Below, piece after piece: positions 1-64,000 of a stretch of 64,000 nt of DNA. A program made the position numbers and the translations under genes. The stretch is taken from positions 69,397 through 133,396 of the forward strand of contig JBDTNL010000001.1 in the NCBI GenBank assembly GCA_039933785.1. Direction: 5' to 3'. Within the stretch, counting starts at the first letter, position 1. Every line of letters begins with the position of its first letter. Source of the stretch: Acidobacteriota bacterium. Its GTDB lineage: Bacteria > Acidobacteriota > Thermoanaerobaculia > Multivoradales > JAGPDF01. The notes beneath the pieces are model-generated. The model worked only from the letters and a program-made list of their open reading frames with translations, was not told the origin of the DNA and did no database searches.

Positions 1-1794
1 GCGGGTACGGGCCTCGTCGAGCCGGCCCCGCTCGATGAGCACGCGAGCGAGGAGGATGAGCGCCGGGATGCGCGGGCGCGCCGCGTTCCCCAGCGCCGCC
101 GTCGCTTCGCGTTCTCCGCCGGCCCAGTCGTTCTTGCGGATCGCCACACCGGCGAGCAGCAGGTGGGCCTCGTCGGGCGCGGCCGCGAGGGCCAACTTGG
201 CGTTCTCCGCGGCTTCGTCGAGGTGGCCTTCTTCGAGGGCGATCTTGCCCATTTCGACCGCGATCGTGTCCAGCATCTCCGGTGAGCGCCGGACGACTTC
301 GCGATACTCTTCGCGGGCCTCGTCGGCGCGGCCCAGGCGGCGCAGCAGAGAACCGAGCTGGATGCGCGCGTCGACCATGTTGGGCTGCTTGGCGAGCACC
401 GCCCGACAGGCCGCCTCAGCCTCGGCGAGGTGACTTTCCTGCGCCAGGCGGAGGGCAGTCTGCATGTCCGCCAGCACCTGGATGCTGCGCTTGGGGTCCG
501 CCAGGGGGCCGCTGGGCGTCGTGGCGACGCCGGAGAGGTATCCGAGGGAGGCCAGATTCTTCCGCTCTTCAGGCGTGGCGGCGGCCGTCCCGTGTTCGAG
601 ATTGAGCGGAATCGTCTCGAGCTCGGCGCGCAACTCGCCGAACGTGCGCCGATCGCCGTCGCGCAGGTTGGTGCTCTCAGCGGGATCTTTGGCCAGATCG
701 TAGAGCTCCGGATCGGGTCCGCCGATGAAATGGAAGCCGCCGTCGATCAGCGAGCGCAACTCGCTCCACCCGAGTTGCAGGCGAGGGTACAGGGTCTCGC
801 TGTAGATGCGGCGTCCGGCCGGTGCTTGGCCGAAGAGTGAGACGCCGGAAAGTCCTGCCGGTCGCTCGGCGCCCACCAGCTCGAGGATGGTGGGAGCAAT
901 GTCGAAGAGCCCGACCGGCCGATCGACCCGCTGTCCGGAGTTGCTCTCTTTCGGGAGCTTCACGATCAGCGGGACGTGGAGGGTCTCTCGGTACAGGAGC
1001 ACGCCGTGCTCGGCCTCGCCGTGATCTCCCAGGCCCTCGCCGTGGTCCGCGGTCAACACGAACAGGCTGCGGTCATAGAGGCCGCGCGTCTTGAGCTCGT
1101 TCACCAGACGCCCGACGATCGCGTCGGCGGCCGCGATCTCGGCGTCGTACGGCGAATAGCGCGAGCGGTACGGCTCGGGGGCTTCATACGGTGTGTGCGG
1201 CTCGTATAGATGCAGCCAGAGAAAGAATAGTTGCTTGTCCGCTCCGTTCAGCCAGGTGAGAACGGCGTCGAGACTCTCGCCGCCGGGGCGCTGCAAGGCG
1301 TTCAAGGCGGCACCTTCGCGCACCTCGAGAGAGTCGTCGTAGTGATCGAAGTCGGCGGCAATCCCGGTCTCCCGACGCAGCACGTAGGCCGATACCGCCG
1401 CGCCACTGGTGTAGCCCTGCCGCTTGAGGAGGGCGGGCAGCGTCGCATGGCGGGTGGTGTCGAGGCGGAATCCGGTGTTGCTGCGCACACCGTCTTCGTA
1501 GGGCAGCAGCCCGGTGAGCAGGCTGGCGTGAGACGGCAAGGTGAGCGGTACCTGCGCGTAGGCATTGCTGAACAGCACGCCGTCGTGTCCCAGCGCGTCG
1601 ATCGCCGGTGTTTGGACCTTGCTGTAGCCCCAGAGCGGCAGATGGTCGGCGCGCAGGGTGTCGATGGTCACCAGCACGACCGGTGCTCCGAGCGACGGCT
1701 GCACCGAATTCCCCTGGTGGCAGCCGAAGGCGAGGAGGGCCGCGACGAGCGGGGCGCGGCGCCACCGCGGGTTCGTTCTCTCGCGTCTGGTCAT
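1..1794 (-). CDS. Sulfatase-family (alkaline-phosphatase superfamily) domain protein with C-terminal TPR-like repeats; N-terminal part only, gene continues past the window start (absent from the ORF track because no in-window stop)
   Basis: Manual minus-strand translation from ATG at 1794 gives MTRRERTNPRWRRAPLVAALLAFGCHQGNSVQPSLGAPVVLVTIDTLRADHLPLWGYSKVQTPAIDALGHDGVLFSNAYAQVPLTLPSHASLLTG...FVLTADHGEGLGDHGEAEHGVLLYRETLHVPLIVKLP, the sulfatase core. Ala/Leu-rich TPR-like helices follow. ATGA start/stop overlap with the upstream paralog at 1791-1794. Confidence 0.6.
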   Translation of the reverse strand, partial: MTRRERTNPRWRRAPLVAALLAFGCHQGNSVQPSLGAPVVLVTIDTLRADHLPLWGYSKVQTPAIDALGHDGVLFSNAYAQVPLTLPSHASLLTGLLPYEDGVRSNTGFRLDTTRHATLPALLKRQGYTSGAAVSAYVLRRETGIAADFDHYDDSLEVREGAALNALQRPGGESLDAVLTWLNGADKQLFFLWLHLYEPHTPYEAPEPYRSRYSPYDAEIAAADAIVGRLVNELKTRGLYDRSLFVLTADHGEGLGDHGEAEHGVLLYRETLHVPLIVKLPKESNSGQRVDRPVGLFDIAPTILELVGAERPAGLSGVSLFGQAPAGRRIYSETLYPRLQLGWSELRSLIDGGFHFIGGPDPELYDLAKDPAESTNLRDGDRRTFGELRAELETIPLNLEHGTAAATPEERKNLASLGYLSGVATTPSGPLADPKRSIQVLADMQTALRLAQESHLAEAEAACRAVLAKQPNMVDARIQLGSLLRRLGRADEAREEYREVVRRSPEMLDTIAVEMGKIALEEGHLDEAAENAKLALAAAPDEAHLLLAGVAIRKNDWAGGEREATAALGNAARPRIPALILLARVLIERGRLDEARTR

Positions 1795-4076
1795 TGTCCA
1801 GAGCCTAGTCGAGCGAGGGCTGCGCTGGCTGTTCGACGCTCGGATTCATTGCCCGCGCGCGGCGCCACCAGGTCGAGATACCGCGTGAGCGCGCTCCTGG
1901 CGAGAGGACGATCCCCCGCCTTGGCGGCGGTCAAGCCGAGGTTGTACCACGCGTCGAGCAGAGTCGGATCGGCCTTGACCGCCTGCTGCCATGCCGCGGT
2001 CGCCGCGGTCGTCTCATGTTGTCGGAAGCGCACGATGCCGAGGGAGTTCCAGGCCGAGGCGAGATCAGGGCTCGAGCGCACGGCTTCCTCGAAGGCGGTG
2101 CGGGCGCGATCGAGGCGATCGAGGCGGAGCAGGGCAAGGCCGAGGCTCTCGAAAAACTCCGCCGGCGGTTGGGCTTCGCGATGCGCGCGATCGAGGAGCG
2201 CCAGAGCCTCGTCGTTGGCGCCGCGATCGGCCAACGCCAGGCTCAGCAGGACGAGGGAGGCCGTTTCACCCGACTCGCGCACCGGCTCGAGGACGGTCAC
2301 GGCCCGTGCGGGATCGCCCGCCGAGAGCGCGGCGAGGGCCACGCGCCGTCGCGTGGTTTCGCTGGCGCTGCCGTTGGCGAGGCTCTGCGCGATGCGTCGG
2401 TCGGCTTCGGCGGTCTTGCCTTCGGCGAGGTCGACCTCGATGAGCAGGTTCTCGGCGCCATTCGGATCCCCGGCCCGGGCGGTCTCCGCGAGCTGTCGCG
2501 CCTCCTCGGGGTGGCCCAGCGCCAGGTGGCGTTCGCCGACCTGGAGAGTGACCACGGGATCGCCCGCCGAGAGTGCCAGAGTCCGGTCCCAGGCGGCCAG
2601 CGCCTCGACGGAGCGCCCCTGACGATCGAGCGCGCGGGCGAGGAACATCCATACGTCGCGGATCGAATCGCGGCGCTGGATCGCGCGCTGGAACTGGTCG
2701 ATGGCGAGGGCATCCTGGTGTTCGAAGAAGGCGTCGAACCCAGCCTGGATCTCCGCCAACAAGTCGCGCTGCGATCGAGGATCGGGCAGCGCGCCGGACC
2801 GCGGCCCGCCCGGACCCGCGAGGTAACCGAGCGCCGCGAGGTGCGCGGCGGCTTCCGGATCCACGCCGCTGGGCGAAGCCAGGGGTCGGTTGCTGGCGGC
2901 GGCGACGCCGCGCAGGCGGACATACTCCCGGCGCTCGGACTCCAGCCGATTGTCGGCCTGAGCCGCGTCCTTCGCCAGGTCGAACAACTCGGGTTGCGGC
3001 CCATCGATCAGATACCACCGGCTCTCGATCGCTGCCTGCAAGTCGCTGAGGCCGAAGTGCAGACGCGGATAGTAGGTCTCCGCGTACAGGGTCCGGGGAG
3101 TCCCTTCGCCGGTCATCGTGGTCAACAGGCTGCGGCCGTCGAACGACGAGGAAGTTTGCGCTCCGGCGAGAGCGACCAACGTCGGCGCGACATCGACCAG
3201 TCCGACGGGAGTCGTCACGCGCCTGCCGGCGTCTTCCTGCCGGGGAAGCTTGAGCAGCAGCGGCACGTGCAGCGTCGAGCGATATAGAAACACACCGTGG
3301 CGCTTCTCACCGTGATCGCCCAGGCCCTCGCCGTGGTCGGCCACCAGGGCGATGGCGGCTTGATCGTAGAGCCCGTGGGCTCGCAGTGCCTGCAGCAACT
3401 CGCCCACCGCCGCGTCCGCGGTGGCGATCTCGCCGTCGTAGGGATCCGGGTAGCGCGACTTGAACGGCTCCGGCGGTGTGTAGGGCGCGTGCGGTTCGTA
3501 AAAATGCACGAAGGCGAAGAACGGCCCCTCCGCTTGCGTCGCGAGCCAGGCGGCCGCGGCCGCAACCGTCTCCTGGCCTGGCCGTTCAGCGCTGTCGATC
3601 GGTGCTCCCGGGATGATTCGGGTCGGTGAGTCGTAGGCGCTGAAGGCGGCGCCGAGTCCGGTTTCTGGTCGCAGCACATAGGACGAGACGAAGGCGCCGC
3701 TGGAGTAGCCGCGCTCGGCGAGCAGTTGCGGCAGAAACGGGTGCTGCTTGGCATCGAACGTATAGCCAATATTGTCGCGTACGCCGTGGTTCGGCGGCAG
3801 CAGACCCGAGAGCAGGGTGGTGTGCGAGGGCAGGGTCAATGGATAGTGCGAATAGGCGTTCTCGAACAGTACCGAGTCTCGCGCCAGGGCGTCGATCGCG
3901 GGGGTCTGGACCGAACGCGAGCCCCAGGCCGGGAGCCGGTCGGCGCGCAAGGTATCGATGGAGATGAGGATCAGCGGCGGCGGTGTGGAGCGGTGACAGC
4001 CGAACGCGAGGCCGGCAGCCGCCAAGACCACGATCGTGTGCGCGGCGCGAAACCACTCCGCTGCTCGTCGCGCCAT
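1791..4076 (-). CDS. Sulfatase-family domain + C-terminal TPR-repeat protein (761 aa), paralog of the truncated gene at 1..1794
   Basis: N-terminus MARRAAEWF..VVLAAAGLAFGCHRSTPPPLILISIDTLRADRLPAWGSRSVQTPAIDALARDSVLFENAYSHYPLTLPSHTTLLSG...ALVADHGEGLGDHGEKRHGVFLYRSTLHVPLLLKLP. C-terminal ~350 aa is TPR-like (repeated A..A...G..EEA motifs). Signal/lipobox-like LAFGC. Confidence 0.7.
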   Translation of the reverse strand: MARRAAEWFRAAHTIVVLAAAGLAFGCHRSTPPPLILISIDTLRADRLPAWGSRSVQTPAIDALARDSVLFENAYSHYPLTLPSHTTLLSGLLPPNHGVRDNIGYTFDAKQHPFLPQLLAERGYSSGAFVSSYVLRPETGLGAAFSAYDSPTRIIPGAPIDSAERPGQETVAAAAAWLATQAEGPFFAFVHFYEPHAPYTPPEPFKSRYPDPYDGEIATADAAVGELLQALRAHGLYDQAAIALVADHGEGLGDHGEKRHGVFLYRSTLHVPLLLKLPRQEDAGRRVTTPVGLVDVAPTLVALAGAQTSSSFDGRSLLTTMTGEGTPRTLYAETYYPRLHFGLSDLQAAIESRWYLIDGPQPELFDLAKDAAQADNRLESERREYVRLRGVAAASNRPLASPSGVDPEAAAHLAALGYLAGPGGPRSGALPDPRSQRDLLAEIQAGFDAFFEHQDALAIDQFQRAIQRRDSIRDVWMFLARALDRQGRSVEALAAWDRTLALSAGDPVVTLQVGERHLALGHPEEARQLAETARAGDPNGAENLLIEVDLAEGKTAEADRRIAQSLANGSASETTRRRVALAALSAGDPARAVTVLEPVRESGETASLVLLSLALADRGANDEALALLDRAHREAQPPAEFFESLGLALLRLDRLDRARTAFEEAVRSSPDLASAWNSLGIVRFRQHETTAATAAWQQAVKADPTLLDAWYNLGLTAAKAGDRPLARSALTRYLDLVAPRAGNESERRTASAALARLGSGQ

Positions 4077-4175
4077 GCAATCAATTTTAGCGCAGGAGCT
4101 GCGAGCAGCGCAGTGTAAAAAGAAAGGGGGCGGAAGTTCCGCCCCCGAAGAGAAGACTACGAAAAATTGCGCTTC

Positions 4176-7073
4176 TTAGAAGTGAACGCCCAGCGCCAGC
4201 AAGTACTCGCGGGGCACCAAGTAGTTGTTGTTGCTGGTTCCCTTGCCGAACGTCGAGGTCTTGGTGAAGGTCGTCGGCAGACCGAAAGCATCCTTCGGGT
4301 CGTTCGCACCGTTGTTGGCGCGGATACCGGTGTTGAAAGTCACCAGTTTGTCCTCGTTGGTCACGTTGGCGATGGTCAGCTTGACCCACGGCTCGAGGGT
4401 CTTGAACACGGGCACCTGGTACGTGATCGCGAGATCGCCGTACAGGGTGTCGTTGTAGCTGCCGACACCGCGCGCACCGAAGAACTCGGTGAAGTTGGGC
4501 GTCTGCTTGTAGCCGGGGTTGAGCTGTTTCTGCGTCGGCGAGGCCGCGGCGGTCACGGTGTAGCTGAACGTGGTCGCCGAGTCGTAGTACACCACGGCGC
4601 CGATACCGATCGAGCCGAAGGCGTGCATGTCGATGTTGTAGTTGGTCCACAACCGGCCCTTGTGCTTCTGGTAGTTGGCCAGGTGGCCGTTAGGCTGGAC
4701 GCGGTTGAGCGGATAGATCTCAGGACGGTTGCCGAAGGCCGAGGTGCCGATCGACTGGCCGCCTTCACCTTCGTATGTGCCGTCGTTCTTGATCTGGTAC
4801 GTCCAGTTCGCGGCCACCATCCAGTTGGGCGTGAACTGCTCCTGGGCCTGGATCTGCAGACCCTGGTACTTGCGGGTCGGCACATCGGTGTTCTTGTACA
4901 CGATCTTGTCGAAGCAGCCGGCATCCACACCGCCGACGACCACCTCGGCGCATCCGGTGTCGAGGGTGACGAAGTCGTCGATGAAGTTCTTGGTGTCGCG
5001 ATCGACGAAGGTCAGCTTGCCGGCGCCGTTGTGCGGCAGGCGGAAGCCGAACGACGCGGAAATCTCGTTTGCGGTCGGCGACTTCAGGCCGCTGTTGAAG
5101 AAGATGTTCTGCGTCGGGGCCGCGACGCGGTACGTCACATAGTTGGCCGGATCGAGGCCGGGGGCGAAACCGATGCCCTCGCCTTCGGGTCCGACGTAGT
5201 ACCCGTAGATGCCGAGCGGGTTGCCGACCGGCGTGTTACGGCCGAAGATGGTCGGGTTGTAGCGGCCCGAGTACTGAGCGTAGGTGACGTCGAACTTGTA
5301 CGCACCGTTGCGCCACGGATCCCAGGAAACGCCGAGCCGGGGAACCAGGGTGTCCGTGTTGACGGTGTTGATGCCGCCGGACGCCTTCGAACGCACCTTC
5401 TCGTAGCGCGCGCCGAGGTTGAACGTCCAGTTGTCGAGGCGCCAGTGATCGTTGAAGTACAGCGCATCGGTGGTGATGTCGAGCTGCGCGCCTCGTGTCG
5501 GCAGGTAGGTGTTGATCAGCGAGGTACCGTCGCCCTGGTTGACCCAGAGGGGGATGAATCGACCATTGGCGTCGAGAACCGGGTTGCCGGCCGCATCCAC
5601 CTTGTAGTCGGTGTTGTAGACCTCGTTGGTCGAGCTCTGGCTGTTGCCACCCGTACGGGTGATCGTGGTGCGGTCGACGCCGAGCTTCATGTCGTGGCTG
5701 CCCGCGCTGGCGCTGGACAGGAAGTACGACAGCGAACCTGCGTACTCTTTGTTGTTGCGGCTCTCGGGGTCCGTGGCGTCGAAGTACGGCGCGTTGTAGA
5801 CACCGCCCTGGCCGGTAACGAAACCGGACGAGTAGAACGGCGAGTCTGCGAGAGTCTTGCCCGTGCCACCGAGGCCCGCGAACTCGAACTTCTTTTCCGA
5901 GTAGCGCAGTTCGGCGACCAGGTCGTTGCTCAGTACGCCGGTGTAGAAGGTCGACAGGCCGTCGTTCGGACGCTTGTCGTTGGCGTAGATCGAGCGGATG
6001 TCGACCGGTGTGAGCTGGGTAGAGTTCTGCAGCGTGCGGTCGTTCTTGATGTACGACACCTGCAACGAATGGTTGTCGGTGATGTTGCCCGTTAGCTTGA
6101 TTTCGTAGCGTGGGTTCTTGTCTGAGGTGACGAAAGGAACCCCGGAAACCGACAACGTGCGGTTGGTGTCCTGCTTGAACTCACGGCCGGCGGCGAAGAA
6201 CCAGAGGCGGTCGGTGATGATGCGGCCGCCGAGGGTGGCTTCGTAGTTCTTGTTGATGTCGCCGTCGCGGGTGATGCCCTTGCTCTTCTCGAAGGGCGTC
6301 TCGTCGCGCCAATTGGGCTTGTCGAGGTTGGCGCGCGCGCTACCCTTGAACTGGTTGCCGCCGCTCTTGGTGATGGTGTTGATCACGCCACCGGTAAAGC
6401 CGCCGAATTCGGCCGAAATACCCGAGGTCATGACCTGGGTCTCGGCGATGGCGTCCTCGATGTAGAGCGCGTTCGAGTTGCCGAAGATCGGGTCCATCAC
6501 ATTCACGCCGTTGATCAGCTGCGCGGTGTCATAGGCGAGCGCGCCGTTGATCGTCACCTGACCCGCCACCGGGGTGTTGTTGGTCAGCCCGGGGGAGAGG
6601 TCCGCGAGGGTCGCGGGAGCACGACCGATGGGCAGCGCGTTGAACGTGTCGGCCTGGAGGTTCAAGCCGCTGGTGGTGGTCTCCAGGATCGACGGGGCCT
6701 CGCCGGTCACAGAGATCGTCTCGGTGGTCGTCGCGACTTCCATCTTGGCGTCGGAACGAGCCGTGCCGCCGAGCTCGAGCGTCGCGGTGCGCTCGACGGT
6801 GGCCATGCCTTCCATCGAGAAGTTGACCGTGTAAGCGCCGGGCGTCAGGTTCTTGAGTAGATAGTCGCCGTTGGCGCCGCTGGTGGTCGTGCGGGAACCA
6901 AGCAGAGCGGGAGACGTCACTTTGACCGTGACGCCCGGCAGGGGCGAGCCATCGGAGCCCGTGATCGTTCCGGTTAGGTTGCCGGCCGTCGTACCCTGTG
7001 CGTACACCGTGGCGGCAAACGGGAGGATGAGCAGCGCGACGAGGACTGCAATTAGCGTGGTTCTGGTCTTCAT
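4176..7073 (-). CDS. TonB-dependent-receptor-like outer-membrane protein with N-terminal carboxypeptidase-regulatory-like (CarboxypepD_reg) domain, Acidobacteria type (965 aa)
   Basis: Signal peptide MKTRTTLIAVLVALLILPFAATVYAQG. Motif TGSDGSPLPGVTVKVTS...GANGDYLLKNLTPGAYTV is typical of CarboxypepD_reg. Long beta-rich body ends in aromatic ...LALGVHF. RBS GAGAGG sits 5 nt before ATG 7073. The track's upstream extension to 7229 (MNCGLKV...) lacks coding character. Confidence 0.7.
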   Translation of the reverse strand: MKTRTTLIAVLVALLILPFAATVYAQGTTAGNLTGTITGSDGSPLPGVTVKVTSPALLGSRTTTSGANGDYLLKNLTPGAYTVNFSMEGMATVERTATLELGGTARSDAKMEVATTTETISVTGEAPSILETTTSGLNLQADTFNALPIGRAPATLADLSPGLTNNTPVAGQVTINGALAYDTAQLINGVNVMDPIFGNSNALYIEDAIAETQVMTSGISAEFGGFTGGVINTITKSGGNQFKGSARANLDKPNWRDETPFEKSKGITRDGDINKNYEATLGGRIITDRLWFFAAGREFKQDTNRTLSVSGVPFVTSDKNPRYEIKLTGNITDNHSLQVSYIKNDRTLQNSTQLTPVDIRSIYANDKRPNDGLSTFYTGVLSNDLVAELRYSEKKFEFAGLGGTGKTLADSPFYSSGFVTGQGGVYNAPYFDATDPESRNNKEYAGSLSYFLSSASAGSHDMKLGVDRTTITRTGGNSQSSTNEVYNTDYKVDAAGNPVLDANGRFIPLWVNQGDGTSLINTYLPTRGAQLDITTDALYFNDHWRLDNWTFNLGARYEKVRSKASGGINTVNTDTLVPRLGVSWDPWRNGAYKFDVTYAQYSGRYNPTIFGRNTPVGNPLGIYGYYVGPEGEGIGFAPGLDPANYVTYRVAAPTQNIFFNSGLKSPTANEISASFGFRLPHNGAGKLTFVDRDTKNFIDDFVTLDTGCAEVVVGGVDAGCFDKIVYKNTDVPTRKYQGLQIQAQEQFTPNWMVAANWTYQIKNDGTYEGEGGQSIGTSAFGNRPEIYPLNRVQPNGHLANYQKHKGRLWTNYNIDMHAFGSIGIGAVVYYDSATTFSYTVTAAASPTQKQLNPGYKQTPNFTEFFGARGVGSYNDTLYGDLAITYQVPVFKTLEPWVKLTIANVTNEDKLVTFNTGIRANNGANDPKDAFGLPTTFTKTSTFGKGTSNNNYLVPREYLLALGVHF

Positions 7074-7229
7074 CAAAACCTCTCTTCTGGGTTCGTTGAA
7101 AGATGCCGTACGGCAAGAGAGTTCGGCATGGAAGGTGGAAAAGGGCTTGGATGGGTCAGTTCGCCAGAGCACCTCCCTGTGAAGGGTTCGTGGTTCGGGA
7201 CAAGTGCAAACCTTCAGACCGCAGTTCAT

Positions 7230-7345
7230 CCCAAGTATAGCAACCCGGATGCCATCTCAAACGTTCGTTTACATGGCATGTTAAATCTAACAAAACAAGC
7301 ATGTTACTAGAGATCTAGTCGGTCTAGAGAAAGCGTTGCCTGGAC
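7230..7345. promoter_or_regulatory. AT-rich (~41% GC versus ~68% window average) putative promoter/operator island upstream of the OMP gene; direct repeat GCATGTTA x2 about 20 bp apart
   Basis: Sequence ...tttacatggcatgttaaatctaacaaaacaagcatgttactagagatctag... is strongly AT-skewed in a GC-rich genome. It lies between divergent genes (OMP on minus, methyltransferase on plus). A ~160-nt leader separates it from ATG 7073. Confidence 0.3.
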
Positions 7346-7429
7346 AAAATCCGGAATCTAGAACCAAAAGGCGACGGATTATTGGATTGCGCAGCGAAGC
7401 AGGGCCAGCGAGACATACAGTACGGCCCT

Positions 7430-8626
7430 ATGGCTGACCAGGACTCGATCCACCCCAGGACCGCGGTCGCGTTCCTGCGGGCCGACCGCTCGAAGCCGGC
7501 GTTGCAGGGGCACCCCTGGTTGTACTCGGGTGCCATCGCCCGATTCGAGGGCGATGGCGAATCCCCCCTAGTTGAGGTTCGGCTGGCCGACGGCCGTTCG
7601 CTCGGGTTGGCGTTCTGGAGCCCGCGCTCGCAGATTCGGGCGCGGTTGCTGCACTCCGGTACCGCCGATCGGGAGTTCTTCGCCGCACGCCTGCGCACGG
7701 CCGCAGTTCTTCGCCGGGCCGTCCTGCCGGCCCTGACTACTGGATACCGCGTGTTGAACGCGGAGGGCGATGGCGTGCCGGGCTGGACCGTGGACCGGTT
7801 CGGGGATGTCCTGGTGAGTCAGATTACGGTGGCCGGCCTCGAGGCTGTTCGCACGGAAGCCTACGCCGCGCTGATCGCCGAGTTCCCCGGCTGCGCGATC
7901 GTCCAGCGCAACGCCCTTCCCGCGCGGCGGGCGGAGGGTCTAGGGCAGGAGGACGAGCGGATCGTCGGCGAGATCCCGGCCGAGGTGGAGTTCGAGGAGT
8001 GCGGTCTCCGTTTCGCCGCCGATCTGGTCGCCGGGCAGAAGACCGGCTTCTACTGCGACCAGCGTGAGAACCGGCGACTGGCCGAGCAGTTTGGGCGCGA
8101 CCGCTCGGTGCTCGACTTGTTCGCGCACACCGGGGGGTTCGGTTTCTACGCATTGCGCGGCGGAGCGCGAGAGGTGGTGCACGTCGAATCCTCGCCGCTG
8201 CTGATCGAGCGCGGTCGGCGATTCGCGCTCTGGAATGGGTACGACGAGAGCCGCAGTCAGTGGGTTCAGGCCGACGTGTTCGCCGATCTTCGCCAGCGCC
8301 AGACGCGGTCGGGACTGATCATCTGCGATCCGCCGCCGTTGGCGCGACGCCGGGGCGACGTGGACGCCGCCGCGCGGGCATACAAGGACCTCAACCGACT
8401 CGCCTTGCGCCTGACCGAGGACGGTGGATTCCTGCTTACCTTCACTTGCAGCGGAGCGATCGACAGCAAGCTCTTTCGCCAGATCCTCTTCGCCGCGGCG
8501 ACCGAGGCCGGAGTGCGAGCGCAGCTCCTGCAGCCGCTCGGAGCGGCGCTCGATCATCCGGTCTCTATGGCGCACCCCGAGGGCGAGTATCTGAAGGGCT
8601 GGCTGATCGCGGTTTCGGGGCGCTAG
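7430..8626 (+). CDS. Class I SAM-dependent 23S rRNA (m5C) methyltransferase, RlmI/YccW-like (PUA + MTase)
   Basis: MADQDSIHPRTAVAFLRADRSKPALQGHPWLYSGAI (PUA-like N-terminus). ...GFYCDQRENRRL...LDLFAHTGGFG...GLIICDPPPLARRRGDVDAAARAYKDLNRLALRLTEDGGFLLTFTCS. ATG at 7430 is in frame with track ORF 7382. Confidence 0.65.
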   Translation: MADQDSIHPRTAVAFLRADRSKPALQGHPWLYSGAIARFEGDGESPLVEVRLADGRSLGLAFWSPRSQIRARLLHSGTADREFFAARLRTAAVLRRAVLPALTTGYRVLNAEGDGVPGWTVDRFGDVLVSQITVAGLEAVRTEAYAALIAEFPGCAIVQRNALPARRAEGLGQEDERIVGEIPAEVEFEECGLRFAADLVAGQKTGFYCDQRENRRLAEQFGRDRSVLDLFAHTGGFGFYALRGGAREVVHVESSPLLIERGRRFALWNGYDESRSQWVQADVFADLRQRQTRSGLIICDPPPLARRRGDVDAAARAYKDLNRLALRLTEDGGFLLTFTCSGAIDSKLFRQILFAAATEAGVRAQLLQPLGAALDHPVSMAHPEGEYLKGWLIAVSGR

Positions 8627-8689
8627 CCCAGCAGACCCCGCGTTGACGCCAACGGTAGCCTTTGTTAGCCTGCGCGGTCGATGGATCGA

Positions 8690-8766
8690 AGGCCCGTAGC
8701 TCAGCTGGTTAGAGCGCTACGTTGACATCGTAGAGGTCAGCGGTTCAAGTCCGCTCGGGCCTACCA
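8690..8766 (+). tRNA. tRNA-Val (anticodon GAC), CCA encoded
   Basis: Cloverleaf read by hand: acceptor aggcccg/cgggcct, D-arm gctc-agctggtta-gagc, anticodon stem ctacg/cgtag with loop ttGACat, T-arm agcgg-ttcaagt-ccgct, discriminator a, then CCA. Confidence 0.8.
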
Positions 8767-8789
8767 GTTCTTGTCAGAGCACTGTATTC

Positions 8790-8866
8790 AGGCGCTTAGC
8801 TCAGTTGGTTAGAGCGCATCCTTCACACGGATGAGGTCAGCGGTTCGAGCCCGCTAGCGCCTACCA
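8790..8866 (+). tRNA. tRNA-Val (anticodon CAC), CCA encoded
   Basis: Acceptor aggcgct/agcgcct, D-arm gctc-agttggtta-gagc, anticodon stem catcc/ggatg with loop ttCACac, T-arm agcgg-ttcgagc-ccgct, then CCA. Confidence 0.75.
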
Positions 8867-8908
8867 CTCGCCAACTGTCCAACTCCCGACTCTTCGCACG
8901 GACCCGAC

Positions 8909-10837
8909 ATGGCCTCTGAAATCCACCTTACGCTGCCCGATGGCGCCGTGCGCACACTGCCCGCGGGCTCGACCGCGCTCGACGTGGCGCGGTCGATCGG
9001 CCCCCGGCTCGCCAAGGATTCGGTGGGCGCCGAGCTCGATGGAAAGAGGATCGATTTGCGCTTGCCGTTGCAGAAGGACGGCGCCTTTCGCATTCTCACG
9101 GTGAAGAGCCCGGAGGCGGGCGAGTTCATTCGTCACACCGCCGAGCACGTACTGGCCGACGCGGTTCGCCGGCTCTGGCCCGAGGCTGAGTACGACGCCG
9201 GCCGGGTGGACCACGCGGAGAAGTTCCAGTACGACTTCCGCTTTGCGCGCGCCTTTACGCCCGAGGATCTCTTGGCCATCGAGGCGAAGATGCGCGAAAT
9301 CCTGGCCGAGGACCTGGCGGTCGAGCGCATCGAAGTGTCGCGCGCCGAGGCGGAGAAGATCTTTCGCGACCTCGGCTTCACCCTGAAACTCGAGCGCCTG
9401 CGCGACATTCCCGAAGGCGAGACCATCACGTTGTTCCGCCACGGCAACTTCGTCGATCTCTGCCGCGGACCGCACGTGCAGCGACTGTCGCAGATCGGGG
9501 CGGTGAAACTGCTGGAGTCGTCCGGGGTGTACTTTCGCGGTGACGAGAAAAACGAGCGCCTCCAGCGCGTGTACGGCACCGCCTTCGCCAGTGCGAAGGA
9601 CCTCGCCGAATACGAGCAGCAGAGCGAGCAGGCGCGGGCCCGCGATCACCGGCGGCTAGGCCCCGAGCTCGACCTCTTCAGCTTTTCGCCGCTCGCGCCG
9701 GCGAGTCCGTTCTTCCACCCCAAGGGCGCCTTCGTCTACAACGCGTTGATCGACTACGTGCGCGAGCTGTACAGCCGCTATGGCTATGGCGAGGTGGTCA
9801 CGCCGCAGATTCTCGACGTCGAACTCTGGCATACCTCCGGGCACTACCAGAACTACCGCGACGCCATGTTCTTCACCGAGGTGGACGAGCGTCAGTACGC
9901 GGTGAAGCCGATGAACTGCCCGACCCACTGCCTGATCTACAAGACGCGCAAGCGGTCGTACCGCGATCTGCCGATCCGCTACGCCGACTTCGGACGTTTG
10001 CACCGCTACGAGAAGAGCGGCGTCACCTCGGGGCTCACAAGGGTGCGTTCGTTCGCCCAGGACGACGCCCACATCTTCTGCACCGAGGAACAAATCGAGA
10101 GCGAAGTGCTGGCCGTGGTCGACATGATCATCGAGCTCTACGCGACGTTCGGCTTCTCCGACGTCTCGATCGGCGTCGGGACTCGACCCGAGAAGCGCAT
10201 CGGCTCGGACGAGTTCTGGGACCGCGCCGAGGGTGCGTTGTTCTCGGCTCTGGCCAAGCGAAGCGTGACGTACGAAGTGAACGCCGGCGACGGCGGCTTC
10301 TACGCGCCGAAGATCGACTTCCGGATCAAGGACGCGATCGGCCGCTACTGGCAGCTTGGCACGGTGCAGCTCGACTATCAGCTGCCGCAGCGCTTCGAGC
10401 TCGCCTACGTCGGGTCGGACGGCGCCGAGCACCTGCCGGTGATGATTCACCGGGCCATGCTGGGTTCGCTCGAGCGGTTCCTGGGCATCTTGATCGAGCA
10501 CACGGCCGGAGCGTTTCCTCTCTGGCTGGCGCCGACCCAAGCCGTCGTCTTACCCCTGGCGGACAAGTTCCACGAGTACGGCGAACGAGTCCGGGCGGAG
10601 CTCGCCGCTGGCGGGGTCCGGGTGGAGCTCGATCTGCGCAACGAGAGCCTGAACTACAAGATCCGCGAGGCCCAGCTGCAGAAGGTGCCCTACATGCTGG
10701 TTTTGGGCGGCCGCGAGCAGGATGCGGGGACGGTAGCGGTCCGCCGCCGAGCCGGTGAAGATCTCGGCACCATGCCGGTTCAGCAGTTGCTCAACCGGAT
10801 CCAGGAGCGGGTGGCCTCGCGCTCGAACGAGGTCTGA
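8909..10837 (+). CDS. thrS: Threonine--tRNA ligase
   Basis: 642 aa. TGS-like N-terminus (MASEIHLTLPDGAVRTLPAGSTALDVA), editing and class II core motifs (…MNCPTHCLIYK…FGRLHRYEKSGVTSGLTRVRSFAQDDAHIF…), C-terminal anticodon-binding domain. Conserved position upstream of infC. Confidence 0.9.
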   Translation: MASEIHLTLPDGAVRTLPAGSTALDVARSIGPRLAKDSVGAELDGKRIDLRLPLQKDGAFRILTVKSPEAGEFIRHTAEHVLADAVRRLWPEAEYDAGRVDHAEKFQYDFRFARAFTPEDLLAIEAKMREILAEDLAVERIEVSRAEAEKIFRDLGFTLKLERLRDIPEGETITLFRHGNFVDLCRGPHVQRLSQIGAVKLLESSGVYFRGDEKNERLQRVYGTAFASAKDLAEYEQQSEQARARDHRRLGPELDLFSFSPLAPASPFFHPKGAFVYNALIDYVRELYSRYGYGEVVTPQILDVELWHTSGHYQNYRDAMFFTEVDERQYAVKPMNCPTHCLIYKTRKRSYRDLPIRYADFGRLHRYEKSGVTSGLTRVRSFAQDDAHIFCTEEQIESEVLAVVDMIIELYATFGFSDVSIGVGTRPEKRIGSDEFWDRAEGALFSALAKRSVTYEVNAGDGGFYAPKIDFRIKDAIGRYWQLGTVQLDYQLPQRFELAYVGSDGAEHLPVMIHRAMLGSLERFLGILIEHTAGAFPLWLAPTQAVVLPLADKFHEYGERVRAELAAGGVRVELDLRNESLNYKIREAQLQKVPYMLVLGGREQDAGTVAVRRRAGEDLGTMPVQQLLNRIQERVASRSNEV

Positions 10838-10901
10838 GTTTCGCAATTCATGAGCCTTTGCCTATAATCGGGACTTCTGCGCCTTAGGGGGTGGGCTGAG
10901 T

Positions 10902-11507
10902 ATCGACAAGACAACACGCATCAACGAAGGCATTCGTACCCGTGAAGTGCGCCTGATCGGCGCTCTCGGCGAGCAAATCGGAGTGGTTCTTACCGACGAA
11001 GCGCTGCGCATGGCGCGCGAGCAGATCCTCGACCTCGTCGAGGTTGCGCCGACCGCGAAGCCGCCAGTCTGCCGCATCATGGACTTCGGCAAGTTCCTCT
11101 ACCAGCAGAAGAAGAAGGCCCAGGAGTCGCGCAAGAAGCAGAAGGTGTTCGTGGTCAAGGAAGTGAAATTCCGACCCAACATCGACGACCACGACTACGA
11201 CTTCAAGCTGCGCAACGCGCTGCGCTTCCTGGAAGAAGGCGACAAAGTGAAGGCGACGGTCCAATTTCGCGGTCGCGAGATGGCCCGGACCGACCTGGGG
11301 TACAATCTGCTCAACCGCGTCGCCAAGGATGTCGGCGAGGCCGGTATCGTCGAGTCGACCCCCGAGATGGCCGGCAACCGCATGCATTTGATCTTGGCGC
11401 CTGGCGCCAGGCCAAAACCGCGGAAGGTCACCAAGGTCGAAACGAAGCCCGAGAGCGGTGCGACTCAGCAGGCGAGTTCAGCGAGTTCAGCGAGTTCAGA
11501 GACTTAG
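10902..11507 (+). CDS. infC: Translation initiation factor IF-3; probable non-AUG (ATC/ATT-class) start, exact start uncertain (10893-10947)
   Basis: …[67 protein letters not shown] matches the IF3 N-terminus (E. coli RINGEIRAQEVRLTG…[19 protein letters not shown]). No in-frame ATG lies upstream of this motif after the stop at 10851. GGGGGTG SD-like sequence at 10887-10893 precedes ATC 10902. Confidence 0.8.
11472..11498 (+). repeat. Perfect 9-bp tandem repeat (gcgagttca x3) inside the 3' end of infC, encoding SSASSASS in a C-terminal tail
   Basis: ggcgagttca gcgagttcag cgagttcaga read directly. In frame it encodes a Ser/Ala tail beyond the conserved IF3 C-domain. Confidence 0.8.
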
Positions 11508-11517
11508 GAGAATTTTC

Positions 11518-11712
11518 GTGCCCAAGCAGAAGACTCACAAAGGCGCGGCCAAGCGGTTCAAGATCACCGGAACCGGTAAGGTCCGCCGCCACCAGTCGAT
11601 GAAAAGCCACATCTTGACTAAGAAGACGTCAGCCAGAAAGCGGCATCTCCGCAAGTCGGTCGAGGCGCCTCCGGCAGCCTCGCGCATGATCAAGGAAATG
11701 CTGCACAACTAG
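11518..11712 (+). CDS. rpmI: 50S ribosomal protein L35 (GTG start)
   Basis: aggag-N7-GTG. Product [46 protein letters not shown] is typical of L35. Sits in the canonical infC-rpmI-rplT order. Confidence 0.85.
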
Positions 11713-11856
11713 TTCCCCCTGGATCGCGCGCGGAACGGACCTGTCCGCCGCCGATCCCGGCCCCCGGTTCAGTCGAAGACACGTCGCGCTAGGCGCTCCG
11801 TGCACCGCTGCGGGCCCTGACCGCTCCCCGATGGTGGAGCAGAAACGAGGTTCACG

Positions 11857-12294
11857 ATGGCTCGTGTCAAACGCGGCCCCAAGCGGGCTGCCAAACGTAA
11901 GAAGATCCTCAAGCTTTCGAGCGGCTTTTTCGGCACCAAGGGCAATGCGCATCGCATGGCCAAACAGGCCGTCGACAAGGCGCTTGGCTATGCCTACGTC
12001 GATCGCCGCAAGAAGAAGCGCGACTTCCGGCGCCTGTGGATCCTGCGCATCAACGCCGCTGCGCGCCTCCACGGCATGTCCTACAACCGTCTGATTGCCG
12101 GCCTCAAGGCCGCGGGCAGCGCGCTCGATCGGAAGATGCTGGCCGATCTCGCCGTGCGCGACCCGAAGGGCTTCGGCGAGGTCGCAGCCGCCGCCGCGAA
12201 GGCAATCGAAGGCACGCCGGCAGCGCCGGCCAGGACGAAGGCCAAGCCAGCCAAGACGTCGAAGCCGGCCAAGACGGCCAGAGCAGCCTCCTGA
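11857..12294 (+). CDS. rplT: 50S ribosomal protein L20 with ~30-aa Ala/Lys/Pro-rich C-terminal extension
   Basis: [87 protein letters not shown] is canonical L20. It is followed by …[36 protein letters not shown] (histone-H1-like tail). Confidence 0.85.
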
Positions 12295-12320
12295 GCCGGA
12301 GCTTTTCCCGGCGGTAGGGC

Positions 12321-13373
12321 ATGTCCGACGCACCGAGTCCCGCGTCCCCGGTTTCTCTAGCGGCGGTCGACGAAATTCGTCGCCGCTTCGAGGATCGGGG
12401 TCCTTTCTCCTCGCGCGAGGAGTGGGAGCGGGTGCGCGTCGAATTGCTCGGCCGCAAGGGTGGCACCATTCGCTCTCTGCTCGAGTCGATCGGCCAGGTT
12501 CCGGCTGCGGAGCGCAAGTCCTTCGGGCAAAGAGTGAATGAGCTCAAGGCGCTCGTCGAGCGGCGGCTCGCCGAGGCCGACGAGCAGCTCCGCGCCGCCG
12601 AGCGTTCGGCGCTCGAGCGCCAGAGCTCGGTCGACGTCACGCTGCCTGGCCGGTCGCCTCAACTCGGGAGTCTGCACCCCGTCACCTTGGCGATGCGCGA
12701 GATCGAGCAGATATTCGCCGAGCTCGGCTATTCGGTGGCCGAAGGGCCCGAGGCGGAAGATGACCAGCACAACTTCGCGCTGCTGAATTTTCCGACCGAC
12801 CATCCGGCGCGCGATACCCAGGACACCTTCTTCCTCGAAGACGGGCGTCTCCTGCGCACGCACACCTCGCCGGTGCAGATCCGCACCATGCTGTCGCGCC
12901 AGCCGCCGATCCGGATCATCTGCCCGGGCCGGGTGTACCGCCACGACAACGACCTGCGGCACTCGCCGATGTTCCACCAGATCGAGGGCCTGTGCGTGGC
13001 CGAGGGGATCTCGTTCGCCGATCTCAAGGGCACGCTCGACGCTTTCCTGAAGCGTTTGTTCAGTGGTGACACGCAAGTGCGCTTGCGGCCGAGCTTCTTC
13101 CCGTTCACCGAGCCCTCGGCCGAGGTCGATGTCACCTGTCAGATCTGCAAGGGCAAGGGCTGTCCGACGTGCTCGGGCAGCGGCTGGATGGAAATTCTTG
13201 GGTCCGGGATGGTCGATCCCCGCGTGCTGCGCAACTGCGGCATCGACCCGCGGCGCTACAGTGGCTTCGCCTTCGGCATGGGGGTCGATCGCATCGCCAT
13301 GAACCGCTACGGGATCGCCAACATCCGCCTGTTGTTCGAGAACGACGAACGCCTGCTGCGGCAGGTGCGGTGA
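12321..13373 (+). CDS. pheS: Phenylalanine--tRNA ligase alpha subunit
   Basis: 350 aa. …FPTDHPARDTQDTFF…TSPVQIRTM…GRVYRHDNDLRHSPMFHQIEGL…FFPFTEPSAEVDV…GMGVDRIAM are class II PheS motifs. Confidence 0.9.
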   Translation: MSDAPSPASPVSLAAVDEIRRRFEDRGPFSSREEWERVRVELLGRKGGTIRSLLESIGQVPAAERKSFGQRVNELKALVERRLAEADEQLRAAERSALERQSSVDVTLPGRSPQLGSLHPVTLAMREIEQIFAELGYSVAEGPEAEDDQHNFALLNFPTDHPARDTQDTFFLEDGRLLRTHTSPVQIRTMLSRQPPIRIICPGRVYRHDNDLRHSPMFHQIEGLCVAEGISFADLKGTLDAFLKRLFSGDTQVRLRPSFFPFTEPSAEVDVTCQICKGKGCPTCSGSGWMEILGSGMVDPRVLRNCGIDPRRYSGFAFGMGVDRIAMNRYGIANIRLLFENDERLLRQVR

Positions 13374-13383
13374 GAGGCTGAGC

Positions 13384-15522
13384 ATGCTGTTCTCGGTGGC
13401 ATGGCTGGCGGACTTCGTCGATCTCAGTGAGTTCTGGTCGGGGACGCTGCGCCCGGAGGACCGGGCTGGAATCGCCCGCCTGGGGGACCGGCTGACGGCG
13501 CTGGGCCTGGCGGTCGAGGGCACACCCACTCACGAAGTGCAGGGCGCGGAGCCATTGCCGCTCCTGGATGTCGAAGTCACCACCAACCGGCCGGACGCCA
13601 TGTGTCACTTCGGCCTGGCGCGCGAGTTGGCGGTGGCTCTTGGCCAGTCGTTGCGCGCGCCGCGCGCCGCGCTGCGCGAGAGCTCGGAACGCGCCTCGGC
13701 GCACGTGCGCGTCGAGCTTGCCGATCCGGCGGCATGCCCGCGCTACGCCACGCGAATCATTCGCGGTGTGAAAATCGGCCCCAGCCCGGATTGGCTGCAG
13801 GAACGCCTGCGTTCGATTGGACTGCGGCCGATCAACAATGTCGTCGACATCACCAACTACGTCCTCTGGGAGGCCGGCCAGCCCCTGCACGCCTTCGACC
13901 TGGCGAAGATCGCCGGTCCGGCCGGAGCACCGAAGCTGATCCAGGTGCGGCGAGCCCGCACCGGTGAGGCACTGCGTACACTCGACGGCGAAGTGCGCAA
14001 GCTCGATCCCAAGATACTGGTGATCGCCGATGCGGCCCGCGCCATCGCCCTCGGCGGCATCATGGGTGGCGCCGATACCGAAGTCACCGCGACCACCGTA
14101 GACGTGCTGCTCGAGAGCGCACACTTCGATCGCCGCACGGTGCGCGTGGGCGCGAAGGCGCTCGGCATGCACACCGACGCCAGTCACCGTTTCGAGCGCG
14201 GCACCGACCCCGAGGGCTGCGCTTTTGCGGCCCGGCGGGCAGCGGCGCTGATCGCGGAGATCGCGGGCGGAGACGTGCTCGGCGACCCGGTCGAGGCGGT
14301 GTCGCCCGAGCATCTGGTGGCAGCTGCCAGTGGCATCCTGGATTTCCACCGTCTGAACCGATTCGTGGGCGTCGCCATTCCGAGTGACGAGGTGCGCCGT
14401 ATCCTCACCGGCCTCGGATTCCGGATCGAAGCGATGGGCGACGAGGCCCTGCGCGTCAGCGTGCCGTCCTGGCGTCAGTATGACTTCGAGGTGCGCCAAG
14501 TCGAGCTTCGCGACGATGGCGCCGGTGCGGTCGAGGAGCAGGAGCTCTTCGAGGAAGTGCTCAGACACTACGGTTTCGATCGCGTCACGGCCACGCTACC
14601 GACGCTCTCGGGGCGAGATGCGGGCAGCAATTCGCTCCATGCACTGCGCCACCGAGTGCGCGACCACCTGCGGGCCTGCGGCCTGGCCGAGGTGATCAAC
14701 TTTGCATTTTCGAGCAACGAAGCCGAGGCGCGGTACCCAGCGCTCTCGCGATCGGACGCGCCGCTTCGCTTGGTGAATCCCATTGCCGAGAGTCATGCGG
14801 TTCTGCGCCGCTCAATGCTCCCCAATCTCGTCGAAAGCGCCGAGTTCAACTGGCGCCGTGGGGCCCGCTCGGTGCGGCAATTCGAGGCCGGGCATGTGTT
14901 CCCGGGTGGCAACGCCGCAGAAATCGACGCCGTCGGGATCCTTTTCGGCGGTGTCCTAGGCACGCCGTGGGAACGCCAGCACGAGCTCGATCTCTTCGAC
15001 CTGAAGGGCGTCCTCGAGAGCTTGGCCGCCGACTGTGGCACGACACTCGAGGCTCGGCCAGTAACGCTCCCGGGTTTCTCGGCCGGGAGCTCCGCGGAGC
15101 TGGTGAACGTGCAGAGCGGAAGGATTGTTGGCTACTTCGGCCGGCTCGAAACGAGCGACGCACCCTTCCCACTGTTCGCCGCCGAGCTGCGCCTCGAGAC
15201 TCTTGCCATGGGCGGCGGGCCCGTGCAGGTCGAGGTGCCGTCCCGCTATCCGGGTATCGCGGCCGACTTGACGCTTAGCCACCCGGTGGAAATCGGCTGG
15301 CAGGCGATCACCGCCGCGATCGTCGAGCGCCACATCGAAGATCTGCGTTCGGTGAGCCTGAAGGATCGCTACCAGGGCAAAGGTGTCCCGGAGGGCGCGG
15401 TCAACACGACGATCTCCTTCTTCTACATGGCCGAAGATCGTTCCCTCACCCAGGAAGAAGTCAACGACCGCCACCTCGCGCTCGCGGCCGATTTGCGGGC
15501 GCGCTTCGGCTGGAAAACCTGA
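13384..15522 (+). CDS. pheT: Phenylalanine--tRNA ligase beta subunit, short form (712 aa) apparently lacking the N-terminal EMAP-type tRNA-binding domain
   Basis: MLFSVAWLADFVDL… (B1 N-terminus) runs directly into …LLDVEVTTNRPDAMCHFGLARELAVAL (B3/B4). Start lies 11 nt after the pheS stop. Confidence 0.85.
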   Translation: MLFSVAWLADFVDLSEFWSGTLRPEDRAGIARLGDRLTALGLAVEGTPTHEVQGAEPLPLLDVEVTTNRPDAMCHFGLARELAVALGQSLRAPRAALRESSERASAHVRVELADPAACPRYATRIIRGVKIGPSPDWLQERLRSIGLRPINNVVDITNYVLWEAGQPLHAFDLAKIAGPAGAPKLIQVRRARTGEALRTLDGEVRKLDPKILVIADAARAIALGGIMGGADTEVTATTVDVLLESAHFDRRTVRVGAKALGMHTDASHRFERGTDPEGCAFAARRAAALIAEIAGGDVLGDPVEAVSPEHLVAAASGILDFHRLNRFVGVAIPSDEVRRILTGLGFRIEAMGDEALRVSVPSWRQYDFEVRQVELRDDGAGAVEEQELFEEVLRHYGFDRVTATLPTLSGRDAGSNSLHALRHRVRDHLRACGLAEVINFAFSSNEAEARYPALSRSDAPLRLVNPIAESHAVLRRSMLPNLVESAEFNWRRGARSVRQFEAGHVFPGGNAAEIDAVGILFGGVLGTPWERQHELDLFDLKGVLESLAADCGTTLEARPVTLPGFSAGSSAELVNVQSGRIVGYFGRLETSDAPFPLFAAELRLETLAMGGGPVQVEVPSRYPGIAADLTLSHPVEIGWQAITAAIVERHIEDLRSVSLKDRYQGKGVPEGAVNTTISFFYMAEDRSLTQEEVNDRHLALAADLRARFGWKT

Positions 15523-15544
15523 AAGCGGAGTTAGGATTCAACGC

Positions 15545-15823
15545 ATGGCGATCGATTGGATGGAAACCCTCGAAGAGCGAGTCCGCGAGGCCGCGAAGGA
15601 GATTCGCCGCCTGCGTAGTGAGAACACTGACCTGCAGAAGCGCGTCGCTGCCCTCACCACGGAGCTCGAAGGGGCCCACAGTGACGCGCGCAAGCCGCGC
15701 CATGCTCCGTCCGAAGTCGATGCCGCCTGGGAGAAGGAGCGCGAGGAGGTCCGCGGCCGCGTCGAGCGACTGGTGAAGCAACTCGAGGGCCTGATCCAAG
15801 AGGCCGGCAGTAGCGAGAGCTAG
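15545..15823 (+). CDS. Small coiled-coil protein, ZapB-like (possible cell-division factor), 92 aa
   Basis: MAIDWMETLEERVREAAKEIRRLRSENTDLQKRVAALTTELEGAHSDARK… is predicted fully helical/coiled-coil. RBS GGAG upstream; located just after pheT. Functional call is by analogy only. Confidence 0.4.
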   Translation: MAIDWMETLEERVREAAKEIRRLRSENTDLQKRVAALTTELEGAHSDARKPRHAPSEVDAAWEKEREEVRGRVERLVKQLEGLIQEAGSSES

Positions 15824-15829
15824 AGCCGA

Positions 15830-16867
15830 CTAGGCACCCCGCGCGACCGATTCGAGGTCGCGCACGAAATCCGCCACGTCCTCGGCGGATGTATCCCAGG
15901 AACAGACGGCGCGAAAGCCGCCCCACTCGCTCTCGAAGTACAGTGGCCAGCCGCGGGTTTCCAACTCGCCGGCCTGAGCGGACGTGAGCGACATGAAGAC
16001 CTCGTTGGCCTCGCAGGGATGCACCGGCCCGAGCCCGAGCCGCGCCACGCCAGCTGCCAAGCTTGCGGCGTGCTCGTTGGCACGCGTCGCGTAACGAAGC
16101 CAAGCCTCCGACTCGAGCATGCCCACCCACGGTGCGGCGATGAAGCGTTGCTTGCTCGCCAGCTGTCCCGTTTGCTTGCGCCGGAAGGCAAAGTCCTCGG
16201 CCGCCGCGGGATCGAAGAACACCAGTGCTTCCGAACCCATCATGCCGTTCTTCGTGCCGCCGAGGACGAGGGTATGCGCCCCCGCGGCCTGCGCGATCTC
16301 CGCTGGCGTCGCACCGAGACTGGCGCAAGCGTTGGCGAGTCGAGCGCCATCGAGGTGGAGCTTGAGACGATGTTGCCGGGCAACTCCCCGCAAGGCCTCG
16401 AGCTCGGATAGCGAATACACCGTGCCGAGTTCCGTGCACTGGGACAGGCTGAGCGCCGAGGGCTTGCCGACGTGGACGTCGTTCAAGGTGGCCCAACCCG
16501 CGATTCCGGTCGGATCCAGCTTGCCCAATCGGGTCGCGAGCACCTGGAGCTGCAGGCCGTGCCCGAAGAAGCCGGGAGCGCCGCATTCGTCGGTGAGGAC
16601 ATGCGCGTTCGGTGTCACGCCGACGATCCCGTGCGGCGGACAGAGCGCCGCGAGCGCGAGTGCGTTCGCCGCCGTGCCGGTGAAAAGAAAAAACACCGCG
16701 CAGTCGGCAGCGCCTACCGCCTCGCGCACCAATTCGGTGGCGCGCGCCGTCCAGCGATCCTCGCCATACGCTGGCGCGTGATCTCGATTGGCCTCCTCGA
16801 GAGTGGCCCAAGCCTCGGGACAGACTCCGGATGTGTTGTCGCTGCGAAAGCCTCTTTGGCGAGCCAT
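15830..16867 (-). CDS. ltaE: Low-specificity L-threonine aldolase (PLP-dependent, beta-eliminating lyase fold)
   Basis: MARQRGFRSDNTSGVCPEAWATLEEANRDHAPAYGEDRWTARATELVREAVGAADCAVFFLFTGTAANALAL… and …LVLGGTKNGMMGSEALVFF match the threonine aldolase family. The internal ATG at 16867 fits homolog N-termini (FRSDN). The track's upstream extension was rejected. Confidence 0.7.
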   Translation of the reverse strand: MARQRGFRSDNTSGVCPEAWATLEEANRDHAPAYGEDRWTARATELVREAVGAADCAVFFLFTGTAANALALAALCPPHGIVGVTPNAHVLTDECGAPGFFGHGLQLQVLATRLGKLDPTGIAGWATLNDVHVGKPSALSLSQCTELGTVYSLSELEALRGVARQHRLKLHLDGARLANACASLGATPAEIAQAAGAHTLVLGGTKNGMMGSEALVFFDPAAAEDFAFRRKQTGQLASKQRFIAAPWVGMLESEAWLRYATRANEHAASLAAGVARLGLGPVHPCEANEVFMSLTSAQAGELETRGWPLYFESEWGGFRAVCSWDTSAEDVADFVRDLESVARGA

Positions 16868-17015
16868 GGAGAGGCAGGATAGCAAGCCGTCGCTCCCCGA
16901 AACGCCGCCAAAACGGGCCTCGAGAGGTTGCCGCCGGCGCGCCCGGTGGGCTAGACTGCCTTCACCTAATCCGTTGGTAGCAGGAAACTTGCCGCCAGCG
17001 GACTCGGTCTCGAAC

Positions 17016-17339
17016 ATGGCGACTAAAAGCATCGATATCGAGATATTTGGCAGCACGTACCATGTTCGTGCCGAGCAGGATCGCGAGTACCTTCAGGAGC
17101 TCGCCGCTTCGGTCGACCGCAAGATGCGGGAGATCGCCGGCTCGGGGTCGAAGGTCGATCCCGGCCGGGTGGCAGTCCTGGCGGCGCTCAACCTAGCGGA
17201 TGAACTGTTCCGACAGCAGCGGCTGCGGGAAGGGGAACGGGTCAACATAGAGGAGACGGCGGCGCGTTTGGCCGAGGCGCTCGCAAGTGCGCTCGGCAGT
17301 GCCGCAGAAGGCTCTTTCAGGGTCAATGAGGGTCAGTGA
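17016..17339 (+). CDS. zapA: Cell division protein ZapA (108 aa)
   Basis: MATKSIDIEIFGSTYHVRAEQDREYLQELAASVDRKMREIAGSGSKVDPGRVAVLAALNLADELF… is the canonical ZapA pattern (IxIxGxxYxl…, coiled-coil C-terminus). Internal ATG at 17016 within track ORF 16788. Confidence 0.75.
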   Translation: MATKSIDIEIFGSTYHVRAEQDREYLQELAASVDRKMREIAGSGSKVDPGRVAVLAALNLADELFRQQRLREGERVNIEETAARLAEALASALGSAAEGSFRVNEGQ

Positions 17340-17343
17340 GTGT

Positions 17344-17536
17344 GCACCCCCTGGGTGGAACGTGATGAGTCCAGTCACTGAGGAACCTACACTTGTTTTC
17401 AGGGAGCTCAAGTCTCGTGGCGCCCGTGCATGCCCCGCTCGTACGGGGAAGCTAACGGCTCACGGCAAGGGCACCCACCTAATGCGTTGCAGGTTCTGAA
17501 CGCGACAGGGCTCGCACGAACCACCACAGGGGGTGC
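17344..17536 (+). ncRNA. Candidate structured ncRNA (~193 nt) between zapA and rny; 6S RNA (SsrS)-like closing-stem architecture
   Basis: 5' gcaccccctgggtgg (17344-17358) pairs with 3' ccaccacagggggtgc (17521-17536) as 10 bp + 1-nt bulge + 5 bp. The helix extends imperfectly inward (cgtg/cacg, agtcc/gggct). An internal hairpin ccccg-ctcgta-cgggg is present. No ORF with coding character. Lies immediately 3' of zapA, as ssrS does in E. coli. Confidence 0.4.
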
Positions 17537-17616
17537 CTTTTCGCTCCCTCTGTCCTTGAAGGAACGTCTCACCGACCCGCCCCTCCTCATCCGCCTGCTT
17601 GGCAGCGGGAGGAGTC

Positions 17617-19182
17617 ATGGCCGACGTCAATCTCATGGGAGCGGCGCTGCTTGCAGCGGCGGCGTTGCTTTTCCTTGCCTGGTGGCTATTCGCCCGCCGC
17701 GCCGCCAGGCAGTTGCTCGCTTCGGCGCGTAGACAGGCCGAGAAAACCGGCGAGGAAGCCCAGCGCGACGCGCAAGCCAAGCTCAAGGAAGCTGATCTAG
17801 CCGCCAAGGAGAAGCAGCTCCAGGCGCAGACCGAGTTCGACAAGGCCTCGCGCCAGCACCGCCAGGAGCTCGAGCAGGTCGAGCGTCGCCTGACCCAGAA
17901 GGAAGACACGCTCGACAAGCGGCTCGACCAGCTCAGCCAGAAGGAAAAAGACCTCTCGGGGCGCGAGAAGACCGTGCAAACACGCGAGAAGGACGCGGAG
18001 TCGAAGGTCGCCGAGCTGGACACTCTGGCAGCGCAGCAGCGCCAGAAGCTCGAGCAGATCGCCGGCCTCACCGGTCAGCAGGCCAAGGACGAGCTCATCC
18101 GCGGGATGGAAAACGAGGCGCGCATGGAAGCCGCGCACATCGTGAAGCGGATCGAGGACGAGGCGCGCGAGAACGCCGGCAAGCAGGCCCAGCGCATCAT
18201 CGGCATGGCGGTGCAACGCTCGGCGTCGGACTACATCTCGGAGACCACGGTCTCGGTGGTCATGCTGCCCAGCGACGAGATGAAGGGCCGCATCATCGGC
18301 CGCGAGGGTCGCAACATCCGCGCCCTCGAAATGGCGACCGGCGTCGACCTGATCGTCGACGACACCCCCGAGGCGGTGATCCTTTCCGGCTTCGACCCAT
18401 TCCGGCGCGAGATTGCTCGCGTGTCGCTCGAACGCCTGATCGGCGACGGGCGCATCCATCCGGCGCGCATCGAGGAGATCGTCGAGAAGGTGAAGGCCGA
18501 GTTCGATCAGAAGATCCTCGCCGAAGGCGAAGCGGCTCTCCTCGAGCTCCGCATCCCGAACATCCATCCCGAGCTGGTGAAGCTCCTCGGACGCCTGCGC
18601 TACCGAACGTCCTACGGCCAGAACGTCCTTCAGCACAGCAAGGAAGTCGCGTTCCTGGCCGGCGCCATGGCGGCCGAGCTCAAGGTCAACGTGCACGTGG
18701 CGCGGCGCGCCGGCATCCTGCACGACATCGGCAAGGCGATCGATCGCGAGATGGACGGCACGCATTTGCAGATCGGCATCGACCTGCTGCGCAAGTACGG
18801 CGAGACCGAGGAAGTCGTGCACGGCATGGCCTGCCATCACGGGGACTACGACCCGCAGACCGTCGAAGCCGTGCTGGTCACTGCCGCCGATGCGTTGTCG
18901 GCGGCGCGCCCTGGCGCCCGGCGCGAGATCCTCGAGACCTACGTCAAGCGCCTGGAGAAGCTCGAGGAGATCGCTTCGAGCTTCAAGGGCGTGCAGAAAA
19001 CGTTCGCCATTCAAGCGGGACGCGAGATTCGCATCATCGTCGACAGCAACAAACTGAGCGACGAGGAATCGCTCTGGCTGTCGAAGGACATCGCGAAGAA
19101 GATCGAGTCCGAGCTCACGTACCCCGGGCAGATCCGCGTCACGGTAATTCGCGAAACCCGCTCCGTCGAGTACGCCCGGTGA
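17617..19182 (+). CDS. rny: Ribonuclease Y (N-terminal TM helix, coiled coil, KH, HD domains)
   Basis: [25 protein letters not shown] (TM), a long KEAD/Q-rich coiled coil, KH (…[27 protein letters not shown]…) and HD (…[48 protein letters not shown]…). GGGAGGAG SD before ATG 17617. Start could also be ATG 17635. Confidence 0.85.
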
Positions 19183-19255
19183 TTCCGCGCCGGTGCCATG
19201 GGCGCGCCGAATGGCCTGCGCTTGCGATCAGCAGTCGCGCGCGTGAGCGTGCGAC

Positions 19256-20044
19256 ATGAAGTTACTCTTCGTTGGCGACATCATCGGCAAGCCCGGCCGG
19301 CAGGCGCTTCATGCCCTGCTCCCCGGCCTGGTCGATCGCCATCGCGCCGACTACGTCGTAGTGAACGTCGAGAACGCCGCCGGCGGATTCGGGGTGACGC
19401 CCGATGTGCTCGCGGAGCTCGCCGATCTGCCGATCAACGCCTACACCACCGGCAACCACGTCTGGGACAAGAAGGAAGGCGTGGAGATGATGCAGTTCGA
19501 GCCCCGCCTGCTGCGCCCGGCGAACTACCCGGCCAAGAATCCGGGCAAGGGCGTGCATGTGGGCGAGACCGCGTCGGGCATTCCGGTGGCGACGATCAAC
19601 CTCGAGGGCCAGGTGTTCATGAAGAACCTGGACTCGCCGTTCGTCGTCGCGGACCGGCTGCTGGCCGAGCTCGACAAGAAGGTGAAAGTGGTGATGGTCG
19701 ATTTTCACGCCGAAGCGACGAGCGAGAAACAGGCCCTGGCCTGGTACCTCGACGGCCGCGTGAGCGCCGTGCTCGGCACGCATACGCATGTGCCGACGGC
19801 CGACGAGCGAGTGTTGCCGGGCGGAACCGCGCTGGTGACCGACGTTGGCATGACCGGACCGTACGAATCGGTCATCGGCTTTCGCCACGACAAGGTTCTG
19901 CAGCGTTTCCTGCTGCAGACGCCAGTAGGCTTCGAAGTCGCGAAGCGCGACGTGCGTTTGGCCGCGGCGGTCATCGACATCGACGAGACCACGGGCAAGG
20001 CGCGCGGCGTCGAGCGCATGCTCGTGCCGCACGAAAGCCGCTAG
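19256..20044 (+). CDS. ymdB: YmdB-family metallophosphoesterase (2',3'-cyclic-nucleotide phosphodiesterase, TIGR00282-like)
   Basis: MKLLFVGDIIGKPGRQAL…VVNVENAAGGFGVTPDV…TTGNHVWDKKE…DFHAEATSEK…GTHTHVPTADERVLPGGTALVTDVGMTGPYESVIG. Conserved rny-ymdB gene pair. Confidence 0.8.
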   Translation: MKLLFVGDIIGKPGRQALHALLPGLVDRHRADYVVVNVENAAGGFGVTPDVLAELADLPINAYTTGNHVWDKKEGVEMMQFEPRLLRPANYPAKNPGKGVHVGETASGIPVATINLEGQVFMKNLDSPFVVADRLLAELDKKVKVVMVDFHAEATSEKQALAWYLDGRVSAVLGTHTHVPTADERVLPGGTALVTDVGMTGPYESVIGFRHDKVLQRFLLQTPVGFEVAKRDVRLAAAVIDIDETTGKARGVERMLVPHESR

Positions 20045-20062
20045 CTCGAGGTCCGTTCGATC

Positions 20063-20947
20063 ATGAACCTGTCGCCCCGCCTGCAAGCCCTGCGCGCCGC
20101 GTCCGGCCGGCTGCCGGTGTCGGTGATCATCACCACGCTCAACGAGGAAGTGAACATCCGCGAGTGCCTGGAGTCGGCGGCGTGGGCGGACGAGATCCTG
20201 CTGGTCGATTCGTTCTCGAGCGATCGCACGCTCCAGATCGCGCGCGAGTTCCAATCGCCGGTGCCGTTCACGATTCTCGAGCGCGAGTATTTCGGCTCGG
20301 CGGCGCAGAAGAACTGGTCGATGGACAGGGTGAAGCACGATTGGGTGTTGATCATCGACGCCGACGAGCGCGTGCCGGAGGACCTGGCGGCCGAGATCCT
20401 GACCATTCTCGGCGCGGCGCCGCCGGTGAACGGCTACTTCATCCGGCGCGAGAATGTCTTCATCGACAAGATCATTCGCCACTCGGGCTGGTCGACCGAC
20501 AAGGTGGTGCGCCTGTTTCGGCGCGATCGCGGGAGGTATCCCAATCGGCGGGTGCACGCCGATCTCGAGATCGACGGCATGGCGCCGACCATGAAGCACG
20601 CCATGCTGCACTACACGTTCCGGTCGTTCGATCAGTACTTCCGCAAGTTCATCAACTACGCCGAGTGGGGCGCCGCGCAGGCGTACCGCGATGGGCGGAA
20701 GGCGGGGTTCTTCGAGGTGGCGCTTCGTCCGCTTTGGCGATTCGTCCGCATGTACGTGCTGCAGCTCGGTTTCCTCGACGGCATCCACGGTTTGGTGGTC
20801 TGCGGCCTGCAGGCGTTCGGCACGTTCCTGAAGTACGCTCGCGTCTGGGAGTACCGCATCCGCGCCAAGCGCGGCGAAGAGATCGTGTTGCCGGCGTTCG
20901 ACGACGACGCCAAGACCTGGCAGAAGCCGGGCGGCGACGCGAGATAG
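20063..20947 (+). CDS. Glycosyltransferase family 2 (GT-A fold)
   Basis: VSVIITTLNEEVNIRECLESAAWADEILLVDSFSSDRTLQIAREF…DWVLIIDADERVPEDLAAEI (DxD). 294 aa. Confidence 0.75.
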   Translation: MNLSPRLQALRAASGRLPVSVIITTLNEEVNIRECLESAAWADEILLVDSFSSDRTLQIAREFQSPVPFTILEREYFGSAAQKNWSMDRVKHDWVLIIDADERVPEDLAAEILTILGAAPPVNGYFIRRENVFIDKIIRHSGWSTDKVVRLFRRDRGRYPNRRVHADLEIDGMAPTMKHAMLHYTFRSFDQYFRKFINYAEWGAAQAYRDGRKAGFFEVALRPLWRFVRMYVLQLGFLDGIHGLVVCGLQAFGTFLKYARVWEYRIRAKRGEEIVLPAFDDDAKTWQKPGGDAR

Positions 20948-21697
20948 TCAGGCCCGAGCCGCGCGCCGGCGCGGACCGTATCGACCGAGCATGCCCTTGC
21001 AGCGGACCCCGAGCACTTCCCAGGCCATGCGGATGGAGTCCGTGATCGGGCTCACCCGGCTGTTGGCGCGGTAGTACCAGTCGATCGGAATCTCGATGAT
21101 GCGATACCCGCGGTGGCGGGCGATGAAGAGGATCTCGACATCGAAGGCCCAGCCCTCGTCGGTCTGCGAGCGGAAGAGATCGAGCGCCGCCTCGCGTCGG
21201 AAGCACTTGAATCCGCATTGCGTGTCCTGCAGGCCCGGCACGGCGAGAACCTTCACCAGCAGATTGAACACGCGACCCATCAGGTGGCGGTAGGCGGGCT
21301 CTTCGAAACGATGCGCTCCGGGAGCCTCACGGCTGCCGATGGCGACGTCGTAAGCACTCGCTTGTGGCGGCAGGAATTTGGCGATCTCCTCGATGGGCAT
21401 CGAGAAGTCGGCGTCGGCGACGAAGACGAACTCGCCCAGCGACTGGAGGACGCCCGTGCGCACAGCGGCGCCCTTGCCTTGGCGAGGCTCGTCGATCACG
21501 CGTAGGAAGGGATGCTCCACGGCGACCGCGAGGCCGATCTCTCGCGTGCGATCCCGACTGTTGTTATTGACCAGCAGGACTTCGCAGGCGAAGGACTGCG
21601 CGCGCACCCAGTCGACGACCTGAGGCAGCGTCTCGGGCAGCCGTTCGCCCTCGTTGTACGCCGGGATGACCAGACTCAGATGTGGCGCTGCGGACAC
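20948..21697 (-). CDS. GT2 polyprenol-phosphate glycosyltransferase (dolichyl-phosphate mannose synthase DPM1-like)
   Basis: MSAAPHLSLVIPAYNEGERLPETLPQVVDWVRAQSFACEVLLVNNNSRDRTREIGLAVAVEHPFLRVIDEPRQGKGAAVRTGVLQSLGEFVFVADADFSMP. 249 aa, soluble, DPM1/PpgS-like. Confidence 0.7.
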   Translation of the reverse strand: MSAAPHLSLVIPAYNEGERLPETLPQVVDWVRAQSFACEVLLVNNNSRDRTREIGLAVAVEHPFLRVIDEPRQGKGAAVRTGVLQSLGEFVFVADADFSMPIEEIAKFLPPQASAYDVAIGSREAPGAHRFEEPAYRHLMGRVFNLLVKVLAVPGLQDTQCGFKCFRREAALDLFRSQTDEGWAFDVEILFIARHRGYRIIEIPIDWYYRANSRVSPITDSIRMAWEVLGVRCKGMLGRYGPRRRAARA

Positions 21698-21706
21698 GCT
21701 TGCGGC

Positions 21707-23551
21707 CTAGATGTAGCCCAGAGACTTGAGCTTTTCGAGCTCTTCCTTGTTCAGCCCGCTCTTGGCGCCGGGTGCGTGCGGACTGGCCCAGAGACCGTCG
21801 TACGTCGGAATGCTGCGCCTCGGATGGGCCGCGAGGAACGCGGGATCGACGATCGGGTCGAGTACCTGTCCGGCGGCGTCCGCGGGGATAGGCAGACCGA
21901 GCAGGTAGAGCACGGTCGGGAAGATGTCGTAGATCGATCCGCTCGCGAGCTTCTCCCCGGCGCGGATAGGGCCGCCGCAGGCAAGGAAAATCCCCGGCGG
22001 CCCGTGGCGATGCTGGGAGTAGTAGCTCTGGTGAAGGATGGTCGGGGAGTGCCCGTGATCGGAGACCACGAGCAGCACGGTCTTCTCCGGTGCCTGATCG
22101 ACCCGTTGGAGGAGCTTGCCGAGGTAGGCATCGAAGCTCTTGTAGCGCTTGGGGATCTCGCCGCCCCATTGCGCCAAGTCGGCGGCGTGTACGTTCAAGA
22201 AGAGCTCGGGCTGGTACCACTTCCAGAACCAGTGCTGCACGCTGTCGGGCTCGTGCGTGTACATGTTGAGGAAGCGCGGCTGCGGACGGTCCGAGAGCAG
22301 CTGCAGCACGGCGGCCGACTGCCACTCGAAGTCGGGCTTCTCCAGGAATGGCTTGATCTCGCGCAGCACATCGTCGGGCTGAACGAAGAGCTTGCTGTCG
22401 GAGAGTTTGGCGCTGCCGGGCTCATGGATGAGCTTGCTGTAGAAGAGATCGGTGCCGTAGGAGACGAAGTAGCCGCCGGGTGTGCTCATGGGCAGCGCCG
22501 GAAACGAGTAGTAAAAGCCATCGACTACGCCGATCGAGATGCCGTAGTGGTCGAGAATCTCCCAGAGCGGTAGAGCGTGCAACTCGCCGCGCGACATCGT
22601 GGTGCGTTCGGCGAGGCCGAAGGGAGCCAGCGCCTCGGCGATTTCCTTGAAGAACGTCCGATGGACGGGGAAAACACCGGCTCCGGCCATGCCGGGCAGC
22701 TGGATACGGTAAAAGTCGAGGACGCCGTGCACTTCCGGGCGCATGCCCGAGAAGATCGAAGCCCAGATCACGGCGGAGTTCGAGTCCTTGATCGTGGGCA
22801 GCGGGCCGCTGGTGCCGCGGCGCATGATCTCGGCGAAGTTCGGCAACTCGCCCTTGTCGATCATGGGTTGCATCACGCGCCAGTCGGCGCCGTCGAGGTC
22901 GACCATCATGACGCTGAGGTCGGTGGCCTCTGGGGTGATCGGGATTGCTGCCGGTCTGACGACCTTGGCTTTGCCTTCTGGAACTCCACGGAGCACCGAA
23001 ACGCCGTGCGCGGCGAGGAACGCGATCAGGACCGCGGTGAAGACGGCGCGAGATGCGCCTCTCACGAGCGCGAAGAGCAGCAGCGTGAGGAGGAGGACGC
23101 CGGCGGCGATGACCAACCCGTAGGCCGCGAGGAACGCGAGCATTCCCCAGACGGAGTGCAGGGTTCCGAAGGGGTAGTGGTCGTAGGTCAGGCCGTGGAG
23201 GAAGAAGAGCTCCCAGAAGATCAGGTTAAATCCCAGGAGACCCCACCAGCGGGGATCGCAGTGTCGCGCGTGCTCGGGGTCGAGCGCGCGGCGCCTGGCC
23301 ACCAACGCGGGGAGGAAGCCGAGGGCGAACATGGCGGCCATCCAGGCCCCGAAGGCGGCGCCGCACCAGAGCCACAGCACCAGGGTGTCGCGGGCGCTGT
23401 CGAGTCGGTTGTGTAGCGCGTGGGCGAGTGAGATGGCGGAGCCATACGTTGCCGCTCCGGTCAGGAAGCCGGAGCGCAGTGTCGAGAGCAATGAGCGATT
23501 GGGCATGTTTGGGTGGCGAAGCCTTGCGGCGGGCCGTGGGCACGATAGCAA
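21707..23551 (-). CDS. Membrane-anchored alkaline-phosphatase-superfamily enzyme, type I phosphodiesterase/nucleotide pyrophosphatase (NPP, PF01663-like) domain with N-terminal multi-TM region
   Basis: ~5 N-terminal hydrophobic helices (…LVLWLWCGAAFGAWMAAMFALGFLPALVA…LTLLLFALV…). Then MMVDLDGADWRVMQPMIDKGELPNFAEIMRRGTSGPLPTIKDSNSAVIWASIFSGMRPEVHGV and …LLVVSDHGHSP. Start may be ATG 23506 rather than 23551. Confidence 0.6.
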   Translation of the reverse strand: MLSCPRPAARLRHPNMPNRSLLSTLRSGFLTGAATYGSAISLAHALHNRLDSARDTLVLWLWCGAAFGAWMAAMFALGFLPALVARRRALDPEHARHCDPRWWGLLGFNLIFWELFFLHGLTYDHYPFGTLHSVWGMLAFLAAYGLVIAAGVLLLTLLLFALVRGASRAVFTAVLIAFLAAHGVSVLRGVPEGKAKVVRPAAIPITPEATDLSVMMVDLDGADWRVMQPMIDKGELPNFAEIMRRGTSGPLPTIKDSNSAVIWASIFSGMRPEVHGVLDFYRIQLPGMAGAGVFPVHRTFFKEIAEALAPFGLAERTTMSRGELHALPLWEILDHYGISIGVVDGFYYSFPALPMSTPGGYFVSYGTDLFYSKLIHEPGSAKLSDSKLFVQPDDVLREIKPFLEKPDFEWQSAAVLQLLSDRPQPRFLNMYTHEPDSVQHWFWKWYQPELFLNVHAADLAQWGGEIPKRYKSFDAYLGKLLQRVDQAPEKTVLLVVSDHGHSPTILHQSYYSQHRHGPPGIFLACGGPIRAGEKLASGSIYDIFPTVLYLLGLPIPADAAGQVLDPIVDPAFLAAHPRRSIPTYDGLWASPHAPGAKSGLNKEELEKLKSLGYI

Positions 23552-23590
23552 GCGGTTTGGTGGGGCTCAAGCGACTAGAATTCCTTTTGA

Positions 23591-24778
23591 ATGCCTCCAG
23601 CGCCTCGCCTTCGGGTTTTGTTGGTCTCCAATACGTTTCCGCCGGCCGATATTTCGGGGGTTGGAACGTTGGTGGCCGAGTTGCTCGGTGGGTTGCGGGC
23701 GGCTGGGCATTCCGCGACGGCGCTGGTTCGGGTGGCGCCGAATGGCGTGGCTTGGGTGATGGCGACGGGGGGGGCGAAGTTGTTGTTTCCGCTCCGCGCG
23801 GCGTTGGCGGTGAGTCACGCTGCGGGGACTGAGCCCTTCGACGTCGTGCACGTGCACGAGTCGGATGGAATCCTGGTCATCCTGCGTCAGCGTCTGGCCC
23901 GGCTCCTTGGGCGGCCGAGCGGGCGGGCTCGGATCGTGGCGACGTTGCAGGTGTCCTATCGCCGGGAGCGGTTGGCGGTTCGGCCGGTTCGCGATGGCGA
24001 ACGGGTCGTTTCGCGGCCGGTTGCGAGTGAGTGGATGTTCAAGGTGTTGCGGGCTCCGTTGCATGCGCTTCTCGGGCGGCTCACGGTCGCGCTCGCCGAT
24101 GCGGTGGTGGCGCCTAGCGAGGCAACTGCGAGGGAGCTCGAGGAGGACTACGGCGCTCGCGGCGTGGTGGTGATTCCGAATGGGATCGCTCTTCCCGGGG
24201 CTGGCGAGGAATCGCCGCGCCGGTCGACGACTGGGGAGACCGTTCTTTTCGTCGGTCGACTACGGACGCGCAAGGCGGTGGCAGTACTTCTCGAGGCTTT
24301 TGCGCGGGTTGGTCGCGAGCGGCCTCTGGCTCGTCTGGTCGTCCTTGGGGACGGCGAACAGCGGGCGGCGCTCGAGGCGCAGTGCGCTCGGCTCGGACTT
24401 GGTGAGCACGTGCTCCTGGCGGGCGCGGTGGCGCGGGCGGAGACGGCCCGTTGGCTGCGGGAGGCCGATGTCTTCTGTTTGCCATCGACCTACGAGGGCT
24501 TTCCTTTGGCGATTCTCGAAGCGATGGCGCAGGCCTTGCCGGTGGTGGCAACGCGCGTCGCAGGCGTGCCCGAGGCGATCGAGGATGGGGCGAGTGGGCT
24601 GCTGGTCGATTCCGAGGATGGCAGCGGCCTCGCTGCGGCGTTGATCGATCTGCTGGGCGATCCGGCGCGGCGCCAAGCGTTCGGCGCCCGCGGGCGGGTG
24701 CTGCTCGGGGAGCGCTTCGCGATCGGCGCTATCTGCGCGCGCTACGTGGAGCTTTTCGGCCGCTTGGCGGCGCGATGA
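23591..24778 (+). CDS. Glycosyltransferase family 4 (GT-B, RfaG-like)
   Basis: …LLVSNTFPPADISGVGT…FDVVHVHESDG… and the C-terminal E-x7-E motif region FCLPSTYEGFPLAILEAMAQALPVVATRVAGVPEAIEDGASGLLVD. Confidence 0.8.
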   Translation: MPPAPRLRVLLVSNTFPPADISGVGTLVAELLGGLRAAGHSATALVRVAPNGVAWVMATGGAKLLFPLRAALAVSHAAGTEPFDVVHVHESDGILVILRQRLARLLGRPSGRARIVATLQVSYRRERLAVRPVRDGERVVSRPVASEWMFKVLRAPLHALLGRLTVALADAVVAPSEATARELEEDYGARGVVVIPNGIALPGAGEESPRRSTTGETVLFVGRLRTRKAVAVLLEAFARVGRERPLARLVVLGDGEQRAALEAQCARLGLGEHVLLAGAVARAETARWLREADVFCLPSTYEGFPLAILEAMAQALPVVATRVAGVPEAIEDGASGLLVDSEDGSGLAAALIDLLGDPARRQAFGARGRVLLGERFAIGAICARYVELFGRLAAR

Positions 24779-26517
24779 ACCTGCCGGCTACGTCCTGGAT
24801 GGAGCGCTTGGGCCGCGTGGTGCTCGGCGGTCTGTTGATGGCGACTTTGGTCGGTGCGCTGCGCTTGGACCGCACACAGCGGGCGCTGGTGGGGGACGAG
24901 GCGACGTTCGCCATGCAGGCGGAGAGTCTCGCGTTCGACTTCGACCTGCGGTACACGCGAGCCGACTACGACCGTTTCGTGGCGACCTGGCAGCGGCCGC
25001 CCGATGGATTGATCCTGCAGACGACCGATGGCGGAAAGACGCTGACCTACGGCAAGCCGGCGCTCTATGCGCTGGCGATCGCGCCGTTCGTTCGCCTCAG
25101 CCCCTTGCGCGGTGCGCAGGTTGGGAACCTGTTGTTCCTGGCGCTCGCGGCGTGGTTGGTGGCGCGTGCGCTGCGGCCGGTGGTTGGAGCCGCGATTCCG
25201 TGGTGGGTTGCCTGCTGGATCTTCGCCTCGGTGAGCTTTGCGTATGTGACGTGGGAGCACGCCGAGGTCTTCCTGCTGGCGGCGACGGCGAGTGGCTTTG
25301 CCTTGGTGTACGGCGTCGGGGAGGACGAGGACCAGCCTGCGCGTGGATTGCCGTGCCGCTTTGCGCTTGCCGGTGCGTTGATCGCAGTGGTCGGAGCGAG
25401 TCGCATTTTCTATCTGGCGCTCTTGGCCCCTCTGTGGCTCGCGATTCCGCGGCCGCGAGTTGGCGCGCGGCGGGCGGCATTGATCGGCGGCGCTCTGCTG
25501 GTCCTGACGATCTCGGGCCTGGGGCGCATCGCGGCGGGTGGAGACTGGAGCGGGTACGGTGCCGAGCGCCGGGGCTTCTATCCACGCACCGGGTATCCGG
25601 AGGTCGACTTTCCTGCGAGTGAGTGGCCGCAGGTGTTGGCGAAGTTGGGCAATACCTCCTGGACGCAAGAGGGTGCCATTTCGTGGAATCGCAGTCCGCG
25701 ACTGTGGGCGTGGGACAGCTGGTACTTCCTAGTCGGGCGCGATATCGGAGTGCTGCCGTACTTCCTCCCCTTGTTGCTGGGAGTGTTCGCGTTTCGTCGA
25801 GATCGTGGGCGCTGGGCGATTCCGCTGGCCGTTCTCCTCGCGATGAGCTGTTTCCTCCTGGTGCGCCCGCACAACTTCTTCGGCGGGGTGGGCGCGATCG
25901 GCGATCGCTATTTCTTGCCGCTGTATCCGGCGCTGTGGTTTCTCGCCGGGCGCGCGGGCAGGGTGCGCTCGGCGATCGCTTGCGCGGTGCTCGCGGCGCC
26001 GTTTTTGTGGACGCTGTGGCGCGCGCCGACGATGTTTCCCGTCGCCGCCAGCGGACGCTACGCCTATGTTTCACCCGCGGCGGAAGCGCTTCTCCCCTAC
26101 GAGACTTCGCTGAGTCACCTCCCGGGGGGCGAGGACGTGGCGCAGAACGGACTCTGGTTTCGTTTCGTGAACGACGCCGTGGGCCGCGAGGCCGAGAGGC
26201 CCTGGCTTCGCGCCGGTTCGACAGGCGAGATTCTGATCGGCAGTCCGGCGCCGCTGGCGGAGGTGCGGATCGATTTTCGACCGGAAGTTCCGGCAACCTT
26301 GGAGGTCTCTGGCGCCCGGCTGGTGTCTGTTCCGGGTGGTCCGGCGGGCGAATTCGTAGTGGCGTTCGACCGGGCTTCCGCGCGGCATCCCATGTGGTGG
26401 ACGGCCGACGACTACTACTTGTATCGACTACGACTCAAGGTTCCACCGACCGCGCGCCTCGCGGCGCAAGTGCCGTTCAGGATTTCGCCGGCAATCGGCG
26501 ACCCGGCTCCTAATTGA
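24775..26517 (+). CDS. Polytopic membrane glycosyltransferase, GT-C fold (PMT/ArnT-like) with C-terminal periplasmic domain
   Basis: ATGA overlap with the upstream GT4. ~11 predicted TM helices. Early extracytoplasmic loop carries an acidic motif (…RALVGDEATFAMQAE…) like the DE/DD motif of GT-C enzymes. ~170-aa soluble C-terminal domain. Confidence 0.55.
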   Translation: MNLPATSWMERLGRVVLGGLLMATLVGALRLDRTQRALVGDEATFAMQAESLAFDFDLRYTRADYDRFVATWQRPPDGLILQTTDGGKTLTYGKPALYALAIAPFVRLSPLRGAQVGNLLFLALAAWLVARALRPVVGAAIPWWVACWIFASVSFAYVTWEHAEVFLLAATASGFALVYGVGEDEDQPARGLPCRFALAGALIAVVGASRIFYLALLAPLWLAIPRPRVGARRAALIGGALLVLTISGLGRIAAGGDWSGYGAERRGFYPRTGYPEVDFPASEWPQVLAKLGNTSWTQEGAISWNRSPRLWAWDSWYFLVGRDIGVLPYFLPLLLGVFAFRRDRGRWAIPLAVLLAMSCFLLVRPHNFFGGVGAIGDRYFLPLYPALWFLAGRAGRVRSAIACAVLAAPFLWTLWRAPTMFPVAASGRYAYVSPAAEALLPYETSLSHLPGGEDVAQNGLWFRFVNDAVGREAERPWLRAGSTGEILIGSPAPLAEVRIDFRPEVPATLEVSGARLVSVPGGPAGEFVVAFDRASARHPMWWTADDYYLYRLRLKVPPTARLAAQVPFRISPAIGDPAPN

Positions 26518-27742
26518 AGGCCGGCAGTACCGCGAGATACGCCGCGCGATAGCGCCCGACGACGGCATCCCAGGTCAGTTCCGCCACCGCTTTGGATCGA
26601 CCGCGCTCGCCCATGCGACGGCGCTCCTCCGGGTTGGCGATCAGTCGATCGAGCGCGACCAGTAGGTCGGAATTCGAACCTTCGGCAACGAGGAGTCCGC
26701 TCCTCTCGTGCTCGACCGCGAGCGGCACGCCGGAGATTCCGCTCGCGACCACGGGCAGGCCGCTTGCCATGGCTTCGAGGATGACATTGGGCAGGCCGTC
26801 GACGTTGCCCTTGGCGTCGTGCACGGCGGGAAGGACGAAGATGTCCGCGGCGCGGTACAGGTCCGGCAGGGTGTCGCGCTGCACCGAGCCGGGGAAGTGC
26901 ACTCTGTCGCTCCAGGTCTTGGTGGCTTCGCGGAACTCGGGTTCTCGATCGCCGCCCCCAGCCAGAACGAGGTGCGCGTCGAGATGTTTTGCGAACAGAG
27001 CGGGCAACGCTTCGATGAGAACCTGAAATCCCTTCTTGGTCGCCATGCGTCCGACGCCGAGCAGGAGCGGTGCGTTCGCGGGTACCCCGAGACGTTGGCG
27101 CCAGAGCTCGCGCCGCGCGGCGTCCGGTGAGAATGCCTCGGTGTCGACGCCGTAGGGAATGGTTTGCGCTCCACGGGCCGCCAGACTCTCCGGAGCCAGG
27201 CGCTGCACTCGCTGGACGAGCTCGGGAGAGCAACCGGTGAGCAGGGCGGCCCGGCGCAGGGCTCGCCTCGAGACAGCGCGGAGCAGGGGTTTCTCGGCCA
27301 GGAAGACGTCGGAACCGTGGAGGCCGATCGCCAAGGGAACGCAACCTGTGGCGCCAGCGACGCTCACCGCGTTCGGCACGATCCAGTGCGCCTGCACGAG
27401 ATCGGGGCGGCGCTCACGGATTGCACGCTTGACGGCTCGGCGCGCCGACCAGGCGTAGAGTGGGGCGACCGCGCCCGCCTTGCCCTTGATGGTTTCGTCC
27501 TTTTGCAGGCTGCGGCCATAGCCGAGGACTTCCCAGCTCTCGGGCGCGTAGCGAAACGTTTCGAGCTCGACGCCGTGCTCGCTCCAGCGTTCCCTGAGCC
27601 CGCGCGCGTGCGGCGCGAGCACGCGCACGCGGTCGCCGCGGCGCACGAGGCCGCGCGCCAGGTCGCGAATGAAGGGGCCGGCGGTGTCGTCTTCGCTCTG
27701 CGGGAAGGTCTGGGTGAGGAAGAGCAAGTCGAGTGGCCGCAT
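26510..27742 (-). CDS. Glycosyltransferase family 4 (GT-B)
   Basis: MRPLDLLFLTQTFPQSEDDTAGPFIRDLA… and …DIFVLPAVHDAKGNVDGLPNVILEAMASGLPVVASGISGVPLAVEHERSGLLVAEG. Confidence 0.8.
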   Translation of the reverse strand: MRPLDLLFLTQTFPQSEDDTAGPFIRDLARGLVRRGDRVRVLAPHARGLRERWSEHGVELETFRYAPESWEVLGYGRSLQKDETIKGKAGAVAPLYAWSARRAVKRAIRERRPDLVQAHWIVPNAVSVAGATGCVPLAIGLHGSDVFLAEKPLLRAVSRRALRRAALLTGCSPELVQRVQRLAPESLAARGAQTIPYGVDTEAFSPDAARRELWRQRLGVPANAPLLLGVGRMATKKGFQVLIEALPALFAKHLDAHLVLAGGGDREPEFREATKTWSDRVHFPGSVQRDTLPDLYRAADIFVLPAVHDAKGNVDGLPNVILEAMASGLPVVASGISGVPLAVEHERSGLLVAEGSNSDLLVALDRLIANPEERRRMGERGRSKAVAELTWDAVVGRYRAAYLAVLPAFN

Positions 27743-27745
27743 GGA

Positions 27746-28585
27746 TCAGAGCGGCAAGAGGCGGTAGGGCGGGGTGGCAAGCTCTGGCCCGCGTCGGGCA
27801 ACCAGCAGGTTGTTGCCCCACGCGTTCTTCCACAGCGGCACGGAGCGCAGCATTTCCCGATAAAGCCCGCGCCACCCCTTCGGTTCGGCGCGGTGCGGGA
27901 AGGTGGTGTGCTCGATGACCTCCATGCCGAGTCCGCGGAGGTAGCGCGCCACCTGCTGAGACTGCGCGATGTGGACGGCGTCGGCGTCGGGGAGGTAGCC
28001 CTCGGTGAGCACGCTCGGATTGCGCACGGTGTCGAATCGATGGCCGCCGGCGAGGGCGCCGCGAACCTGTCGCCAGGTCCGGCGTATCGTCACTTCCAGT
28101 CGCCGGCTCCGCGGCAGGCTGGGTGGGTACTCGTAGGGGAGATCCCAGGTGGAGCCGATGATCATGAGCAATCCGCCCGGGCGGACGATGCGCGCGGCCT
28201 CGCGGAGCGTCTTGCCGGGGTCGTGAAAGTGCTCGAGAGCGTAGGTCGAGAGCACGGCGTCGAAGGCGCCGTCGCCAAATGGTAGCGCTTCACTATCGCC
28301 GCGCACGCGGTCGCCGGGGCGCTTGGCTTCGGCGGCCATGAGCAAGCCCACGAGCGAAACATCGAGGCCGGTGTAGCGGCAGCCGACGGGCAGCCACAGG
28401 GCGTTCTCGCACGAACCGCTGCCGAGATCGAGCACGCGCTCGCCGCCGCGCAGGTGCGCGAGCATGCGTTGGCGCTCGGGAGACGCCGCCGGATTCGCGG
28501 CGGCGGCCATGGCGTAGTACTCGCGGCTTTGGTTCCAGAAGGCGGCAAGATCTTGCTTGTTGGTGGGGCTGGACATGCGCTGCAA
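27746..28585 (-). CDS. Class I SAM-dependent methyltransferase
   Basis: …GERVLDLGSGSCENALWLPVGCRYTGLDVS…FDAVLSTYALEHFHDP…RPGGLLMI (motifs I, II, post-II). Confidence 0.7.
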   Translation of the reverse strand: MQRMSSPTNKQDLAAFWNQSREYYAMAAAANPAASPERQRMLAHLRGGERVLDLGSGSCENALWLPVGCRYTGLDVSLVGLLMAAEAKRPGDRVRGDSEALPFGDGAFDAVLSTYALEHFHDPGKTLREAARIVRPGGLLMIIGSTWDLPYEYPPSLPRSRRLEVTIRRTWRQVRGALAGGHRFDTVRNPSVLTEGYLPDADAVHIAQSQQVARYLRGLGMEVIEHTTFPHRAEPKGWRGLYREMLRSVPLWKNAWGNNLLVARRGPELATPPYRLLPL

Positions 28586-28605
28586 AGCTTAACAGTCGCT
28601 TCGCG

Positions 28606-30228
28606 TTGTATCGTTTGCAGGTCTTGTCTGCCTCTGTGGATCGCCGCATTCGGAGCCTGTCTTGGGCGAGCGCCGCGGTCTGTCTGGTCACTCGCTTGCC
28701 GTTCGTCGCCCGGCGTTTGTGGGATCACGATTCTGTTCAGTTTGCGCTTGGGGTCGAGCACTACGACCTGGCAGCGCATCAGCCGCATCCGCCTGGGTAC
28801 CCTTTGTACATCGCGCTGCTGAAGGTCTTGGCCTTGGTGGGCGTCTCGCCGGGGAGTGGCATGGTGGCGCTCACGTTGATCGCGAGTGCAGGTGGCGCGG
28901 CGTGCATGCCGTTGTTGGTGGCTCGGCTGCTGGAGTCGCCAGTGAGCGAAGAGGAGTCGGTGTTCGGATCGGCGCTCCTTGCGGCGGCGCTGTTCGTGTT
29001 CAATCCCTTGCTGTGGTTCTACGGCGAGCTGCCGTTGCTCTATGCGGTCGAGGGCGCGTTGACCGTCGTGCTCGCCTGGGCGGCGGCTCGGATGGGGCTT
29101 GGCACCGGGGCCGTCGTTTGGGCTGCCGTGTTGTTGGCCCTTGCGGGTGGTCTGCGGCCGTCGAGCCTCGTCCTTCTCGCGCCGATGTTCTTGTTTGGCC
29201 TCTGGCGCACCTGGCGAAAAGGCGCAGTGAAGCCCGCTGGAATTCTGCTCGCCGCGGCGGTGGGAGGCGGGCTGGTCCTCGCCTGGGCTCTGCCGCTGTT
29301 CGCGGCCGCGGGTGGGTACGCAGCTTGGAAGCACATCAACGACGAGCACTTCCGAACGCTTCTGCCCACCACGTCGGTCCTCTACGGCGCGGGTATCGGA
29401 GCCCTGCGCCACAACGCGTTGGTGATCGCGAAGTGGGCCGTTCAGGGTTTGTTTCCCGGAGCGGTCGTGCTTCTCTGGTGGATGGTTCGGGCGCCCAGTC
29501 GCGTGCGTGAGGGCGTTGGTTCGCTCGCCAATCCATTCGTGAATCGTCTCGGCTTCGTTCTCGCGTGGGGTCTACCGGCGATCCTTTTCTTTGCCTTGTT
29601 CCACATCACCAAGGCCGGTTACACGCTGGTGTACTTGCCGGCGCTGCTGGTCGGGCTGGTGCTTTTTGTGGCGCCGTTCAAACCCTCGTGGAAGAGCGCC
29701 GGGGCGGTCGCGTTGATCGGAGCCGCGCTCTACTTCGTGGGCCCGAGTCGCGTTGCGGGAGAGCCGTGGTGGCAGATCCCTTGGCGCGACGAGTTCCACG
29801 CCAGCGAGATCCGTGGGTTCGAGAGCGAGCTCGATTCGGTGCGGGCGATTGCGGGGCGGTTCTCGCCGGCGAGCACGGTGCTGGTCACGGTCGAGCTCGC
29901 GGGCGGCGGTGACGGCGGCGCGAGCGGTTTTCTTTATTCGTGGCATCGGCATTTGCAGTGGTACTTGCCGGCATTCACCGTGCTGTCGCTCGCCCCGGAG
30001 CAGCACCTGGCGTTGCGCATGCGCGGGCACTCTCCGTTCGAGACCGTGGGGCAGCGGATCGAGGTGCCCGCCGGCACCGACCGCCTGGTGTTCGTGCTGG
30101 CGGCGCCGCCGGACTCGCGGTTCGTGTTACCGCCGGGCGAGGCGCTGTTTCGCGGTGAGCGCTTCTACGTCTGGAGCGCGCCGCTGCCGGCCGATGGGCG
30201 ACTGGGGCCCTTCGAGTTGGTCCCCTAA
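28606..30228 (+). CDS. DUF2723 / TMEM260-like polytopic membrane protein (GT-C-fold glycosyltransferase-like)
   Basis: …RLWDHDSVQFALGVEHYDLAAHQPHPPGYPLYIALLKV… The HPPGYPL motif and multi-TM topology are characteristic of DUF2723/TMEM260-type protein O-mannosyltransferase-like proteins. ~12 TM helices plus a C-terminal soluble domain. Confidence 0.55.
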   Translation: MYRLQVLSASVDRRIRSLSWASAAVCLVTRLPFVARRLWDHDSVQFALGVEHYDLAAHQPHPPGYPLYIALLKVLALVGVSPGSGMVALTLIASAGGAACMPLLVARLLESPVSEEESVFGSALLAAALFVFNPLLWFYGELPLLYAVEGALTVVLAWAAARMGLGTGAVVWAAVLLALAGGLRPSSLVLLAPMFLFGLWRTWRKGAVKPAGILLAAAVGGGLVLAWALPLFAAAGGYAAWKHINDEHFRTLLPTTSVLYGAGIGALRHNALVIAKWAVQGLFPGAVVLLWWMVRAPSRVREGVGSLANPFVNRLGFVLAWGLPAILFFALFHITKAGYTLVYLPALLVGLVLFVAPFKPSWKSAGAVALIGAALYFVGPSRVAGEPWWQIPWRDEFHASEIRGFESELDSVRAIAGRFSPASTVLVTVELAGGGDGGASGFLYSWHRHLQWYLPAFTVLSLAPEQHLALRMRGHSPFETVGQRIEVPAGTDRLVFVLAAPPDSRFVLPPGEALFRGERFYVWSAPLPADGRLGPFELVP

Positions 30229-30240
30229 CTCGCGTCGCAC

Positions 30241-31821
30241 TCAGGGCACGGTTCGGGTCCCGGGCTTTGGTGGCTCCAGGGTCACGCGCCACGTCGTGAC
30301 TCCGGCGGCGCGTGAGACCAGCTCGAGTCCGGGTGGCGGCGCGCCCTCGCCGAGCAGCGCTCGCGGGCGGTCGCGCAGATCGATCGCGTCGGCGACCAGG
30401 AACGCCACTCGCCGTTTGCGCAGGGTTTCGATGAGCGTGTCGAGGTAGAGCGCCGGCATTGCGATTTGCTCGCCGAAGGCGTCAGGAATCGCGAGATAGG
30501 AGTGAGCGAGGTAGCGCTCGAGAAACGGTGACGTTCCCGCGAGACCCTGGCCGGGCGGAAGCTGGCGCTCCAGCCCCTGGAGAGCCGCGACGTCGGCGTA
30601 AGGATGCAGCTCGATGAACGCGGGCAGGCGGAAGACCGCGGTTTTGACTGCCAGCACGGCGACCAGCGCCGCGGCCACCGCGGCGAGCACGCGCCGGCGG
30701 GGGAGATCGAGGTCGAGACTGAGCGCGCCGGCCGCGGTGCAAGCGGCGGCCGCGGGCAGCAAGATCAGGAGAAAACGCCCCCAGGCAAAGAACGCTGTTG
30801 CAACGCCGAACGTGAAGAGAGCGAGCGTCGCGAGCAGCCAGATCGCTGGGCGAGAATGCCGCCGCACACAGAGCGCCGCACCGGCGGCCGCGGCGAGGAC
30901 GTGGAGCGGTGTGCCGAGCAGCTGAGCGAGGCCCCCGGCGATCAAGCGCCAAAGCTCGCTTCCGGCGCCCGCGATGACCGCGCCGGGCTCGCTGCGCAGG
31001 ATCTGACCGAAGCTTCCGCCAGCGGGAATCGCGGCCAGCTTCGACCAGTCCGGGTAGCCGTGCAGCTTCCACAGCAAGTTCTTCCAGTTCTCGTCGTAGA
31101 GGGCGCTGCCGAACAGGTGAGCGCGCAGGATCCAATGCGGAGTCAGTACCGCTGCGGCGAGCAGTGCGGCCGCAGCGAGATGGCTGGTCCTTCGGAGCTC
31201 CCTGCCCCCACCGCGCTCACTGCGAGCGCTCAACCACCAAGCCGCAAGCAGGCCGGGAAGGATGAGTACCGCGTTCCCTCGCGTACATGCGGCGGCGCCG
31301 TATGCGAGTCCGGCGCAGAGCGCGGCCGTGGTGCTTGGGCGCTCCAGGTAGGCGAGCCCGGCGAGCAGCGCCGCTCCAGCCAAGGCGGCGAAAGGCATGT
31401 CGGTGGTGACGTGCTGGCCGAGGATCCAGGTGCTGGGATTCGCGGCCACCAAGGCCATGGCCAATGCGCCCGCGAGCCCGCCGTGAGAGTCACCAGCGAG
31501 CCGCCGACCGAAGGCGAAGGCGAGCCATGCCAGCGCCGCCGCCGACAGGTTGCTTAGCAGGCGCGCCGTGCCGAAGGTATCGCCGGTGAGTCGCCCGAGC
31601 GCCGCGATCGCGTAGGGATAGAGCGGCGGCCGAAAGGCGTCGACGGGCGCGTTGCCGGCGAGGATCTGATCGGCCTGCGCTACATAACCATCGCGCTCGG
31701 CGGTACCTGCTTCCTCGACCCAGTGGAACCTGGCACCGAAGATCGCGAGACCGAGAAAGAGCGCCAACGCAGCGAGAGCGGCGAGGGCGGCAGGTCGATC
31801 CTGGCGAAGGGCGAGCAGCAT
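30241..31821 (-). CDS. Polytopic membrane glycosyltransferase, GT-C fold (GT39/GT83 PMT_2/ArnT-like)
   Basis: MLLALRQDRPAALAALAALALFLGLAIFGARFHWVEEAGTAERDGYVAQADQIL…PPLYPYAIAAL… (acidic loop motif), followed by ~11 TM helices and a C-terminal soluble domain. Confidence 0.6.
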   Translation of the reverse strand: MLLALRQDRPAALAALAALALFLGLAIFGARFHWVEEAGTAERDGYVAQADQILAGNAPVDAFRPPLYPYAIAALGRLTGDTFGTARLLSNLSAAALAWLAFAFGRRLAGDSHGGLAGALAMALVAANPSTWILGQHVTTDMPFAALAGAALLAGLAYLERPSTTAALCAGLAYGAAACTRGNAVLILPGLLAAWWLSARSERGGGRELRRTSHLAAAALLAAAVLTPHWILRAHLFGSALYDENWKNLLWKLHGYPDWSKLAAIPAGGSFGQILRSEPGAVIAGAGSELWRLIAGGLAQLLGTPLHVLAAAAGAALCVRRHSRPAIWLLATLALFTFGVATAFFAWGRFLLILLPAAAACTAAGALSLDLDLPRRRVLAAVAAALVAVLAVKTAVFRLPAFIELHPYADVAALQGLERQLPPGQGLAGTSPFLERYLAHSYLAIPDAFGEQIAMPALYLDTLIETLRKRRVAFLVADAIDLRDRPRALLGEGAPPPGLELVSRAAGVTTWRVTLEPPKPGTRTVP

Positions 31822-31842
31822 GGAGGTGAAGCGTAGCCGAGG

Positions 31843-34089
31843 TCAGTCACCGAGGTAGCCGAGCGCCTTCAGCCGGCTGCGCTCCTCGGCGTCGAGCACC
31901 GGCTCCTGCGCGGCGTCGGCAAGCTCGGGCGAGCCGGCGGACATCCAGCGTAGAAGCTCCGCACGCAGCCACGCCGCATCGATGTTGGGCTCGCCGGCGA
32001 GGTTGGTAAGCTCCTCGGGATCGGCGGCGAGATCGAACACGAACTCGGGATCGCGCACGTGGCCGGCGCCGCCGCCCATGCCCCATTGCAGTCCCGAACG
32101 CGGCGCCAGCGCGACCTTCAGCGTGTGCCAGCGGGCGGCGAAGATGCCGCCGCGCACGGCCGATGCCGCGGCGAAGCGCGGCCTCTCGTCTTCCGCGGCG
32201 GGGCGCGGCGCGAGGAGCGAGTGTCCCGAGCTGCCGGCCGGCGGCGTCGCGTTGGCGAGGTCGAGCAAGGTGGCGAATAGGTCCAAGGTATCGGTGGGCT
32301 TCTCGACGCGCTGCGGAGCGATCCGTCCCGGCGACCACAGCACGAGCGGGATGTGGAGCATCTCTTCGTAGAGCGTGTAGCCGTGCAGGACTCCGCCGTG
32401 CTCGAAGAGCTCCTCGCCGTGATCGGCGGTGACCGCGACGACCACCTCTCCCGGCGCGCGATTGCGCGTCGCCTCCTCGATCAGACCCCCGAGCTCTCGA
32501 TCGGCATAGGCGAGCGATGCGGCATAGAGGCCCTTCACGCGCTCGCGATCGGCAGGCGTTGCTTGTTTGGTTCCGCGGTCAAGGGCGCGCAGGGTGTTGG
32601 TATCGCCCTTGATGCGCGAAGCGATGCCCGCGGTGAAGAGCCGCTCGAGGTCCGGCGGCGGAAAGTACGGATTGTGCGGATGGATGACGTGGACGTAAAG
32701 AAACCCGCGATCTCCCGGGCCCAGGGAGTGAATCCATTCGATCGCCGCGCGCCCTGCGCGAGCCGCGTTGTCGTTGAAGACGGGTTCGCGATCGGTGGGG
32801 GGGAACTTGACTCCCGGCGCGTCGAAGTCGAAGCCGCGCACCATTCCATAGGTGGGGCTTACGTTCTGATTGCCGGAGACGATCGCCGTGCGGTAGCCGG
32901 CGCCGTGCATGAGCTCGGCGAGGGTCGGCAGTTCAGCGGGCAGCATGGATCCGCCGCCGGCGCGCCAGGTTCGTCCGCTGAACAAGCTCTTGGTCGACGG
33001 CAGCGTGTTCGGGGCGACACTGTGGTGAACGGTGAACGTGAGGCCCTCGCGCGCCAGGCGATCGATCGTGGGAGAACGCACCGTCCGGAGCGGGTCGTTG
33101 CCTGCACCTTGCAACCGCAGATGACCCACGCGGTCGGCACGCAGTGCATCCAGCAGATAGACCACGATCAAGCGAGGAGGCTGCATCTCGGTGGCAGTGC
33201 CGGCCGGCTGCGCCGGCTCGGCCCGGTCTGCCGACACCGCCGGCTCCGCAGACCGAGCGGCGTTCTCGATATGGAGAGCGCGCCACCGCGCCGGAGGGCC
33301 TTGGCCGCGCGCCAGCAGGCGGACGCGGACCGCGCCGTCGGCGGGCAGTGCCAACGTCAGGTCGAGCGTCGCCGCTCGACCGGGAGTCCAGGCGAAGCGC
33401 GCCTGCTCGGCGCCGTGGGCGTCGTCCACGCTGAGCACGAAGCGCTGTCCGGGCTGGGCGCCTTTGGGCGGCACGAACGAGCCGCGCAGGGTCTTCTCTC
33501 CGCCGTCCGCGGGCCGCGCGAACAGCTCGACCAGGGAATCGCCACTCTGCAGGAGGTCCTCGCCTTCGAGTCGAGCCTCGCCTGCGGGCAGCGAGGACGA
33601 GAGGCCGGCACCCGAGACCGCGACCTCGCCCTCGAGGCGCAGGTCGATCGGTACTCGGCCGAGCGGCAGATCCGCCGGCAGGGGCACTCGCAGCGGATCG
33701 CTGAGCGCGATCGCGGGCAGCTCGCGACCACCGCCGCGTCCACCGATGCGTACGGTCGCATGGCGCGGATCGCCGGGCATGACGCCTTCGAGATCGAGCA
33801 GCAGCTCGCGCGACCCACCGCCAAGGTCGACGATCTCGAGCCGCGACCAGTCGCGGGTCTGCGCATAGAGCACGCGTTTGCCGTCGCGCCAGCCACGCCA
33901 GCCGCTGAGAAATCGATTGCCCGCGAGATCGGGCGGCGGCGCCAGGCGCCGGGTTTCGACCAGGAGCTCGAACGGTGGATCGCCGTGCCACAGCAGATCG
34001 TGCGGCGCCGGGGGAGGCGCCAGCGCTCGGCACCCTAGAGCGCCGAGCGCCAGGATCGCGAGGCCGGCCTTTGCTTCGTGGAGCGCCAT
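31843..34089 (-). CDS. Secreted sulfatase-family (alkaline-phosphatase superfamily) enzyme with ~330-aa N-terminal domain of unknown function
   Basis: Signal peptide MALHEAKAGLAILALGALGCRALA. The N-terminal beta-rich region has no recognisable motif. C-terminal half: …PPRLIVVYLLDALRADRVGHL…RSPTIDRLAREGLTFTVHHSVAPNTLPSTKSLFSGRTW…VVAVTADHGEELFEHGGVLHGYTLYEEMLHIPLVLW. Confidence 0.65.
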   Translation of the reverse strand: MALHEAKAGLAILALGALGCRALAPPPAPHDLLWHGDPPFELLVETRRLAPPPDLAGNRFLSGWRGWRDGKRVLYAQTRDWSRLEIVDLGGGSRELLLDLEGVMPGDPRHATVRIGGRGGGRELPAIALSDPLRVPLPADLPLGRVPIDLRLEGEVAVSGAGLSSSLPAGEARLEGEDLLQSGDSLVELFARPADGGEKTLRGSFVPPKGAQPGQRFVLSVDDAHGAEQARFAWTPGRAATLDLTLALPADGAVRVRLLARGQGPPARWRALHIENAARSAEPAVSADRAEPAQPAGTATEMQPPRLIVVYLLDALRADRVGHLRLQGAGNDPLRTVRSPTIDRLAREGLTFTVHHSVAPNTLPSTKSLFSGRTWRAGGGSMLPAELPTLAELMHGAGYRTAIVSGNQNVSPTYGMVRGFDFDAPGVKFPPTDREPVFNDNAARAGRAAIEWIHSLGPGDRGFLYVHVIHPHNPYFPPPDLERLFTAGIASRIKGDTNTLRALDRGTKQATPADRERVKGLYAASLAYADRELGGLIEEATRNRAPGEVVVAVTADHGEELFEHGGVLHGYTLYEEMLHIPLVLWSPGRIAPQRVEKPTDTLDLFATLLDLANATPPAGSSGHSLLAPRPAAEDERPRFAAASAVRGGIFAARWHTLKVALAPRSGLQWGMGGGAGHVRDPEFVFDLAADPEELTNLAGEPNIDAAWLRAELLRWMSAGSPELADAAQEPVLDAEERSRLKALGYLGD

Positions 34090-34165
34090 TCCCCCGATGA
34101 TCGCATTCGAACCCCGTCCGAGACAAAGCTGGGCTCGCTGCCGGGGCGCTCTTCGTCGAGACGGT

Positions 34166-36631
34166 CTATCGCGAGACGCGATCGCCGGCCGAGAGGAGCT
34201 TGGCTGGTTGAACACGGGAAGCCTGAAGGGCCGGGGCGAGCGCGGCGAGAGCCACGGCGGCGAGCACCACCACTGCGCTCAGTCCCAGAGCGCGCGGATC
34301 GAAGGGGCCGACGCCGAAGAGCACCGAGCGCAGAGCCGTCGACGACGCGGCGCCGCTTGCCGCTCCGAGCAGAATACCGACCGTGCCGCTCCACATCGCG
34401 CCGCGCAGCACGTGCAGGAGCAGTCGGCGACCATCGGCGCCGAGGGCGCTACGAATGCCGAGCTCGGCGCGGCGCTGAGCCACCGAATGGGTGATGACGG
34501 CGAATACGCCGGCAGCGGCGAGGATCAGCGCCAGGAGACCGAAGGCCGAGAACAGGCGCGCGAGCTGCCGGCGCGGACCCATCGCGGCGTCGACGAAGCG
34601 CGAGACGAATCCGGGGCGCGACAGCGCCAGTTCGGGATCGATCGCCGCTGCCATCTGGCGGAGCTCGCTCTCGAAGCCACCGGGAGGAATTTGGCCGCGC
34701 ACCGCGAGCTCGAGCTCGATGTCGAAGCGTCCGTTGCTCTGCGCGAGCGGAATATAGATCTGAATCCGCGACGGCGTCTCGAGGGCGTAGTGGCGGACGT
34801 TGCTGGTGACGCCGACGACGGTACGCACCTCGGCCATGTTGTTCCCGTTAGCGTCCTTGGCCGGCGCCTCGATCACCACTCGCTGCCCGATCGGGTTCTG
34901 GTTCGGCCAGTAGCGCGCGGCCATGGTTTCGTCGACCATGGCAACCAGCGGCGCGCCGACGCGATCGGCCGAGGTGAAGCCACGGCCGCGCAAGAGCGGA
35001 ACTCCGAGCGTTGCCAGCGAGTCCTCGGAGACCAAGTTAAAGAGGACGGAGTCCGCCTTGTCGACATTCATCGGCCCCTGTCCGGACTGGATGCGCATCT
35101 CCCACGAGCGATGGGAGAGCGGCAGCGTCAGCGTGGCGGCGGCATGCTCGACGCCCGGCAGGCGGCGCGCGCCTTCGACCAGGCGCTCGTAGGTGGACTG
35201 CCACGCCGCCTCGGTCGCGAAGTGGTGGTTCGGCGCCACGATGCGGGTCGCGTAGACCCCGCTGACGTCGAATCCCTTGTCAACCCGGCCGACCAGAGTC
35301 TCGCTGCGCGTGAGCAGCGAGGCGAGCGTCACCAGGATCACCGTGATGGCAACCTCGGTCACTAGCAGCCCGGCTCGTGAGCCCTGTCTTGGACGAAGGA
35401 AACGGCGAGTGCGCGACGGGGACGCCGCCGGGCGCGGGCCCTGTCCTTGGCTCGCGATCGCCGGGACCAGCGTGAGGACCAGCCCGGAGAGCAGAGCGAG
35501 CACTGCGATCGTCGCGGCGACCGCGGAGTCGATCCGCAGCGTGCGCAAGAAGGTGGGGACCGTGGCGTCCGCCAGAAGGGGCCCCGCGAGACGGAGCGCC
35601 CCCCAGGCGAGTACTCCACCGAGGACGCAGGTGGCGAGCGCCAGGGTCAGACTCTCCCAGGCGAGCAGGCGCAGGAGCATCGCCCGACTGGCGCCGAGCG
35701 CGGTGCGGACACTGAGCTCGCCGCGGCGTTCCTCGGCGCGCGCCAACGCCAAGTGCACGGCATTCGCCGTCGCCAGCCCATAGAGCAACAGCACGGCGAG
35801 TGCGGCGAGCCGGCCCGAGGTGGCGCGCGAGCCGAGCTCGGCGGCGCGCATGTCCTTCACCAGCGGCTTCGCCACCGGTTTGCCGGCCGCCGCGCCGACC
35901 TCGCGCCAGACGCGCTGCATGTCGGCGTCGGCCGCCGCGAGAGTGACACCAAGCTTCAGGCGGGCGAGCGCGCGGGTGCCGAACGAGCTGTCGCGATCGT
36001 TCCAGGGCAGGTCGCCCGAGAACGCGCCCATGGGCACGAACAGCTCGGTGTCAGCGTCAGGGAATGCGTAGCTTGAAGGGAGCACCCCGGCAATGGTGAA
36101 GCTCCGGCCGTCGAGCACCACGGCTTGACCGAGGATCGCGGGATCGCCGCCGAAGCGACGCTGCCACGAGGCATAGCTCAAGACCGCCACCGACTCGGCG
36201 CCCGGCTTGGTGTCGCCGGCTGCGAACAGGCGGCCCCGCGCGGCCTCGACGCCGAGCGTCTGGAAGAAGTCGCCCAGCACCAGCTCGGTGTTCACCACCT
36301 GTGTCGGGCCGCGGCCGGAGAGCATGAAGCTCCAGGAGGCGCTCGCCCCGAACTTCGAGAACGAGCGATTCTTCTCGCTCCAGTCCTGATAATTGGGAAT
36401 GGAGATCGAGATCGGGTAGCCCTTGGTGCTGATGACGTCGACGTAGACCAGCTGCGCCCCGTCCGGGAAGGGCAGCGGCGCGAAGACCGTGGCCCGAAGG
36501 ACGGCGGCCACGACGCCCACGGCGCCGAGGCCGAGCGAGAGGGTAACCAGGGCCGGCAGGGTAAAGGCTGGGCGGCGGGCGAGCGAGCGCAGAGTCAGGC
36601 GGAGTTCGGAGAGCAGTTGTTCAGCGGGCAT
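34166..36631 (-). CDS. FtsX-family duplicated ABC-transporter permease (MacB-like 'ADOP' type), 821 aa, no adjacent ATPase
   Basis: MPAEQLLSELRLTLRSLARRPAFTLPALVTLSLGLGAVGVVAAVLRATVFAPLPFPDGAQLVYV… Two MacB_PCD-like periplasmic domains are each followed by 3-4 TM FtsX modules. Internal ATG 36631 chosen. Confidence 0.7.
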   Translation of the reverse strand: MPAEQLLSELRLTLRSLARRPAFTLPALVTLSLGLGAVGVVAAVLRATVFAPLPFPDGAQLVYVDVISTKGYPISISIPNYQDWSEKNRSFSKFGASASWSFMLSGRGPTQVVNTELVLGDFFQTLGVEAARGRLFAAGDTKPGAESVAVLSYASWQRRFGGDPAILGQAVVLDGRSFTIAGVLPSSYAFPDADTELFVPMGAFSGDLPWNDRDSSFGTRALARLKLGVTLAAADADMQRVWREVGAAAGKPVAKPLVKDMRAAELGSRATSGRLAALAVLLLYGLATANAVHLALARAEERRGELSVRTALGASRAMLLRLLAWESLTLALATCVLGGVLAWGALRLAGPLLADATVPTFLRTLRIDSAVAATIAVLALLSGLVLTLVPAIASQGQGPRPAASPSRTRRFLRPRQGSRAGLLVTEVAITVILVTLASLLTRSETLVGRVDKGFDVSGVYATRIVAPNHHFATEAAWQSTYERLVEGARRLPGVEHAAATLTLPLSHRSWEMRIQSGQGPMNVDKADSVLFNLVSEDSLATLGVPLLRGRGFTSADRVGAPLVAMVDETMAARYWPNQNPIGQRVVIEAPAKDANGNNMAEVRTVVGVTSNVRHYALETPSRIQIYIPLAQSNGRFDIELELAVRGQIPPGGFESELRQMAAAIDPELALSRPGFVSRFVDAAMGPRRQLARLFSAFGLLALILAAAGVFAVITHSVAQRRAELGIRSALGADGRRLLLHVLRGAMWSGTVGILLGAASGAASSTALRSVLFGVGPFDPRALGLSAVVVLAAVALAALAPALQASRVQPAKLLSAGDRVSR

Positions 36632-36789
36632 GGAGCCTCCTGAGTAATGAGTACGGGCCGGCGAGAAAAGGGTTACCGGAAGGGCTCGGCTTTCTCTAGT
36701 CGCCGTTTGCCCCCTGGTTCTCGGCTCCGCTAGTCTTGGGCCTGCCGGACACCCCGCTCGATCGCTGACTAGCCGCAAAGGATTGCTTT

Positions 36790-38109
36790 ATGCCCACTCG
36801 CCACGACGTCATTCTGGGCGCCGGCCTGTCCGGTCTCACCGCCGCCTACACCCTGCAGCAGGCGGGGGAGACGCACTGGCGCGTCTTCGAGCGCGGCGAG
36901 CGGGTGGGTGGATTGGCCACCACGGTCGCCATCGACGGCTACAAGTTCGACCATGGACCGCACATCCTGTTCACCATCGATCGCGAGATCGAGGCCCTGA
37001 TCCGCGAGCTCCTGGGCGACAACTTCCACGCGCAAGAGCGTCAGGCCTTCATCTATCACCACGCCCACAGGCTCTACACGCGCTTCCCCTTCCAGGCTCA
37101 TTTGCACGGGCTGCCGGCGCCGGTCGTGAAGGACTGCCTGGTCGGTCTGGTGCGAGCGGTCGAGGCCCAGGCGCGCGGCGAGTTCAAGCCGACGAATTAC
37201 GACGAGTGGATGCACGGTTTTTTTGGAGAAGGTATCGCCAGGCATCTCATGGTTCCTTACGCTTTGAAGATCTGGACGGTCGATCCGGCGACCATGGATT
37301 TTTCTTGGATCGGGCGCCGCGTGCCGACGCCGGACGTCGAGCGCATCATCGAAGGCGCGCTCTCGGACGAAGTCGAGCAGGTCGGCGCGACCTCGAACTT
37401 CTGGTACACCCGAAGCGGCGGCATCGAGCCGCTGCCGGTGGCGCTGGGCAAACGGGTGCAGAACGTCGAGCTCAAGCGCACCGCGGTGCGGATCGAGCTG
37501 CCGGAGAAGCAGGTGATCTTCGACGACGGCTCGATCGTGCCGTTCGAACGCCTCATCTACTCGCTGCCGCTCCCATTGCTGCCCCGGTTCATTCCGAATC
37601 TGCCCGCCGAGGTCCTCCGCGCCTGCGAGTCGTTGCGCTATCAAGGCATCTACGTGGTCAACCTCGGCATCGACCGCGAGCGCATCTCGGACAAGCACTG
37701 GATCTACTTCTACGAAGACCAGTTCCCCTTCCACCGCTTGTCGCTGCCGGCAAACTTCAGCCCCGACACGGTGCCCCCCGGCAAGAGCTCGGTGTCGACC
37801 GAGGTCGCTTTCTCGGCGGTCCGCCCGCTCGACGAGGAGACCGCGGTCGAGCAGACCATCAAGGCCCTGCAGCTCGCCGGGATCCTGCATTCCGACGACC
37901 GCATCGACCTCGTGCATACCGAGAAGATCGAACCCGCGTACGTGATCTACGATCTCGACCACCAGAAGAACGTGACCCTGATTCGCGATTGGCTGAAGAC
38001 CCAAGGCATCTCCAGCGTCGGCCGCTTCGGCGAATGGCAGTACTTCAACATGGACCACTCCATGCGCAGCGGACGCAAAGCTGCCGAGGAAATTCTGGCG
38101 TCCCGGTAA
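36790..38109 (+). CDS. FAD-dependent UDP-galactopyranose mutase-like enzyme (amine-oxidase fold)
   Basis: …DVILGAGLSGLTAAYTL…RVFERGERVGGLATT…YKFDHGPHILFT… aligns with Glf IVGSGLFGAV…IEKRNHIGGNAYT…HKYGAHIFHT. C-terminal GRFGEWQYFNMDHSMRSG matches Glf GRLAEYKYYDMHQVISA. Confidence 0.55.
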   Translation: MPTRHDVILGAGLSGLTAAYTLQQAGETHWRVFERGERVGGLATTVAIDGYKFDHGPHILFTIDREIEALIRELLGDNFHAQERQAFIYHHAHRLYTRFPFQAHLHGLPAPVVKDCLVGLVRAVEAQARGEFKPTNYDEWMHGFFGEGIARHLMVPYALKIWTVDPATMDFSWIGRRVPTPDVERIIEGALSDEVEQVGATSNFWYTRSGGIEPLPVALGKRVQNVELKRTAVRIELPEKQVIFDDGSIVPFERLIYSLPLPLLPRFIPNLPAEVLRACESLRYQGIYVVNLGIDRERISDKHWIYFYEDQFPFHRLSLPANFSPDTVPPGKSSVSTEVAFSAVRPLDEETAVEQTIKALQLAGILHSDDRIDLVHTEKIEPAYVIYDLDHQKNVTLIRDWLKTQGISSVGRFGEWQYFNMDHSMRSGRKAAEEILASR

Positions 38110-38126
38110 GCGCCGAGGAAATCAAG

Positions 38127-38681
38127 ATGCTGAGCTCCCTGCTGGTTGCAGTTCTTCTCGCGGCAACCGCCGCCCCGGCGACAAAAGATCCATGCGGTGA
38201 CGCGGCGACGGTCAGTCAGGGCTACAGGTCCCTCAGCGGCCGGGTGGTCGAAGTGACGAGCGGCGACAGCATTCGCGTGCAGATGGACGAGAAGAGCCCG
38301 TACCGCGACCCTTCGCTCACCGGCGTACAGGCGTTCCGGCTCGTGGCCATCGAGGCGCCCAGCGCCGACCAGGAGCTCGGCAAGCGCTCGCAGCAAAGAC
38401 TGAGCGAGCGGCTGGTCGGAAAAGTAGTCAACCTGGGCATGAGCCCGGTCCAGAAGGAAGGAACCCCCCGCAACGTGCTGGTGGCAGGCCCCGACGGGGC
38501 ACTCGCCGGTGAGAACGAGGGCCAGCTCGAAGCCGGTCTCGCGCGTGTGGTCGAACAGGGTCCCTACGACGTCGATGGGTACCTGCGCTGCACCTTCGAG
38601 GCCGCTCAGGCGCGGGCTCGCAAGGCGGGGCTGGGCATCTGGATGGCCACGGCGCCCGCGGCTCGAAACAATCACCGATAG
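38127..38681 (+). CDS. Secreted staphylococcal-nuclease (SNase/thermonuclease)-like protein
   Basis: Signal peptide MLSSLLVAVLLAATAAPA. Then …GRVVEVTSGDSIRVQMD…FRLVAIEAPSADQELGKRSQQRLSERLVGKVVNL…RNVLVAGPDGALAGENEGQLEAGLARVVEQG…ARARKAGLGIW, the SNase OB-fold pattern. It is the tail of track ORF 36783..38681. Confidence 0.5.
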   Translation: MLSSLLVAVLLAATAAPATKDPCGDAATVSQGYRSLSGRVVEVTSGDSIRVQMDEKSPYRDPSLTGVQAFRLVAIEAPSADQELGKRSQQRLSERLVGKVVNLGMSPVQKEGTPRNVLVAGPDGALAGENEGQLEAGLARVVEQGPYDVDGYLRCTFEAAQARARKAGLGIWMATAPAARNNHR

Positions 38682-38725
38682 CGACCCTCGATGGGCGACC
38701 GAGGAGCCGCCTCCGTACACCGGAT

Positions 38726-39694
38726 GTGTTGAAAAGCCTGGTTCGTAGTGTCGTCGCGGTAGCGCTCTTCATAGGGATCGCCGCGCTGCTCGTTCGCCAG
38801 CCGTCGTTCGGTGCGCTCCCGTTCATAGCAACTTCGCATGCCGATCCCGCTCGCCTGCGGCAGCACGTCCTGTTCCTGGCCGACGAGGTTGCCCCCCGAG
38901 ACATCCAGCATCCGGACAACCTCGAGCGCGCGGCGAGCTACATCGCCGATGCGCTGACCGCGGCCGGCGGTCGACTCGAGAGCCAGCCCTTCACGGCGCG
39001 GGGCGCAAGGTATCGCAACCTCAGTGCTCGATTCGGCCTCGAAGGCCTGGACCGAATCGTCGTCGGCGCGCATTACGATGCCTTCGGGGACTTCGGCGCC
39101 AACCCCGGCGCCGACGACAACGCGAGCGGTGTCGCGGGCCTGCTCGAGCTGGCACGCATTCTGGGCAAGCAAGCTGTTCCGCGGCCGATCGAGCTCGTGG
39201 CCTTCAGCACCGAGGAGCCGCCCTGCTTCGCCTCTCAACCAATGGGCAGTGCGGTGCACGCGCGCAATCTGCGTCAGACGGGCACCCGCGTCCAAGCCAT
39301 GCTCTGCCTCGAGATGATCGGCTACTACACGCCGCGGCAGGCCTGGCCCAGCCTGCTCTTCCGTCTGGTGTATCCGAGCTCGGGAGAATTCGTCGCGGTC
39401 GTCGGCCGGTGGCAGGACCGCGCCCTCGCGCGCCGCGTGAAGAGCGCCATGCAAGGCGCCGGCGGAGTGGACGTCTACAGCTACAGCGGCCCATCGATCC
39501 CCGGGATCGACGCCTCGGATCACCGCAACTACTGGGCCAATGGCTTTGCCGCTGTCCTCGTCACCGACACCGCGTTCCTGCGCAACCCGAACTACCACGC
39601 GCCCGGCGATCGTCCGGAGACGCTCGACTACGAGCGCATGGCACGGGTGGTGGACGGGGTCGCGAACGCGGTACTGCAGCCAGCCGGGCGCTAG
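38726..39694 (+). CDS. M28-family zinc aminopeptidase (secreted/membrane-anchored)
   Basis: N-terminal TM/signal MLKSLVRSVVAVALFIGIAALLV. …IVVGAHYDAFGDFGANPGADDNASGVAGLLELARIL…FSTEEP…. Confidence 0.75.
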   Translation: MLKSLVRSVVAVALFIGIAALLVRQPSFGALPFIATSHADPARLRQHVLFLADEVAPRDIQHPDNLERAASYIADALTAAGGRLESQPFTARGARYRNLSARFGLEGLDRIVVGAHYDAFGDFGANPGADDNASGVAGLLELARILGKQAVPRPIELVAFSTEEPPCFASQPMGSAVHARNLRQTGTRVQAMLCLEMIGYYTPRQAWPSLLFRLVYPSSGEFVAVVGRWQDRALARRVKSAMQGAGGVDVYSYSGPSIPGIDASDHRNYWANGFAAVLVTDTAFLRNPNYHAPGDRPETLDYERMARVVDGVANAVLQPAGR

Positions 39695-39774
39695 GTCCGG
39701 CGGGCCTCGAGGCGTTCGACACCTGCTTCTAGAGGAGGCGCTTACTCTCGGCGGGCGTTCGGTAGAATGCCCGC

Positions 39775-40242
39775 ATGGACTTCGACATCGTCCAGCGTGT
39801 TCTCCAAGCGCTCGAGGAAGAAGGCGTGCGCTACGCCGTATTCGGCGGCGTGGCTCTAAACCTGCACGGCATCGCCCGGACCACCGAGGATCTCGACATC
39901 TTCGTTGACGCGGGAGAAGACAACATCTCGCGGCTACGCGCGGCCTTGCGGCGGGTGTTCGACGACCCGGAGATTGACCAGATCCGAGCCCAGGACTTGG
40001 CCGGGGACTATCCGGCGATTCAGTACGTGCCTCCGACCGGACCCTTTCATGTCGACATCGTGGCTCGACTTGGAGAGGCTTTTCGGTTCAGCGACCTCGA
40101 GACCCAGCGCCTCCAAGTCGCGGGGCTGCTACTCACCGTGGTCACTCCGCGCCAACTGCTGCGGATGAAGAAAGATACGGTCAGGGCCAAGGACCGCGGA
40201 GATGCCGACCTCTTGCGCGAGCGCTTCGGGCTGGAGGACTAG
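39775..40242 (+). CDS. Pol-beta-superfamily nucleotidyltransferase-fold small protein (155 aa)
   Basis: …VRYAVFGGVALNLHGIARTTEDLDIFVD… is the hG[GS]-x9-13-D-h-[DE]-h NTase motif. Its TAG stop abuts the ATG of the next ORF. Confidence 0.5.
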   Translation: MDFDIVQRVLQALEEEGVRYAVFGGVALNLHGIARTTEDLDIFVDAGEDNISRLRAALRRVFDDPEIDQIRAQDLAGDYPAIQYVPPTGPFHVDIVARLGEAFRFSDLETQRLQVAGLLLTVVTPRQLLRMKKDTVRAKDRGDADLLRERFGLED

Positions 40243-40494
40243 ATGCCAGTCCGCAAGTTCCGTTCCGTGGCTGAGATGCGCTCGCCGGTTCATGTTCCGG
40301 GTAGCGCGGAGCTACTCGACGCCATTCGCAGCCTTTGGGCGTTCAGCGATCGGCTCGCACCGCAGCGCTTCCCTCCCGGGGTCTACAAGCATCGCTCCGT
40401 CGAGGCGGCTGGCCGGCTGGCCGAGCAGTGGGCGGAGGAGAACTTCCGCCGCAACGCAGCACTCCGCGAGTCGGATTCCGGAGACCCGCGCTAG
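40243..40494 (+). CDS. Small hypothetical protein (83 aa) immediately coupled to the nucleotidyltransferase gene
   Basis: MPVRKFRSVAEMRSPVHVPGSAELLDAIRSLWAFSDRLAPQRFPPGVYKHRSVEAAGRLAEQWAEENFRRNAALRESDSGDPR has no recognisable motif. Start is adjacent to the upstream stop (gacTAGATGcca). Confidence 0.35.
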   Translation: MPVRKFRSVAEMRSPVHVPGSAELLDAIRSLWAFSDRLAPQRFPPGVYKHRSVEAAGRLAEQWAEENFRRNAALRESDSGDPR

Positions 40495-40537
40495 GACGAA
40501 TCACGCCATGCCGGGTTCCAAAGCTCCAGGCTGCGAG

Positions 40538-41680
40538 CTATCGCTGGGGCGTCTGCGCCTGCCGTAGGGTGGGCGCCGCTTCCGGATCGAGCGCCCGCAG
40601 GTACTGCCGATCGAACGCCGCGAGCTGGCTTTCGAGCTCCGAGTACGGCCCTGCTTCCCACGCGTTCGAGGTCACGCCCTTGAACGCGTTGGCGCAGAGG
40701 TCCCAGTCCTGCCGGTTGGTGAGATCCCAGAAGTCGATCGCGGACTGCGGATCGAATCCGGGCCCCGCGATCGCATCCGGATGGAAGTACCAATCGCAGA
40801 CGATGCGCGTCTTGTCGATCGCCAGCCGCTGTCCGCGGTGCACCAGCACGTAGTCGGGATGGAACGACAGGAAGGCGCTCGGGAAGAGCGTGTAGTAGTA
40901 GACCCGTCCGAGCTCGGCCGGTGTGAGTCCTGGAAACGGCGCGGCGCAGCGACCGCCGTGCATGGTCATGCTGCCTTCGGGGTTCGACATCCACATCGGC
41001 CCGCCGAGCACCGGGCCTTCGTCGAGGTCGTTTTCGGTGTTTCGATACGGTGTCAGCTTGTTCAGATGCGGGTGCACGTTGGGACAGTGGTAGCACTCGC
41101 TGTAGTTGTGGAAGAAGAGTTTCCAGTTGGATTCGACCTCGTAGACCGTCTGGTGCACCGAGACCAGCTCGGGCAGGCGCCAGTGCTCGAATTTGCCGAC
41201 CAGCGGCGCGAGCGCCTGTTCGAACGGCGCCGGCCGAGCGGCGAGGTTCACGAACAGGAATCCGCGCCAATCCGCGAGCGCCACCGGATGCAGCGGATGC
41301 TCGGCGCGATCGAAGCCCGACACTTCGTTCATATTCGGCGCCGCGCGCAGCGCACCGTCGAGCCCGTACGTCCACGCATGGTACGGACACTGAATCGCCG
41401 TCCCGAGCGTCCCTTGATGCTCCGCGCAAAGGCGCGTTCCGCGATGGCGGCAATGGTTGTGCATCGCCCGCACCACACCGTCCGCACCGCGCACGATCAG
41501 CACGCTCTCGCGATCCTGCTCGAAGACGAAGTAGCTCCCGGTCTTGGGCAGCTGCGACACGTGCCCGGCGAGCAGCCAATGCTGGGCGAAGATGCGCTCC
41601 TGCTCGGCGCGGTAGATCTCGGGCGAGACGAAGTACTCTCGAGACAGGGTGTGCTGGCCGAAGGAGGTGCGGATTTTCAT
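40538..41680 (-). CDS. Rieske [2Fe-2S] non-heme-iron oxygenase alpha subunit (aromatic-ring-hydroxylating / demethylase type)
   Basis: MKIRTSFGQHTLSREYFVSPEIYRAEQERIFAQHWLLAGHVSQLP…VLIVRGADGVVRAMHNHCRHRGTRLCAEHQGTLGTAIQCPYHAWTY (CxH-x15-17-CxxH Rieske motif). C-terminal catalytic domain. The track's N-terminal extension was rejected; ATG 41680. Confidence 0.75.
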   Translation of the reverse strand: MKIRTSFGQHTLSREYFVSPEIYRAEQERIFAQHWLLAGHVSQLPKTGSYFVFEQDRESVLIVRGADGVVRAMHNHCRHRGTRLCAEHQGTLGTAIQCPYHAWTYGLDGALRAAPNMNEVSGFDRAEHPLHPVALADWRGFLFVNLAARPAPFEQALAPLVGKFEHWRLPELVSVHQTVYEVESNWKLFFHNYSECYHCPNVHPHLNKLTPYRNTENDLDEGPVLGGPMWMSNPEGSMTMHGGRCAAPFPGLTPAELGRVYYYTLFPSAFLSFHPDYVLVHRGQRLAIDKTRIVCDWYFHPDAIAGPGFDPQSAIDFWDLTNRQDWDLCANAFKGVTSNAWEAGPYSELESQLAAFDRQYLRALDPEAAPTLRQAQTPQR

Positions 41681-41787
41681 CGGATGCCCCGTGGATTGCC
41701 GAGTGTATCCGCTCGCCGCGGCCGCGGTGCTGGCGCCTCCGGTGATACGATCCGCGGGTCCCGAAGGTCCCCGAAGACGATCAAAAC

Positions 41788-42990
41788 ATGCCGATTCCGT
41801 CGCCCTTTCACGAGCGAACTTCCAAGCTCTGCACCAGCTACCGCTGGAAGGACTGGTCTGGCTACGCCGCCGTCTGCAGCTACGACGCCTCGCACGACCG
41901 CGAGTACTTCGCGTTCCGCGAAGGTGCCGGGATGCTGGACGTCTCGCCACTCTTCAAGTACGAGGTCTACGGCCCCGACGCTGCCGCGCTGCTCTCCCGA
42001 ATGATGGTGCGCGACGTCTCCAAGCTCAAAGTCGGTCGCGTGGGCTACAGCTGCTGGTGCGACGACTACGGCAAGGTCATCGACGACGGCACGGTCACCC
42101 GCCTCGACGAGGACTACTACCGGGTCACCTCCGCCGACCCCAGCCTGCATTGGTTGCAGGCCTTGTCCCGGGGCATGCGAGTCACACTCGAAGATTCGAG
42201 CGCACGCCTCGCCGCAGTGGCCCTGCAAGGCGCCAAGTCCCGCGATGTACTCAAGGCTGCGTCGGACGCCAACATGGACGCGCTCAAATTCTTCGGCGCT
42301 ACCAAGGCGAAGCTCGACGGCCTCGACGTCTGGATCACCCGCACCGGCTACACCGGCGACCTCGGCTACGAAATTTGGGTGGAGAAGGCCGGCGCGCTCA
42401 AGATGTGGGATGCCCTGATGGATGCCGGGCGCGCCTACAACATCGAGCCCGCGGGCCTCGACGCCCTCGACGTGACGCGCATCGAGGCCGGCTTCATTCT
42501 CCTCGGCATCGACTACTTCAGCGCCCCCAAGGTCGTTCTCGAGGCGAGAAAGAGCACCCCCGCGGAAATCGGCCTGGGCTGGATCGTTGATTTTGAGCGC
42601 CCCAAGTTCCCCAACTTCATCGGCCGCGACGCGTTGCTCGCCGAAAGGAAGAAGGGCTCGCCGTGGTCTCTGGTCGGCCTCGAAGTCTCGTGGGAATCGC
42701 TGGAAGCTCTGTACGAAAGCTTCTCGCTCCCCCCGAGTCTCCCGGCCACGGCCCGCCGTGACGGCCTCCCGGTCTACGACGACGACGGCCAACAAGTCGG
42801 CAAAGTCACCAGCCACACCTGGTCGCCGATTCTGAAGAAGTACATCGCGCTGACCTCCGTGCTCACCCCCCACGCCGCGCTCGGAACCGTGCTGCAGATG
42901 GAACACACGGTCGAGTTCGAGCGCAAGAAGGTTCCGGCCACGGTCGTGAAAACGCCGTTCTACGACCCGGAGCGCAAGAAGAAGCCATGA
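41788..42990 (+). CDS. Aminomethyltransferase-family (GcvT/DmdA/LigM-like) tetrahydrofolate-dependent enzyme
   Basis: …FREGAGMLDVSPLFKYEVYGPDAAALLSRMMVRDVSKLKVGRVGYSCWCDDYGKVIDDGTVTRLDEDYYRVTS… …ITRTGYTGDLGYEIWVEKAGALKMWDALMDAG. Confidence 0.65.
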   Translation: MPIPSPFHERTSKLCTSYRWKDWSGYAAVCSYDASHDREYFAFREGAGMLDVSPLFKYEVYGPDAAALLSRMMVRDVSKLKVGRVGYSCWCDDYGKVIDDGTVTRLDEDYYRVTSADPSLHWLQALSRGMRVTLEDSSARLAAVALQGAKSRDVLKAASDANMDALKFFGATKAKLDGLDVWITRTGYTGDLGYEIWVEKAGALKMWDALMDAGRAYNIEPAGLDALDVTRIEAGFILLGIDYFSAPKVVLEARKSTPAEIGLGWIVDFERPKFPNFIGRDALLAERKKGSPWSLVGLEVSWESLEALYESFSLPPSLPATARRDGLPVYDDDGQQVGKVTSHTWSPILKKYIALTSVLTPHAALGTVLQMEHTVEFERKKVPATVVKTPFYDPERKKKP

Positions 42991-42997
42991 GCACCTC

Positions 42998-44593
42998 ATG
43001 AGTGGGACAACCAAATACGACGCCATCATCGTAGGCGCCGGCCACAACGGCCTGATCTGCGGCGCCTACCTCGCCAAGGCCGGCAAGAAAGTGCTCGTGC
43101 TCGAGCGGCGCCACCAAGTAGGCGGCGCCACCACGACGGAAGAGATTTTCCCGGGCTTCAAGTTCTCCTGCTGCTCCTACGTCGTCTCGCTGTTACGGCC
43201 GTGGATCATTCGAGATCTAGATCTCCCGAGACACGGCTACGAGATCCTCCCGCTCGAAGAGACCTTCACCCCCTTCGAAGACGGCAGCTATCTCCTGCGC
43301 GACACCGACCCGGAGCGCACCAAACGCGCCATCGCGAAGTTCTCGAAGCGCGACAGCGAGGTCTACAAACAGTTCGGCCAGAAAATGGCCGAGCTCGGCC
43401 GTCTCGTGAAGCCCATGATCGACGGCCTTGCCCCCGACCCGGTTTCGCGCAACCCCTTCGAGCTCGCGCGCCTGGGCAAATTCGCCAAGCACGTCAGAGG
43501 CCAAGGCGAAGAGTGGCTCATCGGCAACGTCAAGATGATGACCATGTCCGCCGTCGACTTCCTGAGCGAGTGGTTCGAGAGCGAACAGCTCATCGCTCCG
43601 ATGTCGGTCTCCGGAATCATCGGCACCTTCCTCGGCGTCCGCTCGCCGGGAACGGCGTACGTGTTGCTCCACCACTACATGGGCGAAATCGACGGTTCCT
43701 ACCGCGCGTGGGGCTTGCCCAAGGGCGGCACCGGCGCGATCGCGAACGCCATCGCGAGTTCCGCCCAAGAGCTCGGCGTCGAGATCCGAGTCAATGCACC
43801 GGTCGACCATCTCCTCTTGAAGAACGGCAGAACGAGTGGAGTCGTGTTGGAAAATGGCGACGAGATTCACGCCAAGACGGTGATCTCCGGCGTCGATCCC
43901 CACCGCACCTTCCTCGGCCTGGTCGGCGAGAAGAACCTCGACCCCGAATTCGCCAAGCAGGTGAAGCGGTTCAAGATGCGCGGCTCGAGCGGCAAGGTAA
44001 ATCTGGCGCTCGACGCCCTGCCCGAGTTCAAGTGCCTGCCCGGCTTCGGCCCGCATATGCGCGGCGACATCACCATCGCGCCGTCGATCGAATACCTCGA
44101 GCGCGCCTACGACGACGCCAAGTACGGCGCCTTCTCCAAGCGCCCGTTCATGGACATCGTCATCCCGTCGCTCACCGACCCCACGGTCGCGCCGCCGGGC
44201 AAGCACATCATGTCCATCTTCGTGCAATACGCGCCCTACAACTTGAAGGAGGGCGCCGCGGATTGGCCCAATCAACGCGAAGCCTTCGGCGACGCGGTGA
44301 TCGACACGCTGTCCGAGTACATGCCCAATTTGAAGAGCCGCATCCTGCATCGCCAGGTGCTGACCCCTTGGGACCTCGAGCAGATCTACGGCCTCACCGA
44401 GGGCAACATCTTCCACGGCGAGCTGTCGCTCGAGCAGCTCGCGTTCCTCCGGCCGGTCGCTGGGTGGAGCCGCTACAAGACGCCGATTCACGATCTGTGG
44501 ATGTGCGCCTCCGGGACGCATCCGGGCGGCGGCATCATGGGCGCTCCGGGCGCGTTGTGCGCCAAGACGATGCTCGACGCGGGGGCGGTGTGA
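42998..44593 (+). CDS. FAD-dependent oxidoreductase, phytoene-desaturase (CrtI)-like / COG1233 family
   Basis: MSGTTKYDAIIVGAGHNGLICGAYLAKAGKKVLVLERRHQVGGATTTEE… (Rossmann GxGxxG). Confidence 0.7.
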   Translation: MSGTTKYDAIIVGAGHNGLICGAYLAKAGKKVLVLERRHQVGGATTTEEIFPGFKFSCCSYVVSLLRPWIIRDLDLPRHGYEILPLEETFTPFEDGSYLLRDTDPERTKRAIAKFSKRDSEVYKQFGQKMAELGRLVKPMIDGLAPDPVSRNPFELARLGKFAKHVRGQGEEWLIGNVKMMTMSAVDFLSEWFESEQLIAPMSVSGIIGTFLGVRSPGTAYVLLHHYMGEIDGSYRAWGLPKGGTGAIANAIASSAQELGVEIRVNAPVDHLLLKNGRTSGVVLENGDEIHAKTVISGVDPHRTFLGLVGEKNLDPEFAKQVKRFKMRGSSGKVNLALDALPEFKCLPGFGPHMRGDITIAPSIEYLERAYDDAKYGAFSKRPFMDIVIPSLTDPTVAPPGKHIMSIFVQYAPYNLKEGAADWPNQREAFGDAVIDTLSEYMPNLKSRILHRQVLTPWDLEQIYGLTEGNIFHGELSLEQLAFLRPVAGWSRYKTPIHDLWMCASGTHPGGGIMGAPGALCAKTMLDAGAV

Positions 44594-46131
44594 GCGCCCG
44601 CTACGACGTCCTCGTGATCGGCGGCGGCCAGAACGGCTTAGCCGCCGCGACCCGTCTCGCCTCGGCCGGCAAGAAAGTGGTCGTCCTCGAGCGCCGCGAG
44701 TCCCTCGGCGGTCTCTGCGGAGCGACTGAATTCCAGCCGGGTTTCACCGTCCCAGGCATTCTCCACGACACCGGCCTGCTCTCGCCCAAGGTGATCCAGA
44801 CCCTCGGCCTCGGGCAGCACGGCCTGGAGCTGAGAGACGCGCCGCCGGTGTTTCTTGCCGAAGAAAAGGGTCCGGGCATTCTCCTCGAACGCGACGCCGC
44901 CAAGGCCGATCGCGAGCTCCGGCCCCGCTCCGCCCACGACGCCGATTCCTACGCGCGTTACCGCGCGTTTCTGTCTCGAATCCAGCCGCTGATCGAAAAC
45001 GTCATGACCACGCCGCCGCCCCCGCTGTCGCCCAGCGGCGTCGGCGACTTCTGGTCGCTGGCGAAGAAGGGCCTCAAGCTCTGGAGCCTCGGCCGCCGCG
45101 ACACGCTCGAGCTCATGCGCGTCGCGCCCATGTGCGTCGCCGATTTCCTGAACGAGCAGTTCCAGACGCCGCTGCTCGTCGAGGGCCTCGCCGCTCCGGC
45201 CGTTCTCTCCACTTGGTGCGGCCCCTGGTCTGCCGGCACCAACACCAACCTGCTCCTGGCCGAAGCCAACTCCGGCAAAGAAATCGTCGGCGGTCCGTCG
45301 GCGTTCATCCGCGCCCTCGAGAAGGCCGCCCGCGCCGCGGGCGCCGAGATCCGCACTGGAGCCGAAGTGGCGCGCATCCGCATCGAAACCGGAAAGGTGA
45401 CAGGCGTAAGCCTCGCCTCCGGCGAGGAGCTGGACTGTGCAACCGTGCTCTCGACCTGCGACCCGAAGAAGACTTTCCTCGAGCTCATCGCCCCCGGCAC
45501 CCTGCCGCTCCGCATCGAAGACGAATACCGCCGCATCCGCATGCGCGGTACCGCCGCCAAGCTCCATCTGGCGTTGAACGGCCCGCTGGAATTGGCCGCG
45601 CGCCCGGGTCAACAGTTCGAACACATCCGCATCGGCGGCGGGCACATCGACGACCTCGAGCGGGCGTTCGATCCGATCAAGTACCGCGAGCTCCCCAAGC
45701 GCCCTCATCTCGAGATCCGCGTCCCCACGGTCGCCGACAAGTCGCTCGCCGCAACCGGCCACCACGTGGCGTCGATCCTGGTGAGCTTCGTGCCGCACAC
45801 CCTCGACGGCGGCTGGACCGAGGCGCGTCGCGCCGAGCTGCTCGAGTCCGCGCTCTCGACCCTCGAACGCCACGCCCCCGACGTGCGCAAGCGCATCTCG
45901 GGCCACGAGCTCCTCACCCCCACCGACCTCGAGGCGCAGTACGCGCTGACCGGCGGACAGTTGCAGCATGGGGAAATGGCGCTCGATCAGATGCTGGTCA
46001 TGCGCCCGACGCCGAGCGCGGCCGGGTATCTGTCCTCGATCCCTGGGCTGGTGCTGGCGGGGAGCGGATCGCATGGCGGCGGCGGAGTCGGCGCCGGTGC
46101 TGGAGTGCTCGGCGCATCTGCAGTGTCCTGA
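44590..46131 (+). CDS. FAD-dependent oxidoreductase, CrtI-like, tandem paralog of the preceding gene
   Basis: VSARYDVLVIGGGQNGLAAATRLASAGKKVVVLERRESLGGLCGATE… Same architecture as the preceding gene (…EGNIFHGELSLEQL… vs …TGGQLQHGEMALDQ…). GTGA start/stop overlap. Confidence 0.65.
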   Translation: MSARYDVLVIGGGQNGLAAATRLASAGKKVVVLERRESLGGLCGATEFQPGFTVPGILHDTGLLSPKVIQTLGLGQHGLELRDAPPVFLAEEKGPGILLERDAAKADRELRPRSAHDADSYARYRAFLSRIQPLIENVMTTPPPPLSPSGVGDFWSLAKKGLKLWSLGRRDTLELMRVAPMCVADFLNEQFQTPLLVEGLAAPAVLSTWCGPWSAGTNTNLLLAEANSGKEIVGGPSAFIRALEKAARAAGAEIRTGAEVARIRIETGKVTGVSLASGEELDCATVLSTCDPKKTFLELIAPGTLPLRIEDEYRRIRMRGTAAKLHLALNGPLELAARPGQQFEHIRIGGGHIDDLERAFDPIKYRELPKRPHLEIRVPTVADKSLAATGHHVASILVSFVPHTLDGGWTEARRAELLESALSTLERHAPDVRKRISGHELLTPTDLEAQYALTGGQLQHGEMALDQMLVMRPTPSAAGYLSSIPGLVLAGSGSHGGGGVGAGAGVLGASAVS

Positions 46132-46135
46132 AGCC

Positions 46136-46891
46136 GTGCACCAGAGGCGCGCACGCGGGCGTTGGCTGCCATCTGACCTCGACGTCTGCGTGGCGCTGCT
46201 GATCCTCGGCCTCCTCGCTCCGCACGCTTCCGACGCCCAAGCTTGCGAGTGCGGCAAACAGCTCTCGATCGCGGACGGCCTGTCTCAGGCGGATGCGGTC
46301 TTCGTCGGCCGGGTCGTGGACCTCTGGCCGGTCGGAGTGAAGGGCAATCACCAGATCATCCCCGGCCTGCGCGTCTCGTTCCGAGTGAAAGAACGATTCA
46401 AAGGTGACCCCGCTACCGCTGCCGTGACGGTGCTTGGACCCTGTGCGTTCAGGTTCGAGCGCGACCAGTCGTATCTGGTGTTCGCAGAGCGCGACTTCAC
46501 GGGAGATCTCTCGGCGCCGACTTGCCTGCCAACCGTCGATCTGTGTGGCTTGCCGTTGTCTGGTGAGACTCGCCGTGCCCTCGGAGCTCCGCTCGCGGCA
46601 ACGTTCGAACCACCGGACCGGCCCGGACCGCCGGAATCGCGCGGGCACCGCATGGCGCGCCGCGCTGCCTTGGTCGGGATCATGTCGAGGATCCAACTGA
46701 GTGACACTTGGGATCGATGGGCCGGGTCCGAGCACGGGCCGGAGACGCAACTCGCGGCCGGCGTGACGTTGGGCGGCGTGCTCGGGTGGCTCCTCGTCCA
46801 ACTTCGCAGACGACGTTTCACGAGGGTCGCATGGCTCGCTCTTGGGACCCCGGGTCTCCTGGCCTTGGGGTTTTTCGTCTGGATGTCCTAG
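46136..46891 (+). CDS. Secreted, C-terminally membrane-anchored protein with TIMP/NTR-like (tissue-inhibitor-of-metalloproteinase-like) N-domain
   Basis: Signal peptide (M)HQRRARGRWLPSDLDVCVALLILGLLAPHASDAQA followed by CECGKQLSIADGLSQADAVFVGRVVD…RFKGD…GPCAFRFERDQSYLVFAERDFTGDLSAPTCLPTVDLCG. Compare TIMP-2 [25 protein letters not shown]…KMFKGPE…[25 protein letters not shown]. Cys spacing (1, 3, ~67, ~94/101) parallels TIMP C1/C3/C72/C101. Two C-terminal TM helices. Start inferred as GTG 46136. Confidence 0.5.
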   Translation: MHQRRARGRWLPSDLDVCVALLILGLLAPHASDAQACECGKQLSIADGLSQADAVFVGRVVDLWPVGVKGNHQIIPGLRVSFRVKERFKGDPATAAVTVLGPCAFRFERDQSYLVFAERDFTGDLSAPTCLPTVDLCGLPLSGETRRALGAPLAATFEPPDRPGPPESRGHRMARRAALVGIMSRIQLSDTWDRWAGSEHGPETQLAAGVTLGGVLGWLLVQLRRRRFTRVAWLALGTPGLLALGFFVWMS

Positions 46892-46953
46892 TGGACGTTC
46901 TCGGTTCCCTGGCTCGCAGATCTCGCTCGCTGACTCGGTCGAGCGCCCTTGCT

Positions 46954-47697
46954 GTGACGAAAGCAACTGACCCATCGCGACCGCAAGCCGGCCGCTTCCT
47001 CACCGCGCGATGGGTGCATCTCGCGATGGCGAACTACGAGATTGACCCCGCAGTGCTCGAGCCCCTGGTGCCGCGCGGGACCGAGATCGATCTGTGGCAC
47101 GGCCGGTGTTTTGTCAGCGTCGTCGGGTTCCAGTTCTTGAACACGCGAGTACTCGGCGTCGCGGTTCCCTTCCACCGCAATTTCGAGGAAGTGAACCTTC
47201 GCTTCTACGTCCGCCGCCTCGTCGAGGGTGGTGTGCGGCGTGGCGTCGTTTTCGTGAAGGAGGTCGTCCCACGGCGTGTCCTCGCCTGGGTGGCCAACGC
47301 GCTCTACAACGAGAAATATGTCGCGCTTCCGATGTCTTGCGAGGACCACGCGATGGACGCCTCGCGGCGCCTGGTCTACGGGTGGAGACTCGACGGCCGG
47401 TGGTGCCGCCTCGGGATGACGCTCGCCGGCGAGGCTTCACTTCCGGAGGAGGCATCCGAGGAGGCGTTCATTACCGAGCACTACTGGGGATACACGGGGC
47501 AGCGCGACGGCTCGACGCTGGAGTACCGAGTCGAGCACCCACGCTGGAAGGTCTGGCGAGCGGTCGATACGGAGCTCGTGTGCGACGTCGCGGCGCTGTA
47601 TGGAGAACGCTTCGCGCCGTGTCTGAGTGCGCGGCCCTCCTCGAGCTTCGTCGCCGACGGCTCCGCAATCGTCGTACGGCGCGGGATGGGTCTGTAG
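46954..47697 (+). CDS. DUF2071 / COG3361-like conserved hypothetical protein
   Basis: …RFLTARWVHLAMANYEIDPAVLEPLVPRGTEIDLWHGRCFVSVVGFQFLNTRVLGVAVPFHRNFEEVNLRFYVRR… Start uncertain (GTG 46954 or ATG 47026). Confidence 0.45.
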   Translation: MTKATDPSRPQAGRFLTARWVHLAMANYEIDPAVLEPLVPRGTEIDLWHGRCFVSVVGFQFLNTRVLGVAVPFHRNFEEVNLRFYVRRLVEGGVRRGVVFVKEVVPRRVLAWVANALYNEKYVALPMSCEDHAMDASRRLVYGWRLDGRWCRLGMTLAGEASLPEEASEEAFITEHYWGYTGQRDGSTLEYRVEHPRWKVWRAVDTELVCDVAALYGERFAPCLSARPSSSFVADGSAIVVRRGMGL

Positions 47698-47735
47698 GGA
47701 GAGCCAATCGCGGGAAAATCGTCCATGATCCAGCC

Positions 47736-48871
47736 ATGACCGACGTCGCCGACCTCGCTGGAGACCGTGGAGAGCCCACGACCTGCTGCATCGTCGGCGG
47801 AGGACCGGCTGGGATCATGCTCGGCTTTCTCCTCGCTCGCGCCGGCGTCGAGGTCGAAGTGCTCGAAAAGCACGCGGATTTCCTGCGCGACTTTCGCGGT
47901 GACACCGTGCACCCCTCGACACTCGAGCTGCTGTTTGAGCTCGGCCTGCTCGACCAATTCCTCGCGCTGCCGCACCAGGAGCTCTCGCGATTGCAGGTCG
48001 CGATCGGCGACCGGACGTACGACGGCCCCGACTTCGCTCATCTCAAGACGCGCTGCAAGTTCATCGCCCTCATGCCGCAGTGGGACTTCCTCGATTTTCT
48101 CGCCAGGCAAGGCAGGCGCTATCCAAACTTCCACCTACGCATGAGCACGGAGGTTACTGACCTCCTCGAGGAGGGTGGCCGCGTGGTCGGAGTGCGCGCG
48201 CGGACGGAGCAGGGCGAGCTCTCGCTTCGCGCCGACCTCGTCGTGGCAACAGATGGCCGGCACTCGACCGTCCGCGAGCGGGCGGGGCTCGAGCGGCGCG
48301 ACTTCGGCGTCCCGATCGACGCTCTCTGGTACCGGCTAACCAAGCGCACCGACGAGCCTTCGGCGGTGCTCGGCCGCATGCGCAACGGCAGGCTCATGGT
48401 CACCATCGACCGCGGGGACTATTTCCAGTGCGGGTCGATCATCCCCAAGGGGGCCTTCGACCGCATCCGGAGCGAGGGCCTCGATGCCTTCCGCGCCGGC
48501 ATCGTGGGCACCGCCCCGGCCTGCTCTGCATCGGCGACGCGGCCCACGCCATGTCGCCCGCCGGAGGGGTCGGCATCAACCTCGCCGTGCAGGACGCCGT
48601 GGCCACCGCCAACCTGCTCGCCGACAAGCCCCGTCGGCGAACGGTCACCGAGGAAGACCTCGCCGCCGTCCAGCACCGGCGCGAAATGCCAGCGCGGCGA
48701 ATCCAGGCGGGGCAGGTCTTCATCCATCGGCGCATGTTCGGCCCGCGCGGCGAGCCCTTCCCGCTCTCGTGGCTGACGCGCAAGCTGATCGGCCTGCTCT
48801 CGCCTCTGCTGCGCCGCGCCGCCGCGCGTTTCGTCGGCGTCGGCTTCCGGCCTGAGCACATCGGGAGCTGA
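47736..48871 (+). pseudogene. FAD-dependent monooxygenase (UbiH/COG0654-like) interrupted by a -1 frameshift in a C-homopolymer near 48514-48517 (pseudogene or sequencing error)
   Basis: Frame A: MTDVADLAGDRGEPTTCCIVGGGPAGIMLGFLLARAGVEVEVLEKH…DLVVATDGRHSTVRE…DAFRAGIVGTAP then nonsense. Frame B (48428-48871) continues with the expected …GLLCIGDAAHAMSPAGGVGINLAVQDAVATANLL… One extra C in gccCCCCggc would restore …GTAPGLLCIGDAAH. Confidence 0.6.
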
Positions 48872-49034
48872 GAGTTCGACGAGTCGTGACCGCGGCCGCC
48901 GCGATCCGCGAGAGAGAACCCAATGCAGCGAGGTGTCAGGCGTTTCGGGCAGCGGTAGCCGCCGCGTCGCGTGAGCCCCTTTGCCTCCCTTTTGCGCGTA
49001 TCAGCACAAGGACAACCAAAAGGAGCTCACTCCC

Positions 49035-50156
49035 ATGCGCCGACTATTCACGACCGCTGCTCTCGCCCTAGTGTGGATCCTTCTGCCCGCCGCGGCAGCC
49101 CAGGCCCTCGCCGTCCCCCAGCAGACCTCCCCCGCCGACGGCGCGACCATCACCAACTGGCGCAACATCAACTTCACCTGGAACCTGGTCACCGGCGCTC
49201 CCAAGTACGGCATCGAGATCCAGGCCTTCAACTTGAGCAACAGTACCTGGGCGGACGTAAAGCTGTTCCACGGGATCGACGCGCAGGCCAGCCGGTACAC
49301 CTACGGCAACTTCACCACCAGTGACTATGGCCGCTGGCGGGTGCGTTCCGAGGGCGCCTCGAACAACACCTCGTGGAGCGGCTGGCGTCTGTTCCAGTTC
49401 GATCCCGGGATCAGCACGGTGAAGCAGCCGGCCAAGGTCACCGAGGTCAGCAAAGCCGTCGCACTGGGCGCCTTGGCTCAGGTGCAAGCGCGGGTGGTTT
49501 GCCCCGCCGGTACGATTGTCGTCGGGGGTGGCTGGAGGAGCGGCTCTAACGACTCGGTCTTCACCTCGTCGAGCGTGCAAATCCTCGACGCCTGGATGGT
49601 GACGTTCCAGAACCTGACCAACGGCACACGCAACGTCACTGCCTACGCGGAGTGTCTGCAGGGAGCGAGCGGCTACTCCTTCGACATCCTGACTCACTCC
49701 AACCCTCCGCCGGGTCAGGTCGGCGCGCCCCAGGCGACCTGCAACAAGGGCGTGCTGAGCGGCGGTGGCTTCATCACGACCAGCACGGACAATCTCCCGT
49801 TTAGCGTGTCGCCCTTCTCCCCGACGGGGTGGTACGTCGACACGCTCAACACCAGCGGCTCGGCCACGGGGTCGGTCTTCGCCGAGGCGGTTTGCCTGGT
49901 CGGCAGTGGCGCCACGGTCACTCTTGCTCTCGGGACGATGCACACTCTCTCGGGGTTCTCCAGTATCAACGTTGCCACCGCCTGCGCCAGCACCAAGGTC
50001 GCGCTCGGCGGCGGCTGGAGCGCCATTCACGACGGTGCTGCGGCGACGAGCTTCAGGCGATCGGGGAACGGCTGGCGGGCGGGAGTCGAGGACCTCGGCT
50101 TCAATCCCATCGGAAACAACGCCTCGGTGTATGCCCTCTGCGCCAAGTTCAACTGA
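49035..50156 (+). CDS. Secreted Cys-bracketed triple-repeat protein with N-terminal FN3-like domain; rich in N-x-S/T sequons
   Basis: AGGAG-N9-ATG. Signal peptide MRRLFTTAALALVWILLPAAAAQA. N-domain …WRNINFTWNLVTGAPKYGIEIQAF…YGRWRVRSEG…WSGWRLFQF. Three ~55-aa repeats: VVCPAGTIVVGGGWRSG…AYAECLQG, ATCNKGVLSGGGFITTS…AEAVCLVG, TACASTKVALGGGWSAIHDG…VYALCAKF. About 12 N-x-S/T sites. Confidence 0.55.
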   Translation: MRRLFTTAALALVWILLPAAAAQALAVPQQTSPADGATITNWRNINFTWNLVTGAPKYGIEIQAFNLSNSTWADVKLFHGIDAQASRYTYGNFTTSDYGRWRVRSEGASNNTSWSGWRLFQFDPGISTVKQPAKVTEVSKAVALGALAQVQARVVCPAGTIVVGGGWRSGSNDSVFTSSSVQILDAWMVTFQNLTNGTRNVTAYAECLQGASGYSFDILTHSNPPPGQVGAPQATCNKGVLSGGGFITTSTDNLPFSVSPFSPTGWYVDTLNTSGSATGSVFAEAVCLVGSGATVTLALGTMHTLSGFSSINVATACASTKVALGGGWSAIHDGAAATSFRRSGNGWRAGVEDLGFNPIGNNASVYALCAKFN

Positions 50157-50275
50157 GGGCGCGCGAGAGATGGCGGGGTAGGATCTTGGGTCAGGGAATC
50201 GGTTGACGACCGGCTGACGTTCCGATGGAACGAACTGCTACGGCAACGTGACCCTCGACCCAGGAGGTAGTCGCC

Positions 50276-52129
50276 ATGGATGCTCGCCGTCTTTGGATCC
50301 CTCAATCCTTGCTGCTCCTCGTGATCGCGAGTTCACTCGCCGCGGCGCCTACGCCGAGCGCACCGGCAGCGAAGCTCTCGCCGCCCGCCGCGCAGGAGCC
50401 GTTCGATGCCTTCGTCGACAACCTCGTCGCCGACTGGCTCCGCGCTGACCCGATGTCGGCGACGTCGTCGCAGTACTTTTCCGGCGCCGAGCAGGATGCA
50501 CTCGATCGCAAGCTGAACGCCAAGGACCCCGGCGGTACTCCTCTCGATGCGAAGGAGCGGCAGGCGCGGACCGAGCGTGCGCTCGCAGCACTCGTGCGGC
50601 TGAAGGCGTACTCGACGAGCGAGCTCTCGCCGGTGCAGCGGGTGTCTCGGGCGATGCTGGTGTGGAAGCTCGACGACATCCTGCGCCAGACGGAGTTCGC
50701 GGATCATCGGTTCGTGTTCGACCAGTTCCGCGGGCTGCAAGTCGGTCTGGTGAATTTTCTCAGCCAGACGCATCCGGTGCGCAATGCACGCGACATCGAA
50801 AATTATCTCGTACGGTTGGCGCAGGTTGCACCGGCGCTCGACCTGGGGATCGCCGCGGCGAAGGTGCGCGCGGCCGCGGGCGTCGTGCCGCCGAAGTTCA
50901 TTCTCAAGTCGACCCTGGACGGCATCGACCGCTTCCTCGGCGCCGAGCCGGCGAAGAACGTGCTCGTGGCCGCGCTCGACGAGCGGGCGGCGAAGGTCGA
51001 CAAGCTCTCGGCCGAATCTCGTGCCGCGTCCGTCGCCGCCGCGACGAAGATCGTCGGCGCCGAGATCATCCCCGCCTTCGGGCGCGTTCGCACGCTGCTC
51101 ACCGACCAGATGAAGACGGCGACCGATGACGCTGGGCTTTGGAGTCAGCCGCACGGCGCGGAGGCCTATGCGGCGGCGTTGGCCTCGAACACGACAACCG
51201 ACCTCACGCCGGATCAGATCCATGAGCTCGGCCTCAAGGAGGTGGCGCGCATCGAGGGCGAGATGAACGTATTGCTCCGTCAGATCGGATACACCGAGGG
51301 CACGGTCAAGGCGCGCTACGAGAAGCTCGACGCCGATTCGCAGCCGCCGGCGGAACCGGATCCGCGGTCGGCGTTGTTGGCGCGGTACGAGGACATTCTG
51401 CGCGATGCCGAGAAGCGCGCGGCGCTCGCCTTCGATGTGCGGCCAAAGGCTCCGGTGGTGGTGAAGCGGGAGCCGCCGTTCACCGAGAAGGGCGCGGCGG
51501 CGCACTACACTGCGCCGGCGCCGGACGGCACGCGGCCCGGGATCTTCTGGGCGCCGTTGCCGGGCCCGGAATACAAGGTCAACTCGATGCGTACGCTGGT
51601 GTACCACGAGGGCGTGCCGGGGCATCACTTCCAGATCACGCTGCAGCAGGAGCTGCCGGAGATTCCGCGCTTCCGGCAGCGCGGCGCGCTCGGTGGCATC
51701 TCGGCGTTCTCGGAGGGCTGGGCGCTCTACACCGAGCAGCTCGCGGCCGAGCTCGGGTGGTATGACGGCGACGGTGTCCCTGATGTCAGGGGCCACCTCG
51801 GACAGCTCAGCGCGGAGCTCTTCCGGGCCCGCCGCCTGGTGGTCGACACCGGCCTCCATGCCAAGCACTGGACGCGCCAGCAGGCGATCGACTATGGCAT
51901 TCCGCCGGAAGAGGTCGAGCGCTACGTCGTCATGCCTGGGCAGGCGTGCTCGTACAAGATCGGCATGCTGAAGATTCTCGAGCTTCGCGCCAAGGCCGAG
52001 CGCGAGCTCGGAGCCAGGTTCTCGTTGAAGGAGTTCCACAACGTGGTTCTTCGTACCGGATCGGTGCCACTCGACGTGCTCGCGGGGGTGGTAGACGAGT
52101 GGATCGCGAAGAGCAAGACAGCGGCATGA
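50276..52129 (+). CDS. DUF885-family lipoprotein/secreted protein (putative metallopeptidase-like, HE-x-x-GHH motif)
   Basis: AGGAGG RBS. Signal MDARRLWIPQSLLLLVIASSLAAA. …LVYHEGVPGHHFQITLQQE…FSEGWALYTEQLAAELGWY… is characteristic of DUF885. Confidence 0.6.
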   Translation: MDARRLWIPQSLLLLVIASSLAAAPTPSAPAAKLSPPAAQEPFDAFVDNLVADWLRADPMSATSSQYFSGAEQDALDRKLNAKDPGGTPLDAKERQARTERALAALVRLKAYSTSELSPVQRVSRAMLVWKLDDILRQTEFADHRFVFDQFRGLQVGLVNFLSQTHPVRNARDIENYLVRLAQVAPALDLGIAAAKVRAAAGVVPPKFILKSTLDGIDRFLGAEPAKNVLVAALDERAAKVDKLSAESRAASVAAATKIVGAEIIPAFGRVRTLLTDQMKTATDDAGLWSQPHGAEAYAAALASNTTTDLTPDQIHELGLKEVARIEGEMNVLLRQIGYTEGTVKARYEKLDADSQPPAEPDPRSALLARYEDILRDAEKRAALAFDVRPKAPVVVKREPPFTEKGAAAHYTAPAPDGTRPGIFWAPLPGPEYKVNSMRTLVYHEGVPGHHFQITLQQELPEIPRFRQRGALGGISAFSEGWALYTEQLAAELGWYDGDGVPDVRGHLGQLSAELFRARRLVVDTGLHAKHWTRQQAIDYGIPPEEVERYVVMPGQACSYKIGMLKILELRAKAERELGARFSLKEFHNVVLRTGSVPLDVLAGVVDEWIAKSKTAA

Positions 52130-52158
52130 GCGGCATGTGGACCTGAGAGGCAAAGTCC

Positions 52159-53079
52159 ATGAATCTCCGTCGGGTCACCAGGATCGCGATTGGACTGCTG
52201 CTCGTCTCACTCGCGGTCCAGGCCGAAGAGGTCACCGTGGTGCCCGGCGTCCTGGGCCCGGAAGGCCCGCTCTTTCTCGACGGGAGTCTCTATTTCGTCG
52301 CCTGGACATCCAGCACCCTCTCGAAGTGGGACGGCAAGTCCGTGACGGTGCTCAACAATCTCGCCGGCTGCAGCCACAACGGACTAGCGCTCACGCAGGC
52401 GAAGACCTTCCTCGTCGCGTGCACCGACGAGCATGGCGCGATTCTCGAGCTCGATCTGTTGGGCAAGCAACTCCGCCGCTGGGACGCCGACGATCGGGGG
52501 CGCAAATTCGACGGCGGGATCAATGACGTGGTCGTCACCGTCAACGGCGGCGCCTACGCGACGGTGTTTGGGCCGTACCAGGAAGTGCCGACGGCCGTCG
52601 CCGGTAAGATCCTGTACCTCGCACCGGGCGGCGCGCAGTGGGTCGAGGTCGCCGCCGACCTCAACTACGCCAACGGCATCGGCATCTCGCCGGATCAAAA
52701 GACGCTCTACGTCAGCGAGACGGTCGGCAATTGCATCTTGAAGTTCACGGTCAACGCCGACGGCACGCTCCAGGGTCGTGCGAACTTCGCGCTGCTGAAT
52801 CTGCTCACGCCGAACAAGAGGACCGCCTGGTGGCTCGGCCCCGACAGCATGAAGATCGACCGGCAGGGCAACCTCTATGTCGCCCAGTGGTTCGGCGGGA
52901 AGGTGCTCAAGATTTCGCCCGCCGGCAAGCTGTTGCACGTGTTCTCGATCGCCGCGGGCGACGGCACGACCAACGTGGCGTTCGGGCCCAATGGGAAGGA
53001 TCTGTACGTGACCGTGGTCAAGGATCCGGCTGATCCGCAGGCCGAGGGAAGCATCGTGCGGATACCTAACGTCGAATAG
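52159..53079 (+). CDS. SMP-30/gluconolactonase/LRE-like (SGL) beta-propeller protein, secreted
   Basis: Signal MNLRRVTRIAIGLLLVSLAVQA. …GPEGPLFLDGSLYFVAW…GINDVVVTVNGGAYAT…ANGIGISPDQKTLYVSETVGNCILKF…PDSMKIDRQGNLYVAQWFGGKVLKISPAGKLL…. Confidence 0.65.
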   Translation: MNLRRVTRIAIGLLLVSLAVQAEEVTVVPGVLGPEGPLFLDGSLYFVAWTSSTLSKWDGKSVTVLNNLAGCSHNGLALTQAKTFLVACTDEHGAILELDLLGKQLRRWDADDRGRKFDGGINDVVVTVNGGAYATVFGPYQEVPTAVAGKILYLAPGGAQWVEVAADLNYANGIGISPDQKTLYVSETVGNCILKFTVNADGTLQGRANFALLNLLTPNKRTAWWLGPDSMKIDRQGNLYVAQWFGGKVLKISPAGKLLHVFSIAAGDGTTNVAFGPNGKDLYVTVVKDPADPQAEGSIVRIPNVE

Positions 53080-53130
53080 GGCCCTGGGGCGGGAGAATCG
53101 TTCGCCCCAGCTGTGCTACCGTCCCGCGCC

Positions 53131-53628
53131 ATGCCTACTCAAAAAGTCTTTTTCGACATGGAAGCCGACGGCGCCCCCCTGGGCCGTATCGTCATGGAGC
53201 TGCGCTCCGACATCGTGCCCAAGACGGCCGAGAATTTCCGCGCCCTGTGTACGGGCGAGAAGGGTTTCGGCTTCAAGGGAAGCGGGTTTCACCGGGTCAT
53301 TCCACAGTTCATGTGCCAGGGCGGGGATTTCACGCGCGGCAACGGGACTGGGGGCAAGTCGATCTACGGGGAGAAGTTCGCCGACGAGAACTTCCAGCTC
53401 AAGCACGACGTGCCGGGTGTGCTGTCGATGGCCAACTCCGGGCCGAATACCAACGGGTCGCAGTTCTTCCTGACCACGGCGAAGACGGCCTGGCTCGATG
53501 GCAAGCATGTGGTGTTTGGCAAGGTGACCGAAGGCATGGATGTGGTGACGGCGATCGAGGCGCTGGGTAGCCCGAGCGGGCAGACTAAGCAGAAGATCGT
53601 CGTCGCCGACTGCGGCGAAGTGTCCTGA
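53131..53628 (+). CDS. Cyclophilin-type peptidyl-prolyl cis-trans isomerase (CypA-like, cytosolic)
   Basis: [88 protein letters not shown]…[17 protein letters not shown]…[12 protein letters not shown] is a near-canonical cyclophilin A pattern. Confidence 0.85.
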
Positions 53629-53638
53629 ACAAGCGCTC

Positions 53639-53992
53639 GTGACCGACGTCGCCGATCGCAAAGCGCGGATTCGCGAATACAAAGAGACCCCGCGGCCGAT
53701 GGGCGTCTTTCGGGTGCGGAACGTGCCCGAAGGGCGCTCGTTCGTGAGCGCCAGTGTCGATTTGCGGGCGATCCTCAATCGGCACTTGGCCCAGCTGCGG
53801 TTGGGTGCGCATTCGGTCCGCGAGCTGCAACAGGATTGGCAGCGGCTGGGCGCCGAGCAGTTCGCCTTTGACGCGCTGGATACGCTCGAGCCGTCGAAGG
53901 ATCCTGGGTCGGATCCCAAGGAGGACTTGAAGGCGCTCGAGGTCATGTGGCGGGAACGGTTGGCGGCGGAAGGGGAGCAGTTCTACCGCTGA
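53639..53992 (+). CDS. Small GIY-YIG-nuclease-superfamily-like protein (117 aa)
   Basis: …PMGVFRVRNVPEGRSFVSASVDLRAILNRHLAQLRLGAHSVRELQQDWQRLGAEQFAFDALDTLE follows the GIY-x10-YIG…R-x3-H…E pattern of small GIY-YIG (YhbQ-like) proteins. Confidence 0.4.
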   Translation: MTDVADRKARIREYKETPRPMGVFRVRNVPEGRSFVSASVDLRAILNRHLAQLRLGAHSVRELQQDWQRLGAEQFAFDALDTLEPSKDPGSDPKEDLKALEVMWRERLAAEGEQFYR

Positions 53993-54124
53993 AGCCTGCC
54001 GCTAAGCCTCGGCCGCGCCGTGGTCTGGTTGGAATCAGGGGCGGCCGGGACGGAGAATCGTTTTCGCGCGGATAAACTCTGTCCTTCGCTGTCCGCCGCC
54101 AATCTTCCGAGAAGGGATCCTCCA

Positions 54125-55609
54125 TTGAAGACGCTCACTGCCTGCGTCACCTGCGCAATCGTTCTGGCCGTTTTGACGGTGCCCAATGTGGATGCCAAGC
54201 CGCAACCCAAGGCGGCTGCTCCGGCGCCTGCCGTGGTACCTCTCGTTTTGGGCCCCGCGGCGGCGCAAGCGGCAATGCTGCGCGATGCGGCGTTGGTCGG
54301 GAACGCCGCCTATCAGTGGATCAGCGACATCACGACACGCGGACCGCGGCCGGCGGGGAGTGCGGCGGAGCGCGCGGCGGCCGAGTGGGCGGCGGCGCAT
54401 CTGAAGGCTTTGGGCTTCGACAGTGCGGTCATCGAGAGCTTCCCGTATCACCCGTGGGTGCGCGGCGCGCACGACTCGATCGAGGTCACGGCACCGTTTC
54501 CGCAGAAACTCGTCGGGGTCGCGCTCGGCGGCTCGGCGGCGGGGGAGATCGAGGCCGAGGCGGTGCTGTTCGATTCATGGGAGGCATTTTTGGGATCGAC
54601 CAATTCGACGGCTGACGTCACGGGCAAGATCGTCGTCGTCACGCAACCGATGCCGCGCGCCTCGGACGGCACCGGCTACGGCGCCATGTCGGGCGCCATT
54701 CGCTGGGCCGGACCGGCGGCGGCGCAGAAGCGCGGCGCGGTTGGATTCGTGCTGCGTTCGATGAGCACCGACACGCACCGCTTCGCGCACGCGGGCGGCA
54801 CGCAGTGGTCCGACGGCAAAGGAATTCCGTCGATGGCGATCTCGACGCCTGACGCCGCGCAGTTCGACCGCATCAGGGCGATGCAGACGAAAGGCGAGGC
54901 GGGTCCGATTCGCCTGAAGATGGTGTCCGGCTCAGTCTTCCCGGGTCTGGGCACTTCGGTCAACGTCGTGGCCGAGATCAAAGGCTCCGAGCATCCGGAG
55001 CAGGTCGTCGTGATCGGCGGCCACCTCGACAGCTGGGATCTGGGCACCGGTGCGATCGACGACGCGGCGGGGCATGCGATCGCCTTCGCGGCGGCGAAGA
55101 ACATCCTCGACCACGGCCTGCGCCCGAAGCGCACCATTCGCCTCATCCTCTGGGGCTCGGAAGAGATGTCGCAGCCCGACGGCTTCGCCACCGGCGGCGG
55201 CAACTACGCCAAGTCGCATGCGGCCGAGGCCGCGAACCTCGTCGTCGCGATGGAAGGCGATTTCGGTGCCGGCCGCACCTACCACGCGAGCCTCCCCGCA
55301 ATCGACGACCCAAGCTTCAACAAGACGATGGCGACCCTGCTCCAGCCCGTCGGTGTGGTGATCGATCAGGAGCCGGCAAAGGGCGGTGACTCGGACACCG
55401 GCGTGCTCTTCAACCTCGGCGTGCCGTGCCTGACGCTCAACCAGGACGGCTATGAGTACTTCGACATCCACCACACCCCCGACGACGTGCTCGAACGGAT
55501 CGACCGCCAGGATCTCAACCAGGTCGTAGCCGCATGGTCAGCCACGCTATGGATGGTCGCCGGAACCGACGTCACCTTCAAACGCACGGAAGGCAAGTCC
55601 GCGAGGTAG
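54125..55609 (+). CDS. M28-family zinc peptidase with PA (protease-associated) domain, secreted; probable TTG start
   Basis: Signal LKTLTACVTCAIVLAVLTVPNVDA. PA-domain region …VTGKIVVVTQPMP… M28 core …VVIGGHLDSWDLGTGAIDDAAGHAIAFAAAKNIL…ILWGSEEMS…. Confidence 0.7.
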   Translation: MKTLTACVTCAIVLAVLTVPNVDAKPQPKAAAPAPAVVPLVLGPAAAQAAMLRDAALVGNAAYQWISDITTRGPRPAGSAAERAAAEWAAAHLKALGFDSAVIESFPYHPWVRGAHDSIEVTAPFPQKLVGVALGGSAAGEIEAEAVLFDSWEAFLGSTNSTADVTGKIVVVTQPMPRASDGTGYGAMSGAIRWAGPAAAQKRGAVGFVLRSMSTDTHRFAHAGGTQWSDGKGIPSMAISTPDAAQFDRIRAMQTKGEAGPIRLKMVSGSVFPGLGTSVNVVAEIKGSEHPEQVVVIGGHLDSWDLGTGAIDDAAGHAIAFAAAKNILDHGLRPKRTIRLILWGSEEMSQPDGFATGGGNYAKSHAAEAANLVVAMEGDFGAGRTYHASLPAIDDPSFNKTMATLLQPVGVVIDQEPAKGGDSDTGVLFNLGVPCLTLNQDGYEYFDIHHTPDDVLERIDRQDLNQVVAAWSATLWMVAGTDVTFKRTEGKSAR

Positions 55610-55625
55610 CTGACAAGGAGAGGGG

Positions 55626-56606
55626 TCAGGGGTGAGGGCTTGCCGCAGCCGCCCGCACCGGAATCGGCACATTGCAAAGATCAATCCGCCCCGCCTTGTT
55701 CAAGAACCACCCCTCCGGCCGAGTCCTTCGCGAAGCTACCATCTCCAACCAAAGCGGCGTATCCGTCCGCAGCACCTCGAGGTTGGTCCGCTCCGCAACC
55801 GGAACATCCGCCGCGAGACGGATCGCGCGGATCGGCGTGCGCTCGCTCGCCTGCTCGTAGAAGCCCATCGCGGCGGTGCCGCGCGGCAGCGTAGACAACA
55901 GGTTCATCCCTTGCACGACCCGACCGAAGAGGGTGACGTTCCGATCGAGATGCCGCGGTGCGTGGCCGATGACTACGTAGATCTCGGCGCCGCTGCCTGA
56001 GTCCGAAGTGTCGCCGCGGCCGGCGCCGACCATCGCGTAGCAGTGGGCGAGCCACTCCCGTCCGTGCATCGCGTCCCGTGCGACCGGCAGGCCCAGGGAA
56101 TGGCCGACCTCCGGCGCGTAGATGTCGCCGTCCGGAAGCTTCGCGAACGGCAGCGCTGGATCGAGCGCCCGATCGAACTCCGCGGCGAGCGAGCGCTTCC
56201 CATCGTGCATCGGCTTCTGCTTGGCGGCGTCCTCTTCCGGATCGCCCCACTGCACGACGTAGTTTTCCTGCGCACGGACGAAGGGAATGCCGTCGAAGTA
56301 GTGCTCGCGCACCAGAGTGCGCACGTTGGCGACGTGGTTCGGCGCGAAGACCGGCGCCATTTCGATCACCACGCGACCGGTCGAGAGCTCGACATAGAGC
56401 GTGTTCTCGGGGTCGAGCGGGCGCCAGTCGGTGGGCGCGGAGGCGGCGAGAATTTCGGACATGGCGCGGGCCGCGGGCTTTGCGGGTGCGGCCGGCGCAG
56501 ACGCTGTGGGGGCAGGCGTCGAACTGACCGCGTGGCCCGCGCAGGCCGTCGAGGCCACGGCGAGAGCGAGAAGCAGGGCGGTCGATATCAGGCGAGGACT
56601 CGTCAT
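55626..56606 (-). CDS. Secreted cyclophilin-type peptidyl-prolyl isomerase (divergent, long form, 326 aa)
   Basis: Signal MTSPRLISTALLLALAVASTACA. …VIEMAPVFAPNHVANVRTLVREHYFDGIPFVRAQENYVVQWGDP… …CYAMVGAGRGDTSDSGSGAEIYVVIGHAPRHLDRNVTLFGRVVQG. Confidence 0.6.
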   Translation of the reverse strand: MTSPRLISTALLLALAVASTACAGHAVSSTPAPTASAPAAPAKPAARAMSEILAASAPTDWRPLDPENTLYVELSTGRVVIEMAPVFAPNHVANVRTLVREHYFDGIPFVRAQENYVVQWGDPEEDAAKQKPMHDGKRSLAAEFDRALDPALPFAKLPDGDIYAPEVGHSLGLPVARDAMHGREWLAHCYAMVGAGRGDTSDSGSGAEIYVVIGHAPRHLDRNVTLFGRVVQGMNLLSTLPRGTAAMGFYEQASERTPIRAIRLAADVPVAERTNLEVLRTDTPLWLEMVASRRTRPEGWFLNKAGRIDLCNVPIPVRAAAASPHP

Positions 56607-56707
56607 CGTGGACCTCCGGAGGGCGGCGAATTGGGAGTGAGTGTACTAGCTCCAATTCTGCGGACGACTGGAGGGCGCCCCGAAGCCAGGTGCTCCGTCG
56701 CCGGCAT

Positions 56708-57892
56708 TCACGATGCCCCGCTCCTCGTCGCCCCGAAAGCGAAGCCGATGTGCACTGAGAGGAACGGCTTGATCTGATAGGTCGAACGACCCTCGAGGCG
56801 GATATCGCCTTCGTCGATCACGTCCCCTTTGGCAATACCAGGGAAGGTCTTCACTTGGCCGGTCGCGCAGCCGCCCATGAACGAGATGACCGCGTGCCTG
56901 CCGAGCGAACGCAAGCGCAGGCCTCCTCCTAGGTAGTAGGTTGGGCTCTGATCGCCCCGATCGGTATAGCCAAACATTAGGCCCAGAGATGGATAGTTGG
57001 CCGGATAGACGTTGAAGGAGATACCGGTAGCGGTTTGCAGACTCTGTTTGTCGCGCCGAACGATCGTGAAGTGGTCCTTGGCGCCGGCCGCGGTATCGGC
57101 GGGTTGCTCGGCCTTTTGCTGCACGAGGGTTTCGTCGCCCAGGTACGAGAAGGCGTAGAAAGCTCCCGCGCCAACCTCCCAACGCGGATAGTCGATCTTG
57201 ACGCGGGCGCTCTTCAGTGCCTGGTTGCAGGCCGTCTTGGCCTCATTGAGGCCGTAGGCGGTTACGATGACGCTGCGCATGGAGGAGTGGAGAAGCACGG
57301 ACATGCCGTCGCGCGGTGGCCAAGGAGCGTAGGGCGCCGCTCGAGGATCGCACCGCTCGGTCATGCTCTGTGGCTTCTCGGTCATGCTCTGTGGCCTCAA
57401 ACGAGCATGAGCAGAGGTGGAGTTGCCTTTCACTCCGCCGAAGGACGGGAACAACATTGTTTTCAGGTGCAGGGAGACATCGACAGTCTCTCCGAACGGA
57501 CGTGCGAGGCAGTCGAAGCCCAGGTCCGCGTTCTTCCCAAGAAAACTCTCATTCGCCGTGACGGTCACCAGGCACGCCTCCGCGGGAACCCTCGACAGCG
57601 CCACGAGGGACTTGGTATCGCCGTTGACCGAGATGTTCGCGGGGTTGCAGAGTCCAGTTTCGAAAGAGCACTCCGTGTGGTTTTGGGGATCGGCGAGGTC
57701 GCCCTTCAAAAGGTCTGAGCCGGCAACTGTCGACTCAAGAGCCGCTACCTCCTTCTGCAGGGCCTTGATTTGGGTGATCGCTCCCGAGTCGGCTGGCTGC
57801 TCAGCCGGGGCCGGGTCTTCGGCCATGACCGCGGCAGCGAATGCGGCAAGGACGAGAAGGATCGTGGACAACAGGTGGACTTTGATCTTCAT
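56708..57892 (-). CDS. Secreted hypothetical protein (394 aa), possibly outer-membrane-associated; contains an in-frame 21-bp tandem duplication
   Basis: GGGAGG RBS. Signal MKIKVHLLSTILLVLAAFAAAVMA. N-terminal coiled coil, Cys-containing middle, C-terminal beta-rich region ending …HIGFAFGATRSGAS. Confidence 0.5.
   Translation of the reverse strand: MKIKVHLLSTILLVLAAFAAAVMAEDPAPAEQPADSGAITQIKALQKEVAALESTVAGSDLLKGDLADPQNHTECSFETGLCNPANISVNGDTKSLVALSRVPAEACLVTVTANESFLGKNADLGFDCLARPFGETVDVSLHLKTMLFPSFGGVKGNSTSAHARLRPQSMTEKPQSMTERCDPRAAPYAPWPPRDGMSVLLHSSMRSVIVTAYGLNEAKTACNQALKSARVKIDYPRWEVGAGAFYAFSYLGDETLVQQKAEQPADTAAGAKDHFTIVRRDKQSLQTATGISFNVYPANYPSLGLMFGYTDRGDQSPTYYLGGGLRLRSLGRHAVISFMGGCATGQVKTFPGIAKGDVIDEGDIRLEGRSTYQIKPFLSVHIGFAFGATRSGAS
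57356..57397. repeat. 21-bp tandem direct repeat x2 (ctcggtcatgctctgtggctt / ctcggtcatgctctgtggcct) within the CDS at 56708..57892
   Basis: Read directly from the sequence. Encodes duplicated heptapeptide …PQSMTEK PQSMTER… on the minus strand. Confidence 0.8.
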
Positions 57893-58044
57893 GTGTGCCT
57901 CCCGGGCTTGGCAATGGGTGCATACCGCACCCGTTCCTTTCCTTGTTCTAGATGATGCTGCCCGGGCGACGAGATGTCTGACACTTTTCTCGGACGTTCC
58001 TTCAGAGATACGCTCCCCCCACCCTGCACCAAGGAGATCTGCGT

Positions 58045-59730
58045 ATGAAGCTCAAGCCACCGTTGCGGAGTCTGCTCATCGCGTTCGTTGCTGTGGCCCT
58101 GGCGCTCGCGGCGCCTCGCGAAAGCGCCGCGGTCCCCCCAGCCTCTGGCCCCGCGGTCGAGGCCCTGTTCAAGGACTGGCGAGTCTTCGAGGCGCCCCCT
58201 GACTTCGATGGCGCCCCAGACTACCGAGCCGCAACCTTCGAAACCCGGCGTGCCGGGTTCGCCAAGCTCCGGGCCCGATTGGCGGAGCTCGAGGCGAAGG
58301 CCACCTCGACCGACGAGCAGATCGACCTCACCCTCATCCACGCCGAGATGAACGCCTACGATTTCAACCTTCGCGTCCTCCAGCCTTGGGCGCGCGACCC
58401 CGCGTTCTACTCGAGTATCCGTTCTGAGCAGAGCGACACGCCCGCGCACGAGGGGCCGGTTCCGTATGGAGTGGTCGATCTCTGGGCGTACCCCTTCCCG
58501 TTGTCGGTCATCGACAAAGCGTTGTTGGCGGGCCAGTTGCGGCCGATTCCGGCGTTTCTGATGCAAGCGCGACAGAACCTCACCGGCAATGCGCGCGATC
58601 TCTGGGTGACCGGAACGGGCTCGATGCGCGGGCAGCTGGCGGATCTGACGGAGCTGGCGACGAAGCTTTCGAGCGCGGGGCCGGCGTCCGATGGCAAGGT
58701 GGCAAAGGCCGGAGCGGATCTTCGCGCCGCCGTCGATGCTGCCATTCAGGCGACGACTGGGTTCATCGCCTGGCTTGATGCACAGGCGCCGTCGAAGACT
58801 GGGCCCTCGGGCATCGGCAAAGAAAACTACACCTGGTCGCAGCAGCACATCGCCCTGCTGCCGATGACCTGGGACGACGAGGTGGCGATCCTCCGCCGCG
58901 AGTTGGCGCGGGCCCATTCGTCGTTGAAGCTCGAGGAGGAGCACAATCGCGGTCTGCCCGAAATGGTCGCGATTCAGGATGAGGCCGAGTTCCAGCGCCG
59001 TGCCGATCAGGCGATCAAAAAGTTCGTCGCCTTTCTCGGCGAGCGCAACCTCTTCCCGATGCGTGACTGGATGGACGCCGAACAGCGCCAGCGCCGCGGC
59101 GGGTTCACACCCGTCGAGAAGCGGAACTTCTTCGCCATCGCGACCCACTACGAGCCGCTCACGCTCTACACCCACTCCACGCACTGGTGGGATCTGCGGC
59201 GCATGCGCGACGAGCCCAACCCGAGTCTGGTGCGGCGCGCGCCGTTGCTCTACAACGTCTGGGCCGCGCGCTCGGAGGGCATGGCCACGGGCTGGGAAGA
59301 GCTCATGCTCCACGCGGGTCTCTTCGACGACGAGCCACGAGCCAAGGAGATCGTCTGGGTGATGCTCGCCCAGCGCGCCGCGCGTGGACTGGCCTCGCTC
59401 TATCTTCAGGCCAATCAGATGGACCTCGCGCAGGCCAAAGCCTTCCAGGTCGAGTGGACTCCGCGCGGCTGGATGCGTCCCGACCTCGACCTGCTCGGCT
59501 TCGAACAGCAGCTCTACCTGCGCCAGCCGGGCTACGGCTCGAGCTACATCACCGGCAAGGTCCAGCTCGAAGACCTGATGCGCGAACGGGCCCATCAGCT
59601 CGGCAAGGACTTCACGATCAAGGGCTGGTTCGACGAGATCTACAGGACCGGCATCATTCCGGTTTCGACGATCCGCTGGCAGCTCACCGGCAAGAGCGAT
59701 GAAGTTCGGACGATTCTGGCGGGGGAGTAG
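58045..59730 (+). CDS. DUF885-like secreted protein, paralog-type of 50276..52129 but lacking the HE-x-x-GHH motif
   Basis: AAGGAG RBS. Signal MKLKPPLRSLLIAFVAVALALAAP. Same overall length and helical architecture as DUF885. The HEGVPGHH position reads …THSTHWWD…. Confidence 0.45.
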   Translation: MKLKPPLRSLLIAFVAVALALAAPRESAAVPPASGPAVEALFKDWRVFEAPPDFDGAPDYRAATFETRRAGFAKLRARLAELEAKATSTDEQIDLTLIHAEMNAYDFNLRVLQPWARDPAFYSSIRSEQSDTPAHEGPVPYGVVDLWAYPFPLSVIDKALLAGQLRPIPAFLMQARQNLTGNARDLWVTGTGSMRGQLADLTELATKLSSAGPASDGKVAKAGADLRAAVDAAIQATTGFIAWLDAQAPSKTGPSGIGKENYTWSQQHIALLPMTWDDEVAILRRELARAHSSLKLEEEHNRGLPEMVAIQDEAEFQRRADQAIKKFVAFLGERNLFPMRDWMDAEQRQRRGGFTPVEKRNFFAIATHYEPLTLYTHSTHWWDLRRMRDEPNPSLVRRAPLLYNVWAARSEGMATGWEELMLHAGLFDDEPRAKEIVWVMLAQRAARGLASLYLQANQMDLAQAKAFQVEWTPRGWMRPDLDLLGFEQQLYLRQPGYGSSYITGKVQLEDLMRERAHQLGKDFTIKGWFDEIYRTGIIPVSTIRWQLTGKSDEVRTILAGE

Positions 59731-59742
59731 GCGGCCTTGACC

Positions 59743-61269
59743 CTAGGGCTGCGGCGCATTCGTAGAACCTGACGTGGGCAGCTGAGGCGCGTCGAGCCAG
59801 CGTCTCAGCTCGGTCTTCTGCCGAGCGCTGGCGCGAGCCGATTTCGACACCGTGACCGTCACGGCTCCGGCGGAATCCTCGACCCGCATGTCCAAGCCGT
59901 AGGCCGCGAACGCTTCGTGCAAGGGAAGGAGCTCGCGGCCGGAGACGTAGCGCGCCAGAAAGTTGGCTGGCAGCGCAAACCGATCCGCCAGCAACGATGC
60001 CAGGTCTTTCGTGGTCGCGGTTTCGCGGCCCTCTCCGGCGTAGCGCGCGTGCAGGACGCGCATGACCTCGTCGAGAGTTTCGCGGCCATGGCTGCGCTGG
60101 CGAAGCATGGCGTCCAGCACGAGATCGGCCAACATGCCGCCCGAATAGACGATGTTGTAGCTGTCTTCGCCGCCATTGAGCTTCGTTGACCCGCCGCCCG
60201 CGATACTTCGTTGGCGAAGCGCATTCAGGTAGAGGGTTGCCCGATGGCCCAATTCGGCGATGAATTCATCCTCTGCCAGGAGGCCCTCCCGGACGCGCAC
60301 CAGATTCGCGTAGTAGTCCGCGGAACCCTCGCCGAGCCACTGCAATTCTCCGTCCGGATCGTTCTCGCGCCATTGCCCGTTCCAGACATGGAAGGCCTCG
60401 TGCGCGATGACGTACTCGCCCTGGGCCTTCATGTCGCCCCGATCGTGGCCGAGCAGCATCGAGATGCTGCGGCCCATCACTCCGCCGCCGGAGAACGGCG
60501 CGTCCGCGGCGATCACCAACAATCGCCCCTTCATCGCCACCCCGAACATGCTCTCGTACGCCCGAAGCGAGCTGTTTAGGGTCGTCACCAGCGGATTCTC
60601 GAGAGCGGCAATCGGGGGAGCCAGGGCGAGGCGCGCCTCGCCGCCGGCAACCTGCAGGACCTTGGTGATTTGGGTTCCGGCCATGAGGGCGGAATCGAGG
60701 AGGTCATCCGTGGTCAGGGCGATGAAGTGGCGACCGCTGAGGTCGGCGCTCGCCCACGGCGTCGAGATCGTCCAGTCCGCCGGGGCATCGAAGCGCACGT
60801 CGATGTCAGTGGCCGGAGCGCCTTCCATCAGCAGTGCCCGTCCGGTCCAAAAGACTCCGTAGGGTCGCGCGTAGGCGAGCTCGTCATAGCCCGGATCGTT
60901 GGGGAACCGATCGTGCTGCAGCAGCACGCGGTATTTCAGAGTGACGGGGCCCGAGCTCCAGCCTTCGACCCGAAAACGCCCGCCGGTGAGGTAGGTGAGC
61001 CTGAGCTCTTTGCCGTCAGCGCCGAAGGCGTGCGCAGAGTAGAGAAACGTTACCCAGCCGTTCAACAGACCCACGTCGTCGTGATTCCGAAACAGGCCGA
61101 CCACCCCGTCCTTGGGTGTCAGTGAGGCCTCAACTTCGGCAATGCGGTATTCACCGTTGTTCGCGGGATTCTTGCTGGCGACGAACTTAACCGCATAGGT
61201 GTCGCCGAACGCTCCCTGCGTGCAAACTCCAAAGAATCCGAGGAGAACGAGCGCAGCTAGATGCCGCAT
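59743..61269 (-). CDS. M61-family (glycyl aminopeptidase-like) zinc metallopeptidase, secreted
   Basis: Signal MRHLAALVLLGFFGVCTQGAFG. …GEYVIAHEAFHVWNGQW…LGEGSADYYANL… (HExxH…E). Confidence 0.65.
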   Translation of the reverse strand: MRHLAALVLLGFFGVCTQGAFGDTYAVKFVASKNPANNGEYRIAEVEASLTPKDGVVGLFRNHDDVGLLNGWVTFLYSAHAFGADGKELRLTYLTGGRFRVEGWSSGPVTLKYRVLLQHDRFPNDPGYDELAYARPYGVFWTGRALLMEGAPATDIDVRFDAPADWTISTPWASADLSGRHFIALTTDDLLDSALMAGTQITKVLQVAGGEARLALAPPIAALENPLVTTLNSSLRAYESMFGVAMKGRLLVIAADAPFSGGGVMGRSISMLLGHDRGDMKAQGEYVIAHEAFHVWNGQWRENDPDGELQWLGEGSADYYANLVRVREGLLAEDEFIAELGHRATLYLNALRQRSIAGGGSTKLNGGEDSYNIVYSGGMLADLVLDAMLRQRSHGRETLDEVMRVLHARYAGEGRETATTKDLASLLADRFALPANFLARYVSGRELLPLHEAFAAYGLDMRVEDSAGAVTVTVSKSARASARQKTELRRWLDAPQLPTSGSTNAPQP

Positions 61270-61432
61270 TCACACCGCCCTAGTGGGATCCGCAGACGGA
61301 CGATCGTCTGGGTTGCGTCCTTGATCTATACCGAGATCGGGGTGGGTGGTTACCGGATCTGAAACGGATCGGAGGGCGCGGTGAGATGTGCGCGTGGACG
61401 AGGGTCTGAAGCGCATAAGATCCGAGCTACCC

Positions 61433-61927
61433 ATGACCGACTCGAATCCCTCCCCGTCTCAATCCTGGCGCCGAATGGCGCCAGCGCTCCGCCTCCGTGT
61501 CGCCCGCGCCTTCTGGGCCTCCGAACCCGATGCGCAGGACCACGGCCACGCCGCGGTGCTCATCGCGCAGAAATTCAAGTTCCGCCCCAAGTTCGTCCTC
61601 GGCCTCGACGACGAGCACCGAGCCAAGTATCTATCCAGCATCACCGCGATGACCGATTCGGTCGCGGCCCGAGCCCTGGTCGCCTACCACCTCGCCGAGC
61701 AACGCCCGATGATGGCCGTCTTCCTGGACGCGATGGGCATCGCGCACGAGAACGGGATCATCGAGGAAGAGGACGCGAAGCCTGACGCGGAGAAGTTCGC
61801 GGCGGCGGTGGGGGCTATTGAGGGGAAGTTTCCGGCCGAGGATGTTTCGCTTTATTTGACGACGCTGGCTTGGCAGGATCCGGAGGCTTGGGGGGCGCTG
61901 GGGCGGTTGGCCGAGGCTGAGGGCTAG
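61433..61927 (+). CDS. Hypothetical protein (start uncertain, 61388 or 61433)
   Basis: MTDSNPSPSQSWRRMAPALRLRVARAFWASEPDAQDHGHAAVLIAQKFKFRPKF… Helical; no recognisable motif. Confidence 0.35.
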   Translation: MTDSNPSPSQSWRRMAPALRLRVARAFWASEPDAQDHGHAAVLIAQKFKFRPKFVLGLDDEHRAKYLSSITAMTDSVAARALVAYHLAEQRPMMAVFLDAMGIAHENGIIEEEDAKPDAEKFAAAVGAIEGKFPAEDVSLYLTTLAWQDPEAWGALGRLAEAEG

Positions 61928-61964
61928 GTATGCGCCGGCCGCGAGCAGCGTCGCGGCCAACCCG

Positions 61965-63503
61965 TCAATTCGCGCATCGCGGCTGAATTTTGCCGGTGGA
62001 CTGGCCTTTGTCCCAAACCCAACGCTCGAGGCGCGTGTTGATGGAAAAGCCTGGGCGGCTGACTGTGACAAAGGAGTAGCAGGCTGGAAGGTCGTCGAGG
62101 GTGTATTTCGTCAAAACCTCCGCCTTCGGGAGCTTGTCCGCTAGGCGCCGCGCCTCAACGTCGCTGCGTTTCACAAGGCGCTGCCATGCTCCCGTGTTGA
62201 ACACCCGCGGGCTCCAAGCTCCGCTCAGCGGCTGAAACCCATCTTCAGCCCGGTGCGTGTGGCTGTAGACGTATACCTGAAACGTTTCCCCGGCTCTGCT
62301 GAGGCCAGCGTCTCGAAGCTGCTGCGCCCGCCCTTCGAGGTAGGTCTTGAATACTCGGTCACGGGTGCGGAATACCGTCTGGTACAGGGCGCCCAGGTGT
62401 CCGCTGCACTGGACCACACCTTCTGGGCCGGGAATACCTGCTGCCGTACGTTCCTTCTGGAGCAGGTACAGTCGATCGCATAGCTCGGTGAGGTCGGCAT
62501 CGGATAGGTCAGCCATCTTGAGCGCTATCAAACCGGTATCGATAGTCGAGTCCACGCCGCCACCCGCCTCGAGAGCGCTGCGGAGAAAGCTGTCGCCCTT
62601 GTTCCGGACCGCATTGGTGTCCCATTGCACGTGGCCATCCGGCCCCAGAGCCGCGCCGAACTGGCCCCACGATTCGCCAAATAGCATGAAACGAACGAAT
62701 TCGGCGGTCGCCAGAGCAGCCCCGAACCCGCCTTCCGCCGCGAGGCCATAGCGAACGCCGGCGCCCTCCTCGTCGAGGTTGTCGATGATTGGGTAGGCCT
62801 CCTCCCAACGGTTGTAGTAGCTCTGAACGAACTGCTCACCCCAGGTCTTCACCAGATACTGCCTGTTGTCACCTGAGAATGGCATCGGCCAGGCGTTTCC
62901 GTATCCATTGACGTCACGTCCGATCTGGTGGCCATGCTCAGCAAGCACCTTGCCGTCGCCCGAGAGCCAGAACCCTCTCGATTCGATGCACGCCCGGCCT
63001 GCCGGCGCGGCAATCGCAGCGAGGGCGGCACTGCTGACGCGCGGAAACAACAAGGCAGCGTCGTGATTGCCAGGGACGATGTAGAGCCGGTTGTCACCTG
63101 CTTTTGCAAACTCCCCCAAGGCCTTCAGCTCTGTCGCGTGCTGCGCCGCTACGCGCGACAGGCGGGCGAGCGCCTCTTCTTCAGTGCAGCTTTCATCTGC
63201 CCTCCTCCCAGCCGAGCAGTCACCGCCCAACGACTGCCAGAGCTCAAAGGTGTCGCCGTTGAGCACCAGATCGGTGTGCCCACCGCCGCGCACGTTGATC
63301 GCATTCAAGAATGCGGCGAGTTCTGTCGACCAGCGAAAGTCCTCGGTCGCGAGCCAGTTTCCGGCGGCGTTCTTGCCAACTCCGAAGTGCGTGTCGCTCA
63401 TCAACACGGTCACTCGCGGGTGGGGAGTTGAAGGCTCGCATTGGCCCGTAGCGGTGCTCGCGGACCAGAGAACTGTGAGGACGATGAGAAGATTGGTTCG
63501 CAT
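61965..63503 (-). CDS. Secreted calcineurin-like metallophosphoesterase (512 aa)
   Basis: Signal MRTNLLIVLTVLWSASTATG. …VTVLMSDTHFG…DLVLNGDTFELW…YIVPGNHD… are MPP motifs (DxH, GDxx, GNH[DE]). Confidence 0.7.
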   Translation of the reverse strand: MRTNLLIVLTVLWSASTATGQCEPSTPHPRVTVLMSDTHFGVGKNAAGNWLATEDFRWSTELAAFLNAINVRGGGHTDLVLNGDTFELWQSLGGDCSAGRRADESCTEEEALARLSRVAAQHATELKALGEFAKAGDNRLYIVPGNHDAALLFPRVSSAALAAIAAPAGRACIESRGFWLSGDGKVLAEHGHQIGRDVNGYGNAWPMPFSGDNRQYLVKTWGEQFVQSYYNRWEEAYPIIDNLDEEGAGVRYGLAAEGGFGAALATAEFVRFMLFGESWGQFGAALGPDGHVQWDTNAVRNKGDSFLRSALEAGGGVDSTIDTGLIALKMADLSDADLTELCDRLYLLQKERTAAGIPGPEGVVQCSGHLGALYQTVFRTRDRVFKTYLEGRAQQLRDAGLSRAGETFQVYVYSHTHRAEDGFQPLSGAWSPRVFNTGAWQRLVKRSDVEARRLADKLPKAEVLTKYTLDDLPACYSFVTVSRPGFSINTRLERWVWDKGQSTGKIQPRCAN

Positions 63504-63505
63504 AT

Positions 63506-64000
63506 CTATGCTCCTTCCGGCTTGCAGAATCGAAGGTCACCGTCCCCTACGAGCAGAAACGACAGTGCCCTCCAACCTTGCCGAGCATTGTTGTCGCCTG
63601 CTCTGGCACAGTGAAGGGTTTTGTAGAAGACCTCGTTGATTGACCGACTTTCGGTCGCGCCGGCGAGCTCGGCCCGAAAGCAGTTCAAGAACCGACCGGC
63701 GAGATCCGGCGCGATGTCGGCGTTTGTCGTAATGACGGAGCTCACTCCCGTCCGATTGAATCGTTCCGCGAATGACTGAGTTTCTCCGTGACCGCTGCTG
63801 CAAGCGTCGATGACAACGAGGGACGGCGATGCGAAGCCGTGGTCAATTCCTAGCGCCGTGACGACCGGGCCACCCGCATGGGAGTACAGCGTGCCATGGT
63901 CCGCGTCGTGATGACTGAGCAGAGTCAGGCAGAGCGGCTCCTCCTCCTCACCCGCGGCGAGCCACGCGCCCAAGTCGTCGATCGCTCCACCCAGGCGATC
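63506..64000 (-). CDS. CHAT-domain (caspase-like HetF-associated) protein, C-terminal part; N-terminus beyond window end
   Basis: …LLSHHDADHGTLYSHAGG…SLVVIDACSSGHGE…GVSSVITTNADIAPDLAGRFLNCFRAEL…EVFYKTLHCAR…GWRALSFLLVGDGDLRF has the His…Cys dyad spacing and the C-terminal W-x-F-x-L-G-D pattern of CHAT domains. Confidence 0.5.
   Translation of the reverse strand, partial: DRLGGAIDDLGAWLAAGEEEEPLCLTLLSHHDADHGTLYSHAGGPVVTALGIDHGFASPSLVVIDACSSGHGETQSFAERFNRTGVSSVITTNADIAPDLAGRFLNCFRAELAGATESRSINEVFYKTLHCARAGDNNARQGWRALSFLLVGDGDLRFCKPEGA

Follow-up and report, generated by a model that had tools for sequence, protein, structure and literature searches.

A ten-gene envelope-glycan block in an uncultured acidobacterium combines separately conserved modules

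Introduction

Lipid A and core are decorated by GT-C enzymes fed with polyprenyl-phosphate sugars, including ArnT, RgtA/B of Rhizobium and FlmK of Francisella, and ArnT-type decoration has EptA/EptB and PagL as co-modifiers (PMC4402001). O antigens are likewise decorated by GT-C enzymes that use polyprenyl-phosphate sugars, in three-component systems (GtrA/GtrB/Gtr*; polyprenyl-phosphoribose/MATE/GT136) that charge polyprenyl phosphate, flip it and transfer the sugar outside the cytoplasm (PMC11127046). GT-C enzymes can also act on proteins, one example being human TMEM260, which O-mannosylates proteins (PMC10214176). Here we analyze a 14-kb run of genes in a 64,000-nucleotide stretch of DNA (the window), which an earlier note had interpreted as a plausible undescribed periplasmic glycosylation system.

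Results

All ten ORFs (10/10) of positions 20063-34089 are present at the coordinates listed below, each in the high-GC3 frame expected for coding in sequence of 65-70% GC. This confirms the glycan gene cluster reported in the earlier note, although the span holds ten genes and not the eleven it counted. The gaps across these ten successive glycan-related genes do not exceed 90 bp, an arrangement far beyond chance, and operon-like couplings join g3-g2, g4-g5, g7-g6, and g10-g9. The ten genes and two flanking genes are as follows.

20063..20947, + strand: g1, cytoplasmic GT2 glycosyltransferase (Pfam Glycos_transf_2, 68.6 bits)
20948..21697, - strand: g2, soluble polyprenyl-phosphate hexose synthase-like GT2 of DPM1/ArnC/GtrB type (Pfam GT2, 85 bits)
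21707..23551, - strand: g3, membrane-anchored alkaline-phosphatase-superfamily enzyme (Pfam Phosphodiest PF01663, 75 bits, residues 215-504)
23591..24778, + strand: g4, GT4 (GT-B) glycosyltransferase (Pfam Glycos_transf_1, 139 bits; Glyco_transf_4, 52 bits)
24775..26517, + strand: g5, membrane glycosyltransferase with a GT-C fold, from a family that Pfam does not model
26510..27742, - strand: g6, second GT4 glycosyltransferase (Pfam Glycos_transf_1, 120 bits; Glyco_transf_4, 59 bits)
27746..28585, - strand: g7, class I SAM-dependent methyltransferase (Pfam Methyltransf_11, 74 bits)
28606..30228, + strand: g8, DUF2723/TMEM260-like GT-C (Pfam PF11028, 35.4 bits, cut-off 24.2)
30241..31821, - strand: g9, PMT_2 (ArnT/PMT-like) GT-C (Pfam PMT_2, 47 bits, cut-off 26.1)
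31843..34089, - strand: g10, periplasmic lipoprotein with a sulfatase-fold domain (Pfam Sulfatase PF00884, 134 bits, residues 350-655 of 790 aa)
34166..36778, - strand: g11, ADOP-family duplicated MacB/FtsX permease (NCBIfam TIGR03434, 639 bits, cut-off 622)
36790..38109, + strand: g12, amine-oxidase-type FAD oxidoreductase (Pfam Amino_oxidase, residues 13-436)

Among the cytoplasmic enzymes, g1 starts 18 bp after ymdB, has no predicted transmembrane segments, and has a 77% identical ortholog directly 3' of rny-ymdB in the related contig L096. The closest solved relatives of g2, which lacks a transmembrane anchor, are Pyrococcus DPM synthase (5mlz, E 1e-16), ArnC, and GtrB, in agreement with the dedicated polyprenyl-phosphate-sugar-synthase-like GT2 that had been proposed; its top NCBIfam matches (dolichyl-phosphate hexose transferase, AglJ, ArnC) are all below cut-offs. 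In every case, namely the window, L004, L006, and L096, g2 lies directly 3' of g3. The TGA stop of g4 overlaps the ATG of g5, so that the ATGA junction noticed earlier is present and the two genes are, judging from sequence, translationally coupled. The second GT4 gene, g6, begins 3 bp downstream of g7 and has orthologs in L004 (74% identical) and L096 (63%); GT4 matches to NCBIfam models of MshA/PimA type are far below cut-offs and non-specific. We infer a sugar substrate for g7, which is probably an O-methyltransferase and whose 79% identical ortholog adjoins the g6 ortholog in L004/L005.

The span encodes three GT-C enzymes, as had been claimed, identified by fold (g5), PF11028 (g8), and PMT_2 (g9). 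Pfam assigns two of the ORFs proposed as GT-Cs (28606-30228 and 30241-31821), whereas 24775-26517 is recognized by its fold. The g5 model, which ends in a C-terminal periplasmic beta-sandwich and in which D41-E42 is invariant, best matches ALG12 and ArnT, and these score above PIG-M or PimE, which it also resembles. For g8 the true start is probably 28636; the protein has at least 10 hydrophobic segments, and both W-D-H-D-S after the first transmembrane segment and HPHPPGYP are invariant across 45 sequences. Pfam finds no TPR domain in g8 and only a weak PIG-U match (19 bits, below cut-off), and no MIR or PMT_4TMC domain in g9. The latter begins 21 bp downstream of g10, is not recognized by the NCBIfam model for ArnT (E threshold 0.01), and has a 62% identical ortholog at the equivalent position in L091.

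The g3 protein, which probably starts at 23506 (ATG; the NCBI gene call is 599 aa), has six N-terminal transmembrane helices followed by a periplasmic NPP-fold domain. Its AF2 model (pLDDT 88.3) has ENPP1/3 and Xanthomonas NPP as top Foldseek matches (E ~1e-10), and full-length MCR-1 (9nww) aligns with it over 627 columns; D205, S242, S244, D421, H425, D483, and H484 are invariant. The order of an N-terminal helical membrane domain and a periplasmic alkaline-phosphatase-superfamily domain is that of the membrane-anchored head-group transferases EptA/MCR-1, LtaS, OpgB, and BcsG, but g3 differs from them in its NPP-like domain (PF00884 gives only 18 bits, below cut-off) and in a Ser at the likely nucleophile position. 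Like these transferases, g10 carries a Thr where the nucleophile is expected. It had been taken for a secreted sulfatase-fold enzyme with a novel N-terminal domain, and about 300 aa at its N-terminus indeed have no Pfam or NCBIfam match; as a sulfatase it does not hold up, with the C/S-x-P-x-R motif absent and Thr replacing the formylglycine Cys/Ser. Its T-L-P-S-T, which aligns with S/C-x-P-S-R of solved sulfatases, is invariant in three homologs, as is the signal-peptide Cys20. Unlike the membrane-anchored transferases, g10 is a lipoprotein lacking a transmembrane domain, and a hydrolase role is therefore as likely as a transferase role.

The absence of Wzx, Wzy, Wzz, and WaaL held, with no family matches among the scanned window ORFs, which were all but a few short ones. 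The absence of an ABC exporter was half true, since the duplicated MacB-type permease g11, with two copies each of Pfam MacB_PCD and FtsX, is adjacent and syntenic, 76 bp from g10 on the same strand and in the same gene order in L091. Though syntenic and possibly in one transcript with g10-g9, g11 is an uncertain functional member of the cluster. g12 had been called UGM-like, suggesting galactofuranose, but the UGM model TIGR00031 gives it 36 bits (cut-off 304) and a GLF domain is missing; its NCBIfam match is PRK07208-like (188 bits). With an 89% identical ortholog in L091, g12 is a syntenic neighbour and not UGM.

Judged by synteny in relatives, the genes fall into modules, at minimum g1-g7 and g8-g12, which contradicts one coherent conserved 14-kb system, and in most relatives the module genes are scattered in unrelated places. 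L004/L012 and L006 keep g2 to g7 together at 70-79% identity, while L096 has g1, g2, g3, g4, g6, and a g5 homolog beside pheST-rny-ymdB; in L096 a PagL gene (PF09411, a family of lipid A 3-O-deacylases) separates g1 from g2, and orthologs of g8, g9, and g10 are absent within 20 kb. An Arn-like five-gene set abuts the block in L004/L006, with best NCBIfam matches to ArnB (412 bits), ArnC (361), ArnA formyltransferase (269), ArnD (233), and ArnT (~100), all below equivalog cut-offs; both contigs end before any g8-like gene. L091, which starts at g8, carries g8-g9-g10-g11-g12 in synteny with no visible g1-g7 genes, and L092 has g8 with a g10-like gene. Pairing of a GT-C with a Thr-type sulfatase-fold gene is seen repeatedly, in L039, L052, L096, L091, and L092. 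The dominant context of the g5 family is GT4(long)-g5-NUDIX after lnt-prfB (45, 47, and 29 loci, respectively), more than 40 loci have g5 family members without any other cluster gene, and the g3 and g8 families have other usual contexts in relatives.

Discussion

We observed gene calls, folds, conserved catalytic-type motifs, couplings, and a synteny pattern that we read as a composite envelope-glycan locus, most likely serving LPS assembly and periplasmic decoration (lipid A-core and an attached glycan), a reading to which we give about an even chance. LPS is suggested by PagL inside the L096 locus and the Arn-like set abutting the block in L004/L006, and by the known GT-C/polyprenyl-phosphate route that decorates lipid A, core, and O antigens. 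The enzyme classes rest on Pfam/NCBIfam, D41-E42 of g5, D-H-D of g8, the relatives of g2, and the features of g3 and g10, and the coherence of g1-g7 on the retention of g2-g7 in L004/L012 and L006 and of the g1-g6 set in L096. A further point for this reading is the repeated GT-C/Thr-type sulfatase-fold pairing. On the cytoplasmic face, the nucleotide-sugar enzymes g1 (GT2), g4, and g6 (both GT4) would extend a lipid-linked glycan, one sugar of which g7 would methylate, while g2 would charge polyprenyl phosphate with a hexose, the putative donor sugar, that would cross the membrane via a flippase encoded outside the span. On the periplasmic face, g5, g8, and g9 would each place this sugar, or other sugars from polyprenyl-phosphate donors, on different acceptor positions; g3 would add or remove a phosphodiester-linked substituent such as a phospholipid head group, and g10 would be a phosphoesterase or phosphotransferase for the same glycoconjugate, so that g1-g7 and g8-g12 may act on one molecule. 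Counting against LPS, the window has no LPS-specific genes (lpx, kdt, waa, msbA, lpt, PagL, Arn), the span has no flippase of GtrA, SMR, MATE, or Wzx type, the case for it comes from neighbouring genes on three related contigs, and some members of the TMEM260-like and PMT_2 families are protein O-mannosyltransferases.

The locus resembles the three-component systems in its GtrB-related cytoplasmic GT2 adjoining GT-Cs, its GT-C catalytic acidic motif after the first transmembrane segment, and its probable logic. It differs in its missing flippase gene, in one synthase for three GT-Cs from three families, in a g2 without the C-terminal transmembrane helices of GtrB/ArnC, in the interleaved GT4s, GT2, methyltransferase, and two alkaline-phosphatase-superfamily enzymes, and in having no O-antigen backbone locus nearby. 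With ArnT-type decoration, in which ArnT works with ArnC, it shares a PMT_2-type GT-C, a polyprenyl-phosphate sugar synthase, and alkaline-phosphatase-superfamily enzymes, and in relatives the block has the Arn-like set or PagL in or beside it; the window nevertheless has no ArnA, ArnB, or ArnD and no ArnT-model match for g9, the g3 catalytic domain is NPP-type and not sulfatase-type, g10 has no membrane domain, and the acceptor is putative.

A less probable but serious alternative is that two or three unrelated pathways lie side by side, with g1-g7 making one glycoconjugate, g8-g12 serving, for example, protein/lipoprotein modification or envelope remodelling, and g5 retaining the housekeeping role it has at other loci. 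Juxtaposition is suggested because the g5, g3, and g8 families sit in other contexts elsewhere, above all the lnt-prfB context of g5, and is consistent with g8-g12 alone in L091, g8 beside a g10-like gene in L092, L096 without the second module, and L004 and L006 ending before it. Yet both blocks, packed ~20-60 bp apart, consist purely of envelope-glycan enzyme classes that depend on one type of donor, with g2 as the sole polyprenyl-phosphate sugar synthase in the span for three GT-Cs, and either kind of locus can carry a GT-C/Thr-type sulfatase-fold pair.

The earlier note saw a resemblance to protein O-mannosylation or LAM-like assembly, but context in relatives points to LPS. Protein O-glycosylation, which we consider improbable, would have g2 make polyprenyl-phosphate-mannose as donor for g9, g8, and possibly g5, which would attach the sugar to Ser/Thr residues of secreted proteins or lipoproteins in the periplasm, as in Ppm1/Pmt of actinobacteria. 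The Pfam family names of g8 and g9, their acidic residues after the first transmembrane segment, the activity of human TMEM260, the DPM synthase closest to g2, and the usual g5-family locus two genes after lnt (lipoprotein N-acyltransferase) are consistent with it. However, g8 has no TPR domain, unlike TMEM260, g9 is without the MIR and PMT_4TMC domains that GT39 PMTs carry, PMT_2 also holds ArnT-like lipid A transferases, and prfB stands between lnt and the GT4-g5 pair. The PagL and Arn-like neighbours in relatives are a context of lipid-linked glycans and not of proteins, and a gene set with a GT2, a methyltransferase, and two GT4s implies that an oligosaccharide is assembled on a lipid, not that single sugars are transferred. 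Less probable still, indeed very unlikely in our estimate, is a PIM/LAM-like or GPI-like glycolipid, in which the GT4s would glycosylate a phospholipid or diacylglycerol anchor that is flipped, extended by the GT-Cs from polyprenyl-phosphate-sugar, and given a phospho-head group by g3. Its gene set mirrors PimA/PimB', PimE, and Ppm1 of mycobacterial PIM/LM/LAM synthesis and PIG-A, PIG-M/V/B, DPM1, and PIG-N of the eukaryotic GPI core. PF01663, the family of g3, also includes GPI ethanolamine-phosphate transferases, and PIG-N (with PIG-O/G) adds phospho-head groups on GPI; g5 resembles PIG-M and PimE, and g8 weakly matches PIG-U. The helices of PIG-N are C-terminal, however, the inverse of g3, where they are N-terminal as in EptA; ALG12 and ArnT outscore PIG-M and PimE for g5, the MshA/PimA-type matches are non-specific, no inositol or phosphatidylinositol genes occur among the scanned window ORFs, the host is a diderm whose relatives have lipid A genes, and the gene context in relatives is LPS-related.

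The earlier interpretation is thus partly supported: a literature search found no publication on the locus, but one coherent conserved system it is not. The span is a real but uncharacterised ten-gene envelope sugar-handling block of an uncultured Thermoanaerobaculia-like acidobacterium; pieced together from modules that are conserved separately and consist of known enzyme types, it is no new kind of system.

Organization of the glycan gene cluster

At a G+C content of 62-71% in the window, one frame per locus was chosen by codon-position GC. The chosen frames match the ORFs called in an earlier note on this DNA, supporting the ORFs themselves, while the eleven genes it counted in 20063-34089 come down to ten. 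These ten genes are arranged as alternating transcription units:

20063-20947, forward: g1, GT2 glycosyltransferase, 18 bp after ymdB
20948-21697, reverse: g2, GT2 glycosyltransferase, second gene of the g3-g2 unit
21707-23551, reverse: g3, membrane enzyme with an NPP-fold domain, 9 bp ahead of g2
23591-24778, forward: g4, GT4 glycosyltransferase, first gene of the g4-g5 unit
24775-26517, forward: g5, GT-C enzyme, joined to g4 by an ATGA overlap seen in the sequence
26510-27742, reverse: g6, GT4 glycosyltransferase, second gene of the g7-g6 unit
27746-28585, reverse: g7, methyltransferase, 3 bp ahead of g6
28606-30228, forward: g8, TMEM260-like enzyme, by itself between the g7-g6 and g10-g9 units
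30241-31821, reverse: g9, PMT_2 enzyme, 21 bp behind g10
31843-34089, reverse: g10, sulfatase-fold protein, 76 bp behind g11
34166-36778, reverse: g11, permease
36790-38109, forward: g12, flavoprotein

All intergenic gaps in 20063-38109 are 90 bp or less, and a promoter and terminator scan returned counts equal to the shuffle expectation. Upstream of the cluster lie the housekeeping genes thrS, infC, rplT, pheS, pheT, a beta-eliminating lyase gene, 6S RNA, rny and ymdB; downstream of g10, an ADOP duplicated MacB/FtsX permease is followed by an amine-oxidase-type flavoprotein. The 6S RNA (17345-17536, +; Rfam RF00013, 53 bits against a gathering score of 46) sits just upstream of rny, a position filled by zapB-zapA in L096, a relative's locus. 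Two tandem tRNA-Val genes with anticodons GAC and CAC (8690-8766 and 8790-8866, +) precede thrS, only the first being reported by Rfam at its gathering score.

Behind g12, a 184-aa ORF with a signal peptide (38127-38681, +) has a GC3 of 0.80, higher than that of the overlapping 257-aa minus-strand ORF 37947-38720, which has no Pfam match. The minus-strand ORF is probably spurious and the plus-strand ORF probably a real gene for a secreted protein. It takes the place after g12 held by a PIG-L-like deacetylase gene in the relative's locus L091; that gene is absent from the window. The similarity of a short ORF at 39775-40242 (+) to the AbiEii type IV toxin nucleotidyltransferase is limited to the N-terminal region (profile positions 3-109 of 238); it is possibly a truncated toxin gene.

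Enzyme classes encoded by the cluster

Pfam assigned, all above gathering thresholds, g1 and g2 to GT2, g3 to Phosphodiest/NPP, g4 and g6 to GT4, g7 to Methyltransf_11, g8 to the TMEM260-like family, g9 to PMT_2 and g10 to Sulfatase. As a lead only, g1 may resemble the WaaE/KdtX LPS-core GT2 family in overall sequence pattern. The best PDB sequence matches of g2 are Pyrococcus DPM synthase (5mlz; E 1e-16), ArnC (3e-13) and GtrB (9e-8), which places its GT2 catalytic domain closest to the polyprenyl-phosphate glycosyltransferases (DPM1/ArnC/GtrB); every match to NCBIfam equivalog models was far below cut-off (e.g. 62.7 vs 375). g2 has no TM segment and hence no C-terminal TM anchors, which are likewise missing from soluble DPM1/Ppm1-type enzymes.

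The GT-C count of the earlier note, three enzymes, holds, with g8 and g9 recognized by Pfam and g5 by fold. g9 shares the PMT/PMT_2 N-terminal membrane domain with the GT39 protein O-mannosyltransferases (PMT_2, 47 bits; cut-off 26.1), but the luminal MIR domain and the C-terminal PMT_4TMC domain are missing (no Pfam match to either at E 0.01), and the NCBIfam Pmt model was not matched. Similarly, g8 (PF11028, 35.4 bits; cut-off 24.2) has the N-terminal GT-C domain of the TMEM260 O-mannosyltransferases but not their C-terminal TPR domain, as no TPR family was matched in Pfam and its C-terminal ~140 aa have no assigned family. A W-D-H-D-S motif behind TM1 of g8, D-H-D included, is invariant, and an HPHPPGYP motif is also present. 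PDB sequence searches with g5, g8 and g9 found nothing, and a profile search with g3, which is remote by sequence from every solved protein, returned only distant alkaline-phosphatase-superfamily segments; fold comparison was therefore needed.

A GT-C family lacking a Pfam model

For g5 no Pfam match was obtained at E 0.01, the very outcome that the earlier note had named as counting against a GT-C assignment of 24775-26517. Formally this speaks against the assignment, but it is outweighed by the fold evidence. g5 also scored only 37 bits against NCBIfam NF047440 (cut-off 200) and had no PDB sequence match at E 10. Its multi-pass membrane core has the GT-C fold, and a G40-D41-E42 motif, invariant in 53 sequences and right behind helix 8-30, provides the conserved acidic motif of the first extracytoplasmic loop of the GT-C superfamily. 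Fold matches include PIG-M and PimE, both scoring below ALG12 and ArnT. By analogy, g5, g8 and g9 would use a polyprenyl-phosphate-linked sugar donor.

The g5 family comprises 1401 representative clusters at E <= 1e-3 (470 at E <= 1e-30), none of its named members comes from outside the Acidobacteriota, and Pfam has no model for it; we regard it as a candidate new GT-C family. A single-protein scan of the genome collection yielded only 4 loci; a metagenome scan with an alignment was far more productive. Wherever a relative is named, it is a Thermoanaerobaculia, Holophagales or unclassified Acidobacteriota MAG. Genes of the g5 family are always translationally coupled to a gene for a GT-B enzyme. 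Across the 47 tabulated loci of at least 9 kb, other cluster genes occur as a block only in L004, L012 and L006, a few more having a single weak or partial match. The usual context is instead a "long" GT4 gene overlapping the GT-C start (45 loci), a NudL-like NUDIX gene behind (47 loci) and lnt-prfB upstream (lnt in 29). With 25% identity over 145 aa, g4 is not an ortholog of the "long" GT4; the start-stop overlap is kept in both g5 clades with these non-orthologous GT4s (g5-family loci L001-L003, L007-L011 and L013-L090), and the NUDIX and lnt-prfB neighbours belong to the common clade. The NUDIX protein was ruled out as a GDP-mannose hydrolase, the closest model being the CoA pyrophosphatase NudL (103 bits; cut-off 134). 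Near g5 homologs in L096 (2064-4349, -), L039, L052, L059 and L061 there is also a 761-aa paralog of the g5 family with ~30% identity and the same D-E motif region; in all of these loci but L059 a Thr-type sulfatase-fold gene accompanies it.

Two unusual alkaline-phosphatase-superfamily proteins

The g3 model (pLDDT 88.3) has six N-terminal helices within residues 4-173 followed by an alpha/beta domain, whose best fold matches are ENPP1, ENPP3 and Xanthomonas NPP (E ~1e-10), while full-length MCR-1 (9nww) aligns to g3 over 627 columns in fold comparison. EptA/LtaS-type head-group transferases likewise join an N-terminal multi-TM region to a periplasmic alkaline-phosphatase-superfamily domain; however, theirs is the sulfatase-branch PF00884 domain, which g3 lacks (18 bits; cut-off 25), matching PF01663 at 75 bits instead. 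The helices, the NPP-matching domain and the MCR-1 alignment together point to a predicted EptA/LtaS-like architecture with an NPP-like catalytic domain. Invariant D205, S242, S244, D421, H425, D483 and H484 are compatible with an intact bimetal site in which their ligand roles are presumed. Homologs of g3 with ~50% identity lie behind a sigma factor and a BTAD gene and ahead of genes for a sugar nucleotidyltransferase, a C-methyltransferase and an RmlC-like epimerase, with no g2. Distant g3 homologs in L094 and L095 (8288-16440) belong to a conserved set of sigma factor, BTAD, g3, sugar nucleotidyltransferase, C-methyltransferase, RmlC-like epimerase and DUF4910 genes, which suggests that membrane NPP-fold enzymes of the g3 type are generally tied to activated-sugar genes.

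In g10, T-L-P-S-T aligns with S-S-P-S-R or S-T-P-S-R of solved sulfatases (the S/C-x-P-S-R formylglycine motif), and the C/S-x-P-x-R motif of formylglycine-dependent sulfatases is not present. The sulfatase label is thus right for the fold but probably not for the activity it implies, as Thr stands where the formylglycine Cys/Ser should be. The entire T-L-P-S-T motif, with its Thr and Pro, and the signal-peptide Cys are invariant in three homologs, arguing for a periplasmic lipoprotein with a predicted Thr nucleophile. EptA, LtaS and NPP carry out phosphoester chemistry and, by analogy, the Thr of g10 points to such chemistry rather than to a true sulfatase. Two further sulfatase-fold lipoproteins with T-L-P-S-H at the nucleophile position, at least one with C-terminal TPR repeats, are encoded at 1-1845 (-) and 1791-4076 (-), bringing the Thr-type "sulfatases" in the 64 kb to three. 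A short C-terminal motif, L-(K/R)-(A/S)-L-G-Y-(I/L/V), is common to g3 (near 21707), g10 (near 31843) and a 449-aa protein of L096 (6227-7576), although NPP-fold g3 and sulfatase-fold g10 belong to different superfamily branches.

Conservation of gene order in relatives

Contig WBZN01000927 (L004/L012) preserves the order of g2 to g7, with identities of 70-79%, and L006 does so for g2 to g5, ending behind g5. L096, located via a g3 homolog with 53% identity, reads infC, rpmI, rplT, pheS, pheT, zapB, zapA, rny (88%), ymdB (77%), g1 (77%), PagL, g2 (60%), g3 (53%) and divergent g4 (72%), and then a GDSL protein, the 449-aa Thr-type sulfatase-fold protein, a g5 homolog (46%), a second g5-like GT-C (761 aa), g6 (63%), a hexapeptide acyltransferase and a methyltransferase. 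L096 is an orthologous chromosomal region; its PagL, GDSL and Hexapep genes have no counterparts in the window. Genes g1-g7 thus form a block that persists beside rny-ymdB while its content varies, and within it g5 (46%) is much more diverged than its neighbours. Genes g8 to g12 are syntenic by themselves in L091 (59-89% identity), while L092 retains g8 with a g10-like gene and L093 has g8 alone. Since g1-g7, g8-g12, the g5 family and the g3 family are each conserved in separate contexts, the cluster is a mosaic joining gene families that are conserved across the class and usually dispersed.

In its variable content and fast-diverging GT-C, the locus is similar to loci of surface-glycan diversity. 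GT-C genes are repeatedly paired with a Thr-type sulfatase-fold gene among the loci, which suggests that phosphoester and glycosyl chemistry are coupled on a single acceptor; we speculate, by analogy with Rhizobium lipid A, that a phosphate could be removed or replaced before glycosylation.

Proposed function and alternative explanations

Judging from sequence assignments, the enzyme classes appear to fix the general logic of the locus. Cytoplasmic GT-A/GT-B enzymes would build a lipid-linked glycan on which the methyltransferase may act, the DPM/ArnC/GtrB-type synthase would supply a polyprenyl-phosphate sugar for transfer by the GT-C enzymes at the periplasmic face, and the periplasmic or membrane alkaline-phosphatase-superfamily enzymes would add or remove phosphoester substituents. 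Synthase, polyprenyl-phosphate sugar and GT-C transfer make up an established scheme of periplasmic glycan modification (PMC11127046), known also from the way in which ArnT, RgtA/B, FlmK, EptA/B and PagL decorate lipid A and core (PMC4402001). Three-component Gtr-type systems encode a dedicated flippase with the synthase and GT-C, whereas no GtrA, SMR or MATE type flippase was found in any ORF of 20063-38109. In agreement with the earlier note, no Wzx/Wzy/Wzz or WaaL, nor Wzm/Wzt, appeared among the Pfam matches of the window ORFs scanned (all but a few short ones such as 48419-48871, 53113-53992 and 61388-61927). Its further claim that there is no ABC exporter holds for the Wzm/Wzt type but overlooks g11, an ADOP-family ABC-type permease (TIGR03434, 639 bits; cut-off 622) that adjoins the cluster on the strand of g10-g9, is syntenic in L091, has no adjacent ATPase gene and is the only transporter found in the scanned ORFs. 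The UGM-like gene proposed at 36790-38109 is g12, a PRK07208-like flavoprotein with a full-length Pfam Amino_oxidase match; with 36 bits against TIGR00031 (cut-off 304) and no GLF domain it is not a UGM, and thus there is no evidence for galactofuranose.

The sole direct pointers to the acceptor come from relatives. In L096, g1 and g2 are separated by a PagL gene (PF09411, lipid A 3-O-deacylase family), and the block of L004/L006 is directly adjoined by five genes whose best NCBIfam matches are ArnB, ArnC, the ArnA formyltransferase, ArnT and ArnD. This Arn (L-Ara4N) set, absent from the window ORFs scanned and found only there, appears coherent even though every member falls below its equivalog cut-off. 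These neighbours favour LPS (lipid A-core and attached glycan), which we put at about an even chance of being the target. The independent synteny of g8-g12 would also fit separate pathways placed side by side, an explanation compatible with the LPS reading that we consider possible but rather doubtful.

Family names and the lnt gene near the usual g5 locus might suggest protein O-mannosylation, but the lack of MIR and PMT_4TMC in g9 and of TPR in g8, together with LPS genes as neighbours in relatives, makes such a system unlikely. A PIM/LAM- or GPI-like glycolipid, which would match the gene inventory and the PIG-M and PimE folds, is more improbable still, as there are no inositol-lipid genes and these fold scores are weaker than those of ALG12 and ArnT. 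Only a slim chance is likewise given to a specific pathway by GPI/PIM logic that would yield a lipid-anchored glycan: a phospholipid primed in the cytoplasm by the GT4 would be extended by its GT-C partner in the periplasm, from polyprenyl-phosphate sugar supplied by the DPM-synthase-like enzyme, and would receive a phospho-head-group from the PF01663-family membrane enzyme acting like PIG-N. If true, a diderm phylum would possess a bacterial equivalent of the GPI core pathway, in which the g5 family would provide the mannosyltransferase.

Implications for Thermoanaerobaculia

The class Thermoanaerobaculia is widespread in soils and sediments, and hardly any of its members have been cultured. 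To our knowledge, nothing is known experimentally about their envelope glycoconjugates, and a literature search turned up no work either on these genes or on envelope glycans of the class. As a whole, the locus consists of known enzyme kinds in known logic and overturns no current concept. It nevertheless provides a concrete candidate gene set for LPS or envelope decoration in this class, and brings to notice a sizeable Pfam-less GT-C family and, within glycan loci, two unusual forms of the alkaline-phosphatase superfamily (an NPP-fold domain in an EptA-like architecture, and Thr-type sulfatase-fold lipoproteins), as leads for CAZy and Pfam curation, enzymology and the envelope biology of an uncultured class.
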